Origin: Phoronis australis
Lineage: Eukaryota > Animalia > Phoronida
NCBI GenBank assembly: GCA_002633005.1
Contig: NMRA01000256.1
Span: 200,784-264,783 of the forward strand
Reading direction: 5' to 3'
DNA length: 64,000 nucleotides
Below, piece by piece: positions 1-64,000 of this stretch. Under the pieces are notes generated by a model. The model was given only the letters and a program-made list of their open reading frames with translations. It had not been told where the DNA came from and made no database searches. Every line of letters starts with the position of its first letter. Positions within the stretch are counted from its first letter, which is position 1. Position numbers and translations under genes: made by a program.

Positions 1-507
1 CAGCCAAAAATGGCAAAAACAAGGATTCAGCAACTTCAAAGTTCATCGTAGATACTTAGGCAGGGTCAAAAAAAATGTCACTTGGGAGAATGTCAGCCAA
101 TCAGATTCCCTAGAAAATCAACGTCAGATGTATTCTCCTCACTCTAGATGTATATCTCGTCAAATATACAATGATCCTTCACCAAACTTGAGGCAGTTGT
201 AAAAATGTCACTAGGGAGCAATGTGATATTCACTGGTTCATCAGAAAACCAATGCCAGACATGTAGACCAATGGCCATTGATTTACGAACTTAAGATTTC
301 CACTAATAGTTGAAGGTGGCTCAGCAACATCCGGATTCATCCGAAATTCGTCATCTCTTATCATGTTCGCAGAAACGTGCCTGACAGATTCCACGAAGGG
401 GTTTAGGAGATACGGCTACAGACGCCGAACGCCCGGACGCTGAACAAAGATCATGTGACTACAAGATGTGTCCGCGTACATGGTACATGCACGTGGGAGC
501 ATAAAAA
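1..507 (-). mobile_element. Partial Helentron/DINE-like element running off the window edge
   Basis: GTCACTAGGG units, GGGTTTAGGAGATAC, CGCCCGGACG microsatellite, terminal GTGGGAGCATAAAAA. Confidence 0.55.
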
Positions 508-1082
508 TCTCAGTTCAATATTTGTAAATAAAGACAAAATTTAATTATAAAGTAAAGCATTCATGTAGAATGGTGCCTCAGACCAGACCAAAGGAGCATT
601 CTCTGTGCCGGTTAGTTGCATTTCACTAGATTTTTTCTCGCTGTGAAACATTTATTTAACTCGACCCATGACTGCATTATGTAGACCCAAAACACTCGCG
701 AGAAAATTATTGTGATCACTTTCTTGGGTTGTAAGGTATCACAATAAGTTGCAGACCTGCGTGATCTCGTGTTTTCGCGCGTTTCTTGCGTCTGCGACAC
801 ACACGTTCAATTTACAACCCTGTCACCATCCAAGGTCTCCCGACTTCGGTAGACTACCAAGCCAGGATTCCAACTATGTGTTGTTCGGCCAGTGTATGGC
901 TACACTTCGTATTCAGGTCAAAGTACTTTTGATCCAGTCATTTTCACAAGCAGGTTATGAAAAGGATAATGTTGTTAAGGCGTACTTCGCAGCCCCAATT
1001 AATTTAAACAAAATTATTTCACAAGGTCTTTCAGTAAAACTTCAATGCACATTTCTGACATTCATCTCCAACAATCCTTTAA

Positions 1083-1452
1083 AAGGATACCAGACCCGGG
1101 TTTAGCCTTTTAATAGATACTAAAAACGAATTTACCATCCAGTTCTCTAGAACAAAGTAATGTTTGGTAATCCACGACAACCCTCAAAAGTTTGGAGGAA
1201 AGTTTGAAAACCCCTTTCAAAGTCTGCTAAACGGGCAAGCGTGACTTACGCTTTTAGCGAGTTACAAGACAACTGTGGGAAGAGTTAAAGACCACCCACC
1301 AAGGATCATAATGTCCAATTTGTGAGCTAGTGGTATGAGCTTTCAGTTAATTCCTGCTTTTGTCTGGTACGTTTGACGCCAAAGTTGCATTAACAGGTGA
1401 CCGGGGAGAGCGAGGACTGGTTGAAATCATCACAGCAGGGTTTAGTATCCTT
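1083..1452. mobile_element. TTAA-flanked MITE (Kolobok-type termini)
   Basis: TTAA|AAGGATACCAGACCC...GGGTTTAGTATCCTT|TTAA (13/15 TIR match). Confidence 0.7.
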
Positions 1453-1536
1453 TTAACAAGTTCATTCAGGGCCCACTTGAAACTACTAAGGAGAATAGCT
1501 GCTATTGTATCATGAAATACAACGAGAAATACAAAC

Positions 1537-1783
1537 CTGGCACTTGATAGACATTTTCCCCCATGTCCCCTCTCTCGTTCAGATACTTCATGTACATACT
1601 TTCTTGTTTCAGCCGACGACCTTGTTTCCTTTTATTCAAGACTAAACAAACGGTTAAGGCCACAAAAGCCAAGATGAGGGCAAGTGCACCAAATCCGACT
1701 CCCATTCCAATTTTGAAAGCCTCTCTATCGGTAGATTTCCACTTCAAGAACCCCACGTTCACCTTGATATTTCCAACTTGCAC
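1537..1783 (-). CDS. Receptor exon 14: end of last IPT, transmembrane helix, juxtamembrane tail
   Basis: VQVGNIKVNVGFLKW, then hydrophobic IGMGVGFGALALILAFVALTVCLVL, basic stop-transfer NKRKQGRR and ENVYQVP. Phase-1 donor G|gtttgt at 1536; read-through would stop at 1502. Confidence 0.88.
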
Positions 1784-4700
1784 CTGGAGAAAAGCATGTT
1801 TCCAAAAGGTCATTTTGACCTGTCATAGACTGCAAAGATCTGTGCAATTTGTGTGTAGTCTATCAGAGGTTCCTCTCTCTCCCACACACATATAAAAAGA
1901 AGAATAGTTTGCTAGAGGTCTTACTATGCGCAAAATTTGTTGAATAAATCCCCGACAATGACGTCAGATTATCGGACGCCACAGTCGTTTACTAAGTTGT
2001 AGCAAATATCGTGTGCAAACACGCTTGAATGGACAGTCGCTCAAATTAAGCAGGATCGTTATCATGAAATTAAATTTTGCATAAAAGAATAGAAGAATTT
2101 AGAGAACCCTGAGCGAGTTGGCAGATGAAGTGCTCTTTCCAACGCATACATGTAATTGTTTATACCATACAAAAATTACGTGTATTTGTGTTGATTATTT
2201 TAACTGCTAAAATATGCATGTTACCAGAGTCAAATTTGAAAATTGTGTCTATTTTATGATACTGTTTCTTTAATCCGCCTCTTTCAGAACACAACGTAAT
2301 CCACAATATCAGCAAGTAAGAATAACCCAACATAGCAGACCAATGTGCCTGTGCTGCACCTTTGGATTTTCAAGCCTGTTAGCTGTAAGCGCGTTCGGGT
2401 CTTACTCGTTAGCGCGTTAAGCGAACGATTCCTAAACCAATGAACATTCATATCCACAAGATTACGTCACAAATTGCTGGTTGAGAATGGGTTGTTTACC
2501 AAGAATTGTACAATAGAAAAAAATGCAGCCACTTGACCTTTTCATTTATTATGCAGGGCGAACCTGATTCAAATTTTGACAGACGCAGTGGAATCCGATA
2601 GTGTTGCTGTGTAATTGCTGACATGTTTTGTTGAGGTAACATTTGACATAAATAATGCATTCTGGGAAATGATGCCAGAGAAGAACTCTGTGACTGAGTG
2701 GGACTAATCTCTTGTTTAGATGACAGTTTCAGAGACAAAGAGACACTACTTTCAGTCTGTTTGGCACGATACCCTTATGGTCTTGTCATGGAAATCTGGT
2801 GCCCCGAAAATTATCCAGCCAATAGGGATGAAACCATTTCCATTACGTCAGTTTATAAGTTCCCTATCCTTGATTTGATGTTATATTGAAGTTAGTGAAT
2901 GATATTTAAAGAATAACGAACTATATGCAGGACATCGGAATCTTCGTCTAACAAAGTCAGAAGTTAAAAGCCGAAGCACTGCAAACTGACAAAACTCGAT
3001 ACACCACTGAGACAAGCGAGCCGTCACATATATGTACAAGTGTACAAACTGATCCGTTAGTCGATACATGCAGGCCTAGCTTGGCACGCTAATGTGTGAA
3101 ATCCGTTCGCGTTAACAACTGACAGGCTTGGAATTCCATAACAAAGCCGGTTAACGCGTTTTAATGCGTCCGGGGATAGATTAATGCGCTAACGTGTAAA
3201 CACTCGAGCGCGTCAACAAGTGACAGGCTTGAAATTCCATAGCAAAGCCAATAAACGCGTTATTTAATATATTCTGGCCTAGATGATCGAGCTAACGTGA
3301 AAAACCCGTTCGCGTCAACTATTGACAGGCTTGGAATTCCATAATAAAGCCAATTAACGCGTTTTTAATACATTCGGGTCTAGATTAACGCGCTAACGTG
3401 TAAAAACTTGTGCGCGTCAACAAGTGACAGGCTTTAAATTCCACATGTACAGATATTTACGCCTGATTTTATAGTATATCAGTTGGGAACATGTGCTTCA
3501 ACCGACCTTCACATGGGGAGTTCGTCCAGTGCCAAAGTTGTTTTCGTCTACTTTGGGTTGAGATTCCGGTGGTCGACAGACGATCTGGTTCGAAGATAGG
3601 TCTGTCACTGCACACTGAGCAGCAAGTCCCACGTAAACGGTGTAATCTTCAATGGCGCAGCCGTAATTCATACGTAAACCCTGTAGTGAAATCTTGCTTT
3701 GAAAACCCGATAACAACGTAGAGTAGATGACATTTATCATTTTCACGGTTTCCCACTCCACTGTTATGGGATTGTTAAAGCTGTTATGTACTAGCGTTTA
3801 AATTAGACCACTTACATTGCTTTGCTATGAATTTACATTTCATTTTTCCTAAATTTCACTAAAAAGACATGGTCACCAGACACAATTAATAGCAGATTGG
3901 TATAATGTCAAAAAATCGACTTCTACCATCTTTCTTATATGCAGTTAAAATCTATAGTTTGTACATATCTGGTTAGACAGACAGACATTTCCTACAGGCA
4001 CGTACCGTATTTATCGGCCAAACCACCTAATTATCGAGTCTGGTCTCGCGTAATAGTATAACAAAGTGTCTGTTCATTTTAAGTCTAAGAATTAGCACCT
4101 CTCCTAATGTGAGTAGACTAAGGAGAAGGTTCAGACGAACTTTGTAACAGTACTTGGTCGAAATTAAAAGTTATCTTTTTAGGGAGGGCGATATTATGCT
4201 GCTTTACGAGACCAATTTGGAAAATTCACAGAATTCATGAGTTTAGTGTACACGTACTTGGGAAACAGCCTTTCAGTAGGATGGAGAACATTAATGAAGG
4301 TAGGCATGAGGCCATCAATACAGCTAGTGTCTTTGACGTAATTTCAACAACCAGACTTAAAAATGAAGACATTTATCAAGACCAAAAAAGCGGCAATTGC
4401 TGTTGTCAGTTGTTATTGTAATGCTTGAAAACAACTGTCTTACTGAGTTTGACCGCAGTTCCTGATAACAAAATGAGAGTTTTTAAAACAACTTTTGTTA
4501 ATGAGACAAAGGCCTCTACCTTAATGGTAATGAAAGGCCTCTCCTTCGGATCAAACATCTTAACTTGACCAGGTTCCGTGAATTCGGATATAAAAGGATT
4601 TGAAAACACACGAATCCTTGAGTACTGTGGCAGGGATGAAGACAAGTTCGTGTAGGTCGGGACGCCATCTAGAATGAATCCTAAGTAAAACTCGAGATCG

Positions 4701-7700
4701 TCGTTGTTCAGTGATTGCTTGATCTGCTCCTCACGTTTTTGTCTTGATCCGTAGTTGTCAGGGAGAACGATATGCGGGGTTGGGCAGTCCATTGCGGTTG
4801 AATTTCTGACGGTGCAAATCTGAAGGAGAGTTACAGTGTATGTAAGATTATGTACACATACTCTAACCTCAATCAACGCCAATTTGTGAATGAAACATAA
4901 AGAGAACATTTCTCTAAAACAAAAAAATAGAACCCTGGTTTTTCTAACTTAAGTTTTGGGTTAATTTTTGTCACGACAAGAACGGGCACAGTATAAAGAT
5001 TTCACTCGTTAATGACTCATCTTCCCTCGTAGATGACTCATCTAAAGAGTTCGAAAATTTTGGAACTTCCAAGCATTATTTACTTTACAACAACGTCCTA
5101 TATGAGGGCCATTTATAAACGAAATCAATTTTGACCGAAGTTACCAAAGTAGGTCTTAGTATCTATTTAATATGACTGAATAAAAATCAAAGTTTTCAAT
5201 AGCTACCGTGCTAAAAGTAGTAGAAGTGACGATGTACACCATTGTTGTAATCATAACTGGGGCGTACACTGAATCCAAGTTGCTCCCGTACACATGAAGA
5301 ATGACGCCTCCTCTGAAATACAAGAGATTAAAATAGTGGCGGATCGAGGATAACCATAAGGCGAGGGGCCAGTATGTTGCCTCGGAGAATTGGGCAAAGC
5401 GCGATTGTATGTGCACAGGGAAAGTTGCGAGGGCCGGGGATGTGGACCTTCTATTCAGAAAAGCTATCGGTGGAATAAAAAAAANNNNNNNNNNNNNNNN
5501 NNNNNNNNNNNNNNNNNNNNNNNNNNNNNNNNNNNNNNNNNNNNNNNNNNNNNNNNNNNNNNNNGGGGGGGGGGGGTGCGTTCATCAGTGTAACCATGGG
5601 CGGTGTAGCACTGAAAAAGTGGGGCTATAGCCCCCAGCCCCTCTGTAGTGCACCGCCCATGGTCTAAGGCCCAGCGCTGAAAAAAGTGGGGGCTATACCC
5701 TTTGGTGCGCCGCCCATGGTAATACAGCCTTATAGAGATACCAGAGCGTCAGTGATATGGGATTCGGTGACACTCGGACGCGTATTCTAAGAATAAATCT
5801 GTCAGCCAAGTTTTGCATGATTTGGAGTTTATATAAGAGCGTTACTTTAGTAGCGCAAGATACATGACATGGCCAGGTTGTGACCTGATCGATTTCGTGT
5901 TCATCATGTGGTCACACGTGAATCTACAATGACGAACTCAAAGTATGCGCACTGAAAAGTCAAAAGGTTGTACCTCAAGAATGTCTCCAAAGGCTCTATG
6001 CGTTGAATAACTGGGTCTCCTTTATATGTAAACTCAAAAGTGGTACTGGTGGTAAAATTGTGAGGATATACGTCATAAGTAAGTTTAACATCCACAACTT
6101 CTTCTTGTTCATTCTTGCCTGTCCGACATACAACTGTCGTGTCGTTTCTGTAAAATACAATGCCACACAATAAATACAACTTGAATACACTACAATGTAC
6201 TGCTCCGCGCCTTCACTACATTACGATAGAAGTACAGTAGGCACCTGAATACTTGCAGATTTCCCATAGTGTGCAAGAGAAGTGGAAGAAAAACGTAACC
6301 GTCAAAATGTCTAACGGGACTTTCAGTTTTTGATGACGGATTTGAATAAACATTATGCTTGCAACGCAGCTGAAGGTAAGACATATCAAAAAGCCACCTG
6401 AGAGCTGAAGTGATGCGATATTTTTCTCGTCTAGTGGTCCAGTGGTGCGCGAGGGGGAGGGTCTGTCCATGACTCAAAACTGTACAACAATTAATATCAT
6501 CATGAAAGACTCGTAAGCAATTGCCGCTAAGTAGCGCAGAGACTTTGATAAAAATATTTTAGAACCGCTTGCGTGGTCTTTCGACTTCTCTGGAAGGGAT
6601 GCAGGCGTGAGCTTATTTTTAAACAGTTTCAAAACGATTTGGCACAGGCCAAAACCAACTACGCTATTTTCATTGGTTTCATCAAACGTATGGCCGTATC
6701 ATTTTTAAAATTTCAGCAAGCAAAATGCCACGAAGTCTTCTTTTTCTAAACTTGACAATAACGTTTACTAAATGTACATATTCTAATTCATTACCTTTTC
6801 TCAATAGAGCAGAATTTGTCACCAACCAGAACCTTTACGTAGTGTAGATAAACTCCTCTTAATATGACCACAGTGCCACCAGCGAGCGGGCCGTAGGAAG
6901 GTCCAATAGAGGTCAAATGTGGCGACTGAAATGTGTATTTGACAGGTGTTATATGCAATTCAGTACTTTGAGTTTGAGGAGAAGGATGCGAACGACAACT
7001 TAATTTACGGGTTGTTTATTTCACTTTACAATGGGTTGTGTGATGCCAGTCATTCGAAACAGAATGAAACCAATGAAAACAGAGCACACAATTTAAATTA
7101 AAAGGCGAAGGCAACCTTTTCTCATGTCACTTTTAGCAAAAATAAGGTATTTTGATTATCCCAGGCATATTTTTCACGTAATTACAGCTTTTCGTAATTT
7201 AATTAATTTCTCTTCCTCTACTCCGGAAGTGACGTTTTGGGAGGCAAGAATTTCGTGCCAATTTCCTTTCATACAGTCAGACTGTGAGAGCTGTCAAGTC
7301 AGTCATTGTTCTACCTCGGATGTGATAAGTTTGGTCGTCGTTTGCTTTTGTTTACAAGTCAGTCAACATGCCACGCTGTTGCTGCGTACCAGGATGTACT
7401 CATTATCGTTATACAACGCTTTGGGTACCTTCCATCGCTTTCCGAAGGATGACACACTTCGTCGCCGTACTTGGCTAGCTCGTTCGTGTGAAGAATGCAG
7501 CGCTACCCATTCACGCAACGTACAAAGCAGTGGCGAGCATTTTCAGCCGTTAGATTACGATAGTGATATGTACCCTGAATTGATGAAGGTCCCTGCGAAA
7601 CAACGCCTGAAGAAGGGTTCCATAACGTCGCTGTTGATTCCCGGCAGTGCCCCGTTGCCACCCCCGAGTAGTGCGTTTTTAAAGCGAGAAGCCTCGCAAG

Positions 7701-10700
7701 CTGTGGCCACCATAAACAGTGACTGGAGGCACTTCATCTACTGTCACCCATGCCTCCGAACGTACCCCATAGCGTGCAATTCCAAGAACTAGCAGTGATT
7801 CCCCGTGTGCTGTTGTCTCTAGCCTAGAGTCTGTAAGCAGCCCTGCAGTGATGTTGAGTAATGGAAGTGAATACACGCCCAGTTTGACACCCAGTGAAAA
7901 GGACAGTTCGTCATACAATGAACAGATTGGTGACCCTAAGTTTGATAAGTTTGTTGTGGACTTGTATAGGAGCTCTTTAGAAGCTGCCACGTGTGTGACG
8001 AGGGAATCGCACGGTGGGGTGCTCAAGTCACATGATCCACTGGGAGTGTGTCGCGGGACACTCGGGCAAGTGGGACAGTTCTTCCTCTGTACGTGAGACG
8101 ATAATGAGTACATCTCGGTAGGCAGCAACAGCGTGGCATGTTGACTGACTCGTAAACAAAAGCAAACGACGACCGAACTTATCACAACCGAGGTAGAACA
8201 ATGACTCGACTGCTCTCACAGTCAGACTGTATGAAAAGAAATTGGCGCGAAATTTTTGCCTCCTAAAACGTCACTTCCGGAGTAGACGACGAGTAATTAA
8301 TTAAATTACGAAAGCTGTAAATAAGTGAAAAATATGTCTGGGATAATCAACGAACCCTATTTTTGCTAAAAATGGCATGAAAAACGGTTGCCTTCGTCTT
8401 TAAACAGAGTGTCTGTTCCAGTCTAAATACGAAGTAAAGGCACAGAGGTGTAAAACATGTTCGACTTTAAATGCCATGTCAGAGTAACTCAAAATTCGAC
8501 AGCACTTTTAATAACTTAGACATAAAACAGACTACGTACACAATCGGAAGGCAGCGACCCGGAGCTTGAACTTCGGCAGTTACATTGCCCGGTCGTGACG
8601 TCACAAATCCTCGAGCTGTTTTTCACAACGCCGGCTGGGTGACACCGGCACGGCACACATGGTGAAAAGTCTTGCACTGCAGATTGCCGGAAATATCCTC
8701 GCTCACAAATTTCACAGTTGACTCCTCTTGTGTTTTGTTGGCAGTGGCACTGATAAGTGCCGTTCGAAAATATCGTGCAATTAGACGCATGACCGTTACA
8801 TGCGCACCTAGTTGCAAAAAATAAACACACGCATTCATCGTTATTGCTCATGGTGCATTTTTGATTCTTCACTTCCCTGCACCTTCTTTTTATTTCGAAA
8901 TATTATCATTATCTTTGAAAACTTTCATCTTAACCCTAAATAAATTCATCTTGAAGGCAGTTTTTCGTTTACCGTCGGCGTTTCCCTTTTCTGCTCTGTC
9001 GCCACCTACTGAGAGTTTTTTTGAAACGCGCAGCCAGTGTAATGACTCAAGGCCAATAAATTAGAGTCAGCCGTGAGTATGCACACTCATCACAGCGCTA
9101 AGGGCAGCCACCAGCACATGATTTGTGTTTTAAAAAGGTAAAGAAATCGTAAAAATATCTTTTAAACTGATCGTGGCGAATCTACATCTTGAGGACTCTA
9201 ACGTGAGAGTTATTCACTGTGAAAATTGCAAAAGTTTCAAGAAAAAAATGTCAGATGCACTATTTTTAAAACACAGACGAAATATAAGACTCTTTCTTCC
9301 CAATACAGTTTCAAATTCCAGGCCTCTGATGTCATATGTCGGACAGGGTAGAGTTCAGTAGCTGACTAGGGGCGAGAAAAACCTAGCCAAAATCACGTAC
9401 TCTCATTTAAAATACACTGCAATACCTCGCGTAATCTCGCTACGGCTAGCCTTTTTGTGAGGTCCTGGTATTATTGAACTCTACCCTGTCTGCTGCTTGA
9501 AATCGCCATGGTTTTGCTTACATTAACGGTCAAATGTCGCATTTCCCATAGAAGAGAAATGTGCTACCTCTATGCCTTGGCATACGAAATAAAAAGACGT
9601 GATTTACCTTGTGGGAGAAAAATCAACGAAGTGAGGGGCAGTTGACAGGTAGCTTTTTTAAATTTGAAACTATGGGAAAATGCTTTGAGATCAGCAGAAA
9701 TCCAAATCGTTACGAACAACTGTAAAAATAACTGGTAAACAGTTTGACTTCTTTTTCAGTGGCAGAGAACCACTTTGAATATTTTAGTCTATTTTACACG
9801 TTGTAGGCCTCTGACTCTAGCCTTGAATCTCACTCACATTAATTCTACTTCAATCCAAGATTGTCTGAGAATACTCGTTGAAGGAAAGTAATTACGGCAA
9901 ATGTTTTGGACAATAGTATACCATCCCAATGAATCGTCACACAAAAATCTGGAGGGGAATGTTTCGGGCCGCGAACGTCACTTCCAGGTGACGCATCAAT
10001 CATGAATTAGAAACCGGGGACTTTAATAAACTTGAAAATTTATTCAGGATAACCAAAAATGGCAGGGTATAAAAAATACACTCAAACCCAATGTCTGCCC
10101 CTTTAAGCCTCTCAAATGATGTCACAATTTATTAATCTTTCAGCAGATGGTTATCCGACCATTCTAAATTGTGCCAAAATGTGTTCTAATGTTTTCTGTA
10201 GTTCATCCGTCGATCATCATAACTAAAAGACAAGTGAATATTGGAGCCTATCCTCTAGCATAATATCTTAGTTCTTTTAATAGTTAAATAATTAACAATT
10301 TTGAAATATATTTCCCAACAGTTACCTTCCATTTACAGCGATCTCCTGCACCCCAAACCAGGCTTCTCCTTGACCGTTATTAAGAATAACTCGCACGTGA
10401 CGCGCTAAACCTCGGTAAGAATCACTTGGATAAAGGGGACTTAGATCTATTCTGAGAGTATAGACGTCCGTGAGGTTTGGCCTGGTATATAAAATAAAAA
10501 CAGCAAAACGTTTAAACTCAAGAAAGAACACTGCATCCACAAATTTTAAAGTTGGAAAATAATTCAGAAAAGATCACGTCCAAAATCCGTACCTCTGAGT
10601 CGTTATCACAATACGATTTATTCAATTTGCCTCAACAAGTGACCACAATTATCAGTAATGTTCCTTATGTACAGTGAATAGGAAATTGTTACCCCACGGA

Positions 10701-13700
10701 GCATTTACTAATAGCAATGATAATAATAATAACATTTTAAGTTCTACAAGATGAGGACAAACTATTTCAATTATGCATCTTTCTTGTCATTTACTTACAT
10801 AAGGGTGCATGTCGGCGTGCTAATGTTAGGCAATATTCCATCGCAGAATGTGGCAAATTTCACCCACGTTTTCCACTCAGTGGCCAGATTGTTTCTGTAC
10901 TGAATTGTCGCTGAACGATAGCTACTCTTGAGCTTGCTGTGGTATGAAACTGAGGCCACTAAGACAATAACCTACACAACAGAAGACAAGCACATAGATC
11001 ACTATCTGTCGCTAAGGACTCTTCGTAAGTTAACCAACATGTATTTGTTCCCAATGAGATTAAAGACAGAGAAATGATTCAACGGTGTGATTTCTTACCT
11101 CAAAATCCTGTTTCAAGTCCATAACGATACTGGCATTATTCATGTACGAGCTGGTCCATGTTGTATTCTGGCCGTCGTTGATCAGAGACGGGGTGCTGTC
11201 GTAAGCGAGTCTCGAAACAACGTTGGAGATTTGTGGAAAATCGTTAGTCGCACACAACGTGTCATTCAAGAACTAGAAAGGTCATCAGAAGATAAGTCAT
11301 CAATCGGTTATTGTAAGAAATGTTTGGCGTAAACTCTCTCCAGGTTTATGAAAAATAACCTTCTGATGCCAAATTGATGCAAATCCTGTCTTGAACTCAC
11401 CTTAACAGCAAAAAGAGAACTTCGGCAATATTCCACGGCAGATTGATCCGGAGACAGTTTCATGGAAAGTGACTTAAGTAAGACAGAAATTTGATCTTAC
11501 GCACCATAAAACGTATTATAAAAATTAAATCTCGCTTGACCAAAAATGCCAAGTCTGTCAGAATATACCCGTAACTGCTAGTGACTGAGAAAATTTCTAT
11601 GAATTATTTCAAGACTATGATGTTATACAGTTAAATCATCATCAAGCCACCGTGAAGAGGGAGCTTAAGATGACATCTGTGGAGAAGTCTTAAAGTCACT
11701 TTTCAATTTTGCTTCTATAGCTTAGGGACGTTCAACTAATATATAGGCTACAGATACGACGTTAATTTCTAAAATATAACTACAACACTGTACGTGTGCT
11801 TATTCACACGTGTTAGTCAAGTTATCTTATTTCAATTCTTGACAGAAACTTCCAGTGCTATTTTAAACTACGGAAGTGGTAGATTTGTATGACACAGCAA
11901 TGACTGCACTTTATGGGGGCAATAAACCTTCCTACTACCACAAAACCAATTTGCTTCACACGACTTTCCGTAATGAAATTGGTCTCAAACTGCTCACATT
12001 TGACGTTGAAGTTGATTTACTTGAGAAAACTGATAGCTTGCTGTTGCTTGAGACAAGGCTCTGCAAATTGTCTTGTCACGGCGGGTCATTTTATGCACTT
12101 AACATGTTCGCAACGAACAACTATCTTCAAGTTCTTTGCAAATCAGAAATCATTAGCCCATCTCATTCAGAACAATTTGAGATCAATTTTACATTGGTAA
12201 ATGGTCTCAATCAAAAGTTCGTTTGTTAGAAGAAAGACGGAGTCGTAACTCCTTGAAAGGGACATAATGAGGGAGAAAGGTTATGTTTTAAGTCAGCCTC
12301 AGCGCGGAATAGAACATGCAACCTTTGCGTTTGCAGACCAACGCTCGGCTCTCGGAGATAAACACACTAGATAAACGACAAAGTATCTTAAACAGTACAC
12401 ACCATGGATTTTTGCACATTTTGAATTACCGGTGGCCACAGACTGAATGTATGACGTAAAATTTAGCTAAACCCATGTTTATTTTGTGTAATTAGCTCAA
12501 AATTTTGATTTTTCTTTCAATTTTGCCAAATTTCACATTTCCCGCCATGTGACGTCATGGGTTGAACACAAGAGATCAGTGACTAGCATTGAACAATGGC
12601 GGAGACCAGGGAATTTGAAAGTGACGACGATTAAGAGCAAGAATTGAACGAATACTATGAAGAAACGTATGGGAATGGTGGCCAGGATGAGGAAATGGGG
12701 TTGCACGAAAGCGAGAACAAGTTTAATGTGCTTCCGGCTGCGTACTTTTCTACTTTGAGCCTTATGAACTGGATCCTCCCGCGAGAGAAGCGGCCTCGGG
12801 CTCGGCGAGTCAACCCAGTCATCCAACAGACGATCCTGAATTAAGAGCTGATGTTTCTGAATGATAAATATTGTCCTTTATTGAACCAGGCCTTCATCGT
12901 AACGTCTCATGTGACTGGAGTCGAAACACGAGTCCTCAAAGTGGGCAGAACACAGAGTGGCCCCGGACCGAATCGCTTGGTCCACGATGACGTCCCACAC
13001 TCTCGTTCGGCGCACGAAGTCATGCCACTTCTGCGCAACTTTGGTGTCCTTCGGAACACCGAGACGTTTTCCGCCTGGCTGCTGTTGCTGCAGCCTCCGG
13101 AAACACATCTTTTGATCCCTCTACGAACCTTCTCGACGCTAAATGTACTTTGCATTCTCTTCACTCTATACACTTTGTCTCTGATCCGAACGGTATTGCG
13201 AACGACTTGGGTTCAACCCATGACGTTGTACATAATTATTATTTTTTTCAATTTTTGCGTGTTTCTTTGTGAGCTGTGCACTAAAGGCACTGAAATCAAG
13301 TAAGATATAATAATAAAATTTATTTTGAGGTACTAGAGTACGTCATGTTGTGTACACTTTAAACATTTGTATGTGTTCGATACATTGGCCTTAATTACAG
13401 GCCAGCGAATGTGTGGCAGACAACGACGGGAATTGCTGGTTTGTAGTAAGATCGCATAACATCAATCTATTCCGTCCAACAAAAAATCCGAAAATTACTG
13501 TTTTCGGCTGTAAAATCTATAATTATGTCTTCTTCATTTTCGTGTCAATACCTTTGGGAAATCAGGCGGACATCTGCAACTGGCGAGATCCAGCATGCCA
13601 TGGTCTGGAAATGATCCGGAGTAAACTTCTTCGATTTCCCTACTTGTAAGTATTTTCTCGTAAAATCTGAAGTCTTGAATGTGTCCCAGGAAGACGTCTG

Positions 13701-16700
13701 TTAAGAAATAGATAGAAGTGACAAAGCGGTGGCGTTGGGGATTTCATAAGGTACCTCGTATAGGTCTAAAATGTAGGCTACTTGTTATGTAGTCTAGCGC
13801 ACTGCATGAGAAAGAAAGAAGGTGTCTTCAACTATTAATAGGAAACTCATCAAACTATATATTCTAAAAATCCTTCGGAGTCACAGAATTATATTCTGTG
13901 CATGAAAACAATGTTCAGAGGTACCTTATCAAGTGACAGCATTTTTGTCAAATATCACAATTTTAACGGAGATCGCTGTAATTTCCACAAATTCGGGTTT
14001 TTTCGCTCAAAACGTCCAAATTCTGCTGTTTTATCTTATTAGCTACGAAACTGTGTCTGGGATTTCTTATTAAGGCCTTTGAGCTCAAGAAATCCGATGT
14101 CAGATTTTGACGTCTTGATTTCTGACAGCAGATTTCTCGGGCTAAGATGTCCTAAAGCGAAATCACAGACACCATTTTGTACTTATAGAACACAGACACA
14201 GAATTTGAAAATTTCGTTGACGTCGAAATCATATGTACTGTCTCTTTCACTGTTATTGAAGTGGGTGAAGGTTGCGGTGTTCTTTGTGATTGACAGAATT
14301 TTGGCTGTAAGAGTTGCATTTGTTGCATACTGAAATTTGTACCTATTCCTGGTGAGTTGATCGACTCTCTTGACAAATGACTGGAGAGTTCTGAACATGC
14401 AGTGCTTGGCCCTTCTTCCGTGCTTGGTGTAGCTATTGGAGACAGATTCGGGGTTGTGATGTCGGTGTCTGTTGCGTAATAAGATATTATCGATTCCACT
14501 TGTAGTTGGTGAATGTTTCATTGGTGTTTTTGAGTGCCGTCAGAATTTGGTGTGTATGGCTTACATCTGTTGCTGTTGTATGTTGAAAGAAAGTGCTCCC
14601 TGCTCGTGATGAAATTTGTTCTGATACACCAGAGCTAGTTCTCTTAGCGAGTACTGATTTCTGAACTGGAAGTGGATATAAACTTATTAGGTGAGACCGC
14701 TCGCTTTCGTCTTATATTTCTTGTCTGTGGTGTGGTAGACATGCCTAACGCAATATAAAATTATATACTTTTCATAAGTTTCAAAAAATAATTTAAACAT
14801 GTAACGGTTCTTTGTCAGCAGCTGTAAATAAACGTGATTCAAATGCAACACTTTTGGAGACGGGGAAAAGCATTGTATTACACTGTTTTAACAAAAGATC
14901 TCCAGGTTGTTTCAGAGCACAAGTGGGGTGTTTTCGATAAAAAAAATCTTACCGTCCGGCTTTATGTATCCGGCTAGAGTAAATGTTTGATTATCAGAGA
15001 TCCATGCGTCAGATTTTAATAAATCCCTCTTGTGCCAGGTCTGCACTCCGTCGATGGATACCGTTACGTCTGGAAAACTGAACTGTAATTGGGAGAATGT
15101 TGTAGCATGAAAATGGAGAACAACAAACAATTTTATAGCTTTTTAAATTTCAGTTTTTAAACAGGAACAACGCAGGAACTTTGAAATGCGCCCACGCCAG
15201 CATTGCAAACGGTGTGGTTCTTGGGATGTTTACTTGTACCATAAAAATGGATGGCTCAGAATACCCTGAACTCATCCGAAAATGGTAAGGTGTCGTCATC
15301 TCTACCTGCTTTCAAGTTAAAAGGAATACAATTGCAAGGTTTCAAAAACATCTTGGAAGAGGTTTAGGAGATACAGCCATAGATGCGAAAAATGTCACTA
15401 CGGGGCACCACAGTAGTTGTAACCGCTTGCTTGAAAATCTACGTCAGTCATGCTGTTGTCATTAGGAACACATCTACCAATTTTCATGATAATCTGCACG
15501 GTTTGGCAGATACAGAAGAAAATGACAAAAACAGATTAATAATAATTAAATGGTCACTAGATGGCGCAAAATCCGAAAACAGGAACATGTCATCGGTTCT
15601 TTAACAGAAAGCAATTTACCTAATTTCATAAAAATCTATCAAGGAGCTCCAGAGAATGAGAGTAAAACGAAAAAAATGAAATTGCCACTAGGGGGTACAC
15701 CATTCGTCGGATCCGTTTGAAAACCGTTGTCAACTTCATATAAATATACTTGCTAAATTCAATAAAGATCCTCTAGAGGGTTTAGGATATACAGTCATGG
15801 GCGTAATAACTGCCCTGGAGAGACGCCACGGAACTCAAAGTCTTCGGAAAATCATCGTCAGCCGCCCTCTTCACAGTAGGAACATATACTGTACGTCAAA
15901 TTTTACTATCATCCTTAGAGTGCTTAGGCTATTAGAGGAGCAGACGCTAAAAACAGACTAGAAAACAGTAAAAATTGTCCCTAGGTGTAGCAATGAATCC
16001 ATCCAAAAACGGGAGGATAGCGTCACCTTCTTAATAAATACACATCTGCCAAATTACATGAAATTTCGCTGAGGACATTTGAAGATACCGAGCTAAACGT
16101 AAAAAATAAAAATCGCCACAAGGGGCACAACAGTAGCCCGATTCGTCCGAAAGTCATCATCATTCGTAGACAACTTCACCTAAATACACTTGCTGAATTT
16201 AATAAAGATTCTACAGACGTTTAGGATCGAGATACAGACATGGGTGCAAAAACAAACAAAGCTGATACCAGTAGGCGTCACAGTAGTCAAAGTCGTCGGA
16301 AAATCATCATTAGCTGCCCTCAGGACAGTAAGAACATATATACCAATTTTCACAATCATCCTTAGAGTGGATTGATTGATAGAGGGGCGGACGCCAAAAA
16401 CAGTAAAAACTGCCATTAGGTGACATGACATACCTCAAATCCACCTGAAAATGGAAGGATAACATCATCTCACAAACAGATGCCTAGCTGTCAAATTTAT
16501 GAAAATCCATTAAGGACCTCCGAAAAAACAGAGGTAAACGTAAAAAATTAAAATTGCCACTAGGGAGCACACCGGTTGTCGGATCGGTCAGAAAGTTCGC
16601 TCATGAAGTTCTATCTAAGAACAGAACATATCTGCAAAATTTCAGTAACATGCATTGAAGGGTTTTGGAGATAGAGTACCGGACGACGGACGTCCAACGG

Positions 16701-19700
16701 ACGCCAGACCGACACCGGAAGGACGCCGGCCGGACGCCGGACCGACACCGGACGGACGTCGGACCAACGCCGGATTGACGGAGATGACGGCATAATGCGC
16801 TCACATATAAGTATAGCTGCACCAAAAAATGCTAGTACATTGTTAGTCATCATCTCATATTCGATGTTGCTTTGGTACAGATGAACTATGTGCCCAGTCG
16901 TATTCATTACCACTTTCTCACCATTCGGCAACTTTATCGCCAGTGAGCATCCCCATTCACCACACCTGCAAAGACCGTACAAAAATGAAACAGGCGATAC
17001 AATGGTAGTCATATATGTTCAAAAGTCTGTTGTCACGTTCACAAAAATGCACAGGCCAACTTTCACAGCTGCGGATGCTACAAAACCAAACTGCCACTAG
17101 GGGGCGCCGCAACAGTCAAACTGTCTAAAAATTGCAAACCATGCTCTTCCCAGTATGAACACATTTACCAAGAAAACAAAATTGCCACTAGGAAGCGCTA
17201 TAGTAGTTGGTGTTGTCAAAAATCGTCGTCAGCCGTCCTCTGCCCAGTAAGAGCATATATGTCAATTTTCATAACCGGCAGACAGAGGCGCGGCCGCCAA
17301 AACAGACTCAAAAATAATAAAAACGGTTACTAGGCGGCGTGCACTACGTCAAATCCATCTGAAAACGGAAGATGCCATCACCTCTTTAATAGAAATCTAT
17401 TTGGCAAATTTCATAAGAGTCCGTCAAGTTACTCCAAAAATACAGAGGAAAACGGGAAAATAAATTTGCCACTAGGGGGCACAGCGGTCGTTGGATCCGT
17501 CCAAAAGACATCGTCACCAATTGTCACCTTTATGTAAAACCACTTGCCAAATATAACAAAGTTCTTGCCGAGGGTTTAGGAGATACAGCTATGAATGCAA
17601 AAAAACTGCCACTGGGAAGAGACGCTGTAGTCGGAACTATCCGAAAAACATCGACAGCCGTCTTCTGTCAAGTAAAAAAATGTATGCCAATTTTCATGAT
17701 TACCTTTACAGTGGTTTGGCGTCTAGAGGGTATCACGGGAAAACAGTAAAAATGGCCAATGTGTGGCTCAAAATACGTCGAATCCATTACAAAACGTAAA
17801 GTTGGCGTCATTTTCGTAATAGCTACCTAACTAATTACCAAATTTCATGAAAATCCCTCAAGGAACACCGAAGATAACAGAGGCCACCGTGATTCAAAGA
17901 GCATCTGAAACTAGACAAACCAACAGCCGTAGGGGGAACATATTTTGGCGACTGGGCATTCCATCTCTCTTGCGTCATCCAGGATCCTAGCCAGGGAACA
18001 AAATTGGCATACTCGTAAGCTCAAAGAGGCCATAAACATCACCAGTCAACGCCCTCTCTTGAACCGGGACCGAGGANTTACCCCCCCCCCCCCCTGTACT
18101 ACAGCATTCTTAAAGGCGGGAAATCCCTCATTCATCGATAAAGACCTGGCGGACCAGGTTGAAACGTCTGAAAACAACATACCTCGTCTTTAAGTAAGTG
18201 ACCTTCTTATGTACTACAATGCCTCTAGAGACCAATGACGAACCTATTCTCCAGGACCGAACTTATCACAACCGAGGTAAAACATTGATTGACTCGACAG
18301 CTCACACAAATTATATGAATAGAAAAGGCGCGTAACTCTTGACTCCAAAAACGTCCCTTCCGGAGTATAGCACGAGTAATTAATTGCATTACGAGAAGCC
18401 GAAATTAATTGAAAAGTATGTCTGGGATAATCAACTAACCTTATTTTTACTGAAAATGACATGAAAAGAGGTTGCCTTCACCTTTAAATTCCACATTCAA
18501 ACTTTCTACTTCAATACGTTTATTGGGCTAAATTCTTAAAGGAGCATGCCACCCAAAAACAATCTAATTTGTATCAATTTAGATCGAGTAGTTCTACTCC
18601 ATAACGACACGTACGGAGGCAAACGGAGGTGTTGAAATTATCCAATGACGTCATCGGTTTCACACGCAGTCTGTTCAGCAGTTCACAACACGGGTTACTG
18701 GTGTCAGCTTATCGCTTGAAGACATCGTTTAACACCAATAAATCATCAAACTTCGATGTAAAATCCTTAAAAATACACCGAGTTCTTATAAAAACGTGTC
18801 GTTTTATTTCGCTCTTACGGATTTATTGGTACTTGGACACACCGTAGCTTACAAAGTTCGGCAGGCCAATAAGGTCCGTAGCAGGAGTTTGGGGTCTGTT
18901 CGGAGATAATTTCGAAGTATTTTCCGTAAGATACAGACAGGAGAACCTAGATCTGTGTTGTTTAGACTTGTGATTTTTGGAGTTCTAAACACAAAACGCT
19001 TGTTATCCTGGCCAGTGGCTCCGAGCTCGATCAGGCCCGTCATGGCCGGCCGGATTGACTCCGAGTCGTTATCCCGGCCAGTGGCTCGGAAACTGATCAG
19101 ACATCACGAACATAAACCAGCCAAAGTTCAGTGGAAACTAAACTTCCAGTCAATAAAATACTATACTAGTGAGCCAAAGTAATATGCACCTGATTATGTT
19201 GGTGAATTAGCCACGAAACTGCAAATCTACTTACTCGTCGGGGCCGCGAATTCAGGTTCCGCTTTGGCCACAGCACCGTCAGGGCAGAAGTTGTACATTG
19301 ACAATCATTATTTGAGTAATGTAAATGTAAATAAAGATTCCCCTAACACCTGGCCGTGAGATGGAAATCGAGTTGTTTCACAACAGTTTCTGCCAGCAAA
19401 CACTAAATTAGCATGAGCTCAGACGGCCTCGGTGTCTCGTCAATTAGTTTTATTGCACCTAAACCCGGTAACGCCGTGATTTATTCATTGCTGGCTTCTC
19501 AAATCATTTGCACTCACGAACACTCCAAAGGTATTACAAATTGCATCTAATGAGACAGACTTTGTTTCAGTTTTATATAAGTATTGGTTAGGGTGAGAAT
19601 AATTCATTTTGAAACAGAACGCTCATTAATAAACGCCAACATGGCAACTCGCAATCCCGACTTAGGACGAGCTAGAGCTCATCAGTCCCGACTTCACAGG

Positions 19701-22700
19701 TGGATCGTTAAGTTTTACAGGTTATCAATTCGAACAGGAATACAGTGATGAAGAAATACTAAAGAGGCGCCGTGAACAAGCTCAGACAACGGAACGTATG
19801 GAGTTTTCTGGTAAGCCGGCATTCGTCAGGCACTGTTGACGTCTGCAGGCCACAGACACGGAGATGTTTCACGGCCTCATACTTGCTATTTACAGCGTAC
19901 ATTTCATTCTTCACTATCATGAGTCACTTCCTAAGCATTTCGGACTCTCGAGGAAGTAAAAAAGCGATATACCCGCTTTCCTCGCAGCTGCTTAGTTCGG
20001 ACAAGCCGGAACGATGCACCGCAACATAGCGGCATTCACTCTGCATATGAACCACTGACGTCGCTAGCGTCGTTTCTCACTCGTTCCTCGCAGGTTAACG
20101 CGACACCTCTTGGCAAGGCAAGGTCGACCGTACACGAGGCGAAATGGATATAGACCGATTAAGACGGCAAAAAATAGGTAAATCGGGTGGCATTCTCCTT
20201 TAAGTTTTAAAAATAGGCTACTCGTCGAAACGCACAGACTTGGCAATATGTTTTGCTCAAAATCACTACCTAAATTGTAAATTATAAACTCATTTACATT
20301 ATGCAAAATAATAACAACGCTTCCATGCAATCACAGACAATGAAAATGGCCCTCCGAATGATTATTCAGTGGTTCACCCACAAAAGTGGTGTCAAAATTC
20401 TCCACTTTTGAAGGGGCTAGCTAGCGCGTGCAAACTTAGGCCTCTTTTATTCATTTTTCTTGGGCTCTCTCAGATTGATGTTTGAAATTAATTAAGATAA
20501 TTTAGTCCTCATTTCAGGGTTTCGTATTTAGATAGTTGAATGCTAAAATTCCGTAACGAATGTACCTTTCATGTGTCACGTACCCGCGATCTGATTTTGT
20601 CAAGCCGAAATCGTATAGTTCAAACTTCAATAAGTAGTGTTAGCGGTGATGTATCTTTCGGTGAAGCATAGAACTCTAGCCAGGACTGGAGTTCTACAGT
20701 TGAAGCAAATAATCACCTTCATCTAGCCCATGTAGAATTAGGAATGCATGCTCGACGTAAACGAATTCTGCCACCTTAAACAATGGTTTCTACATGTGGC
20801 ACTGCCTGAGGCACTGTCGTTCCAAGTCGTCAACTGCAAACCACGATAAAATTGTAACCTCAGGACTGTCATCGGAAATGAGAGGGTCTCGGAAATATAC
20901 TTGCTAGAGCTGAAAGTTGGATTATTATTCCGTGTGCTGTGTGTGTAGAGATGACAACATCAGATAAACATCGCCCTGATTATTTCCAAACGTTTTCGTA
21001 ACCCCAACGTCACGGGCTCGTACATCAAGATAATTTTAAGAAAGGTATTAACCTGTCCATTTGAAAAGATTAAGTGTGCGTATCTTATGTTCGAAAAGAG
21101 GCTCTAACAATCAACGAAGCAGGATATGTACGTCTGCTTTCTTCGTACAAAAATAATTGCCAAAATTTACTTTTGTTTTATTCAAAGGTTTTTTATCTTG
21201 CTGCAAATCATAGCCAGTTACTGAAATATTGTTTTATGACGTCCGATGTAGGTTGCATAAAAGCTATACCTTGAATATGATTAATGGCGTGTCATGATAC
21301 CATTATTGAGCAATGTACTGGACGTCATGCAAAAATCGAAGTTATCCAGCTGATAAGTTATAAAGTTTCATGTAACCCAACCTTGCATAGTACAGAACAA
21401 GCTAATGATAAACTACGGTAAATTTTTCTTAATCTTTATCTTTGATGAGAATTTTGACAACGTGAAATTTCACCTGTCCGACATACCGTACGCAATTACT
21501 TTTTACCTGGAGTGTGACGTGAGTCCACCGTCCAAGAACGATCGTCCACAGCATGTCGGTCAGGGTAAATGTTGGATCCTTGACCGAACGCTGCTGCAGA
21601 AGTAGTGTGTCGTTGAGAAGTGAACACTGCATCACCCAAGAGTTCGTTTGGACTGTGAATACGTGGCTGAAAATGTTAAAAGTTGTACGAGTGGTACAAG
21701 CCATTGCCCCGATCACCTTTCAAGTTTATAAAACGTTTGAAATTACAATCCTGACTCGTGTTCGCTATGAAACGCAATTTTAGATTGAGATTGGTTTCAA
21801 CAACGTTGGTTTACACAGAATGTGATGAAATTAAATTAATAAAAACACAACCGAACATGACGCATATCACTACCGTACTAGTGCTGCAGATAAAAAGCGA
21901 TTCTATTGAAACTTCAGCAGGGATAGATGCAAGAAACTCAACGAAAAGCAAAATCACTCATGATCACTCATAATGACGTGAGTGAAAGGTATCGTGCAAT
22001 GATGACAGGCACTAAAATAATTGGTTAGTAAGGTTGCAATGTTGAATTATGGGATATAATTTAGTATTTCCGTTCCATAAGCGAAGAATTCTCACCGCAA
22101 GAGCTTCACGAGTATCATGAGTCTACGGAAGGGTACGCACCCCAAAACACGAATTGCAAATGCCAATCAATGCTCGAGTTTTCTGCTATTATTTATCATG
22201 GAGCTTTCCCGTTGTTTTTCAAAACCGCCTCAAAGCAGAAAACGCAAGCCGTGTTTTGTGTAACAGATTAGTAGCCTACTGTGTTTTTCAGGTCTTCATT
22301 TGAAGAATAAATTAAGTATGCATACCGTGTAATATTGTCTGTGATATTGTGTTTTATCCAAAAGGTCGCCGTCGACTGTTGTCCGATAATAGAATGATTC
22401 ATTTTAATAGGCTTTTCTACGCAACGCGTTATTCCGCTGTAGTAAAGTGCCTGTCCTGTGCTCCTGCTTCTCACAGTCGCCCCACAGCTCCACTTTGACG
22501 AAGTAAGTACGTCGATGTATTTCGGTGTAGACGTTCTTGTTGTACACACCTTGGGGCTGCAGTTTAGTTTCCTTTGTTGGCTCAAGATGACTTCTCCAGA
22601 ACAGGAGACAGAAGCGCCGTCTGGATTCTCGTTTACAACCACCGGCTTACCGAGAGCCACGTTGAATTCTCGAGGATACCACAGACCGGACGCGGAACCA

Positions 22701-22753
22701 TCTCGGATGCCGCAACATGACCACACCAGGAAGAGGGCAGCGTAGTACCACAT
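1537..22753 (-). CDS. Multi-exon gene (14 coding exons in window, 2767 nt = 922 codons + 1 nt) for a usherin-head / laminin-EGF / 3x IPT / TM single-pass receptor-like protein; 3' end probably outside the window
   Basis: Exons 22753-22326, 21666-21507, 15082-14953, 13697-13552, 11272-11099, 10971-10799, 10481-10326, 8807-8540, 6925-6795, 6147-5974, 5312-5207, 4819-4520, 3680-3507, 1783-1537. All are bounded by GT-AG, phase-compatible and join into one stop-free frame. Confidence 0.85.
2364..3442. mobile_element. MITE/foldback-like element with tandemly repeated right terminus
   Basis: 2364-2420 is the reverse complement of a unit (TTAACGCGCTAACG...GACAGGCTTGAAATTCC) repeated about 4 times at ~104-bp spacing in 3085-3442. 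Confidence 0.6.
3507..3680 (-). CDS. Receptor exon 13: IPT3
   Basis: GLRMNYG...DYTVYVG...CAVTDLSSNQIVCRPPESQP; ctacag|GGT and AAG|gtcggt. Confidence 0.9.
4520..4819 (-). CDS. Receptor exon 12: IPT2 end and IPT3 start, includes RQKR
   Basis: ICTVRNSTAMDCPTP...RQKR...FYLGFILDGV...FSNPFISEF...FITIK, plexin-like (C.V.N.T.M.C.TP, GF.LDGV). Confidence 0.9.
5207..5312 (-). CDS. Receptor exon 11: IPT2
   Basis: GGVILHVYGSNLDSVYAPVM resembles plexin/MET IPT (GG..I.V.G.NL.SV..P). Donor ACG|gtagct was inferred from the phase of the next exon. Confidence 0.8.
5485..5564. other. Assembly gap (N run) in a receptor intron, flanked by homopolymers
   Basis: 80 N between poly-A and poly-G. Confidence 0.95.
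5593..5720. repeat. Tiny MITE-like element with duplicated right half
   Basis: ACCATGGGCGGTG...CACCGCCCATGGT (5593-5663) followed by a second CTGAAAAAAGTGGGGGCTATA...CCGCCCATGGT. Confidence 0.5.
5974..6147 (-). CDS. Receptor exon 10: IPT1 C-half and start of IPT2
   Basis: NDTTVVCRTG...FEFTYKGDPVIQRIEPLETFL; GT-AG bounded, phase 2-2. Confidence 0.9.
6795..6925 (-). CDS. Receptor exon 9: IPT/TIG domain 1, N-half (not in ORF track)
   Basis: tttcag|TCG...AG|gtaatg. SPHLTSIGPSYGPLAGGTVVILRG...VLVGDKFC is the canonical IPT motif P-x-x-GP-x-x-GGT. Confidence 0.92.
7102..8399 (+). mobile_element. Non-autonomous Kolobok-like DNA transposon, copy A: ~300-bp imperfect terminal inverted arms and THAP-transposase 5' remnant
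   Basis: TTAA|AAGGCGAAGGCAACC...GGTTGCCTTCGTCT|TTAA. Internal frameshifted MPRCCCVPGC...FHRFPKDD...W...EHF...LKKGSI (THAP), and later IHWECVAGHSGKWDSS. Confidence 0.85.
8540..8807 (-). CDS. Receptor exon 8: one full and one truncated laminin-type EGF (LE) repeat
   Basis: RCACNGHASNC...CHCQQNTRGVNCEICERGYFR...CVPCRCHPAG...CDVTTGQCNC...DC; donor TGT|gtacgt. Confidence 0.92.
9342..9490. mobile_element. Small MITE-like hairpin
   Basis: Perfect 16-bp IR GACAGGGTAGAGTTCA / TGAACTCTACCCTGTC. Confidence 0.55.
10326..10481 (-). CDS. Receptor exon 7: end of LN domain
   Basis: ARHVRVILNN...WFGVQEIAVNGR with AG|gtaac (phase 2), the classical LN C-terminal pattern (y-a-i-x-e-i-x-V-x-G-R). Confidence 0.88.
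10799..10971 (-). CDS. Receptor exon 6: LN domain (not in ORF track)
   Basis: gtag|GTT...AT|gtaagt. ...ATIQYRNNLATEWKTWVKFATFC matches the LN motif W-x-x-W-x-x-F-A-x-x-C. Confidence 0.85.
11099..11272 (-). CDS. Receptor exon 5: laminin N-terminal (LN) domain
   Basis: ctag|TTC...GAG|gtaag. VSRLAYDSTPSLINDGQNTTWTS...IVMDLKQDFE carries the LN pattern P-x-x-i-N-D...T-x-W-x-S...DL...F. Confidence 0.88.
12392..13358. mobile_element. Internally deleted Kolobok-like element with convergent 5' remnants of a THAP transposase (-) and an acidic KolX-like gene (+)
   Basis: TTAA|ACAGTACACACCATG...CATGTTGTGTACACT|TTAA (12/15 TIR match). Minus 13155-12878: RCVSGGCSNS.../PKDTKVAQKWHDFVRRTR...LCSAHFEDSCF (THAP, frameshift near 13055). 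Plus 12596-12865: MAETREFESDDD...FEPYELDPP. Confidence 0.8.
13552..13697 (-). CDS. Receptor exon 4: end of LamG-like domain and usherin-type CRCP linker (not in ORF track)
   Basis: ttaacag|AC GTC...AAG|gtattg. DVFLGHIQDFRFYEKILTSREIEEVYSG...SCRCPPDFPK closely resembles the usherin pattern F-x-G-x-x-QDFR-x-Y...LT-x-REI-x-EV-x-SG...CRCP. Confidence 0.88.
14343..14665 (-). pseudogene. Frameshifted Ser/Thr/Pro-rich (mucin-like) cassette exon remnant in the receptor intron
   Basis: Phase-1 acceptor ttccag at 14666-67. S/T-rich text moves between frames (VQKSVLAKRTSSGVSEQ..., KHSPTTSG, TDTDITTPNLSPIATPSTEEGPST). Candidate donors at 14564 (GAT|gtaagc) and 14342 (G|gtacaa). Confidence 0.45.
14953..15082 (-). 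CDS. Receptor exon 3: LamG-like domain
   Basis: tacag|TTC...GAC G|gtaag. FSFPDVTVSIDGVQ continues the W-x-HV...v-x-l-x-DG LamG motif. Confidence 0.8.
15160..16829 (-). mobile_element. Helentron/DINE-like element, same family, with expanded central tandem array
   Basis: Starts ACAGGAACAACGCAGG...ATGCGCCCAC; about 10 diverged GCCACTAGGGG units; ends in a CCGGACG microsatellite + GATGACGGCATAATGC. Confidence 0.7.
17040..17885 (-). repeat. Further array of the same GCCACTAGGGG tandem units (truncated element)
   Basis: Repeated AAATTGCCACTAGG...GGATCCGTCC...AAATTTCATGAAAATCC units as in 15300-16600 and 37370-37870. Confidence 0.65.
17886..18240 (+). mobile_element. Penelope-like retroelement 3' fragment (GIY-YIG endonuclease C-terminus + pLTR remnant)
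   Basis: FKEHLK...TAVG/EHILATGHSISLASSRILAREQNWHTRKLKEAINITSQRPLLNRDRG matches the PLE endonuclease tail pattern (EH...GH...IL.RE....R..KEAI.I.....LNRD.G). Confidence 0.85.
18131..18172 (+). ncRNA. Degenerate minimal type I hammerhead ribozyme of the Penelope fragment
   Basis: TTCA-[TCGATAA]-A-GACCTGG-CGGA-CCAGGTT-GAAAC-GTC-TGAA. Stem I, stem II, GAAA and the GUC triplet are present; the CUGANGA core has 3 substitutions. Confidence 0.55.
18255..18483 (+). mobile_element. Solo, diverged terminal arm of the 7102/52465 family
   Basis: Aligns by eye to the right arm (8172-8399); ends GGTTGCCTTCACCT|TTAA. Confidence 0.8.
18540..20199. mobile_element. Non-autonomous Kolobok-like element
   Basis: TTAA|AGGAGCATGCCACCC...GGGTGGCATTCTCCT|TTAA (14/15 TIR match). 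Internal decayed exon 19641-19810 (GYQFEQEYSDEEILKRRRE) ends at a gtaagc donor. Confidence 0.8.
21507..21666 (-). CDS. Receptor exon 2: LamG-like/pentraxin-like domain
   Basis: ttttcag|C CAC...CAG|gtaaaa. Encodes ...LGRWTHVTLQ, the W-x-H-V motif of LamG-like folds. Confidence 0.85.
22326..22753 (-). CDS. Receptor coding exon 1: signal peptide + usherin-like N-terminus + start of LamG-like domain
   Basis: MWYYAALFLVWSCCGIRDGSA signal peptide. LWYPREFNVALGKPVVV resembles the usherin/laminin LN start. ATFWIK is a LamG strand. Acceptor at 22794-95 upstream of ATG; donor CG|gtatg (phase 2). Confidence 0.85.
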
Positions 22754-24319
22754 GACGAATTTACGTCTATACTTGCAACAATGGTAGTTACAGCTGTAAA
22801 ATAAATATGGTTATCACTTAAGTAAATACTTGAAACGGCATGTTGATAAAACTCAATGAGGTTAAGACGCAAATATAGGCCTATCAGGGTGTGCGCGTGC
22901 ATTGAAACAGATGTTACATAGCTTTATAGAATCAGTTTAGAGATCATTATCGTTTTACGGCCAAAACGCATTTTGCGAGTTTTGTTGGGTGAGGCAGACT
23001 GATTAATAAAAGTTATTATCAGCTTTGGATCGACCAGAGCTACAAAACCATAAAACCCGACATTTATTGAAACCAAGGCCAGTTTATTTGCCAATGATAT
23101 ATGCTAAATCCCGTTTATTGAGTGAGATTTTGCTTAGTCAGAAGGGCGTTTGGTTGCTACAAGCGAAGGTTCCGGTTTCGAATGTGCACTAGCGGTGTTC
23201 TCAGAAAACCACATTCCGCCGATAACGCCACATTATCAATGTCCTCTTTCGTTGCTTGATAGATTGAATATTATATCGATGACAATTTGATTGCAGCCAA
23301 CACACCGTTTCATTTATCGCAGGTCCTTTGATTTTGTTCTGTACAGTATACGGTATCTGATGCCCGCACACTACTCGAACTAAATGCTGGGGGTGTTCTT
23401 CCTCAGTTATAACCAACGGGAAGTTAGGCAGGGTGATGAGATATCAATCCTTGAAATAGGACCTTTTTAGAATCTCCTTTAAGGAAAACGTCTCGTAATG
23501 CATCTAGCCTCATATAGCTATTAAATAAATCCCTCGGAGGAGTTATTTTGAAAAATGTCACCGTTTGATTGAACTGTCTAGGTCATAAGAATTAAAAAAG
23601 GTGCTTCATTCTGGTTAACGATGCATGTTAAATAATTGCTATCTTTTTAATTGCAGCCAACTAACATTGTTGTATCACGACATATCACAGGTTACAGTAA
23701 AACGCCTGGAATAAACCTTGTGACACTTTTGCGGCTGAATCTAACTTGCCGGGTCATATTTGAAGCAAAAACTAACCTGGTACACTCAAGCTTTGAAATC
23801 AGTTGCGAATTGGGATGGGAACGAAATGGGTACTGCACCGACAATACCCAAGTTGTTTTTGTCTAAAGACACGGGTTTAATGCACCTCTCCTAACTTAAA
23901 AGCGTTCAATGATCTAAATGTTACTCTAATTATGTAGATATTTCAATGTCTAAAGTAATAAAAAATGAAACTAGTGATAGGTCTATATATGTAAGAGTAG
24001 AAATTCCGTTGTTTGTGGGTTTAAACTTGACGAAAGAAAACCGATAAGCTCAAATTCTGCTTGTCGTCATCTCCCAGTCTGCTCGAACCGAAGTTTTGTA
24101 TGAACCCGCTTAAGTGACGGGGCCTGGGTTTGCTCACCTTCGTCATTCCCACGATGGCGCGGTCTTTGGGAGGAAGGCTTACGACATAATTCAGGGTGTT
24201 CCAAAGTTCACGTATTGATGCTCACAATGACCTTGTTTGTGTGTGTGTGCGTACCGTAAATGAAATTAGAGCATTGTGGAGGCCGGCTGTCTGCTCCTAA
24301 ACGTTTCGGAATGAATGGA

Positions 24320-24414
24320 GATACATACGTACATGCATGCAGGCATACATACACACATGCATGCATGCATATATACATACATGCATACATACACACATAC
24401 GTACATATATACAT
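24320..24414. repeat. (ATAC/ATGC)n compound microsatellite
   Basis: Direct inspection. Confidence 0.9.
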
Positions 24415-26489
24415 GGAGTAAATTCAATATTGAGGTGGCTGTCTTCTCATGAAATTAACCCAAAGACCCCTCGTAGAACTAGTTACAAGACCTCGGGCCT
24501 AATCTTTGGAAGGCCCTTAGCTAGTCATAATTAGCACTCTTTCACTGATGGCTGCATTCATTTTATTATGAGGCCCGGTCTAAGCAGCCGCTCATGTCGC
24601 CCGTAGCCACCTCGACCAAATCTCGACTGAGGGGAACGTTAAGTTATTTTACCGTGTATCAAAATTACTGCACACAAATGCAATGCCTTTTGAACAATTG
24701 GAACACTGGGGGACGTTTTCTAATGGATGCACTGAAGTGTACACTAATAATTATGTATTTCTAATGCACTAACTACTTCACGAGTAACCCAACTAACAGT
24801 GCCATGGTACTGCCGGGTAGCTCATGATAACCTGGGAGTAATATACTCCCTAGTAGGGAGTGGAAACTTTGATATTGGTCCTAGCTATAACCTGTAAATT
24901 CAACTATGCGGTGCCGTTTTTCTCCCTCCAATATACAAAGAAAACGATTAGCGTGTTCTCTATAGCTGTATCGAGGTGGATTCCCATATACCTGGTGGGA
25001 ACAGACGGCTACCGTGACCATAGCGGTGCCGCTGATCCGCATTGAGGATTTCATACATCCATCGGCAAGTCAACTGAAGGCGATATTTAGTACTGCGTTA
25101 CGGGCTGGATTCGAATGAAAATGACAGACAAATTTTGTATACTTACCTTTGCACCATGCAATTCCGCCGGTGGCCAACGCGCACATAAATAAATGTCATG
25201 GACAATGCCGTAAATATTGAGTTCACCCGTCACCGCATGAATAAGTTTGAATAGAATGGATGTGGACGTTGTTATAATCGATGACAACGAATCACAGGCC
25301 GCTCTCGTCTGTTTCCTTGTCCGAGGAGCACCACCCAAACCATTGGTAATTTCCTTTGCATTTCAGTAAAATTCACACTTTCGGTGCTCCAAATGGTGGA
25401 ACTGGTGATTAATTCTCAACTGAAATTGGGAAATTACTCATAACTGGCATTTACTTTGTGAGTGCTACTCCGAACAGTAGGCTGTGCATTCTGACTCAAC
25501 ATGAGCCACTCTGACAGTTGGAACTCAGGGACAGGCACGGAGAAGTGGCTCGGGTGCCCCAATAAGCTACTTTTGAATTCTCATAAAATTTGGGGAAAAA
25601 GTGCTACTCAGTGCCTATCGGAACTAAATGCTTAAAATAAATTCGGATAACACATGACAAGATCTATATCTCTGCGTCCAGTAGGTCACATTAAAAGACA
25701 GTTATTTGGCATAGCCAGAACCCGAATCAATGAACTGACCTGGTTAGTCTGCATTTCTCTAGAATGGAGATTTTAAATGTACGAAATGTGTGATGACAAG
25801 CTTTGGTTTTCAAATTCAAGTGATACCAACTGATTACCGTAACCAGTCGTGTCATCTATAACAATCCTTTAGCACGCTCGCTAATGAATCTCGGCTTGTA
25901 ATCCTAGCTGTAGAAAAATCAAAAACCGTGACTGAAGTAGTGTGCTTTCGCAGCGGACAGCTTTGACCCTCACGTAATCCATCCCTGCTATCAAACCAAT
26001 GGCCTTACAAAACAAGGCATGCATATGCATTCGTTTAAAAATTACGACAGTCTTTTTTAGTACTTTAAACGTGATTTTTGTTATTAACGGATATCAACGT
26101 TTAACAATGTTTTGGAAACAGCAATGCTTTGCAAACTCTTGCAAATCCTTACCTCATTGAGTTTGATTCAGATTGCTTTGGCGAGTTGGACGACTGCGTT
26201 GAGAGACCGACTTGCCTCAAACAACTATTTATGACAAATGGGAGGACCACGTTTTAGTTGAAAGGGAGCAATGGTTTCATCTTTCCTAGTGTTTGGTTAG
26301 TGAACATTGCACACTGGCAGGTGACGGAAATAATATCAATCAATTCATTTCTGTAATCATACCGTGAATAATATGCTTACAAGGAAGTCTCACATGTCTA
26401 GAGATATACGTGAATTTTCATCGCTCGTCCTTCTGAGCGGCCTCTACCAGGATCAATGAGAGCGCAAAATACCACATCTCACGATTTCT

Positions 26490-27065
26490 CAGGGGCCGGA
26501 CCTCCGTTTCTAAACATCATAAATTTAATAAGTTTACAGACATGCTCCATTCCTGACAGAACTTATTTAAAGCACACAGTAGTTTTTGCAGTTAACTGGA
26601 GCGTAAGCGCACAAGGTCGTATCGTCGGCATAACTGTATGACAATACTTTTACATCAGAGACATTTTGACTTAAAAATACCATCGTCATTACTAGAGTGG
26701 ATACATTCTATAAATTCATTCAAATACAATGTAAACAAAAGAGGGCCTAACAAACAACCTTGCCTAGTGCCAATATTGAAATCAAAAGCAGCAATTTTAC
26801 CAGTCCGCGCTCTCACAAACGTCCGAAGTTTGCTATACGTTGATTGTAAAGTTTTTAAAAAATCACCTTGAACTCCAACATTTTTTAATCTGAGCCAAAG
26901 CAACTGATGGGGAATATTGTTTAATGCTTTAGAAAAATCAGTGAATGCACAGTAGAAACGATGTCCTTGTTTGCTTATGTACTTTTGAACTATAGTTGAC
27001 AATGTAAAAATTTGGTCGACAGTGCTGTATACCTTTCGGAACCTTGCTTGACATTCAAACAATTT
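26490..27065 (-). mobile_element. Non-LTR retrotransposon (LINE) reverse-transcriptase fragment, decayed
   Basis: QARFRKVYSTVDQIFTL...FYCAFTDFSKA...LLW.RL...GTRQGCLLGPLLFTLYLN, then SYADDTTL after a frameshift (~26600-26635). Confidence 0.9.
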
Positions 27066-30000
27066 AATATTCTCCATGGCCCAATCAGTAAGGCGCACAT
27101 TCAAATTTTTGTAAAAAAGTTTCCAATCACTGGCAGAAGTAAAATGATCACCGAAACGTGTTAGCCACGGTGTTACGGCGGTCTTCATTACTGGAACAGA
27201 TGTTGCCGAGAACTGACCATTGTCCGCTAATGTATAATAATATTTTGTGAGTGAGATAATTGTTGATGTGTCATCCTGATTATAATGAAAAATCTAAGTT
27301 AATCAAATGCGTCTGGACATTTCTAGCTTGCTTCAGTTACGGTGAATAATGCTACAGTTCAACATTGGAACCAATATGAGTATTCGCTTAGGTCCAACTA
27401 ACTGGAGTTGGCCGAAAACACAGAATATCAGGAACAAGATGCATCATTAGGCCCATGTTATCGCCAGATCGACCAGTTACGTGCCCATTGGTAAGAAAAA
27501 TTCTCTCTTGGAGCCGTCTGAATTGCGCCGAAACACTACTCAATTGTGATATTCCGCCGTTTGTTAGAAAATAATTGGAATTGTATCAACTGAATCGCGT
27601 TTTGTGCCGAGAAAAGAAGTACGGAACAAATTATATAAGAGTATAGGAACAAATTATATAAGAGTCTAGAAAAAATGTCCAAACTTGGAGCATCATATCT
27701 AATAAATGATTTATAAGATTCAAATGAAACTTTCAGATATTATGCTCTATACTATGTAAATGACTGTTTTTCAAAGGATTATTGGGAATTGTTTTTAAGA
27801 TGGGTCACTTTTGCAAGATGGGCTATGATTGAAACAGAAACAAAACAATGAGTTTAAAAACTATAACAGCGTTTTTTGAGCTTTCATGAAAACATATATC
27901 AAATGAAAATTGGTCATGTGATTGATTGCCTTGATTTGCATTGAATATATCTTTAATTTCTTTTTTGCTAAAGTTTACTGAAGACTGGTCACATTACATA
28001 ATCAATCACAGTTTGCATAATTGATATGAAGTCAAACATCAAATTCTACAGGCTTTCTGTTTCAGGAAATTTATATCTGTTTGAGTTGAAGTTTAAGTTT
28101 TGTAGATGTTAAGTTGGGGAAATACACAAGGTTGTCGATAAGGTTCCACATAACCTGATGAAATAAGGACCGACGAGCGCTCTTTGAGGGAGAGTTGTCT
28201 AGATGTACCTACTGGCCATGAATAAGCATAGACATCGAGCTATAAATGTATTGTAATCGATTTGACTGTCGTTTTTCCTGACTGTATTATAAGCACAGTG
28301 TTATCGACTGCTTCTAGCACGCCGAGTAGTTTTCTGATTGCTGACTAAGTGTTACAACCTCTTAGATGTCATGTAAACAGGCCACACAGTGCCCAGAAAC
28401 ACTCCGACTTTGTTTATCGGAGAAGACAGCTAGTAAAGAAATCTTTCTCCGGTGTATTCTTCCTTTGTTTGTTTTGTAGAAAACAAACAGCGGTGTGCAA
28501 ACACATCTTTTGTATTATCAAGAGGGCAATTTCCGGTGGAAGAATAGGACCTTCAAAGCATTTTACATTTGTGTGGTTTTGTTTATGTAGAATCTGATCG
28601 ACTAGTCTGTACATTTAGCCAAATATCTAGAGCATCATGGGATTGAACTCATCAAAAGTACATCTTTTCCGAAAGGATAAATTCTGACTTTACACCAATC
28701 GTGACATTAATTAGGTCACTTGACATTATCTTTTGATGGAAATTTAGCGAAAGGGGTGCAACAGGATCAATATAAATGTTCTAGATAAGTTCTCAAAGAA
28801 GCTGTTACAAAATTCCAAATTATCGTTTCATTTTCGACATGTAACTATAATTTTTTCATCAAAATCATATCCGACTCCTGGTTTTTAATAGCCTCTCAAT
28901 ATTCAACAGCGGGATAAAAAACAGTTCATAATATCATATTAGAGGACAGTATTATCTGAAAGTTTTATATGAATACGATCAACAGTTTCTGAGATAGATG
29001 TTCCGAAGTCGGACAAAATCCGGCGGACAATTCTCTATGGTCCCACAAAACCTTAAGTGGCGCCGTCTCTTGATCGTGGCTCAGATTACGTAAATACGCA
29101 AAATGATACTTATAAAGGGGGCTAAATTTACTCTTTTTACTTCTTCTGGCGGTCATCAGTGAGAGCCCCATGTCTAAAATTAGCCTGTGCCCGGACTACA
29201 ACAATCACCTTTTCGTCGATAAAGCCTTACCCAAAGTTGTAAAACGTCATGTTGCCGTGCCCCTTTTTGCTTCGAAATAAAAGTACAGTACCTCTATAGG
29301 CCTACCGTGTAAATCAATTCAGATCGGGTGGTATCACTGAATTGTAACTTCGCCGTTTTCACTTTTTTCTGTACTGAGCAGCACAGACTTTTTGACTTAT
29401 TCTACCTTTGCTACACACCCAATTATCGGGGGGAGGGGGGCACATATGTGACTAGTCACTTGGGGAGGAATCCAGTGCACTCACTGCATTTAACGTTGTG
29501 CCACGCTATTTGCGTTCACCCCACTCGCGACCACCGATTTTGTGCTCGCTCAATGCCCAACTCATCAGGCGGCATCCGTTTCGCCAGTATCAGTTCAAAA
29601 TCACAATAGCCCTAACCGTAACTCTCTGCAACAGGGTGCGCCCCCTCCACACACCTGAAATGAGTAACAACCAATTCCACCACGATTTCGGTGCAGCTTG
29701 CCAGTTTCGTATTGTCACTATAGCACAATTTCCACGTCAAAAACATAAGATATTCATTGAAAACCAGTTTATTTGACGGATTTTTCACAGTGCACCATTA
29801 CAAATTAAGTAAACCCCCAATCGATAACTTACATCAAAACATTCATTAAAACACACAGTGTGACCACATTCCGTATGAGCGCATTAGAAAAAATTAAGTG
29901 GGCCACTACACTCGGTTATTACAAATACAACAGTAATGGGTGGTTAAGCGCTTGTGGCCAAATAAAACTGAAGACACCGCTGACGTCTTCTGCCAGACAC

Positions 30001-32825
30001 AGTCATGACGCTGGCAGATTACACTGCACTCGGTTAACAACTACAATGTCAAGGACCAAAGCCAAAACATCAAATGGATCATACAGTACTATAAGTCATT
30101 TTACAACTGCTACCAAATGATGCAGCGAGATCAGTAATGACTAACGAGAAAAATCCGACACTTAATTTACTTAATACAAACGGGACATTTTGACGGACGC
30201 TGTGGATAGCTACTATACTATACAGTCAACGCCGCGGGGACACTAGAATTGGGTGACTATAGCGAGGTATCTGCGGATGGTCATACTAGAAGAGCAGAAA
30301 GTAATCAGAATATTGCTAACCGATCTTACGACCTGAAATCTGTCTTTGGCATTTCTACAGAGATAAAGGTTTCAAAATTTCCCCTCATTACCCATGAGCT
30401 TTTGTAGGCAAGGTTGGCAACACTCGAGTTTGGTGTAGCAAGATTACACACAGCTATAGACGCTGGATAACATGACCTTGGGGTCTCATCTCTGTACTCG
30501 AAAATTAACTAATTGTATGTCACCTTTAATGTAAACTTACAGATTTGTATTCCATAGTGCAACATGATTGGTTAAAATTCGAGTATCAGTGATCCTAGAC
30601 CCTGAAGGTGTTGTTAGCAAAATCTTTAGATTTGAGATTGTGTGTACCACACCAGTAAGAAGACAATGCCCTTTGCAAATGAATACACGAAAAACCAAAC
30701 TACATTGTCTGCTGTTTGACTCACTCCACACAGAGCATTACAGAGTCTAATGTACGATTCCTAAAACTGAAAAGTGATCCTGCATTTAAACCAGCACTGC
30801 AATCAACAGTGGCTAAAGATATAAATTCATAACAACGGGTGTCTCTAAATCATTACAGCCTTCTGTTAAAATTGCTGGTGGTCCCCTTTGCACTAATTTT
30901 TATTGCCATGCCTACAATTCTGAGGTACGGAAATTATATTGTACCTGGTTAAAGATAAATTAAAAAACTTTCAGCATGCATGGGTACTGTAAATTCGCAT
31001 GAACAACATATACACATTCACAGTGCTCTGCTTGGACACCAGACACGATGCCTGGTAAATAGACAGCATCAACAAAAGCTTTTCAATTTGAAAACACTGG
31101 ACATTGCACTGGATGCCAACTGCAGAACTGAAACATGTGGCACATAACAACTGTTTTGCTGTAACCTATTAAAGATAATACGCAGCTAGAGTTAAAGTAA
31201 TGTAAAGTCATTGACCACTATCCTTAGCTATTGTTCATTTGAGAGACAAGCTTATTTACAACAGACCGTCCGCTATATTGCAAATAACATCCTGTGAAAT
31301 ACAACGTACTGCGGTCAATCTTCATCAACATTTTTCCCAACCCAAAAATCACATCTAAGCCCAGTAACATACAAAACAAAGTCACTGTTGCAAAAAAAGA
31401 GCAGTTTAATTCAAAAGTTAATGCTTCTGACAACTAATTACTGAGGACGAGCAAACTGGGGAGAAATGAAAGCAACCCAATTTCGTAGGAAGACTCAGCT
31501 CTGCTTTGTACACACATCTCAATTATGCATCATCATGATTTCGTCATTCTTAAGCCATTTACATATTATCTTAGGCAATTAAACATATTTAACACCTGTG
31601 CGAAGGCACATTCTCAACAATTAAGCCATAACAAATCCCTGCATGTAACTTGCATCTAATCGTGCAAGATTTCCTGTGAATAACCCTGGACAATATTCCC
31701 AAAAGACTAACTATATCTTATTTTTTCTCCTTTTTACAACAGATGTCAGACCCAGTACAGGCCAAATATCAGACAAAAACATTTTTCCTATCCTATTGGT
31801 GTACCTCAGGAGTAAATTCCACTTGCATTTAGCAGCCAAGACCCTGTGAGTTCCAGGTCATTTTGTCTGATTATTTTGGCATATACTGTAAATCCATAGC
31901 AGAAGACAATAAACCAGATCATCACCAAAGCAACGACAAAAACACCTGTGAATACATTCAACAATTTACCCAAGAAAACAAAACAAAACACGATCTTTCC
32001 GATTGGAAACTGAAAAGGTTCATTTCTGATAACAAGTGAAAAATTCACCATGCAGCCAAGTAAATTACATCTAACGGGCCCAAAATTTTTGTTTATTCCA
32101 AGAGAAAACTTGGGGAAAATTTATCATACTTTGCCATGTCTTACAACACAACAACAAAAACTGTACAATGTTGTTTAGATAGCAGCATTTATTGACTGCA
32201 GCTTATTCTATGTACAAGTCAAAATAGATTTACAACATTCGGGCACTAGCTCCACCTAGTGGTCTTATTCAGAGATACTATTCAACCCTTGACAACCATT
32301 AATATTAACATTCTTAACAGCATGGATAGGAATTACGCCTACAGAAACCCTCAAAAATAAACCAACAGTATCCAAGGGCTGTGTATCTACGATCCCTTCA
32401 CCTAATTTTATTCATAAACTTTGTATTAAGTCCACGAGAAATACTGAAAAGTTGATGAAAAGTCAACAAGATTCCAGTATCTTTCAAAATTTTTTAGCTA
32501 TTCCTGGTTGTTAACCTTGAGAAAAATCCAGGACACAGTCAAATAAAAAGTGGCAGATCACTGTTCAAAAGTCAACTAAATCAAACTATCTATGACTCTT
32601 TAACCAATACTTGTTTGTGACCTTTTATAAAAGTCCAGAGGAAATACATGAAGACAGGTCACCCAAAACACAACAAAAACTAGAAAATCTATGCCTTTCT
32701 GCCTATCCTTTTCTAATGAACTTTGTACAAAGTCTAAAAGACATGGATAAAATTGGCAAATTTAACAAAAGTCAACAAAATCCTTCAAGTATCAAAGCCT
32801 CCCATATCTATCTTCGCATGTAAAC

Positions 32826-32989
32826 TTAGTAGAACCTTTTCCTTGCATTTTCCTGTTTCTTCTGAAAGATGACGAACCCGACCATGGCACACACACCCAG
32901 CCCCACGACTAGTAAGAGAATGATAATGAAGAGTCTCCAGCCAGAGAGACGACTTAACATGAATGCACCTTTAGGGTCGTCCACGTGAT
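32826..32989 (-). CDS. LMAN2: LMAN2 exon 8 (TM + cytoplasmic tail, stop TAA)
   Basis: DHVDDPKGAFMLSRLSGWRLFIIILLLVVGLGVCAMVGFVIFQKKQENARKRFY*. Confidence 0.95.
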
Positions 32990-35900
32990 CTGCAACAAGA
33001 TCGTAAAATTACACAATGAATATTACAAGTTATTAGTAAGACTGTGAGAGCATATAAATACGCTGTTGTAATTCAGTGCTAAGATGTAGTTATAGTTATA
33101 AGGTGACTTGACGTAATCAGTAGAGGGAGTACTTAAGAGACTATGGAAAAATCTCACTAATCTGGACAAAAATAATTAACAACATTGCTCTTTTTCATTT
33201 TCAAGGGTTTATATTATTGCTGTGAATGCCTCCAACCTCTGAAAATATAGTCAGGGGATAGCTACAGTATAGAACTAGGACATGGAAAATAACTAGATGA
33301 TACATAACATTTATGAAAAAATGAGGAGAAAATTTTCAGCCATCTGCCATATTGTGTCCTAAATTGGTGACATTTTAATACAATGTTCACTGTATCATAA
33401 CACTAGTCTGTAACCTCGACCAACAGCCTCGGGGAAGTCATGTGTCTGGTTGGGCTTGTGCTGAAGGCTTTGTGTGTTTGACAATTAGAGCTGAAGTCTG
33501 ACATTTGAAACAAAGTAATGTTCTGTTGTACCTCTCATCAAATGTCAAAAGAATGGAGCAAATTTTTGAAGTTGGCAGGCTGAATAGGTTTCAGGGCAAA
33601 CTGGTCCATCTTTGAGAATAAGTGGGTAGACTTTTACACCAATTGACCCACGTACTAAACAGAAGATGAAGTTCAAAACTGTTAAAAGCAATGAGAATCA
33701 AAAGGCCTGAAAAAGCTCGACAGCAATTTGAAATCAATAAAAATCAGACTTAAAACTTGCTGATTTGGCAAATAAATAATGCATATTACATAATATTAAG
33801 AGTGGCAACGAAAAACAGCAAAGCTATACAATATTTGAATACTGAATTTTTTAAAAACTCACAAAAGGTGACAATTACCTCAAATTACCAGTCAGCAATC
33901 TCTTACTTCTGATCTAATGATCATTACATCAATTTCTAACTTTCAACGCACATGGAAGTCGTTCTTGAGAAAAAGACAAACTAAAAGCAATGGACTTAAA
34001 GTACCCTGATTGTGCAAGATAAATTCCCTCGTGAAAACCAAGGCAACAACCAGGAGCATGACATCTCACCGTGATATTTCAATGTTTCAGTTTCATCACT
34101 GTTTAAGCTTAAAGTGAATTTCTTGAGTCTGCGTGTAACGTGCAAAGTAACGCGATACTGCAAGGTTGTGTAAACATTTTTAGCAGTTTTCAACTAAAAA
34201 CTGACAAATGCCAGCTCTTGAAAAGGCAAACATTTGGAGCTAAAGTTCACAAAAACTTCTATTTTCATAGTTATAAACGTAGCTTCATTGAAACTAAAGA
34301 AAAGTCAACAAAAATCATCAATGTCCTTGAAAACTACTAGAGGACAGGTCGAGTGCTTACGGTGAGGCCACAAAGTATAGTTGATTCTGGTCTCATTTTT
34401 TTAAATCGAGTCGGTGGTGCGGTATTTTTTTAGTTGCTCACTAATCCAACAAAAAACTCTACATGATCGCTTGGCAAATCATAGCATTTCAAATCTTACT
34501 TACTCTTGGTTATAAACCTTGGCTGAAATTGATGTGGGCGAGCCTATTTTTAGTTGTTAACCTCAGGTCTCAAAATGAGTCAGGGGACAGACCAGAACCA
34601 AGATACTTGTCTGGCACAATGAACAGGTTCAGATGTGACATATCCACTTGGCTGCTGAGGGTAAAAAGCTTAGAAACAAATTATAGCTACGGCCCGGCAC
34701 ACACAAAGAGATACGTGTTAAGGTAACAACCTCGACTGCCAGTAAGCTAGGCGCGTAAATTGATGCTGGTTACCTGCAAAGAGCAAGGAAAGTGCTCAAT
34801 GAAAAATGTCAGCTGGGCAAGTTTATTGTCTTATTTTCACTACTTAAAGGGACACTAAACTTTGTTTTGGTGATTACACCCAAACATTGTTCTGTTCTCT
34901 GATAACGCACTTTTGGTGTGATACTTGGATGATGAGGCCAGTATTCAACTCATAAGATGGATCCTGTGGTTTTTGGTGGGTAGTTTTACTCCACAGTTAT
35001 TGTGCAACTCATCAAATGTGTTAGTCACACTTGTCGGTTCAGCAGGCTTAACAAAGACTTTCAAACTTGCTCTAAACTTTTGAGAGCTGACGAGACCATA
35101 ATTTAATAATATCAGAGCTTGATGACAAAAGTTGATATTGATATCAGTTAATACGCCACAACAGGGTTTAGTATCCTTTTAAAGTAAGGGACAAACAATT
35201 CATTCTACCGCGTTCCCTGCACATAACAGAACCCCTCTCGAAGGTGACATCACAATGTCACAGGACTGAATGGTTAAATGTTATTTAGCAAAGCTAATTA
35301 GCCAAGCTTTCAGCTCATCTTGCCCAGTACTCTGAGGATTTGGGCTTGTGAGTTAAAAAAACAAAACAAATATGGGATGTACACCTCCTGCACATGTGGA
35401 GGAATACCATAATCACAGATGATTAGACGTAGATGTGAGCCATGTGCTTAACTTACTGCCAGCTGAAGCAGCTGGCTAAGTGCATAGTTCATAGTCTGGG
35501 CCAGGTCTAAACTCAACTATCAAAGTCATGCTGCCATAGGATAAAAGGAAACCACTGCCACTGCTAGCTGACCCCCATGAAAATATGCGCCATGTATTGA
35601 GCAGCAAATATAAGTGAAAAAGCCAAGATCTAGAATAAAGAGATGTCTGGAAAACAAGCAAAACAGCAGTCAACATTCCTGTATAGCTCTGTACTGTAAA
35701 ATCTCACCAATTTCGGGAAGAACACCTGCCAAAAATTGCCCCTTCTTTCAGTTTTCAAGGGCTTTTAACATAGCTGTGCATAGTGATTGTGAATGCCCAT
35801 GATTTTTCAAATGATGCAGAGTCTGAACACAGAAAAGCAGTAATTTGGTGCTGAACATCTTTTAGGAAAAAATGACAAAACAAAATTTCAATTGCTATAC

Positions 35901-38900
35901 GGTGTCCTATATTGGTGAGATTTTCCCCGTATTAAATTTTGACTGCAACCCATGTGGTGCAATTACTGATTTTGCTCCCTAGTACACCACCTGTGAGGTC
36001 GGCCACATGCTCTACAAAATTTACAAATATCAGACATTACTTTTAAGTAGTAAGCATCTTGCTGAGCCCAGGTTGATAATTTGCACTCAGCCTTAACATA
36101 CAAGTCATTGTTATTGAATTTCACAATTATTATTACAAATGTTACTAATTTTAGAATCCTGGTAAATAAACGTCAACCTATGTTCCATGGTGCTCTATAT
36201 GAAAAAATTATAAAACCAACATAGGGATGAACATGGCAGCTGTTGGGTGGATGCTAAATAATATATTGCAGTCCTAGAAGGGGGATAGACTGAGAAAATC
36301 CTAGAAAAGGTGGTTGTTGACTAAAGGTGGACACACTGGGACATGTTCCGACAATGCCAGTCACTAGCAAGTCAAAGCTAGTGAGAGGACAAGCTCCTCC
36401 TGACACACAAGGCAGTATGTCACTCGCCTTATCGAACACTTCTCCAATCCAGAAAAAACAAGATTTGAAAATCCAAAAGTACGATGCACCAGGGTGATGA
36501 AATATAACATGAAGCCAAGTGGGAAAATGGACTTCACATCCACACATCTGACAAATGTCTGGCCCCAACTGAGACATCACCCATATACACAGATATTTCC
36601 AACCAAAACTACAAGGCCAATGGACTGATTTCTTCCAAAGTGCCCACAAGTATGCAAAAACAGTCAACACAAAAATACATCAGGGGGCACTGTAACACAA
36701 AGGATGACTTGAGAAACTCAAGCCTCGGGTTCTAGACAATTATTTTCAAAAATAATTTAATCCCACTCATAAGTATGGAGTTTCTGAGAATTGCTAAATT
36801 TTATTGATTAAAATAAATTACATTCACCTTTTTGTACAATGACAGGAGGCAGTGTGGTCTAGTGGGTCGAGTGCCTGCCTCATGTTCTCTAGGTCGAAGG
36901 TTCTTATCCCACTGGACCCCACTGCTCAGTCTTCATTTGCGTATATGTCTATGTGTGTTATATGTAATGTTAAAACAATAACAAGAGCAACGCAGAGCGT
37001 TGAAATGCGCCCACAATTGCACCGCATACGGTATCCTTCTAGGGTTGTTTATTGGTACCATAAAGTGGCCAGTAGAGAGCATATATGTAGTATGTTGTAC
37101 TTTGCAAAATGGAAAATCATGGTCATTGTCTCCTCAATAGGCTAGGGGCAAAATGTGAGTAATCTTCATAATACAAGCACATCCTATACACCAGATGCTT
37201 AAAGCACCACAGAAACATAAAATTAAAAACAAATTTACCAACATACGAGATTAGCACAGCATTAGAATGCCAGAAACAAATTTCTACTTGGAACTTTTCC
37301 TTCATAGTCACGAAGTAACACAAAGTACACACCTGAAGAAAATACAGAGGTCAATGTAAAATACTAAAATTGCCACTAGAGGCAAATACTAAAATTGCCA
37401 CTAGAGGAATACCGGTAGTCAGAATCATCCTAAAGTCGTCATCGTCCGTTGTCAACATCACATAAATACACTTGCTAAATTTAGTAAAGATCCTGCAAAC
37501 GGTTTGGGAGATACAGCCATGGGCGCAAAAAAAACAAAACTACCACTAGGAGGCGCCACAGTAGTCCAAATCATCTGAAAATCATTGTCAGCTGTCTTCC
37601 TTATAGTAAGCACATACACGCCAATTTTCACAATCATCCTTTGAGCGGTTTGGTTGATAGAGGGGTGGACGCAAAAATACAGACTCGAAAACAGTAAAAA
37701 TGGCCACTAGGTGGCGCAAACTATGTCGAATCCATCTGAAAACAGGAGGATAGCGTCATCTCACTAATAGGTGCCTACATACCAAATTTCATGAAAATCC
37801 GTTCAGGACTTTTGAAGATACAAAGGTAAGCGTAAAAAACTAAAATTGCCACTAGGGGGCACACCGGTAGTCGGATCCGTCTGAAAGTTCGCACATGCCG
37901 TCCCATTCATGAATGGAACATATGTGCCAAATTTCATGAACGTATGTCAAAGGGTTTTGGAGATAGAGCAGTGGACGCCGGACGCCAGACGCAGGACGCC
38001 GGACGGACGCCGCCCGGACGGACGGACGGACAGAGATGACGGCATAATGCATCCACATATAAATATGTGGGCGCATAAAAATGGGTTCATGGGTTCGATG
38101 CAGTAGCCCAGCTGACCGGCCTTCGCACGTCTAGTGCAACATGTACCAGCTCACCTGCACCAGTTTTGTTGCTAATCTGTCATGTGATATTAATTACATA
38201 AGCAACATATGATATTTAGGAAAAGAGAAAAGGGCACGTAACCCAAAAATTTTACTTAAGCCTAAAACCACTTTTCATGGAATGGAGTCAGAATCTTCCT
38301 TTCACACCAATGTGAAATCGTGTTAAACAACTCATATGATAACCCAGGTATGTACTAGCCAGACTTCATGTTGCAAGGTCACACTATCCAACGCTCAATA
38401 ACCTTACCTCTAGGAGGAGCAAAGAACGAAGCGGAGGGAGAGATCTTGCTGTAGTCTTCCTCATTTTTATCCTGGAAAACAGATTTAAACAGAACTTCGA
38501 CAAACATAGTCTAAAGAGTAACAGAAAAAACAGCAGCAGCTGAAAATAATAAGACAGGAAATAATTATCTGACATTCAGTCAGCACAACCATTTCAAAAA
38601 TGTATCCTGGGACAAGACCAACAAATTCCAAATACAAAGTCAACACTATTTACTGAAGATGTGTAGCAGTGCTCAACAATGATTTGGAAACACTCCTTTT
38701 TTATAAACCACGGTTATGCAGGACCAACAAGCCAAATATAAATAAAACAAAAATACACTGGACTCAGAAAAAGTAATATTTTTCAAAAGTAGAATACCTG
38801 TAGAATTGGATTTTTCCACCAGTCTGTCACTGATTGGGTCACATGACCATGTACTTTTAATAAAATTTAGCAACAAAGGCAAAGTGATAGCAAATGGGTA

Positions 38901-41900
38901 TTAAGAAAATGATCAGATTTTCTTTGATACAAATGTTCAAGTTGAAATCTCAAAGAAGTCCATGTCGCAACATGTTAGTGAATAAAAGAAAGTATGCTAT
39001 GGATTTGGTTTGAGCTCTCACCGGCGCTAAACAGTTAAACGTCGGATGCCTGTTTTATCTGCAGACGGACCATTTCAAGTGACTATAACCTCTCACTGAG
39101 GCTAAATAGTTAAATACCAGATGCCTATTTCATTTGAAGGACTATTTCAAATACACTATAACATCTCACTGAGACTAAACAGTTCAATGTCAGATGTCTA
39201 TTTCATGTGGAAATGGACTATTTCAAGTGGTTGTAACCCACATTCTGTCAAAGAATTGAAATTCTTATTTAGACAACTCATCACTATGAAATTGATCTCA
39301 ACTCCTCCCAGACAGAAAGAGTTTCTTGGCATTGAAAAACACTGACACTTGGCTATTCCTTGAGACCATGCTTGGCACATAAAACCACATGTCGTGACAA
39401 GCCAGTTTGTAAAATCTGGTCTTGGGAAATAACAAACTGTCAGTTATTTCAAAGCCATGAAATTTCATCCAGTTTGACTAATGAATGATTCCACACCAAT
39501 TTTACAACCCGGTAAGTACTCTAAATGAAAAGCTGCTTTGTGTGGTGCCAAGATTGCTTTAAAAGACCCTTAGAGGGCACCTTCCTCAACCACCCCCGTC
39601 CAGTTGACCTACATGTTCAACACTGAGTTCATAGAACTTGACCGAGATGATGTCGTGGTTGTCGGCCAACGCCCCCGTCGCTGCACTCAGTCCCATGAAG
39701 TAGCCTGTGGGAAGCTTAATACCCTCCACGGAGAAACACTCCTTCCATGAGCTGGTGCCATCAATGTCCACAGAAACCTACAGTAAAGTTCAATAAAAAG
39801 AATAATTATCAATGCTGAATTCTACACATAGACAGCAGAAAACTATGATCAGATGCACAGTGTTTTGATCAACAATTTCAACATATACTGTGTAGTACAC
39901 AAGTTACCTTGAGAGTGTCTTTTGAGTAGCGTATGGCGGCGTATGTGTCGTGCGCTGCACCCCTGAACTGTGCCTCACAGCCAGCGACCTCTGTGTGTGT
40001 GCCGTCTCGGTCGTGATCATAGGAGAGTGTACCATCATTGACCATGGCAGAAATATATGGATGGATATGCTGTAAAATGAAAACTAATCAGATTAAGGTT
40101 ATGTTGGATACTAGCAAAGTGTCCAAATATGGCCAACTTTGGAGCATCATGTCTCAGAAGTGGCTAATTGGATTCACATGAAACAAAAACACATACTATG
40201 ATTTATGCACTGTTCTCTAAAACTTTGTTAAGACTGATTAATTTTATAATGTTCCACGTTTGCATGAAGGGCTAACAAAAATAGGACTTTCACGATTTTT
40301 AAGCGAAAACTCATCACTTGCATAAAACAAGAACAAAATAATTCAGAAAACTGCAACAGCGTTTTTAATATTTGATCCTGAACATTAATATCAAATGTTT
40401 TGCTCATCAACGTAATATCTTTCTTTTTTGCTACTTTCGGAAAATGAAATGCTTTTGTCAAGTTTAAGATATTTGGCTACTACATGGACTGATCATATCA
40501 TGCATAACCTTAAACCAAAGTAACACAATATTACAATTCAATTTCCATTTTGGCACATTGGTAGGTTAAAGGTATGTAGTGAAGACAGACAGTAGATTAA
40601 GGTAAGTGAACGCTTGTAAAAGGTTCAAATTTGACTAATATCAAAACATCATGTCTTAAAAATAGCAGTGTTGAGATTCACATGAAACACTCAGACACAA
40701 TTCTTTACGCACTGTTCTCCAAAATGCTGTTAAGAATTGTTCTCAAAATGATCCATATTTGCATGAAAGGTATCAAAAATGGGACTTTTTATAATTTTTT
40801 CTAAAAAAATCTTTAGTTGCATATAAAACGAGGTGATATTTTAGAAATCTGCAAGTGTTTTTGAGATTTCAACAAGAACATTTATATCGACTAAAGTATG
40901 ATCAAGTGTTTACTAAATAAATGGTTACAGTACAATTGTTTTGTTATGAATGTATGTTCATGTCTTGTTCAATAAATACTACAAAAGGCGTGATCATGTG
41001 TTTCAGTTAATGATAGTTTGGTAACATATCATCAATATAATTATACAAGGCTGGCCTTTTACTTTCAGAAACTGTATACCTTTATTTTAGTGAAAACCTA
41101 CAGGTCTCTATATATTTGCCTAAATACACAGACTAGTCAATCACTTAAAAGCAAGTCATATTGTTGCTGCAGTCTACGATAAAATCTCACCAATGTAGGA
41201 CACAATGTGACAGAATACTAAAATTCTATTTCCTGGTTTTTCCACATTAAAATAATGCTTCTGTTCAAATTCTGTATCAAAACTACCATGAGACAATGTT
41301 TTGGAGAAATTGTGGACAGTCACAACAATGGTAGACCTTAAAAAATGAAAAAAAACATCAATTTGCTAAACATGTGTCCGAAACTGGTAAAATATTACTG
41401 TGGGTCAAATCAACAGGAAAAAAATGAAAAGCACCTTAACTAACAATATCATATTTACAACACTACATATGAGTCCAAAGTAAGCAAAGAAATAACTGTA
41501 TATAGTATGTAAGTGTTATAAATATGAGCTTGTTCGCTAAAGCGTTGTTATTTGTTTTCTCGTGAACCCTAACTAATATAATTAGGTCTTCCCATTATAA
41601 AATCAGCAATATTAGGCAAAATATAATGAATAATTTCAAACTGGTAATTTCCCTTCACAGTTTGTACAAAATTTGTTTGCCAGTTTGCCAACAAATTATT
41701 TTTTTATTTTTTTAACCTTTTGGCAAGACTTTAACAAAGCTTGACAAATTATGATCACCAACTTTTTGTTAAAAAATTACTGTACGTGACAACAAATTCA
41801 TCGTCATAGAAGTCTTCCCGCATGACTAAGAATGAAAGGAAATTAACATGACAGTAATAGACCGGCAGCCCAGAGCACTTAGCATAGATGAACTAGGTAC

Positions 41901-44900
41901 CAACATCTGCCGGGCACAATCCAGAGTGTAATTTGTCTGTCATAGGGCATTTAGTGATCTGTGACATGTATTGAATCATATGGAATTGGTTTTGTGTGGT
42001 ACCTCGAATGTATGTTCTAGCTCATTTTTAGGGGGTCCTTTTTTGGTTTCTGCCGGACCCATTCCAGAGTGCAATTTGTCTGTTATGGGTCATTCCGTGT
42101 TCAGTGCGGTACTATTGTTTGTTTTATATCAGTTTTGGTTGGTATAGCTCATTTTTGGGGCCCTTTGTAAGGCCCCCAGGGGTCACACCCAGAGGGCAGA
42201 CAACAGCAGACGTCCATTTCTGTACATACTGAGGTGGACTCTAAATGCACCCGTGGTCAGATGTTGGTACCTCCTTCAGTCTATAAGGTGGCTCAGCTAT
42301 TCATGTGAATTTTTTGGCCTTGATGTAATTACCAATCACTTTTGCTGTTAACAAAAGTAGCCATCAAAACGAGGAAACGGTATATTTTCTAATTACTTTA
42401 GTTTTGTACTGTAAGATAGTCACTTATTTTTATAATGGCAATCCAGATTAAAATTCATCATTGGTCGCTTATTATTGAGGACAATTTCAAAAAAACAAGG
42501 CAGATAAGATTCTTAGCTTATGAATAGCTGAAAACACTTGTGCTGGCCTCGGGCTAGAGCAGCAATGCAGGACGCACTAGCTCAACTTAACAGAACTGAG
42601 ACATGTCAGCCATTATAATACAATGCACTCACTTTGCACTTACATGTAAATATATACGTCAAATTTTATAATCATCCTTACAGTGGTTTGGCCTCGAAAA
42701 GTAAAAACAGTCACTAGTAAGAGCAAAGAACGTTGAATCCATTCAAAAAGATCAAGGTGGCATCATCACTTTTAGATACTATTTGTCAAATTTCATGATG
42801 GTCTGTTAAGGAACTACGTCGATACAGAGGCAAACATTACAAACTAAAATAGAAACTAGAGGACCCACTGGTACTCAGATCCATATGAAAATTAGCTCAT
42901 GTCGGCCCATCCATGAAAGGAACATATCTGCAAAATTTCATGATTTTATACATCATGGAGTTTTGGAGATACAGCAGCGGACAGTTGCAAGGAGATGACG
43001 GCATAATGCACCCACTTATAAATGGGTTTATAAAAAGCGACAGAGATTTGCAGAAACTTGAGTACTCAGCATCTGGAAAAATATGTAAATGGTCCAAGCA
43101 TTTGTGCAAGGATGTCATGGTATTAACTTGGGGTATCCGAGCTTGTTTCAATAAGCATGGAGCTATTATGCTACAATCTCAAGGATGACTTTAAAACTCT
43201 TGAACAAAATACAAGTTGTCACTACAGATGCTGCAAAGTGTATTGTACTTGTTTGTGGATTTGGACATCACATTGAGATATGTTGGCTTATTTCCAGGTA
43301 AATATGAAAAGTAATCCACATAAATACAGACACCATGCTAAGAATTGAACAGATTCGTATATGAGCAATAGTCTTGAGTTATGGAGAAATATGACTTGCA
43401 GTAAAAATTATCTAATTCGGGACAGTGAAGAAATTTTGTTAAGTCAGAGATTGACCCAGTTTCAGAAATAGGCAATATTGGCCGTCTCAAATTCAAGAAT
43501 TAAGATCAACACCAGACGATCACCCACCTTTATAGTGTTACATAATATGGAGATGCACAATGTTGCACTGGCAGCTGTTTTTGACAATTTTAAGAAGTGA
43601 CAAAGCTATTAACAGACTCTGACACTGATATGATACAAAATGCAATGTGTCCAACATATGAGAACTATGATGCATGTCACCAAAAACTTCCATGTCACAA
43701 TCTTCAGAACCAAGAAAATTCAATTAGTGGCAACACAGCTAACTCACGTTGTGAGGTCCATTCTGATTGGCGTATGTGTCAAAGAAAATTGCAAGCCCGG
43801 AAAAATGATCCTTACTGCCGAAAACAGTTCCTGTAAAAGAACACAGTTTTAAGGTGACATGGTAAGTGAGGCTTAAAAGTGGAGGCTAATTACTTATCTC
43901 TATGATTACTTGGCTAAAATAGTAAGAAACATAACAATGGTGTGAATATGAAGTAGCTTGAAAGTTGTAAATGTTTTTAAGAATGAGTTTGTGGTGAAAA
44001 TGATCCGCCGCAATCACTGAACTGTGTCCAATCAGTATCGTGACGTGGTGCTGGGGAATAACACTGCATGATGCCGGCTATGTGAGCCCGCGAGGTACGT
44101 CATTAGTTCAAAGGTCACCTGTTTGCAGATTTTTGTTTCCACATTTACATATTATCAATGAATTCAACTGCACTTTATTTAGTGTAGATTATGTTAAAAT
44201 AATACTGTCGTTTAGTTCTTGCAATACATTAGCATAGTTAGGAGCATGCAAATACATATTTGAAGGTCAATAGTCCATATTGTATCATGAAGTGCAATTG
44301 GTTTCTTGTGTACGATCTTACACCACTTTAGTGACATACTCGAAATCACTCAGCACACAAAACAGCATAATTTCTTTAGCAATGTACAGCAATAAACTGG
44401 ACAGCATCAAAATTCGATGACGTTTTGTCACACACAAGCATGATTAAACATCCCTTTTGTGTAGCACAAACAATTAGAATCAGGTGCAATAAAGTCACAT
44501 TAAATTCGAACTAAGACCAACAAAATGACATTTTACGGCTGGAAATTTGGCTAAAAGGCCAAATCATTCTGGCACGAAGTTTGTTCGTGTTTGGCTGAAA
44601 ATGACAGACCTCTGTCAAAGCCTCTTTATCTTATTTTTTTAAAACTACAAAAAAGTATACCAAATGATTTGCAAGAAGACAAGATATAACAGTCAAAAAC
44701 ATTGCAAAAGTTGATAAGCTTACCCAGGTCATATCTTAAGTGGCTGGCAAATATTCTCTACATAAATTACGATACCTTTGATTAACTTGGTCTTACAGTT
44801 ACAAAGAGATCTTGGTAATGAGTCTGGCTGCTTTAATAGTCCCATCCCAAATAAGCTCTGCTCTTTTGCAAAGATAATGAAAAGCTAATATTCCATATTT

Positions 44901-47900
44901 CAAAATGTCAGAAACGTTTCGAAATTAGTCAGAAAAGCGAAGAAAGTTTTGAGCTTCCACAGATATTTTTCTGCATGTTAAATTTACAAGTTCTTATCAT
45001 TAAAACTTGCTGAGAAGTGCGAGACATCATTTGCATTATTATGGAGACTGTAATTACAATAACTTTGAAACCAAAAAGACCAAGATCAATGTGCTGAAAT
45101 GTCAGTAAATGTCAAACCATTCAACAAACAACAACATTTCCAGAGGTACAAGTACACCACATCATCAATGGAGCAGCCCTTTAGATTTAGACATTATAAT
45201 AATAATGATAATGATAATAATAAATAACTTTATTTATAGAGGATAAAAAATGTGTAAAACTTATCTACCACACAGTCCTCGAAATTACAATAAATAGATA
45301 AGTAAAGTAAATAAATAAATAAGATGAACAATGATCTGTACAGATGAATGAAAAATGAAATAAATAAGTAAGTTAATTTATTTAATAAATACAATTTTTG
45401 ACATGCATGCAGATATAACAGTTAATTAGATAATAAATAAGTTATTAAGTTGCTTCTAAATGCATGTTTAACAGTAATTGATTTAATAGCTAATGGTAAA
45501 CCATTCCAGGCAATCACTCCACCTTATTAGTAGCTATCCTGAATCGAAAAAAGTCACCTGATTCCAAGTGTTCCTTTGTGTACCAAAAAGCAAAGCCATC
45601 CCCAAAGAGTTCTGTACCGCTGCCGTGAACTTTGAAGTGGACATGGATCTCCCAGTCGCGAGCTGTCACTGGCTGCAATGAAACCACGGCAATGTTCAAG
45701 TGTATTCAGACAGTAATATTGGGAACTTCCATCTACACCTGCTCCACTGTCCTGTGTCAAATAACTGAGTATTTTAATTTTTTCCCGTGGATTGTAGAAT
45801 AATTTCAAGAAAATTGGTAAAACCTCACCAATTTAGGAGCCAATATGGCAGACAAGTGAAATTTTATTTTTTCATTCATGAAAGATATGAAACGTCAAAA
45901 AAAATACTTTATCAGATATATAAAATCTATACCACAGATACCATAAACCAGGATTTTGGGAAATTGCAGGCATTCACAACAGTGTGAGCAGCCCTAGAAA
46001 AATGAAACTGAGATTAAGCTTGCAATCATTTCAGTCTGACAGTGGAGACTTTACCACAGCAAAATCTGACATGTGTGCATCACATTTTACCACAGCAAAA
46101 GCATTTTCATGTGTGCATTTCATATTCTCACAAACAGGAGACAATCTTAGCCAAGAAGTTCAAAATGATCGGCATGAGGTTTTAACATCATTAAAACTAT
46201 TCGCCAATCCAGGAACATAAATCAACACAAATGACAACTGAATAGGCGACAGGGAGTTCACAGCGTTTTTCGTCTTAAGTGGAAGAGAGCCAACTGAAGG
46301 TAAAAAGTGTTTAATTTCAAGTATTGGTAGGAAAATGAAATTTCATATCTCTAAACTTCTAATCTAAATCAATGAAGAAGTTTTCAAAAAAGTTGGAGAT
46401 TTCTGGTAAAATTCGTTACAGACTCACTTTGCCTTCGTCGAAAGTTATGGTGAAAATTGAATTATAATGTACTCAGATGAAAAGCAATATTTTGTCCAGA
46501 AACCATTTAAAATTAGCCATAAATTTTGCTTCCAAATTTGCTAATCATTGCCGAGGCAAAATATCAAGCAACTACAGTAAGAACACTTTACTCTAGTTCA
46601 TGGTGATTTGTACTTTCATTTTACAGCATCCCAAAACAGCATTTGGCTAAATGTTGAGCATTTGAAGTAAGCCCTTGAAAAATTGGAATATATATCAATT
46701 TTAGCAAAATGAAAATTTTTAAGTTATGTCCCACATGTTGAAGACAACAACAACAGAGTGATGACGCTAACATAAGCAATGTTGCACAACGGAAGCACAA
46801 AAAACAAGAGAGGCAACACAACTTACAATGGTATTCCAAATGGATCCTCTCTGACTCTGTCTATCGGGGGTCAGACGTACGTAGTTATTCGTTATCATAG
46901 TGCTACCCCTGAAGTCCCAGTAAGGCCCTGGAACAATTTGAGCAAGAACATATTCAACAACAATTATTTCACATCTCATCCAGCATATTAAGATCATTGG
47001 GTACATTTCTTCCAGCACCTGGCTTTTTTCACTCTGTCACAAGGACTTTGTAGGCCTCACTGAAAGCACGGACTATCGCTTCAAAAGCCAACTCAATTTA
47101 GTTCATTCCTCTCACCCACTCAACTCGCTCATTGCTTGAAAAATGATACACAACTACAGTAAGCAGCCATTAATTGACAAAGGACCATAGACACGGTTCA
47201 AAATGCTCCATCAATACGTTGTCTCCCAGATTACAAAGTTCGACTTATATTTTGTTCAACTTCTCCAAACACAACGAACCAATTGTTTCCTAGTAGGTAA
47301 AACATTCAACACCTCTTTGAAAACTTTGCCCAAAGACAAGTGATAAAACTGCAAGTCAGCACATGTGAGAATTTTGTTTTATTCCTGGGCTGACCTGATG
47401 CATAAGAGCTTATTTCGATCTGTTAGAATATACCTCTGGTATATACCATTAGTAAAGAAGGGAGTATTGTGTACTGTTTTACCTGCAGTATAAGGCCATG
47501 TCCATATAGCAGAGTGTGGATTTATTCGCAAATATAAAGCCATGGCATTCTAGTCTTGGTCATTTACAGTGCTCAACTTCGCAACCTGCAGGTTGTGCTT
47601 GGTAACCTGAGAAACATCACAAGCAGGGACTCATCTAGCGGCTGTCCTGGCCGTCATTGGATCGGCTATTTTAAAAAAATGACGGCGTGGACAGCACGGC
47701 CAAGACAGAAAAAAGACGGTCTGTTTCAAGAGCTAGGCGAAAATGATGGCTAAACGAAGAATGTTAGCATTTTTGATTAATAAATTTTATTGAAAACTAC
47801 AATTCATTGTTTTAGTTCGATAAATATTCAGAAATAACTCGACATTAAAGACTATTGCCGTCTATTTTTACTATAAATGTCACAATGACAATCGGCAAAT

Positions 47901-50900
47901 ACTGGCAGACATGTTTCTGGGGGAACACCTTCCTGTTGTGTGATGTCAGGGTAAGCTAATATGGAATCCCTCGCATGGCGAGTGTCGAGAAATATTGCAT
48001 CTAGCGCTAACTACCTGTACATGGACAATTAATCTTTGAAATTGAAGTACACAGACCTGAAGTTTAAAGAATTTTCCGAACTTAGTCCTAATGCTAGTTG
48101 AAGACACAGATGTTTAAACGGCATTATCAAAGTGTATTTGATGGAGCAGCCAATTAGAAATAGGAGATTATGCACTCTGAAAAAAATGATAACCTCCAAA
48201 ATTATGGAACTGACTTGCCGTACAAATGTCATCCATGTCGTTGAACATGACAACCAGATAAAATTTAGCGCACCTAACTTCCTTAATTTGTTCGCACTGT
48301 TCCGTTGCAACTCGAACGAATGAATGAAAAAAAATATGAACAATCCACCCAGGCCAAACAACATATATTGATGTGCAAGAATGAGTGCAAACTTCACGTG
48401 AAAAATGAAATGTTTTGTCTAATGTTGGTTATGTATTCAATGACTAACTTAGCAAGAAAGTAAAAGCATAAGTAAAAGCATAGAAATACTACAACTTTTT
48501 GTGGAATTCCATGATTATTGTGCGATTTGAGTTAGCTCTGTGAGTGGCACTGTTTGCCATGTATGGAAAAAGTGGGTCAGTCNAAATATTGCATCTAGCG
48601 CTAACTACCTGTACATGGACAATTAATCTTTGAAATTGAAGTACACAGACCTGAAGTTTAAAGAATTTTCCGAACTTAGTCCTAATGCTAGTTGAAGACA
48701 CAGATGTTTAAACGGCATTATCAAAGTGTATTTGATGGAGCAGCCAATTAGAAATAGGAGATTATGCACTCTGAAAAAAATGATAACCTCCAAAATTATG
48801 GAATTGACTTGCCGTACAAATGTCATCCATGTCGTTGAAAATGACAACCAGATAAAATTTAGCGCACCTAACTTCCTTAATTTGTTCGCACTGTTCCGTT
48901 GCAACTCGAACGAATGAATGAAAAAAAAATATGAACAATCCACCCAGGCCAAACAACATATATTGATGTGCAAGAATGAGTGCAAACTTCACGTGAAAAA
49001 TGAAATGTTTTGTCTAATGTTGGTTATGTATTCAATGACTAACTTAGCATGAAAGTAAAAGCATAAGTAAAAGCATAGAAATACTACAACTTTTTGTGGA
49101 ATTCCATGATTATTGTGCGATTTGAGTTAGCTCTGTGAGTGGCACTGTTTGCCATGTATGGAAAAAGTGGGTCAGTCAGTCGCATGCACAGCACCTGTGA
49201 CTTTCGATCACATTTGTTGTTGGCCAAAACAGAAGCACGAACTTTAAAATTAGCGTGTTACTTTTGCTGTGAACCATGCTGGGATCTGGCTCATAGAACT
49301 GCCAGAAAAGAGTGGTTCTTTTTAAGAATAAATTTGTTGTAGAGCAGTGTGAAAGACTGTGATTGACTTTGGACATGGTAAGTGTCAATTTCAACAAAGC
49401 GGCCATTAAAATCTGCTGCAGAAGATGCTAATAACCACAATGTCCTTAGCGACCACTGGCAATGCCCATAGTAAGGCGCCTGAAAAAACGACAGAAAAAT
49501 GTAAAAATATGAGCACCAAATTCCAACGCAGAGTTACAACGCTTTTTTGGTCGACAACTTGTACGAGGCTAAGTCCGGTTACACAAGCACGAGTGCAAAT
49601 ATGCCATTCACTCCAATTTTCAAGTGGAGATTTTCGCCTGTGTCGAGTGCTGGTGGGTCGAGCTGTGAAATTGTTGAGGATATGTGTTCTCTTGTTCACT
49701 CTAGACTTATGAATTGCAGTACTGATTGGTGTAACGAAACGTAGACACATGTACTCAAAGGTATATTTCTCCATGTCCTGTCAAATGCAACTTCATTGTT
49801 TTCTCACAAGTCTGAATTATCTTCCTCAACTGTATACACTTGTCTTTTGAAAGCTTCAAGATACATTTGAGTTCTGAAGTCATATTGTGAACTATTTGAC
49901 TAACATGGAAAATACACAGATTATCTTACAAAAAAGATTTATAGATCTTGATTTTTACAGTCTGGTGACAATGCATACATCCTGAATGGAACAAAACTTT
50001 GTTTAGTTTTCTTCTTTGCTGTCCTTTGAACAAGAACAAAACATGCAAACAGTGTAATAAAATGTATGGAAAATGACCTTTTCCATATATAAATTACAAT
50101 TTTGTGTCACGAATTAAGACACCACTTTTCAAATCCTAGATGAGTCCCTGAGCCCAACTGGCCACCAAGTCGCCACTGCGAGTATAAAAGTCAAACAATA
50201 ATTCTCCTGAAATTCATTTAAAAGTTTGTGTTGACTTCCAAGCTTTGAATTACAAGCAGTTTTCCTAGATTTATTACCTTTGCTTCACAATTGTTCACTT
50301 ACTTCGTGAAATCAGCGCATTGGCCATCACAGCAGTCGGCACACATGAAACACTTGCTTGGCTGCATTCTTTACAATAATTAAACGGACGGAAGTCAGAG
50401 TTGTTCGGCAAAATTCGGCCAAGTTCAGTGAAACACGCACTTCCAGTGTATGTGGTCATGGAAGACCCTCTCAAAAAACATTATTTGTTCTATAAGATCA
50501 TGACCTTATATTTCGAGTAATGCAGTATACCATTATTCATACATTGCATTACATGACATATAAATTACATTGCTAAGATACATACGAGTACCATAGCAGT
50601 TAGGCAGTGACCACCGTCTCTAGTTAAAATACAGATGGTGGAGCTACTATAAGTGCTTCATACGCCGGAAGCTTTTCGATAAATTATGCCTCATACTGAC
50701 TAAAACATCGAAGTCATGTTAATATAAATACCTTTTGCACATAGAGGGACACCTTAGGAGGCAGTCGATGTTTTTAATTCCTTCCAACTCTAACAAATAT
50801 TCCCGGTATCACACTTTTTCTTCAAGCAGTCCCTCATTCAGTTCCCAAAATCAGTAACTCGTCATTTTTACACCAGGTATGCCAGGGGATATGACGTCAT

Positions 50901-52014
50901 ACCACCTGGCACGTGCAGTGTTAAAAATGTTAAGTTACCGATTTTGAGAACTGAAGGAGGGACTGCTCGAAGAAAAAGTTTGATAACGGAGTATTTGTTC
51001 AAGTTGGAAGGAATTACATACATCAACATCTTCCTAAAGAGTCCCTTTGTGAGCAAAATGTATTTATAACAATGTGGTTTTGATGTTTTAGTCAGTGCAA
51101 GGCATAATTTGCCTAAAAGCTTCTGGCGTATGAAGCACAGCCTGTTGTGAATGTGGGATTCGTTCATTGTGTGGCATCATGCGGTGCTGTCTGTGTTCGT
51201 CCCTGTGTGTGTGTGTGTTGTTTTCATGGTGAGCCTGAATATATTAAGTCACATGACTCTGGGCACGGTTTTGAAGTCAGTCTGGGGTGTATACCTCTGG
51301 AGTGAGGACGTCCTTGGCAGTGTCTTGGCTTGATACGAGCCAGTTGTACAGTCAATACATACGTGTAGTCGGACAGCTATAATTCTGGTAAGTCTATCTC
51401 CTGAACTACATGCTTGCAGGCTGCGTTTACTATACGCCTAGTAGGAGCTCCACGGTCTTACATGCCAGTAGGACGGTGGTCATTGTCCACTCCTGCTTGA
51501 CCTTCGAACGGTCAGGTCAGGCAGTGTGAATGATCCCGACTAAAGGTCAAGCAGCAGCCAGAAAACAGCAATCAACATGCTCGTCACCTGGTGGCAATGG
51601 ATTGCGGACCTCTCCAAACGTTTTCTGGCAAATCTAGGCCTATCTAGTTTATCTTACTTCTGACATCACAAATATGAATCTTTTAATACAATACTGGCGT
51701 AGGCAATACTCCCTTCCTTATTATTAAGATTTATACTAGATGTTATAACGGTATGTTCTAAAAAACAGAAATAAGCTCCCTTGACCTGACGCAAAAACTT
51801 GCAAAAGTCAAACAAATAACGTAACCAATCATCACGTCAGTCGAACGTATCAAAAACAATAATAAAAATGTCCAGTACCTGAATAAGATTTCTGGAGAGA
51901 ATGTTCGCGTCTTAAGTAATCATCGGAGGTTTCTGTACACAAAAATACCTCCAGATTCAGTAACAAAACGAGACTTAAGCTAAGCAACTTGTCCACGTTC
52001 ACGGCCATGGTCAT
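32826..52014 (-). CDS. LMAN2: Vesicular integral-membrane L-type lectin VIP36/VIPL (LMAN2/LMAN2L), complete, 8 exons, 329 aa
   Basis: Exons 52014-51879, 46927-46827, 45672-45558, 43830-43748, 40069-39908, 39777-39613, 38471-38408, 32989-32826 sum to 990 nt in frame. Motifs: YLRREHSL, VRLTPDRQSQRGSIWN, FGDGFAFWY, GLAIFFDTYAN, HPYISAMVNDG...YDHDRDG, LPTGYFMGLSAATGALADNHDIIS, TM helix, C-terminal RKRFY*. Confidence 0.97.
34367..34615. mobile_element. MITE-like element
   Basis: Imperfect IR GCCACAAAGTATAGTTGATTCTGGTC / GACCAGAACCAAGATACTTGTCTGGC. Confidence 0.45.
34848..35178. mobile_element. TTAA-flanked MITE related to 1083-1452
   Basis: TTAA|AGGGACACTAAAC...CAGGGTTTAGTATCCTT|TTAA; right end nearly identical to that at 1431-1456. 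Confidence 0.7.
36846..36920 (+). repeat. Possible tRNA-derived SINE head
   Basis: A-box-like TGGTCTAGTGG and degenerate B-box GGTTCTTATCCC at tRNA-like spacing; no full cloverleaf. Confidence 0.35.
36980..38080 (-). mobile_element. Helentron-associated / DINE-1-like non-autonomous element (full length)
   Basis: Subterminal IR ATGCGCCCACA (37005-15) / TGTGGGCGCAT (38066-76); terminal palindrome 38047-38076; (GGAC)n microsatellite 37970-38032; central tandem units with GCCACTAGG; hairpin CAACGC-AGA-GCGTTG 36988-37002 next to CTTGTT on the minus strand. Confidence 0.75.
38408..38471 (-). CDS. LMAN2: LMAN2 exon 7 (stalk)
   Basis: ttccag|DKNEEDYSKISPSASFFAPPR-G|gtaagg. Confidence 0.9.
39613..39777 (-). 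CDS. LMAN2: LMAN2 exon 6
   Basis: VSVDIDGTSSWKECFSVEGIKLPTGYFMGLSAATGALADNHDIISVKFYELSVEH|gtaggt. Confidence 0.95.
39908..40069 (-). CDS. LMAN2: LMAN2 exon 5
   Basis: HIHPYISAMVNDGTLSYDHDRDGTHTEVAGCEAQFRGAAHDTYAAIRYSKDTLK|gtaact. Confidence 0.95.
40110..40890. repeat. Dispersed AT-rich repeat family, two tandem units here; relatives near 27670-27910 and 58830-59130
   Basis: Shared motif GCATCATGTCT...GATTCACATGAAAC...ACTGTTCTC.AAAA..TGTTAAGA. Confidence 0.5.
41858..42283. mobile_element. Non-autonomous TAG...CTA element with 3-bp TSD (Academ-like)
   Basis: TAA|TAGAC...AGGTACCAACATCTG...CAGATGTTGGTACCT...GTCTA|TAA; the interior is the reverse complement of 63450-63830. Confidence 0.65.
42640..43035 (-). 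mobile_element. Short partial copy of the Helentron/DINE-like family
   Basis: Two tandem units then GGAGATGACGGCATAATGCACCCACTTATAAATGGG...TAAAAA, matching the end at 38030-38080. Confidence 0.6.
43748..43830 (-). CDS. LMAN2: LMAN2 exon 4
   Basis: TVFGSKDHFSGLAIFFDTYANQNGPHN|gtgagt. Confidence 0.95.
45558..45672 (-). CDS. LMAN2: LMAN2 exon 3
   Basis: PVTARDWEIHVHFKVHGSGTELFGDGFAFWYTKEHLES-G|gtgact. Confidence 0.95.
46827..46927 (-). CDS. LMAN2: LMAN2 exon 2
   Basis: PYWDFRGSTMITNNYVRLTPDRQSQRGSIWNTI|gtaagt. Confidence 0.95.
47624..50150. mobile_element. TIR DNA transposon derivative in LMAN2 intron 1, superfamily unresolved
   Basis: Perfect 15-bp TIR CAGGGACTCATCTAG (47624-38) / CTAGATGAGTCCCTG (50136-50). 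Only AG is shared by the flanks; no intact transposase ORF seen. Confidence 0.65.
47990..49177. repeat. ~594-bp direct duplication split by a single N (probable assembly artefact)
   Basis: 47990-48582 and 48584-49177 are near-identical (about 4 differences) and abut the N at 48583. Confidence 0.85.
51879..52014 (-). CDS. LMAN2: LMAN2 exon 1 (signal peptide; alternative ATG at 52008)
   Basis: MTMAVNVDKLLSLSLVLLLNLEVFLCTETSDDYLRREHSLQKSYS-G|gtactg. Confidence 0.9.
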
Positions 52015-52300
52015 GGGTTGGACATGTACCTAAACAACTGCAACATTATCAACACTCTTACTATTTCAATATATCCTCATTGAGCTAAAGTTCGTATTAA
52101 AAAGTAAAGAACTTACAGACAGAAGATATATATGTATAGCAAAAATTTAAAACAATGCGTTTCTTACACTTTTGTCTACTGTAAACACCATATTTTGATG
52201 CTTTTTGCAAAAGCTTGGTAAAATTGTTATTACCATTGAACACTCCGGAAATGCGTCGGCTTTTTTCTGTTAGCGAGAGAAACATGAATAAAGGTTAATT
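52015..52300. promoter_or_regulatory. Probable bidirectional promoter LMAN2/TMEM230 with candidate TMEM230 first non-coding exon
   Basis: Divergent genes. The TMEM230 ATG exon starts at an acceptor (ttcag|gagATG, 55018), so an upstream exon is required. ETS-like CCGGAAAT at 52245-52252; candidate donor aag|gttaat at 52294. Confidence 0.5.
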
Positions 52301-52464
52301 CACAGCGTTGTCTTTCGGTATCCTGGAAAAGTAATACATTCAATTCATTGCTCATTTAGTGCATGTTCCTGTGTTGTTACTTCATGTTGTTGTGGGAGGC
52401 ACATAAATCATAGTAAGGTGTGGATTACAAGGCTAATAGGTATTTTAGGAAAGACACTTGTTAA

Positions 52465-53770
52465 AAGGCGAAGGCAACCTTTCACTTTTAGCAAAAATAA
52501 GGTCTGTTGATTATCCCAGACATATTTTTCACTTAATTACAGCTTTTCGTAATTTAATTGATTTCTCGTCCTCTACTCCGGAAGTGACGTTTTGGGAGGC
52601 AAGAATTTCGCGCCAATTTCTTTTCATACAGTCAGACTGTGAGAGCTGTCAAGTCGGTCATTGTTCTACCTCGGATGTGATAAGTTCGGTCGTCGTTTGC
52701 TTTTGTTTATGAGTCAGTCAACATGCCATGCTGTTGCTGCGTACCAGGATGTACTCATTATCGTCTCACACGCGCTTTGGGTTCCTTGCATCGCTTTCCA
52801 AAGGATGACACACTTCGCCGTACTTGGCTGGCTCGTTCGTGTGAAGAACGCAGCGCTACCCGCTCACGCAACATACAAAGCAGTGGCAAGCATTTTCAGT
52901 CGTCAGATTGTGACAGAGATATGTACGCTGAATTGATGAAGGTCCTTGCGAAACAAGGCCTGAAGAAGGGTTCCATACCGTGGCTGCTGATTCCCGGCAG
53001 TGCCCCGTCGCCACCCCCGAGAAGTGCATTTTTGAAGCGAGAAGCCTCACGAGCTGTGGCCACTATAAACAGTGACTGGAGGCACTTCATCTACTGTCAC
53101 CCATGCCTCCGAACGTACCCCATAGCGTGCAATTCCAGGAACTAGCAGTGATTCCCCATGTGCTGTTGTCTCTAGCCCAGAGCGTGTAAGCAGCCCTGCA
53201 GCGATGTTGAGTAGTGGGAGTGAATACAGGCCCAGTTTGACACCCAGTGAAAAGTACAGTTTGTCATCCAATGAACAGATCGCTGAGCCTAAGTTTGATA
53301 AGTTCATTGTGGACTTGTATTGGAGCTATTTAGAAGGTGCCACGTGTGTGACGAGGGAGTCGCACGGCGGTATGTAAGCAGTTTGGGTGCTCAAGTCACC
53401 ATCCACTGAGAGTGTGTCGCGGTACACTCGGGCATGTGGGACAGTTCTTCCTCTACACGTGAGACGATAACGAGTACATCTCGGTAGGCAGCAACAGCGT
53501 GGCATGTTGACTGACTCGTAAACAAAAGCAAATGATGACCGAACTTATCATCACCGAGGTAGAACAATGACTGACTCGACTGCTCTCACAGTCAGACTGC
53601 ATGAAAACAAATTGGCGCGAAATTCTTGCCTCCCAAAACGTCACTTCCGGAGTAAACGACAAGTAATTAATTAAATTACGAAAAGCTGTAAATAAGTGAA
53701 AAATATGTCTGGGATAATCAACGAACCCTATTTTTGCTAAAAATGTCATGAAAAAAGGTTGCCTTCGCCT
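52465..53770 (+). mobile_element. Kolobok-like element, copy B (same family as 7102-8399), in the presumed TMEM230 intron 1
   Basis: Colinear, highly similar to copy A over its full length; TTAA left, GTAA right. Confidence 0.88.
52723..53145 (+). pseudogene. THAP-domain ORF (140 aa) from the 5' end of a transposase
   Basis: MPCCCCVPGC...LHRFPKDDTLRRTW...KHF...LKKGSIP. The third zinc ligand of the C2CH motif is missing (SSGKHF instead of C-x-x-HF), and the downstream frame is broken. Confidence 0.75.
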
Positions 53771-55020
53771 GTAAAGGCATCTAGTGCCAGTGTAGTGGTG
53801 ACGTGTGGAGTAGATTAGTGAGTAATGACTAGTGGATCACGGGAAGACTTGTGAAGTCGTGTTATGTTGCTTTTTTGCTAATCAGTTAAATGCCTTGCAT
53901 CTTTAGAACTGTTAGTCAAAATCTTCTCTGATTCTGCGTTGGAAATAACCCTGCTCCATAAGAAGTTAAATCAATGTTTGTGATATCGAGAGGTCATGGT
54001 GCTTGGTGTTCTTGACCTTAACTATTGATGAAATACAAGGTTTTGTGAAATAGCCAGAGACTCTAATGCTAATGCTTATTTGCATATAATACTTTGGTTA
54101 TCAGTATCACAGCGCATTAAGGAACCTATTTGTAAGGGGTGAATTTTTGCTGTTGATTCAGTGTTGCCTGTGAGAGATAATTGCTATGTACCGTAATTTG
54201 AAGTTCAGGTGTCTATAGCTTCATGAGTTGTTGAAACATGGTGAGCAAAACTCTGCCTGGAAACAACATAATTGAAAATACAGCTCATATTGCTAAAATT
54301 GTACTGAGTAACGTTAAGATATCTTTAATTGCATTAGATCGAGAGGCTTATCACTTATAAAGTTATGTAAAGAGCAGAGACTTCTGGGAATGTGCTGAGA
54401 AGTTCAGCTGTATTCCAACTATCTATCTAGCATTCTGATGTGGAATAAGAATTAAGCTGATATAGGACGCTGATCTTAGAAAGAAGATCATCCGTTTAAA
54501 ATGACCATTCACAAAGGCATCCCAGCTGCCCGTTCAGTTAGGATTATGTTAATAACCCAAACATTAGTGGGCAAAATTCTGATATCTTGGGCAGTCATTT
54601 GTGATTGCCATCGGTGAACAAGATCCGGATCGCTAATCATGTCTTTGCATTGTAAGCTTCTCGTGGTATGAAATCTAATTTTTTGTCTGATTTGGGTTGA
54701 ATGATGAGAAGGCATGGACAACTGACAAGCTATTCGCATGTGAACTTCTTAGAGGACAAATTAGTTGTCCGTCTGCCTTTTTGAACGGCACATGAACGCA
54801 GTATTAAGCTGTAAGCAGCTACATGTACCAAGAGACTTACTTTCATCTTCACCTATCATGTCCCTCAATAAATTGCATAGACGACCATGAACTAGGGATA
54901 AAAATTACGGTAATGGTAGTGTTTTCATGGCTTTGTAACCATGGTTTTGTTTTCAGCAACATCAGTCTCCCTGATAGTCAGCCAGTGTTGTTAGGACCCA
55001 TGTAACTATTATTTCAGGAG

Positions 55021-58000
55021 ATGGTTCGCAAAATGGCCACTAGCCAGGCCGAATACCACAGGTTAACGCCCACTGATGGAGGATTTGTTGATCTGCAGGT
55101 AATTTCACCATTGTTATAGCTATGGCTGTGATCTATAAACAAGGAGTAATACTTGACGTAACATAAAGGATGTACCGGGAAGTTTTTCAGTTTGACACAC
55201 AATATTGCAGGCAGATGAAATTTTATTTTGTCAGATTTCTCAACACAAATATCTTCAGGAAAATCTAGTTTGCTTTTAGCACATGGTTTGTATGACGTTT
55301 TTTTTTACCAAAACTCAATGGTAAAAATAGTAGTTGCAGCAATGTGTTTAAGCCTCTGCAAATAGAAATGTGGCAATTTCGGGAATTATTTTTATTCCAA
55401 ATTGAAGAATTTTTACTGCAGTGTTATCTCATTCACGTGGTGAAAAAGGAACAATTTACTTGTGTCATGACACTCTTCATTATGAATGCTTGACACCTGC
55501 TAAGAGTACATAGACACTTACTACACCACCTAGACATTTATGTCATTACAATGATCTTTTTTGGATATTAGGGAACTTAGATGGGTGTCAGTGAACCTCT
55601 GCTTGTTTGTGGCACCATTCTTTCTGCCCATTTTACAGACTACAGACTATAAATCCTTCGTTGAATATTGAGAACCGTTTTGGTTGTTTGATCGGCAAAA
55701 ATTTGTTAATTACAACTGTTCATGGAAAAAAGAGAAAAAACATGAATTGCAACTAGTGTTCAGTTGATACATTCCAACCTCTACTGTGTAACCTGCCTGA
55801 GTAACACAATATGGTGACTTTACCTGTGTACACCTGTGGCTATCAAAGCAGGCCTTCATCTAGAGGGCATCTGAATGGACATCCTAACTCAACTTTAGAC
55901 ACCCTTGCCCTGTTCAGCATTTTGACAATTAAGCAAGCCATGTACTTTTCTTTTCACTTGCTAGCAGCAGCCCTGGGATCCTCCTGGGCCTGTTCACAAT
56001 AGAAAGTGGATTTTAGAATGATGTAAGATATGCAAATTAAACGTTACTGTAGTAACAGTAACATAGAACATTATAGCAGCAACTTTAAGTAAAAAACATA
56101 GTAGCGTATCAGTGGTTGCCTTTAAAAATTGAGAAACTCATTTTAGATACCCTATTTTAGAAATCTTGGATGAACCCCTGTATTAGAATGATCATAATAC
56201 CCCCAAAGAATGCGGGGAGCCTCCTAGTGTCATATTCTAAAACAATCACTCCTGCAACCTGTAAATTGCTCAAGATAAGAAGCACCAGAGAGACATGCAA
56301 AACGTCAAGTTTCTTCTGCACTACTTTTTGATTCCCACAGACTCGTTTGATAGAGCTTTACTACAAAACAGATAGATGGCACTAGATATGCTACTGACAT
56401 TGAAACATGAAAAATGTAATACACTTATGACTTACACTTATCAGGGTTTATACGTTGCCATATTTTGATTATTTGTTGCAAGGTAGTTATCCTTGTGAAT
56501 ATTATTACTTTCTTGTTTTGTGTCATGTCCAACTTAATTTATTTTGTTTTTTGTTGTAACCATAGTAACATTGTATTCCACTAATGAACCTTGATGTAAA
56601 CTTAGTAATGATATTGCGATGATGAGTGGAATGTTTTGCAAATGGGACATTTTAAAGTTTGAATAAATTATAGCCCGAAGAGCCAAAGAAGTTACAAACC
56701 TCTTCTAGTCGAAAAATGGTGGTAGGAATTGTGTAATCTTGTTTGAAGTTGTTGATGGTATCTGTGTTATAACAGAACTAACCTGAACTGTGCAAAGTCT
56801 TGTTTTGTTTTATTATGCTACAAGGTCTTGTTTTGTTTTATTATGCTACAAGGTTTTGTTTTGTTTAATGCCACAACTGCTCAACACTACAGAATGTTGC
56901 TGATATTCTTTATAGACATTTTTTTTGTTGTAAAATTGGCTTTCAAAATTAAAAGAAGATTGGTCAATTTTGTAAAAAAAGTTTTAGTTGGAAACATAAT
57001 ATCACTTTATGAACTTTTGTCTCGTCAATTTTCTTTCATGGATAAAAAATGACCAACTCTTGCAAAAGGTAATTTCAGTTCAGTGCTTTAATAATTCCAA
57101 CTAAAAGTTGGTTAATTCTTCATTCTGAAAATCTCACTGACTAACAAAGGTAACTTTCAACCTTTTACTTGCAATGGGCATTTATTTTGTACCAAAGTAC
57201 GAGACATTTCGCAAATCATTTTTTTTCAAAATTATTATCATTATATTTTTTGGAAAATGCGAATTGTTACCACCAATTTTGCTTTAAGGAAGTTTACCTC
57301 TACAATCTGAGGTTGTGTATCCTGGATAGTTTGGCATTAAAAAATATTAAATAAACGATCAGAATTGATGTTTTCAATTCTATTTCGCCTTGCTCCTTCA
57401 AAACAAGAAAAGTTTAAAATCTAAATATTTTTTTTTCATTAGATAGGTATGAATTGACTGCAATGTTTCTGTGTTCAGTATTCGTTACTTTTTGTTATTG
57501 ACAAGTTTGTTTGTTTCATCTGCTCATAATCAGTCTGTTAAAAATCAATAACCCCATGTGATGTGTCATCGTGCCTACTATGCAGGGGAGCATACAGTTA
57601 GAGGATAAGGTAACCTTTATAATTCAAAACCATTAAAATAAGATTAGCAAACCAACAAGACTTAGTGTGTGCATTTTCAGTATTGGTAAGTGCCCGTGTG
57701 CATTTTTGTCAAAATATGAAAGAATCCAAGAGTAATTAGGTTTGGCAGCTGCTCCTATAAAAGAGTTCAAGGAAGTAATAAAACATCGGATTCCATGGAT
57801 CTTTTTCTTTTATGGTATTGAAAGCACGGGCAGATTTAGGGGTTAGGGGGTTCTATGCCATCCAAGCATGACAAAAATGTGTCTGCATTCAATAAGTCTC
57901 CACTTAAAAACCACACTCGCCTCATTTCATACACTCAAAAGTAGCGCTAAGGGAACTATCAACCCTTAGCCCTGTCATATTAATGTTGTCCTTCTCTTTA

Positions 58001-61000
58001 ACTGTCTGAACATTGTATACATTTTCACCCTTTATTAATTTGTTTGAATATGGGATATTTTGCGCTGTTGTAATTATGAGGTGAAAAGTGTCACCTATAT
58101 GAGTGTGGTGTCATGTGCTCAAAAGAGTCACCATTGATGGAATCGCGTTGACAACCTGTTGGCATCATTTCGTTTAATTCAAACGGGCATTTCATAATCC
58201 TTGGTTACTTCAATTTTGCACACCCGTTAACTACAAAGTCTGTATGTTCAGTTGTTTGTCACACTCTAACTAGCTTGAAAATATGATGAATTTTTTGTTT
58301 GAAATAAATTGAGAATTACAATGTTAGAAGACTTTGAAAAATGAAAATGGGTAATTTCGGCAATTATTTTTGTCCGAAATTGGTAAGATTTTACATACTA
58401 GTTGTATTGTTTTTGCTTTAATGTCAGTCACACCACATATCTCTACACGCTACATGAAGAAGTTTGGAACTTCTGTATGGAACCATTAATCCTATGATTG
58501 TTTAGCAACAGTACTTTGTCTGGAAGTACTGTGAAGGTAAATGAAACAATCGACCAATGACTCACGATGTTTTTGTTTCAGTTTGATCAAGGCTTGCCCA
58601 CCAAAATTCCGTACAAGGCCATCCTGCTTGCTGTAGGTCTGTTCGTTGCTGGCTCTATTCTTATTGCAGTAGGGGCGTGTTTAGTAGCAGGGGTCTTTGA
58701 TGAAAAGGTTGGTAGTATTTTAAGTTACCCATTGATTTGATTGCATTTCAGACAATGCATAAACAACTTAGTTATTTGTGCAGTACGTTAAAACACTGGT
58801 AAGTTCTGTATGGTTATGTAAGACTCGACGAAAATTCCAACTTTGGCAAACCTTGGAACATCATGTCTTAGAAATGGCTGATTGGATTCTCGTGAACCTT
58901 TCGGATACTATGCTTTTTGAACTGTTGTCTAAAACGCTGTTAAGAATTATTTTTGAAACATTCTGGTTTTGTCTATCAAAGAAATTTAAGTTGGCTGCGT
59001 AAAATGAAAGTCAAGTGATAATTTACACAACTGTAACAGCATTTCTGAGGTTTCACCTTGAATGTTTATATGAAACAAAACTTGGTCTTGTTGCTGATGA
59101 TATTGTTTTGCTAAATTTCATTAAAAAGACAAAGTCACTTGAACCAATTTATGGCAGATTGATATAGAATCAAAAATCAAATTCTACCAGCTTTCTACTT
59201 TCAGAAAATTTATACTTGTGCCAAGTTAAATTCTGTAATTAGTACAAGTAGATATGTAGCTAAATACACATAGTTGACATAAATAACCACAATTTAATGT
59301 TTATTCATTTTAGAAGACAATATGTTGAAGAATACAATTTCAAAATTTTCAACAAAATAAAAAGGAAGTAAATTTTGCTTCTGAATCAATACTCGCACAG
59401 TTAATTATACGGGTCATCCTAAAACGAAATTTGAGCACTTGAATGTAGTGAGCTTTTAATGTAAAATTACAATTTTGACAATTATTTCATTAAAACTTGA
59501 GGAAACGTGATTGTTTTGACAATTATTTCATTAAAACTTGAGGAAACGTGATTGTTTTGTTGTAGTGTTATTATTTAATGTTACATTTTCTGTTTTGATC
59601 ATTTCTATAAAAAGTTAAGTTATTTAATGCCACTCTTTGGTAAGCATGTGTATTTGTATAGATAATTAATGTTGGCCCACATTAGTATATGATTTAAAAA
59701 CTTTTGCGTCAGTGTTATTCAGTGTAACATTTATTAATTGGCATGCAATATCTATGTGTTTGCTGTGTGTGTCATTGTTATCTACGCTGTGTCCATGAAG
59801 TATACTTTAAGAGTTTCTAGTGAAAATTTTAGTTTGTAACAATGTTTGTGAGACAAGTGTGTTATGAATAACAATAGTTTTTAATAGAACAATAATAATA
59901 TGCGATGAATGATATAGTATCGCCAATATATATCGACTGTTAACCTATTAATATGTAAATTTCAATTAAGTCAAAATAACCATTGTTTGTTCTAGTCTGT
60001 GGCATTTTTAAAGTTCATTCGATGGTACTGTGACTTTTTAGTCAACTGTAATTCAAAACATAACCTAAACTAAATTTTTAATTATTTTTTCTCATCTCAA
60101 ACCAGTTTTAGGGATGCAATGATGTTATTGCCTATGCTCATTTGAACACCAGATGGGGGACTAGTGGCACTCATGTTTGGGAGGCAATGAGACATTGGCT
60201 ACCAGTTTTGAAATGATTATTGCTCAGTGCTATAGATGTATTGCTTGGTTATAGTTATTTGCACAAATAGTGGCCCTTTATCAATTCTTCAAGGGCTGGG
60301 TACAGTGCTACAAATAGTTAAACTATCAAATGTTGTTATATGACAGTCATAGAATATAGGTCACAGAATATAGGCCATGTTATAATGAAGTAGAAGTTCT
60401 TTCTTAAAATAGTTTCTGCCATGTCATGGACAAAATACAATACTTGCCCATGGTGAAACCCAAGTTGCTTAAATTGTGAAAGTCAAAAATCAGGTGTTGT
60501 GATTATGGGCAGTTGAAAAGAATGTGTGCTGTTGGGGCTTTAATTCATATGAGCAGCCAATTTGGTCACGCAAATGCTTTCACTGTTTTTTCAAACGGGA
60601 ACGATATTGTTGACGTCTCCTTCAGGAAAAAGTGAGTATTTTACTACCTGAATATATCAAGGTGGTGCTGAAACTGACTGTTTCCAACCCAACGTAAGGG
60701 ATTTGTGTGCGTTTTGGGAGCTAAAATTCACTGAAGAGGGCATTGCAGTTTGAAGGAAGTTTCAGTTTTATGAATTGTGGAACTGTGAGTGAGCATTCAA
60801 AAGTGGAAACTTGAGAATTTTGAGGGTGGGCCTTAAACTGTAAATTGGCACGAACCCGGATGATTATGGTAGTTAAAGAGTAACTGCTAATTCCAGAAGC
60901 AAGTCAACAGTTTCTCTCTGGTTTCACTTTCAGTATGCTGACCGAACGTGGCCTGTCCTAGTGCTCGGAGCTCTCATGTTTATTCCTGGTGCCTACCATG

Positions 61001-61071
61001 TCCGGATAGCCTACTATGCATACAAAGGATACAAGGGATACTCCTATTCAGACATACCTGAATTTGACTGA
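55021..61071 (+). CDS. TMEM230: Transmembrane protein 230, 3 coding exons (55021-55098, 58582-58707, 60934-61071), 113 aa; absent from ORF track
   Basis: [26 protein letters not shown]|[42 protein letters not shown]|[45 protein letters not shown]. Matches TMEM230 signatures (KIPYKAI, F.PG.YH.RIAYYA.KGY.GYSY.DIP.FD); all junctions GT-AG, phase 0. Confidence 0.96.
59473..59554. repeat. 41-bp exact tandem duplication
   Basis: TTTTGACAATTATTTCATTAAAACTTGAGGAAACGTGATTG x2. Confidence 0.9.
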
Positions 61072-62875
61072 GACTCGTCGGTTTATCGGATTTATCCTGA
61101 CCTTAGAAGCTCTTAGAGTTGTCATAAGGTTATGGTTTGATAGAGATGGATCAGAGTTTGCCACCAACATTTTTACTTTGTCATTCTGTTTGGTCAACCC
61201 AGTAAGTAAAAACAAGCAGGGTTTTATTATTTATAGCACGTGAACTTTTGTTGTTGACTTTGTTGCTTTACAAAGTGAAGGCTGTGTGCTGTTTGCACTA
61301 TAGTAGAAGTCTTCAATTTTCTGTAAAAACAGTTGCTTCTGGTCTTTACCTGACTCTTTTTGAAACCTGCGCTCACCAACTAAAAAAGGATCCCCCCACA
61401 TCAGTTTCAGCCATGATCTTGTGTTTTTATTAAAAAGCTTCATCAAGGCGTGTAAACATAGGTAAGCATGGTTAAAATGCAATATTTGTCAAGCCATGAA
61501 TAAAAAACAAATTCTGCATCATTTTTGCTCACCTCAGGTAGATTTTCTTTTTTGAGCATCTACAAAAAACACTGCTCCACTGACTCTATTTTTAAAAAAG
61601 GAGACCAGAAACAATTATGCTTTGTATTGATGCTAAGAATGAAATGGTTTGGTCAGACAGCAAATGTTTTCCTGTCCAACTTCTATTTAGGTAAAACTGG
61701 AGCATGTTGGCTGCCATCCAGGACACCTCATGTATTTTTATGGCATCAAACGTCCCCTTGCAGGTGACCGTTATCTGTGCATGTGCAAACTTCAGTCAAA
61801 CTGCCAATCATTCTTCACTTGTCATGTGACTTGCCATGTGTCTGCAGTCTGCACATGCGTATGTCTGAAGTCTGCACATGCGCATATAACATTTACCTTT
61901 TAGGAGACCCCAGCAGTGTTCCAGATTGTTTGTTGTGTGAATCTGCTGAATACATCTTTGTTGGAAAAGGTTCATTTGAAACTTATGAGAGATGGTGCTG
62001 TTAGTTTTAGCCTAAACATTTTTGTTAAGAACGGGGATGCACATCCTGGGGGTACTTCACTATATTTTTACCATTGTTGACTAGGAGGAGGGGGTGCAAC
62101 TGGAAAATTACCAGAGGGACTCGTTTTAGGGAGCTCTTATGAAAAGGTCTCCCCTTCGTAGGATTCAGTGCCAAAAGTATACCCCTTTTGTATAGGTTTA
62201 ATTGCATGAACTTAACCCTTGTCAGAATTCTTGGACAGTTGACTGTTTAACCCATTAAGCATGAAATGTGTGAGAGGCCATCTGGTGGCAAGAATGACAA
62301 CATCATTTTATCAAATGTTTAGAAATATCGACAACATCCAGTGACCTTCTAGATTGATGTAATTGGAAAAAATAAATTGCGGGAAATTAAATCAGAAATG
62401 CACCTTTTCATGGGAAAAGAATCCTTTAGTGGCAAAATGGTTGTGATTAAGTCAGCCTTCTGCACCGCATGTCCCATATGGGCCATGGCTGTTCCCAAGA
62501 GGTCCATTGTAGTTTCACTTCTTGCTGTCTTGAAACTGTTAAAAAATTGTATTCCATGATTCTGAAGGAAGTGTTGCTATTGAAAAAGACCCTTTGGCCG
62601 CTACATTTTTGGTAACTGTGTGAGAGGCACAGCTTCATAGGCATCAGAAATGTTAAATGATTTCTGTACATGCAGGAGAATACATGTTGTTAATTGTTTC
62701 ACTGTGTTGGTTTGTATGTAGTTTCAAAATATTTGATCAATGTTGAACATGCAGGATTGTTCAAATTATCCTATTCTAGATTGATGGTTGCTTTTCATTT
62801 TTGAGGCTAGAAATGTATGTTTTTTAAACTTATTTTTGTTTTGTCTGTCTGTAAATATTAAAATAACTTATGTTC

Positions 62876-62881
62876 AATAAA
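62876..62881 (+). promoter_or_regulatory. Candidate TMEM230 polyadenylation signal (another AATAAA at 61499-61504)
   Basis: AATAAA after a T-rich, 3'UTR-like stretch downstream of the stop codon. Confidence 0.35.
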
Positions 62882-63404
62882 ATTTAGAAAATTTAAATGA
62901 ACGTCAAATGCAACAACAAAAATTGAGGCCGGATATTCCACGAGATGATCGTGCTAATAAAAGGGAGTCCTCTTGAGTCGGAATAGAGTGATTACCAGTT
63001 GGCAGGTGCACTATCCGTAAACGCAATATGCTCGCGAATGTGAAAGACCAGCAAGTCATGCAAGATATCATTATGCATTACCATCGAAGTTCGTTGTCGC
63101 ACTAGTCTTATTCTGGGTCCAGTTCACCTGCAACTGAGTGTTGGTGAGATGAGGATTATGTTGCGCATTTTGCTTTGACGAAGTTATTGGGACAATGTTC
63201 CCTACTGAGTATGTGCGTGAACGCGTGATACCGCTACGGTCGTATCAACACAACTGGGTATAATGTAATTTAAATCTGATCTTTTTGATATCACCGATTA
63301 ACGCCTACGTTTCATGTTCTCAAGTGAAAAGCCCAGCGGCAAAAATGTGATTCGCTCGAGCGTTCCGTTTTGAATATGTTTACAAGTTTATCATTTTCGA
63401 GAAT

Positions 63405-64000
63405 TAGACCGGCAGCCCAGAGCACTTAGCATAGATGAACGAGGTACCAACATCTGACCACGGGAGCATTTAAGGTCCACCTCAGTATGTACAGAAATGG
63501 ACGTCTGCCGTTGTCTGCACTCTGGGTGTGACCCCTGGGGGCCTTATAAAGAGCCCAAAAATGAGCTAGACTAGATATTCGAGGTACCAACCAAAACTAA
63601 TTTAAAACGAACAATAGTACCGCACTGAACACCGAATGACCCATGACAGACAAATTGCACTCTGGAATAGGTCCGGCAGAAACCAAAAAAGGACCCTCAA
63701 AAAATGAGCTAGCACATACATTCGAGGCTCTACACAAAACCAATTCCATATGATTCAATACATGTCACAGATCACTAAAACCCCTATGACAGACAAAATA
63801 CACTCTGGACTGTGCCCGGCAGAAACCCCCAAAAATCTCAACCATGGTATGCCATCAAAAATTTGAGCTAGACTAGATTTTCGAGGTACCGGCCAAAACT
63901 GATTTTAAACGAACAATATTACCGCACTGAACTCCAAATGACCCATGACGGACAAATTGCACTCTGGAATGGGTCCGGCAGAAACCAAAAAAGGACCCCC
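63405..64000. mobile_element. Second copy of the Academ-like family with internal tandem repeats, truncated by window edge
   Basis: Same ~52-bp terminus TAGACCGGCAGCCCAGAGCACTTAGCATAGATGAAC as 41858; repeated ACTCTGGA...CCGGCAGAAACC units. Confidence 0.7.

Follow-up and report, generated by a model that had tools for sequence, protein, structure and literature searches.

An usherin-type head spliced onto a plexin/MET-type IPT stalk in an expressed gene of Phoronis australis

Introduction

Do the usherin-like and the plexin/MET-like exons that lie side by side on a contig of Phoronis australis encode a single receptor, and what would such a receptor carry inside the cell? The exons are located in a stretch of 64,000 nucleotides, referred to here as the window. 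Usherin is a deaf-blindness protein, and domain shuffling is common in invertebrate receptors. The plexin ectodomain is described in passages of PMC6374515 as showing little change from choanoflagellates through to humans. An earlier note on the locus proposed a complete chimeric receptor of 922 residues that ends in a short tyrosine-bearing tail. Here we show that the chimeric ectodomain is almost certainly real and is encoded by one spliced transcript, and that the gene runs past the window.

Results

Gene model and transcript

The gene is formed by 14 exons on the minus strand, and all 13 introns have GT-AG borders. When spliced computationally from the sequence, the exons give 2767 nucleotides, which correspond to 922 codons and one additional base, without a stop codon, as had been proposed. 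The encoded domains are arranged in the order signal peptide, LamG-like domain, CRCP linker, laminin N-terminal (LN) domain, laminin-EGF (LE) repeats, three IPT domains, and transmembrane helix.

Exon 1, 22753-22326, minus strand: residues 1-143; start codon, likely signal peptide, usherin-type N-terminal cysteine segment, beginning of the LamG-like domain
Exon 2, 21666-21507, minus strand: residues 143-196; LamG-like domain
Exon 3, 15082-14953, minus strand: residues 197-240; LamG-like domain
Exon 4, 13697-13552, minus strand: residues 240-288; end of the LamG-like domain and usherin-typical CRCP linker
Exon 5, 11272-11099, minus strand: residues 289-346; LN domain
Exon 6, 10971-10799, minus strand: residues 347-404; LN domain
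Exon 7, 10481-10326, minus strand: residues 404-456; end of the LN domain
Exon 8, 8807-8540, minus strand: residues 456-545; LE repeats; last usherin-derived exon
Junction intron between the halves, 6926-8539, minus strand: phase 0, 1614 nucleotides; skipped whole by reads of runs X1, X2, and X3
Inverted-repeat element with THAP matches, 7098-8404: 1.3 kb of the junction intron
Exon 9, 6925-6795, minus strand: residues 546-589; first half of IPT (TIG) domain 1
Exon 10, 6147-5974, minus strand: residues 589-647; end of IPT 1, start of IPT 2
Exon 11, 5312-5207, minus strand: residues 647-682; IPT 2
Exon 12, 4819-4520, minus strand: residues 683-782; IPT 2 with an insert, start of IPT 3
Exon 13, 3680-3507, minus strand: residues 783-840; IPT 3
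Exon 14, 1783-1537, minus strand: residues 841-922; end of IPT 3, transmembrane helix, juxtamembrane segment

The joint between the last LE exon and the first IPT exon (8540 to 6925) is spliced in all three raw-read RNA runs, and is crossed by two reads in X1, four in X2, and 15 in X3, whereas the contig run X4 contains no such joint. The first mate of these reads is always on the plus strand, as for the remaining exons, and the X3 count is within the range of the remaining introns (8-17). The fear that the two halves might be separate gene fragments was thus not borne out. Splicing was seen in the reads for ten of the 11 testable introns, that is, the 13 introns less those between exons 1-2 and 2-3, which are outside the read-aligned stretches; the exon 4-5 joint is not among the 15 of 26 junction rows listed. 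Exons 3 and 4 are joined by nine reads, and exons 5-14 are joined without gaps, with 13 reads each at the 5-6 and 6-7 joints, eight at 7-8, and 12 at 13-14, and with the joints of exons 9-13 also present. The gene is expressed and encodes a single-pass membrane protein. No paralogous exon was detected elsewhere in the 64-kb window.

Structure of the usherin-type head

A profile was constructed from the heads of three usherins: Branchiostoma floridae C3Y0F7, Patella vulgata XP_055957014, and Pampus argenteus KAM7423873, an unnamed protein taken as usherin-type by its domains. It matches residues 20-514 with an E-value of 1.9e-36, compared to 0.33 for the best of 200 shuffles. The matched region contains the LamG-like domain, CRCP linker, and LN domain in the order found in usherin, and the aligned parts of the usherins are labelled Laminin_G_3, Laminin_N, and first LE by Pfam. 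Judged by its sequence, the head is a diverged usherin derivative, and not usherin itself, because it is 27-32% identical to the usherins, compared to 44-46% among the three.

The individual exons contribute unequally to the match. Exon 4 matches the usherin profile with an E-value of 5e-17, exon 1 matches weakly (0.001), and exon 2 has no significant match (0.25); Pfam found no LamG or LN domain in single exons, and a PDB search with exon 5 returned nothing relevant. Exon 4 had 176 matches in a HMMER scan, and among the 150 of these that were listed, only five sequences, all usherin-type, cover the exon in full (query 2-47/48). Most of the 150 are confined to the first half of the query and often cover it repeatedly; seven such matches were examined by Pfam and source. 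None of the 150 could be aligned to the IPT stalk at an E-value of 0.01. Matches annotated as usherin include those from Branchiostoma and Patella.

Exon 8 is recognized as EGF_laminin by Pfam (E-value 1e-10) and matches laminins and netrins in the PDB. It encodes one full LE repeat with eight cysteines and a second that ends after the sixth of eight, close to the one and a half repeats estimated earlier. The LE array of usherin has about ten repeats, and the usherin matches carry 8-9 LE stretches according to Pfam. The long array is not present here, and exon 8 is spliced directly to an IPT exon in the reads. Pfam identified no fn3 domain in any of the 14 exons, and there are no later LamG domains before the membrane. 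The USH2A introns for which coordinates were obtained are c.651+1 and c.848+1.

Structure of the IPT stalk

Exon 9 matches the Pfam TIG domain above the cut-off (E-value 3e-6). Its best PDB match is human MET residues 657-699 (E-value 1.6e-5 in the full-length chain), followed by plexin-A1, A4, and A2, with a small margin between MET and the plexins (27.8-33.4 vs 18.6-25 bits on 43 residues). The TIG matches of exons 10 and 13 (E-values 0.05 and 0.0035) are below the cut-offs, in the case of exon 13 the curated one, and exon 10 has a weak PDB match to plexin-A4 (E-value 0.57), not to MET. Exon 11 alone has no family match in Pfam or the PDB, and exon 12 alone has no relevant match in Pfam, a word-based search, or the PDB; PDB searches with exons 13 and 14 also gave nothing relevant. 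The assignment of exon 12 to IPT domains was made by eye against one plexin passage, and its single-sequence fold was unusable (pLDDT 41). The insert in exon 12 contains an R-x-K-R furin-type site at residues 708-711. In an alignment by eye, the three IPT domains correspond to the final three of a plexin that bears a GAP domain, shown in the supplement of PMC6374515. Together, the sequence comparisons support a resemblance of the three IPT domains to the membrane-proximal IPT domains of MET and plexins.

No Sema or PSI domain was found by Pfam in any of the 14 exons; a weak match to the C-terminal part of Sema4F, below the cut-off, falls on the membrane helix. Residues 20-514 are accounted for by the usherin-type head.

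Membrane helix and 3′ end of the gene

The hydropathy peak places the transmembrane helix at approximately residues 865-889, followed by a basic stop-transfer stretch. The juxtamembrane segment contains tyrosines 904, 907, and 919, the last of which is in an acidic Tyr-x-x-Pro context. As inspected by eye, its 33 residues show neither the helix nor the conserved motif found ahead of the GAP domain in the compared plexin, and contain glycines, prolines, and tyrosines instead.

Exon 14 ends one base into a codon (phase 1) at a GT donor at 1536. An X4 contig can be aligned exactly as far as 1537, beyond which it has seven further unaligned letters. Position 1500 is crossed by at most two reads, although the depth at 1583 is 19 and colinear RNA should yield approximately eight or more reads at this point; a loose read end at 1537 is not among the rows listed. 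The phase-1 donor at the end of the exon and the departure of the transcript from the genome at this position show that the gene continues past 1537, off the edge of the window, and that the cytoplasmic domain lies outside it. No convincing next exon was found within positions 1-1536, which hold four candidate phase-1 frames, and the X3 depth on the strand of the gene in 1-1140 is below one. The reads at 1141-1520 were considered as a 3′ untranslated region and rejected, as their loose ends at 1211 and 1456 and their fixed differences suggest that they come from a repeat.

These results uphold the earlier note in part. The exons, frame, domain order, and RNA joint stand, as do the absence of FN3, Sema, and PSI domains and the plexin/MET-type stalk; when the halves were searched apart, the head matched usherins and the first IPT exon matched MET, then plexins, as anticipated. 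The exon-by-exon Pfam check returned EGF_laminin and TIG as expected, but not LamG or LN. The short tyrosine tail as the end of the protein has to be abandoned, and with it the completeness of the protein at 922 residues.

Search for the architecture elsewhere

The combination of this head and stalk is likely to be novel, in line with the earlier failure to recognize a named family with this layout. We found no protein with both halves, and no second copy or orthologue of the gene; novelty is likely rather than proven, because exons were searched one at a time and with limited power for animals. Word-based homologue searches among proteins of up to 2000 residues gave no significant relative among 64 candidates for exon 12, two for exon 4, and five for exon 13, which is weak evidence, and a metagenome scan with exon 12 gave none among 185 pattern matches. 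An Atlas search with the Patella vulgata usherin showed no cluster with LN and TIG domains among ten structure rows, and its feature search gave one low-scoring row. No description of the architecture was found in the titles and abstracts of the literature searched.

Discussion

We propose, with a probability of approximately 0.55, that the gene encodes an usherin-type LamG/LN/LE head on a three-IPT stalk, was formed by exon shuffling, and continues beyond the window into a tyrosine kinase similar to that of Met-LP. At a phase-0 intron, a duplicated 5′ portion of an usherin gene was likely fused to the 3′ portion of a plexin or Met-LP gene, where it would have taken the place of Sema and all PSI modules. 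The low identity of the head to usherins (27-32%), together with the intact frame, indicates that the fusion is probably old. With the second LE repeat cut behind its sixth cysteine, three disulphides would remain complete and the joint could fold. The element within the junction intron is not taken to have caused the fusion, since its 91% identity to a copy at 52461-53775 makes it far younger than the divergence of the protein.

In the proposed receptor, the IPT stalk would hold the head off the membrane, and cleavage at the furin-type site may give two chains. The putative matrix-binding head would engage basement-membrane or laminin/netrin-type partners instead of a semaphorin or HGF. Receptor clustering could then lead to phosphorylation on tyrosine, and the juxtamembrane Tyr-x-x-Pro motif would serve for docking. 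We tentatively consider an undescribed class of Sema-less, Met-like receptor tyrosine kinases in which the usherin-type head replaced the semaphorin- or HGF-binding propeller, so that basement-membrane or laminin/netrin-type ligands would directly switch on Met-type signalling.

A Met-LP-like kinase is the somewhat favoured cytoplasmic domain because the first IPT domain finds its best PDB match in MET, and because the juxtamembrane segment has three tyrosines without the plexin lead-in to the GAP domain. The small margin between MET and plexins, and the weak preference of exon 10 for plexin-A4, weaken this prediction, as does the frequent occurrence among receptors of a phase-1 intron behind the membrane helix. 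It is strengthened because the MET introns after the membrane helix listed in PMC9255265 (c.2888 and c.3028) are also phase 1, and because plexin ectodomains gained kinases three times, with Met-LP expanded in echinoderms, according to passages of PMC6374515. The same source describes sponge Plexin-A1 to A4 with short non-catalytic tails, which weakens the prediction. Such losses of the catalytic domain, together with the acidic context of Tyr 919, speak for a rather unlikely alternative, in which the same ectodomain leads into no more than a tyrosine-motif tail that is short or disordered. The protein would then be a decoy, or an adhesion protein or co-receptor that recruits Src-family kinases and SH2 adaptors. 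Against this, stalks of the plexin/Met type usually bear a kinase or GAP domain (PMC6374515, in part).

It is improbable that the gene is a plexin in which the Sema-PSI ring was swapped for the usherin-type head while the Ras/Rap-GAP domain was kept inside: the alignment of the three IPT domains with those of the GAP-bearing plexin (PMC6374515 supplement) and the plexin-A4 match of exon 10 would fit, but the juxtamembrane segment lacks the pre-GAP helix and motif. An artefact, be it a pair of adjacent gene fragments, an assembly error at the transposon, or occasional read-through, is very improbable and largely refuted. The junction intron does consist mostly of a repeated transposon-like element, and X4 lacks the joint; however, three runs splice exactly at the GT-AG borders at ordinary depth, the RNA joint is independent of the assembly of the intron, and there is no stop or alternative start between the halves.

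The gene shows the IPT stalk as a swappable platform beneath a foreign head, and the LamG-LN-LE head separated from the FN3 rod of usherin. If a kinase follows, the receptor would be a direct read-out of the binding partners of the usherin-type head, which are poorly known and bear on Usher syndrome. The weight of these implications is limited, as invertebrate receptors often undergo domain shuffling, the gene may be lineage-specific, and its role is predicted from sequence. Sema-less relatives could not surface in the survey of Met and Met-LP, because its keywords and queries, as described in PMC6374515, were based on Sema.

Comparison with known systems

Netrins, netrin-G, and laminin short arms share the LN domain followed by LE repeats; to our knowledge, the LamG-like insert and CRCP linker are absent from them, and no member is a single-pass receptor with an IPT stalk. 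Met/Ron and Met-LP, the latter compared by its published description (PMC6374515, in part), resemble the gene in the IPT stalk leading to one membrane helix and in the furin-type site of the ectodomain, and MET additionally in the phase-1 intron after the helix (PMC9255265, in part). The starfish Met-LP genes are the nearest likely donors. They differ in having a Sema and PSI ectodomain, whereas the phoronid protein has neither and contains three IPT domains. Plexins are similar in the last three IPT domains of their Sema-(PSI-IPT)x3-IPT-IPT-IPT-TM layout, as given in PMC6374515, and in the single helix that follows, whereas the absence of Sema and PSI makes a ring impossible here, and the juxtamembrane segment is unlike the plexin helix. 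Usherin (USH2A) has the same colinear LamG-like (Laminin_G_3) domain, CRCP linker, Laminin_N domain, and first LE repeat. It continues with 8-9 LE stretches, FN3 domains, and later LamG domains, whereas in the phoronid receptor fewer than two LE repeats complete the head, and three IPT domains and the membrane helix follow it directly.

Gene model and transcript

Within the window, the gene has 14 exons on the minus strand, from 22753 to 1537, all with AG acceptors and GT donors. The parts discussed below are:

13697–13552, minus strand, exon 4, end of the LamG-like domain and cysteine (CRCP) linker
8807–8540, minus strand, exon 8, laminin-EGF (LE)
8539–6926, minus strand, junction intron
6925–6795, minus strand, exon 9, first IPT exon
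3680–3507, minus strand, exon 13, last IPT domain
1783–1537, minus strand, exon 14

Re-splicing gives 2767 nt, corresponding to 922 codons plus one base without a stop codon, which reproduces the exon count and uninterrupted 922-residue frame of the earlier note. The N-terminus reads, by eye, like a signal peptide, and a hydrophobic peak at residues ~865–889 is the candidate transmembrane (TM) helix. The spliced protein contains 18 N-x-S/T sites and a single R-x-K-R site at residues 708–711.

Three raw RNA-read runs (X1, X2, and X3) and one RNA contig run (X4), filed under one species label, were aligned to positions 1–11400, using ~18–19% of each raw run. Reads spliced from 8540 to 6925 connect the laminin-EGF exon with the first IPT exon; X1 has 2 of them, X2 has 4, and X3 has 15, whereas none was seen in X4. 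In plus-strand orientation the joint ends are CT..AC, and the first mate maps to the plus strand in all cases, as in the remaining exons. The spliced reads thus provide the transcript across this junction for which the earlier note had proposed an RNA check. In a stricter alignment of X3 to positions 1500–21499, 10 of the 11 introns located fully inside are spliced, by 8 to 17 reads each; the exon 4–5 joint is absent from the best 15 of 26 joints listed, and exons 1 and 2 lie outside both aligned stretches. The reads show that the LN, LE, IPT, and TM parts are linked on one RNA, to which the LamG-like exons are probably joined, as judged from intron phase and colinearity with usherin. The gene is a real, expressed, chimeric receptor.

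Indirect evidence indicates that the gene extends beyond the window, a loose end at 1537 not being among the joints and ends listed. Exon 14 ends with the first base of a codon and is followed by a GT at 1536. One X4 contig, aligned from 1740, breaks off precisely at 1537 and has seven leftover letters. The X3 depth is 19 at 1583, but only 2 reads overran either end of the stretch starting at 1500, where ~8 or more would be expected if the RNA were colinear with the genome up to an in-frame stop near 1503. No convincing further exon was found in positions 1–1536. The phase-1 donor, the contig end, and the few overrunning reads contradict the "Tyr tail" as the protein end, as which it was regarded previously; its 33 residues thus form a juxtamembrane segment, with the cytoplasmic domain located beyond the sequence in view.

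Usherin-type head

A scan of exon 4 over 1.84 billion representatives gave 176 matches, of which the best 150 were listed. Among these, five sequences cover exon 4 over its full length, cysteine linker included, and a sixth matches it in part. All six are usherins or usherin-like fragments from lancelet, limpet, and fishes, one being unnamed. Residues 7–545 of the spliced protein align colinearly with usherin-type sequences, the aligned parts of which are assigned by Pfam to Laminin_G_3, Laminin_N, and EGF_laminin. A profile built from three usherin heads covers residues 20–514 with an E-value of 1.9e-36 (best of 200 shuffles 0.33), which bears out the usherin-type N-terminal half proposed earlier. 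Exons 2, 3, and 7 taken singly have no significant match to this profile, and the single-exon Pfam search identified neither a LamG nor an LN domain. The head is 26.5–31.8% identical to the usherins, which share 43.5–45.5% among themselves, and is therefore a diverged usherin derivative.

The initial half of LE1 corresponds to LE1 of all three usherins. For the LE remainder, the usherin LE2–LE3 boundary is the best match in two and the second best in the third, which hints at a possible internal loss of one LE repeat. The second LE stops after the sixth cysteine; the usual LE disulphide pairing would leave such a repeat without a free cysteine. Most head introns occupy what we take to be USH2A intron positions, which is a lead. 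If the numbering holds, the phase-0 intron after residue 196 presumably fits the USH2A intron after c.651, and that after c.848 presumably has no counterpart in the gene. The two USH2A introns are of phases 0 and 2, respectively, according to the PMC8703989 supplement.

Plexin/Met-type stalk

The Pfam TIG profile matches exon 9 above the cut-off, whereas its matches to exons 10 and 13 fall short of it. In the PDB, the best match of exon 9 is MET (residues 657–699, full chain), followed by plexin-A1, A4, and A2; exon 10 has a weak plexin-A4 match. These matches agree with the earlier assignment of a plexin/MET-type IPT stalk. The Pfam search of all 14 single exons gave no Sema-domain, PSI, or fn3 match, in agreement with the absence of these domains noted earlier. 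Without its transposon-like insert, the junction intron has ~300 nt and is skipped whole by reads, so that no PSI exon is concealed there. The stalk introns have phases 0, 2, 2, 0, 0, 0, and 1, which we take to be those of human MET exons 8–13, also a lead. MET exon 14 spans c.2888 to c.3028, both phase 1, according to PMC9255265.

By eye, exons 9–14 parallel the three final IPT domains of a plexin that bears a GAP domain, including the cysteine pattern of the last one (PMC6374515 supplement). The last IPT contains three cysteines, at 790, 805, and 817, and that plexin likewise has three; the unpaired one might bond with another domain or chain. In exon 13, about half of the X3 reads have clustered letter differences at 3620–3623.

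Genomic surroundings

The CpG observed/expected ratio is 0.87–1.07 over the gene region, up to 28 kb, and 0.39–0.67 in the depleted 32–64 kb. Such a mosaic CpG pattern is associated with invertebrate animals. The ratio suggests that 32000–64000 is a methylated domain, perhaps introns of a large neighbouring gene. No paralogue of the gene is present within the window, which contains the following elements:

7098–8404 and 52461–53775, with a partial end at 18255–18488: 1.3 kb element with ~312-bp inverted ends
12300–13300, exon 4–5 intron: second, distinct THAP element (THAP E-value 1e-5 at 12881–13120)
26658–27293, minus strand: RVT_1 reverse transcriptase fragment (E-value 1.5e-12)
15300–17900, 37384–38032, and 42693–42982: diverged repeat family (65–77%), dispersed and tandem
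47990–49177: head-to-tail duplication of 594 bp (99.3% identity)

The two copies of the 1.3 kb element are 91% identical and contain a decayed THAP domain, and TTAA flanks the first. TTAA ends and THAP presumably recall Kolobok transposons. The element has dense RNA-read cover, originating from other copies, and the second THAP element has X3 reads on both strands. The diverged repeat family fills the exon 2–3 intron and is transcribed from one strand in X3. The RVT_1 fragment lies upstream of the gene and is what remains of a non-LTR retroelement, and the 594-bp duplication may be recent or an assembly artefact.

Origin and cytoplasmic domain

Most likely, copied usherin 5′ exons came to lie in front of the 3′ exons of a plexin or Met-LP gene, with a phase-0 intron as the point of fusion. 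This would yield a type I receptor, in which the IPT stalk presents the LamG/LN/LE head and the inner part signals binding. From usherin, laminin, and netrin biology, we infer that the head may bind matrix.

The cytoplasmic domain may be a Met-LP-like tyrosine kinase (probability roughly 0.55). Among solved structures, MET is the closest match, and the juxtamembrane segment, rich in tyrosine, differs from the plexin helix. A plexin GAP is improbable. According to PMC6374515, plexin ectodomains acquired a kinase once in the case of Met and twice in that of Met-LP, with an expansion in starfish. None of these points is decisive, and a short tail with tyrosine motifs, although unlikely, would be a better candidate than the GAP. 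A Met-LP-like kinase is the reading that we favour.

Comparison with known families

None of the 150 listed exon 4 matches (best of 176) includes the stalk. Word-based homologue searches with single exons were empty, the gene's own product not being found in the collections either, and an Atlas query with an usherin head gave no LN plus TIG cluster among the matches listed. A protein with both halves was not found by these single-exon queries, which are weak for animals. The layout is not described in the openly accessible literature searched, including the parts consulted of PMC6374515 and PMC10084454, and a term search of the PMC8662651 main text gave no match for laminin, IPT, or usherin. 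Automatic annotations of related genomes may already include such proteins as "plexin-like" or "HGF receptor-like".

The gene lacks the LE array and FN3 domains of usherin and is not an usherin. It also lacks the Sema and PSI domains of plexins and of Met/Met-LP and belongs to neither family, whereas its topology is like that of Met/Met-LP. As far as the searches reach, with starfish Met-LP sequences outside the comparison, it is a receptor of the plexin/Met kind with a previously undescribed layout.
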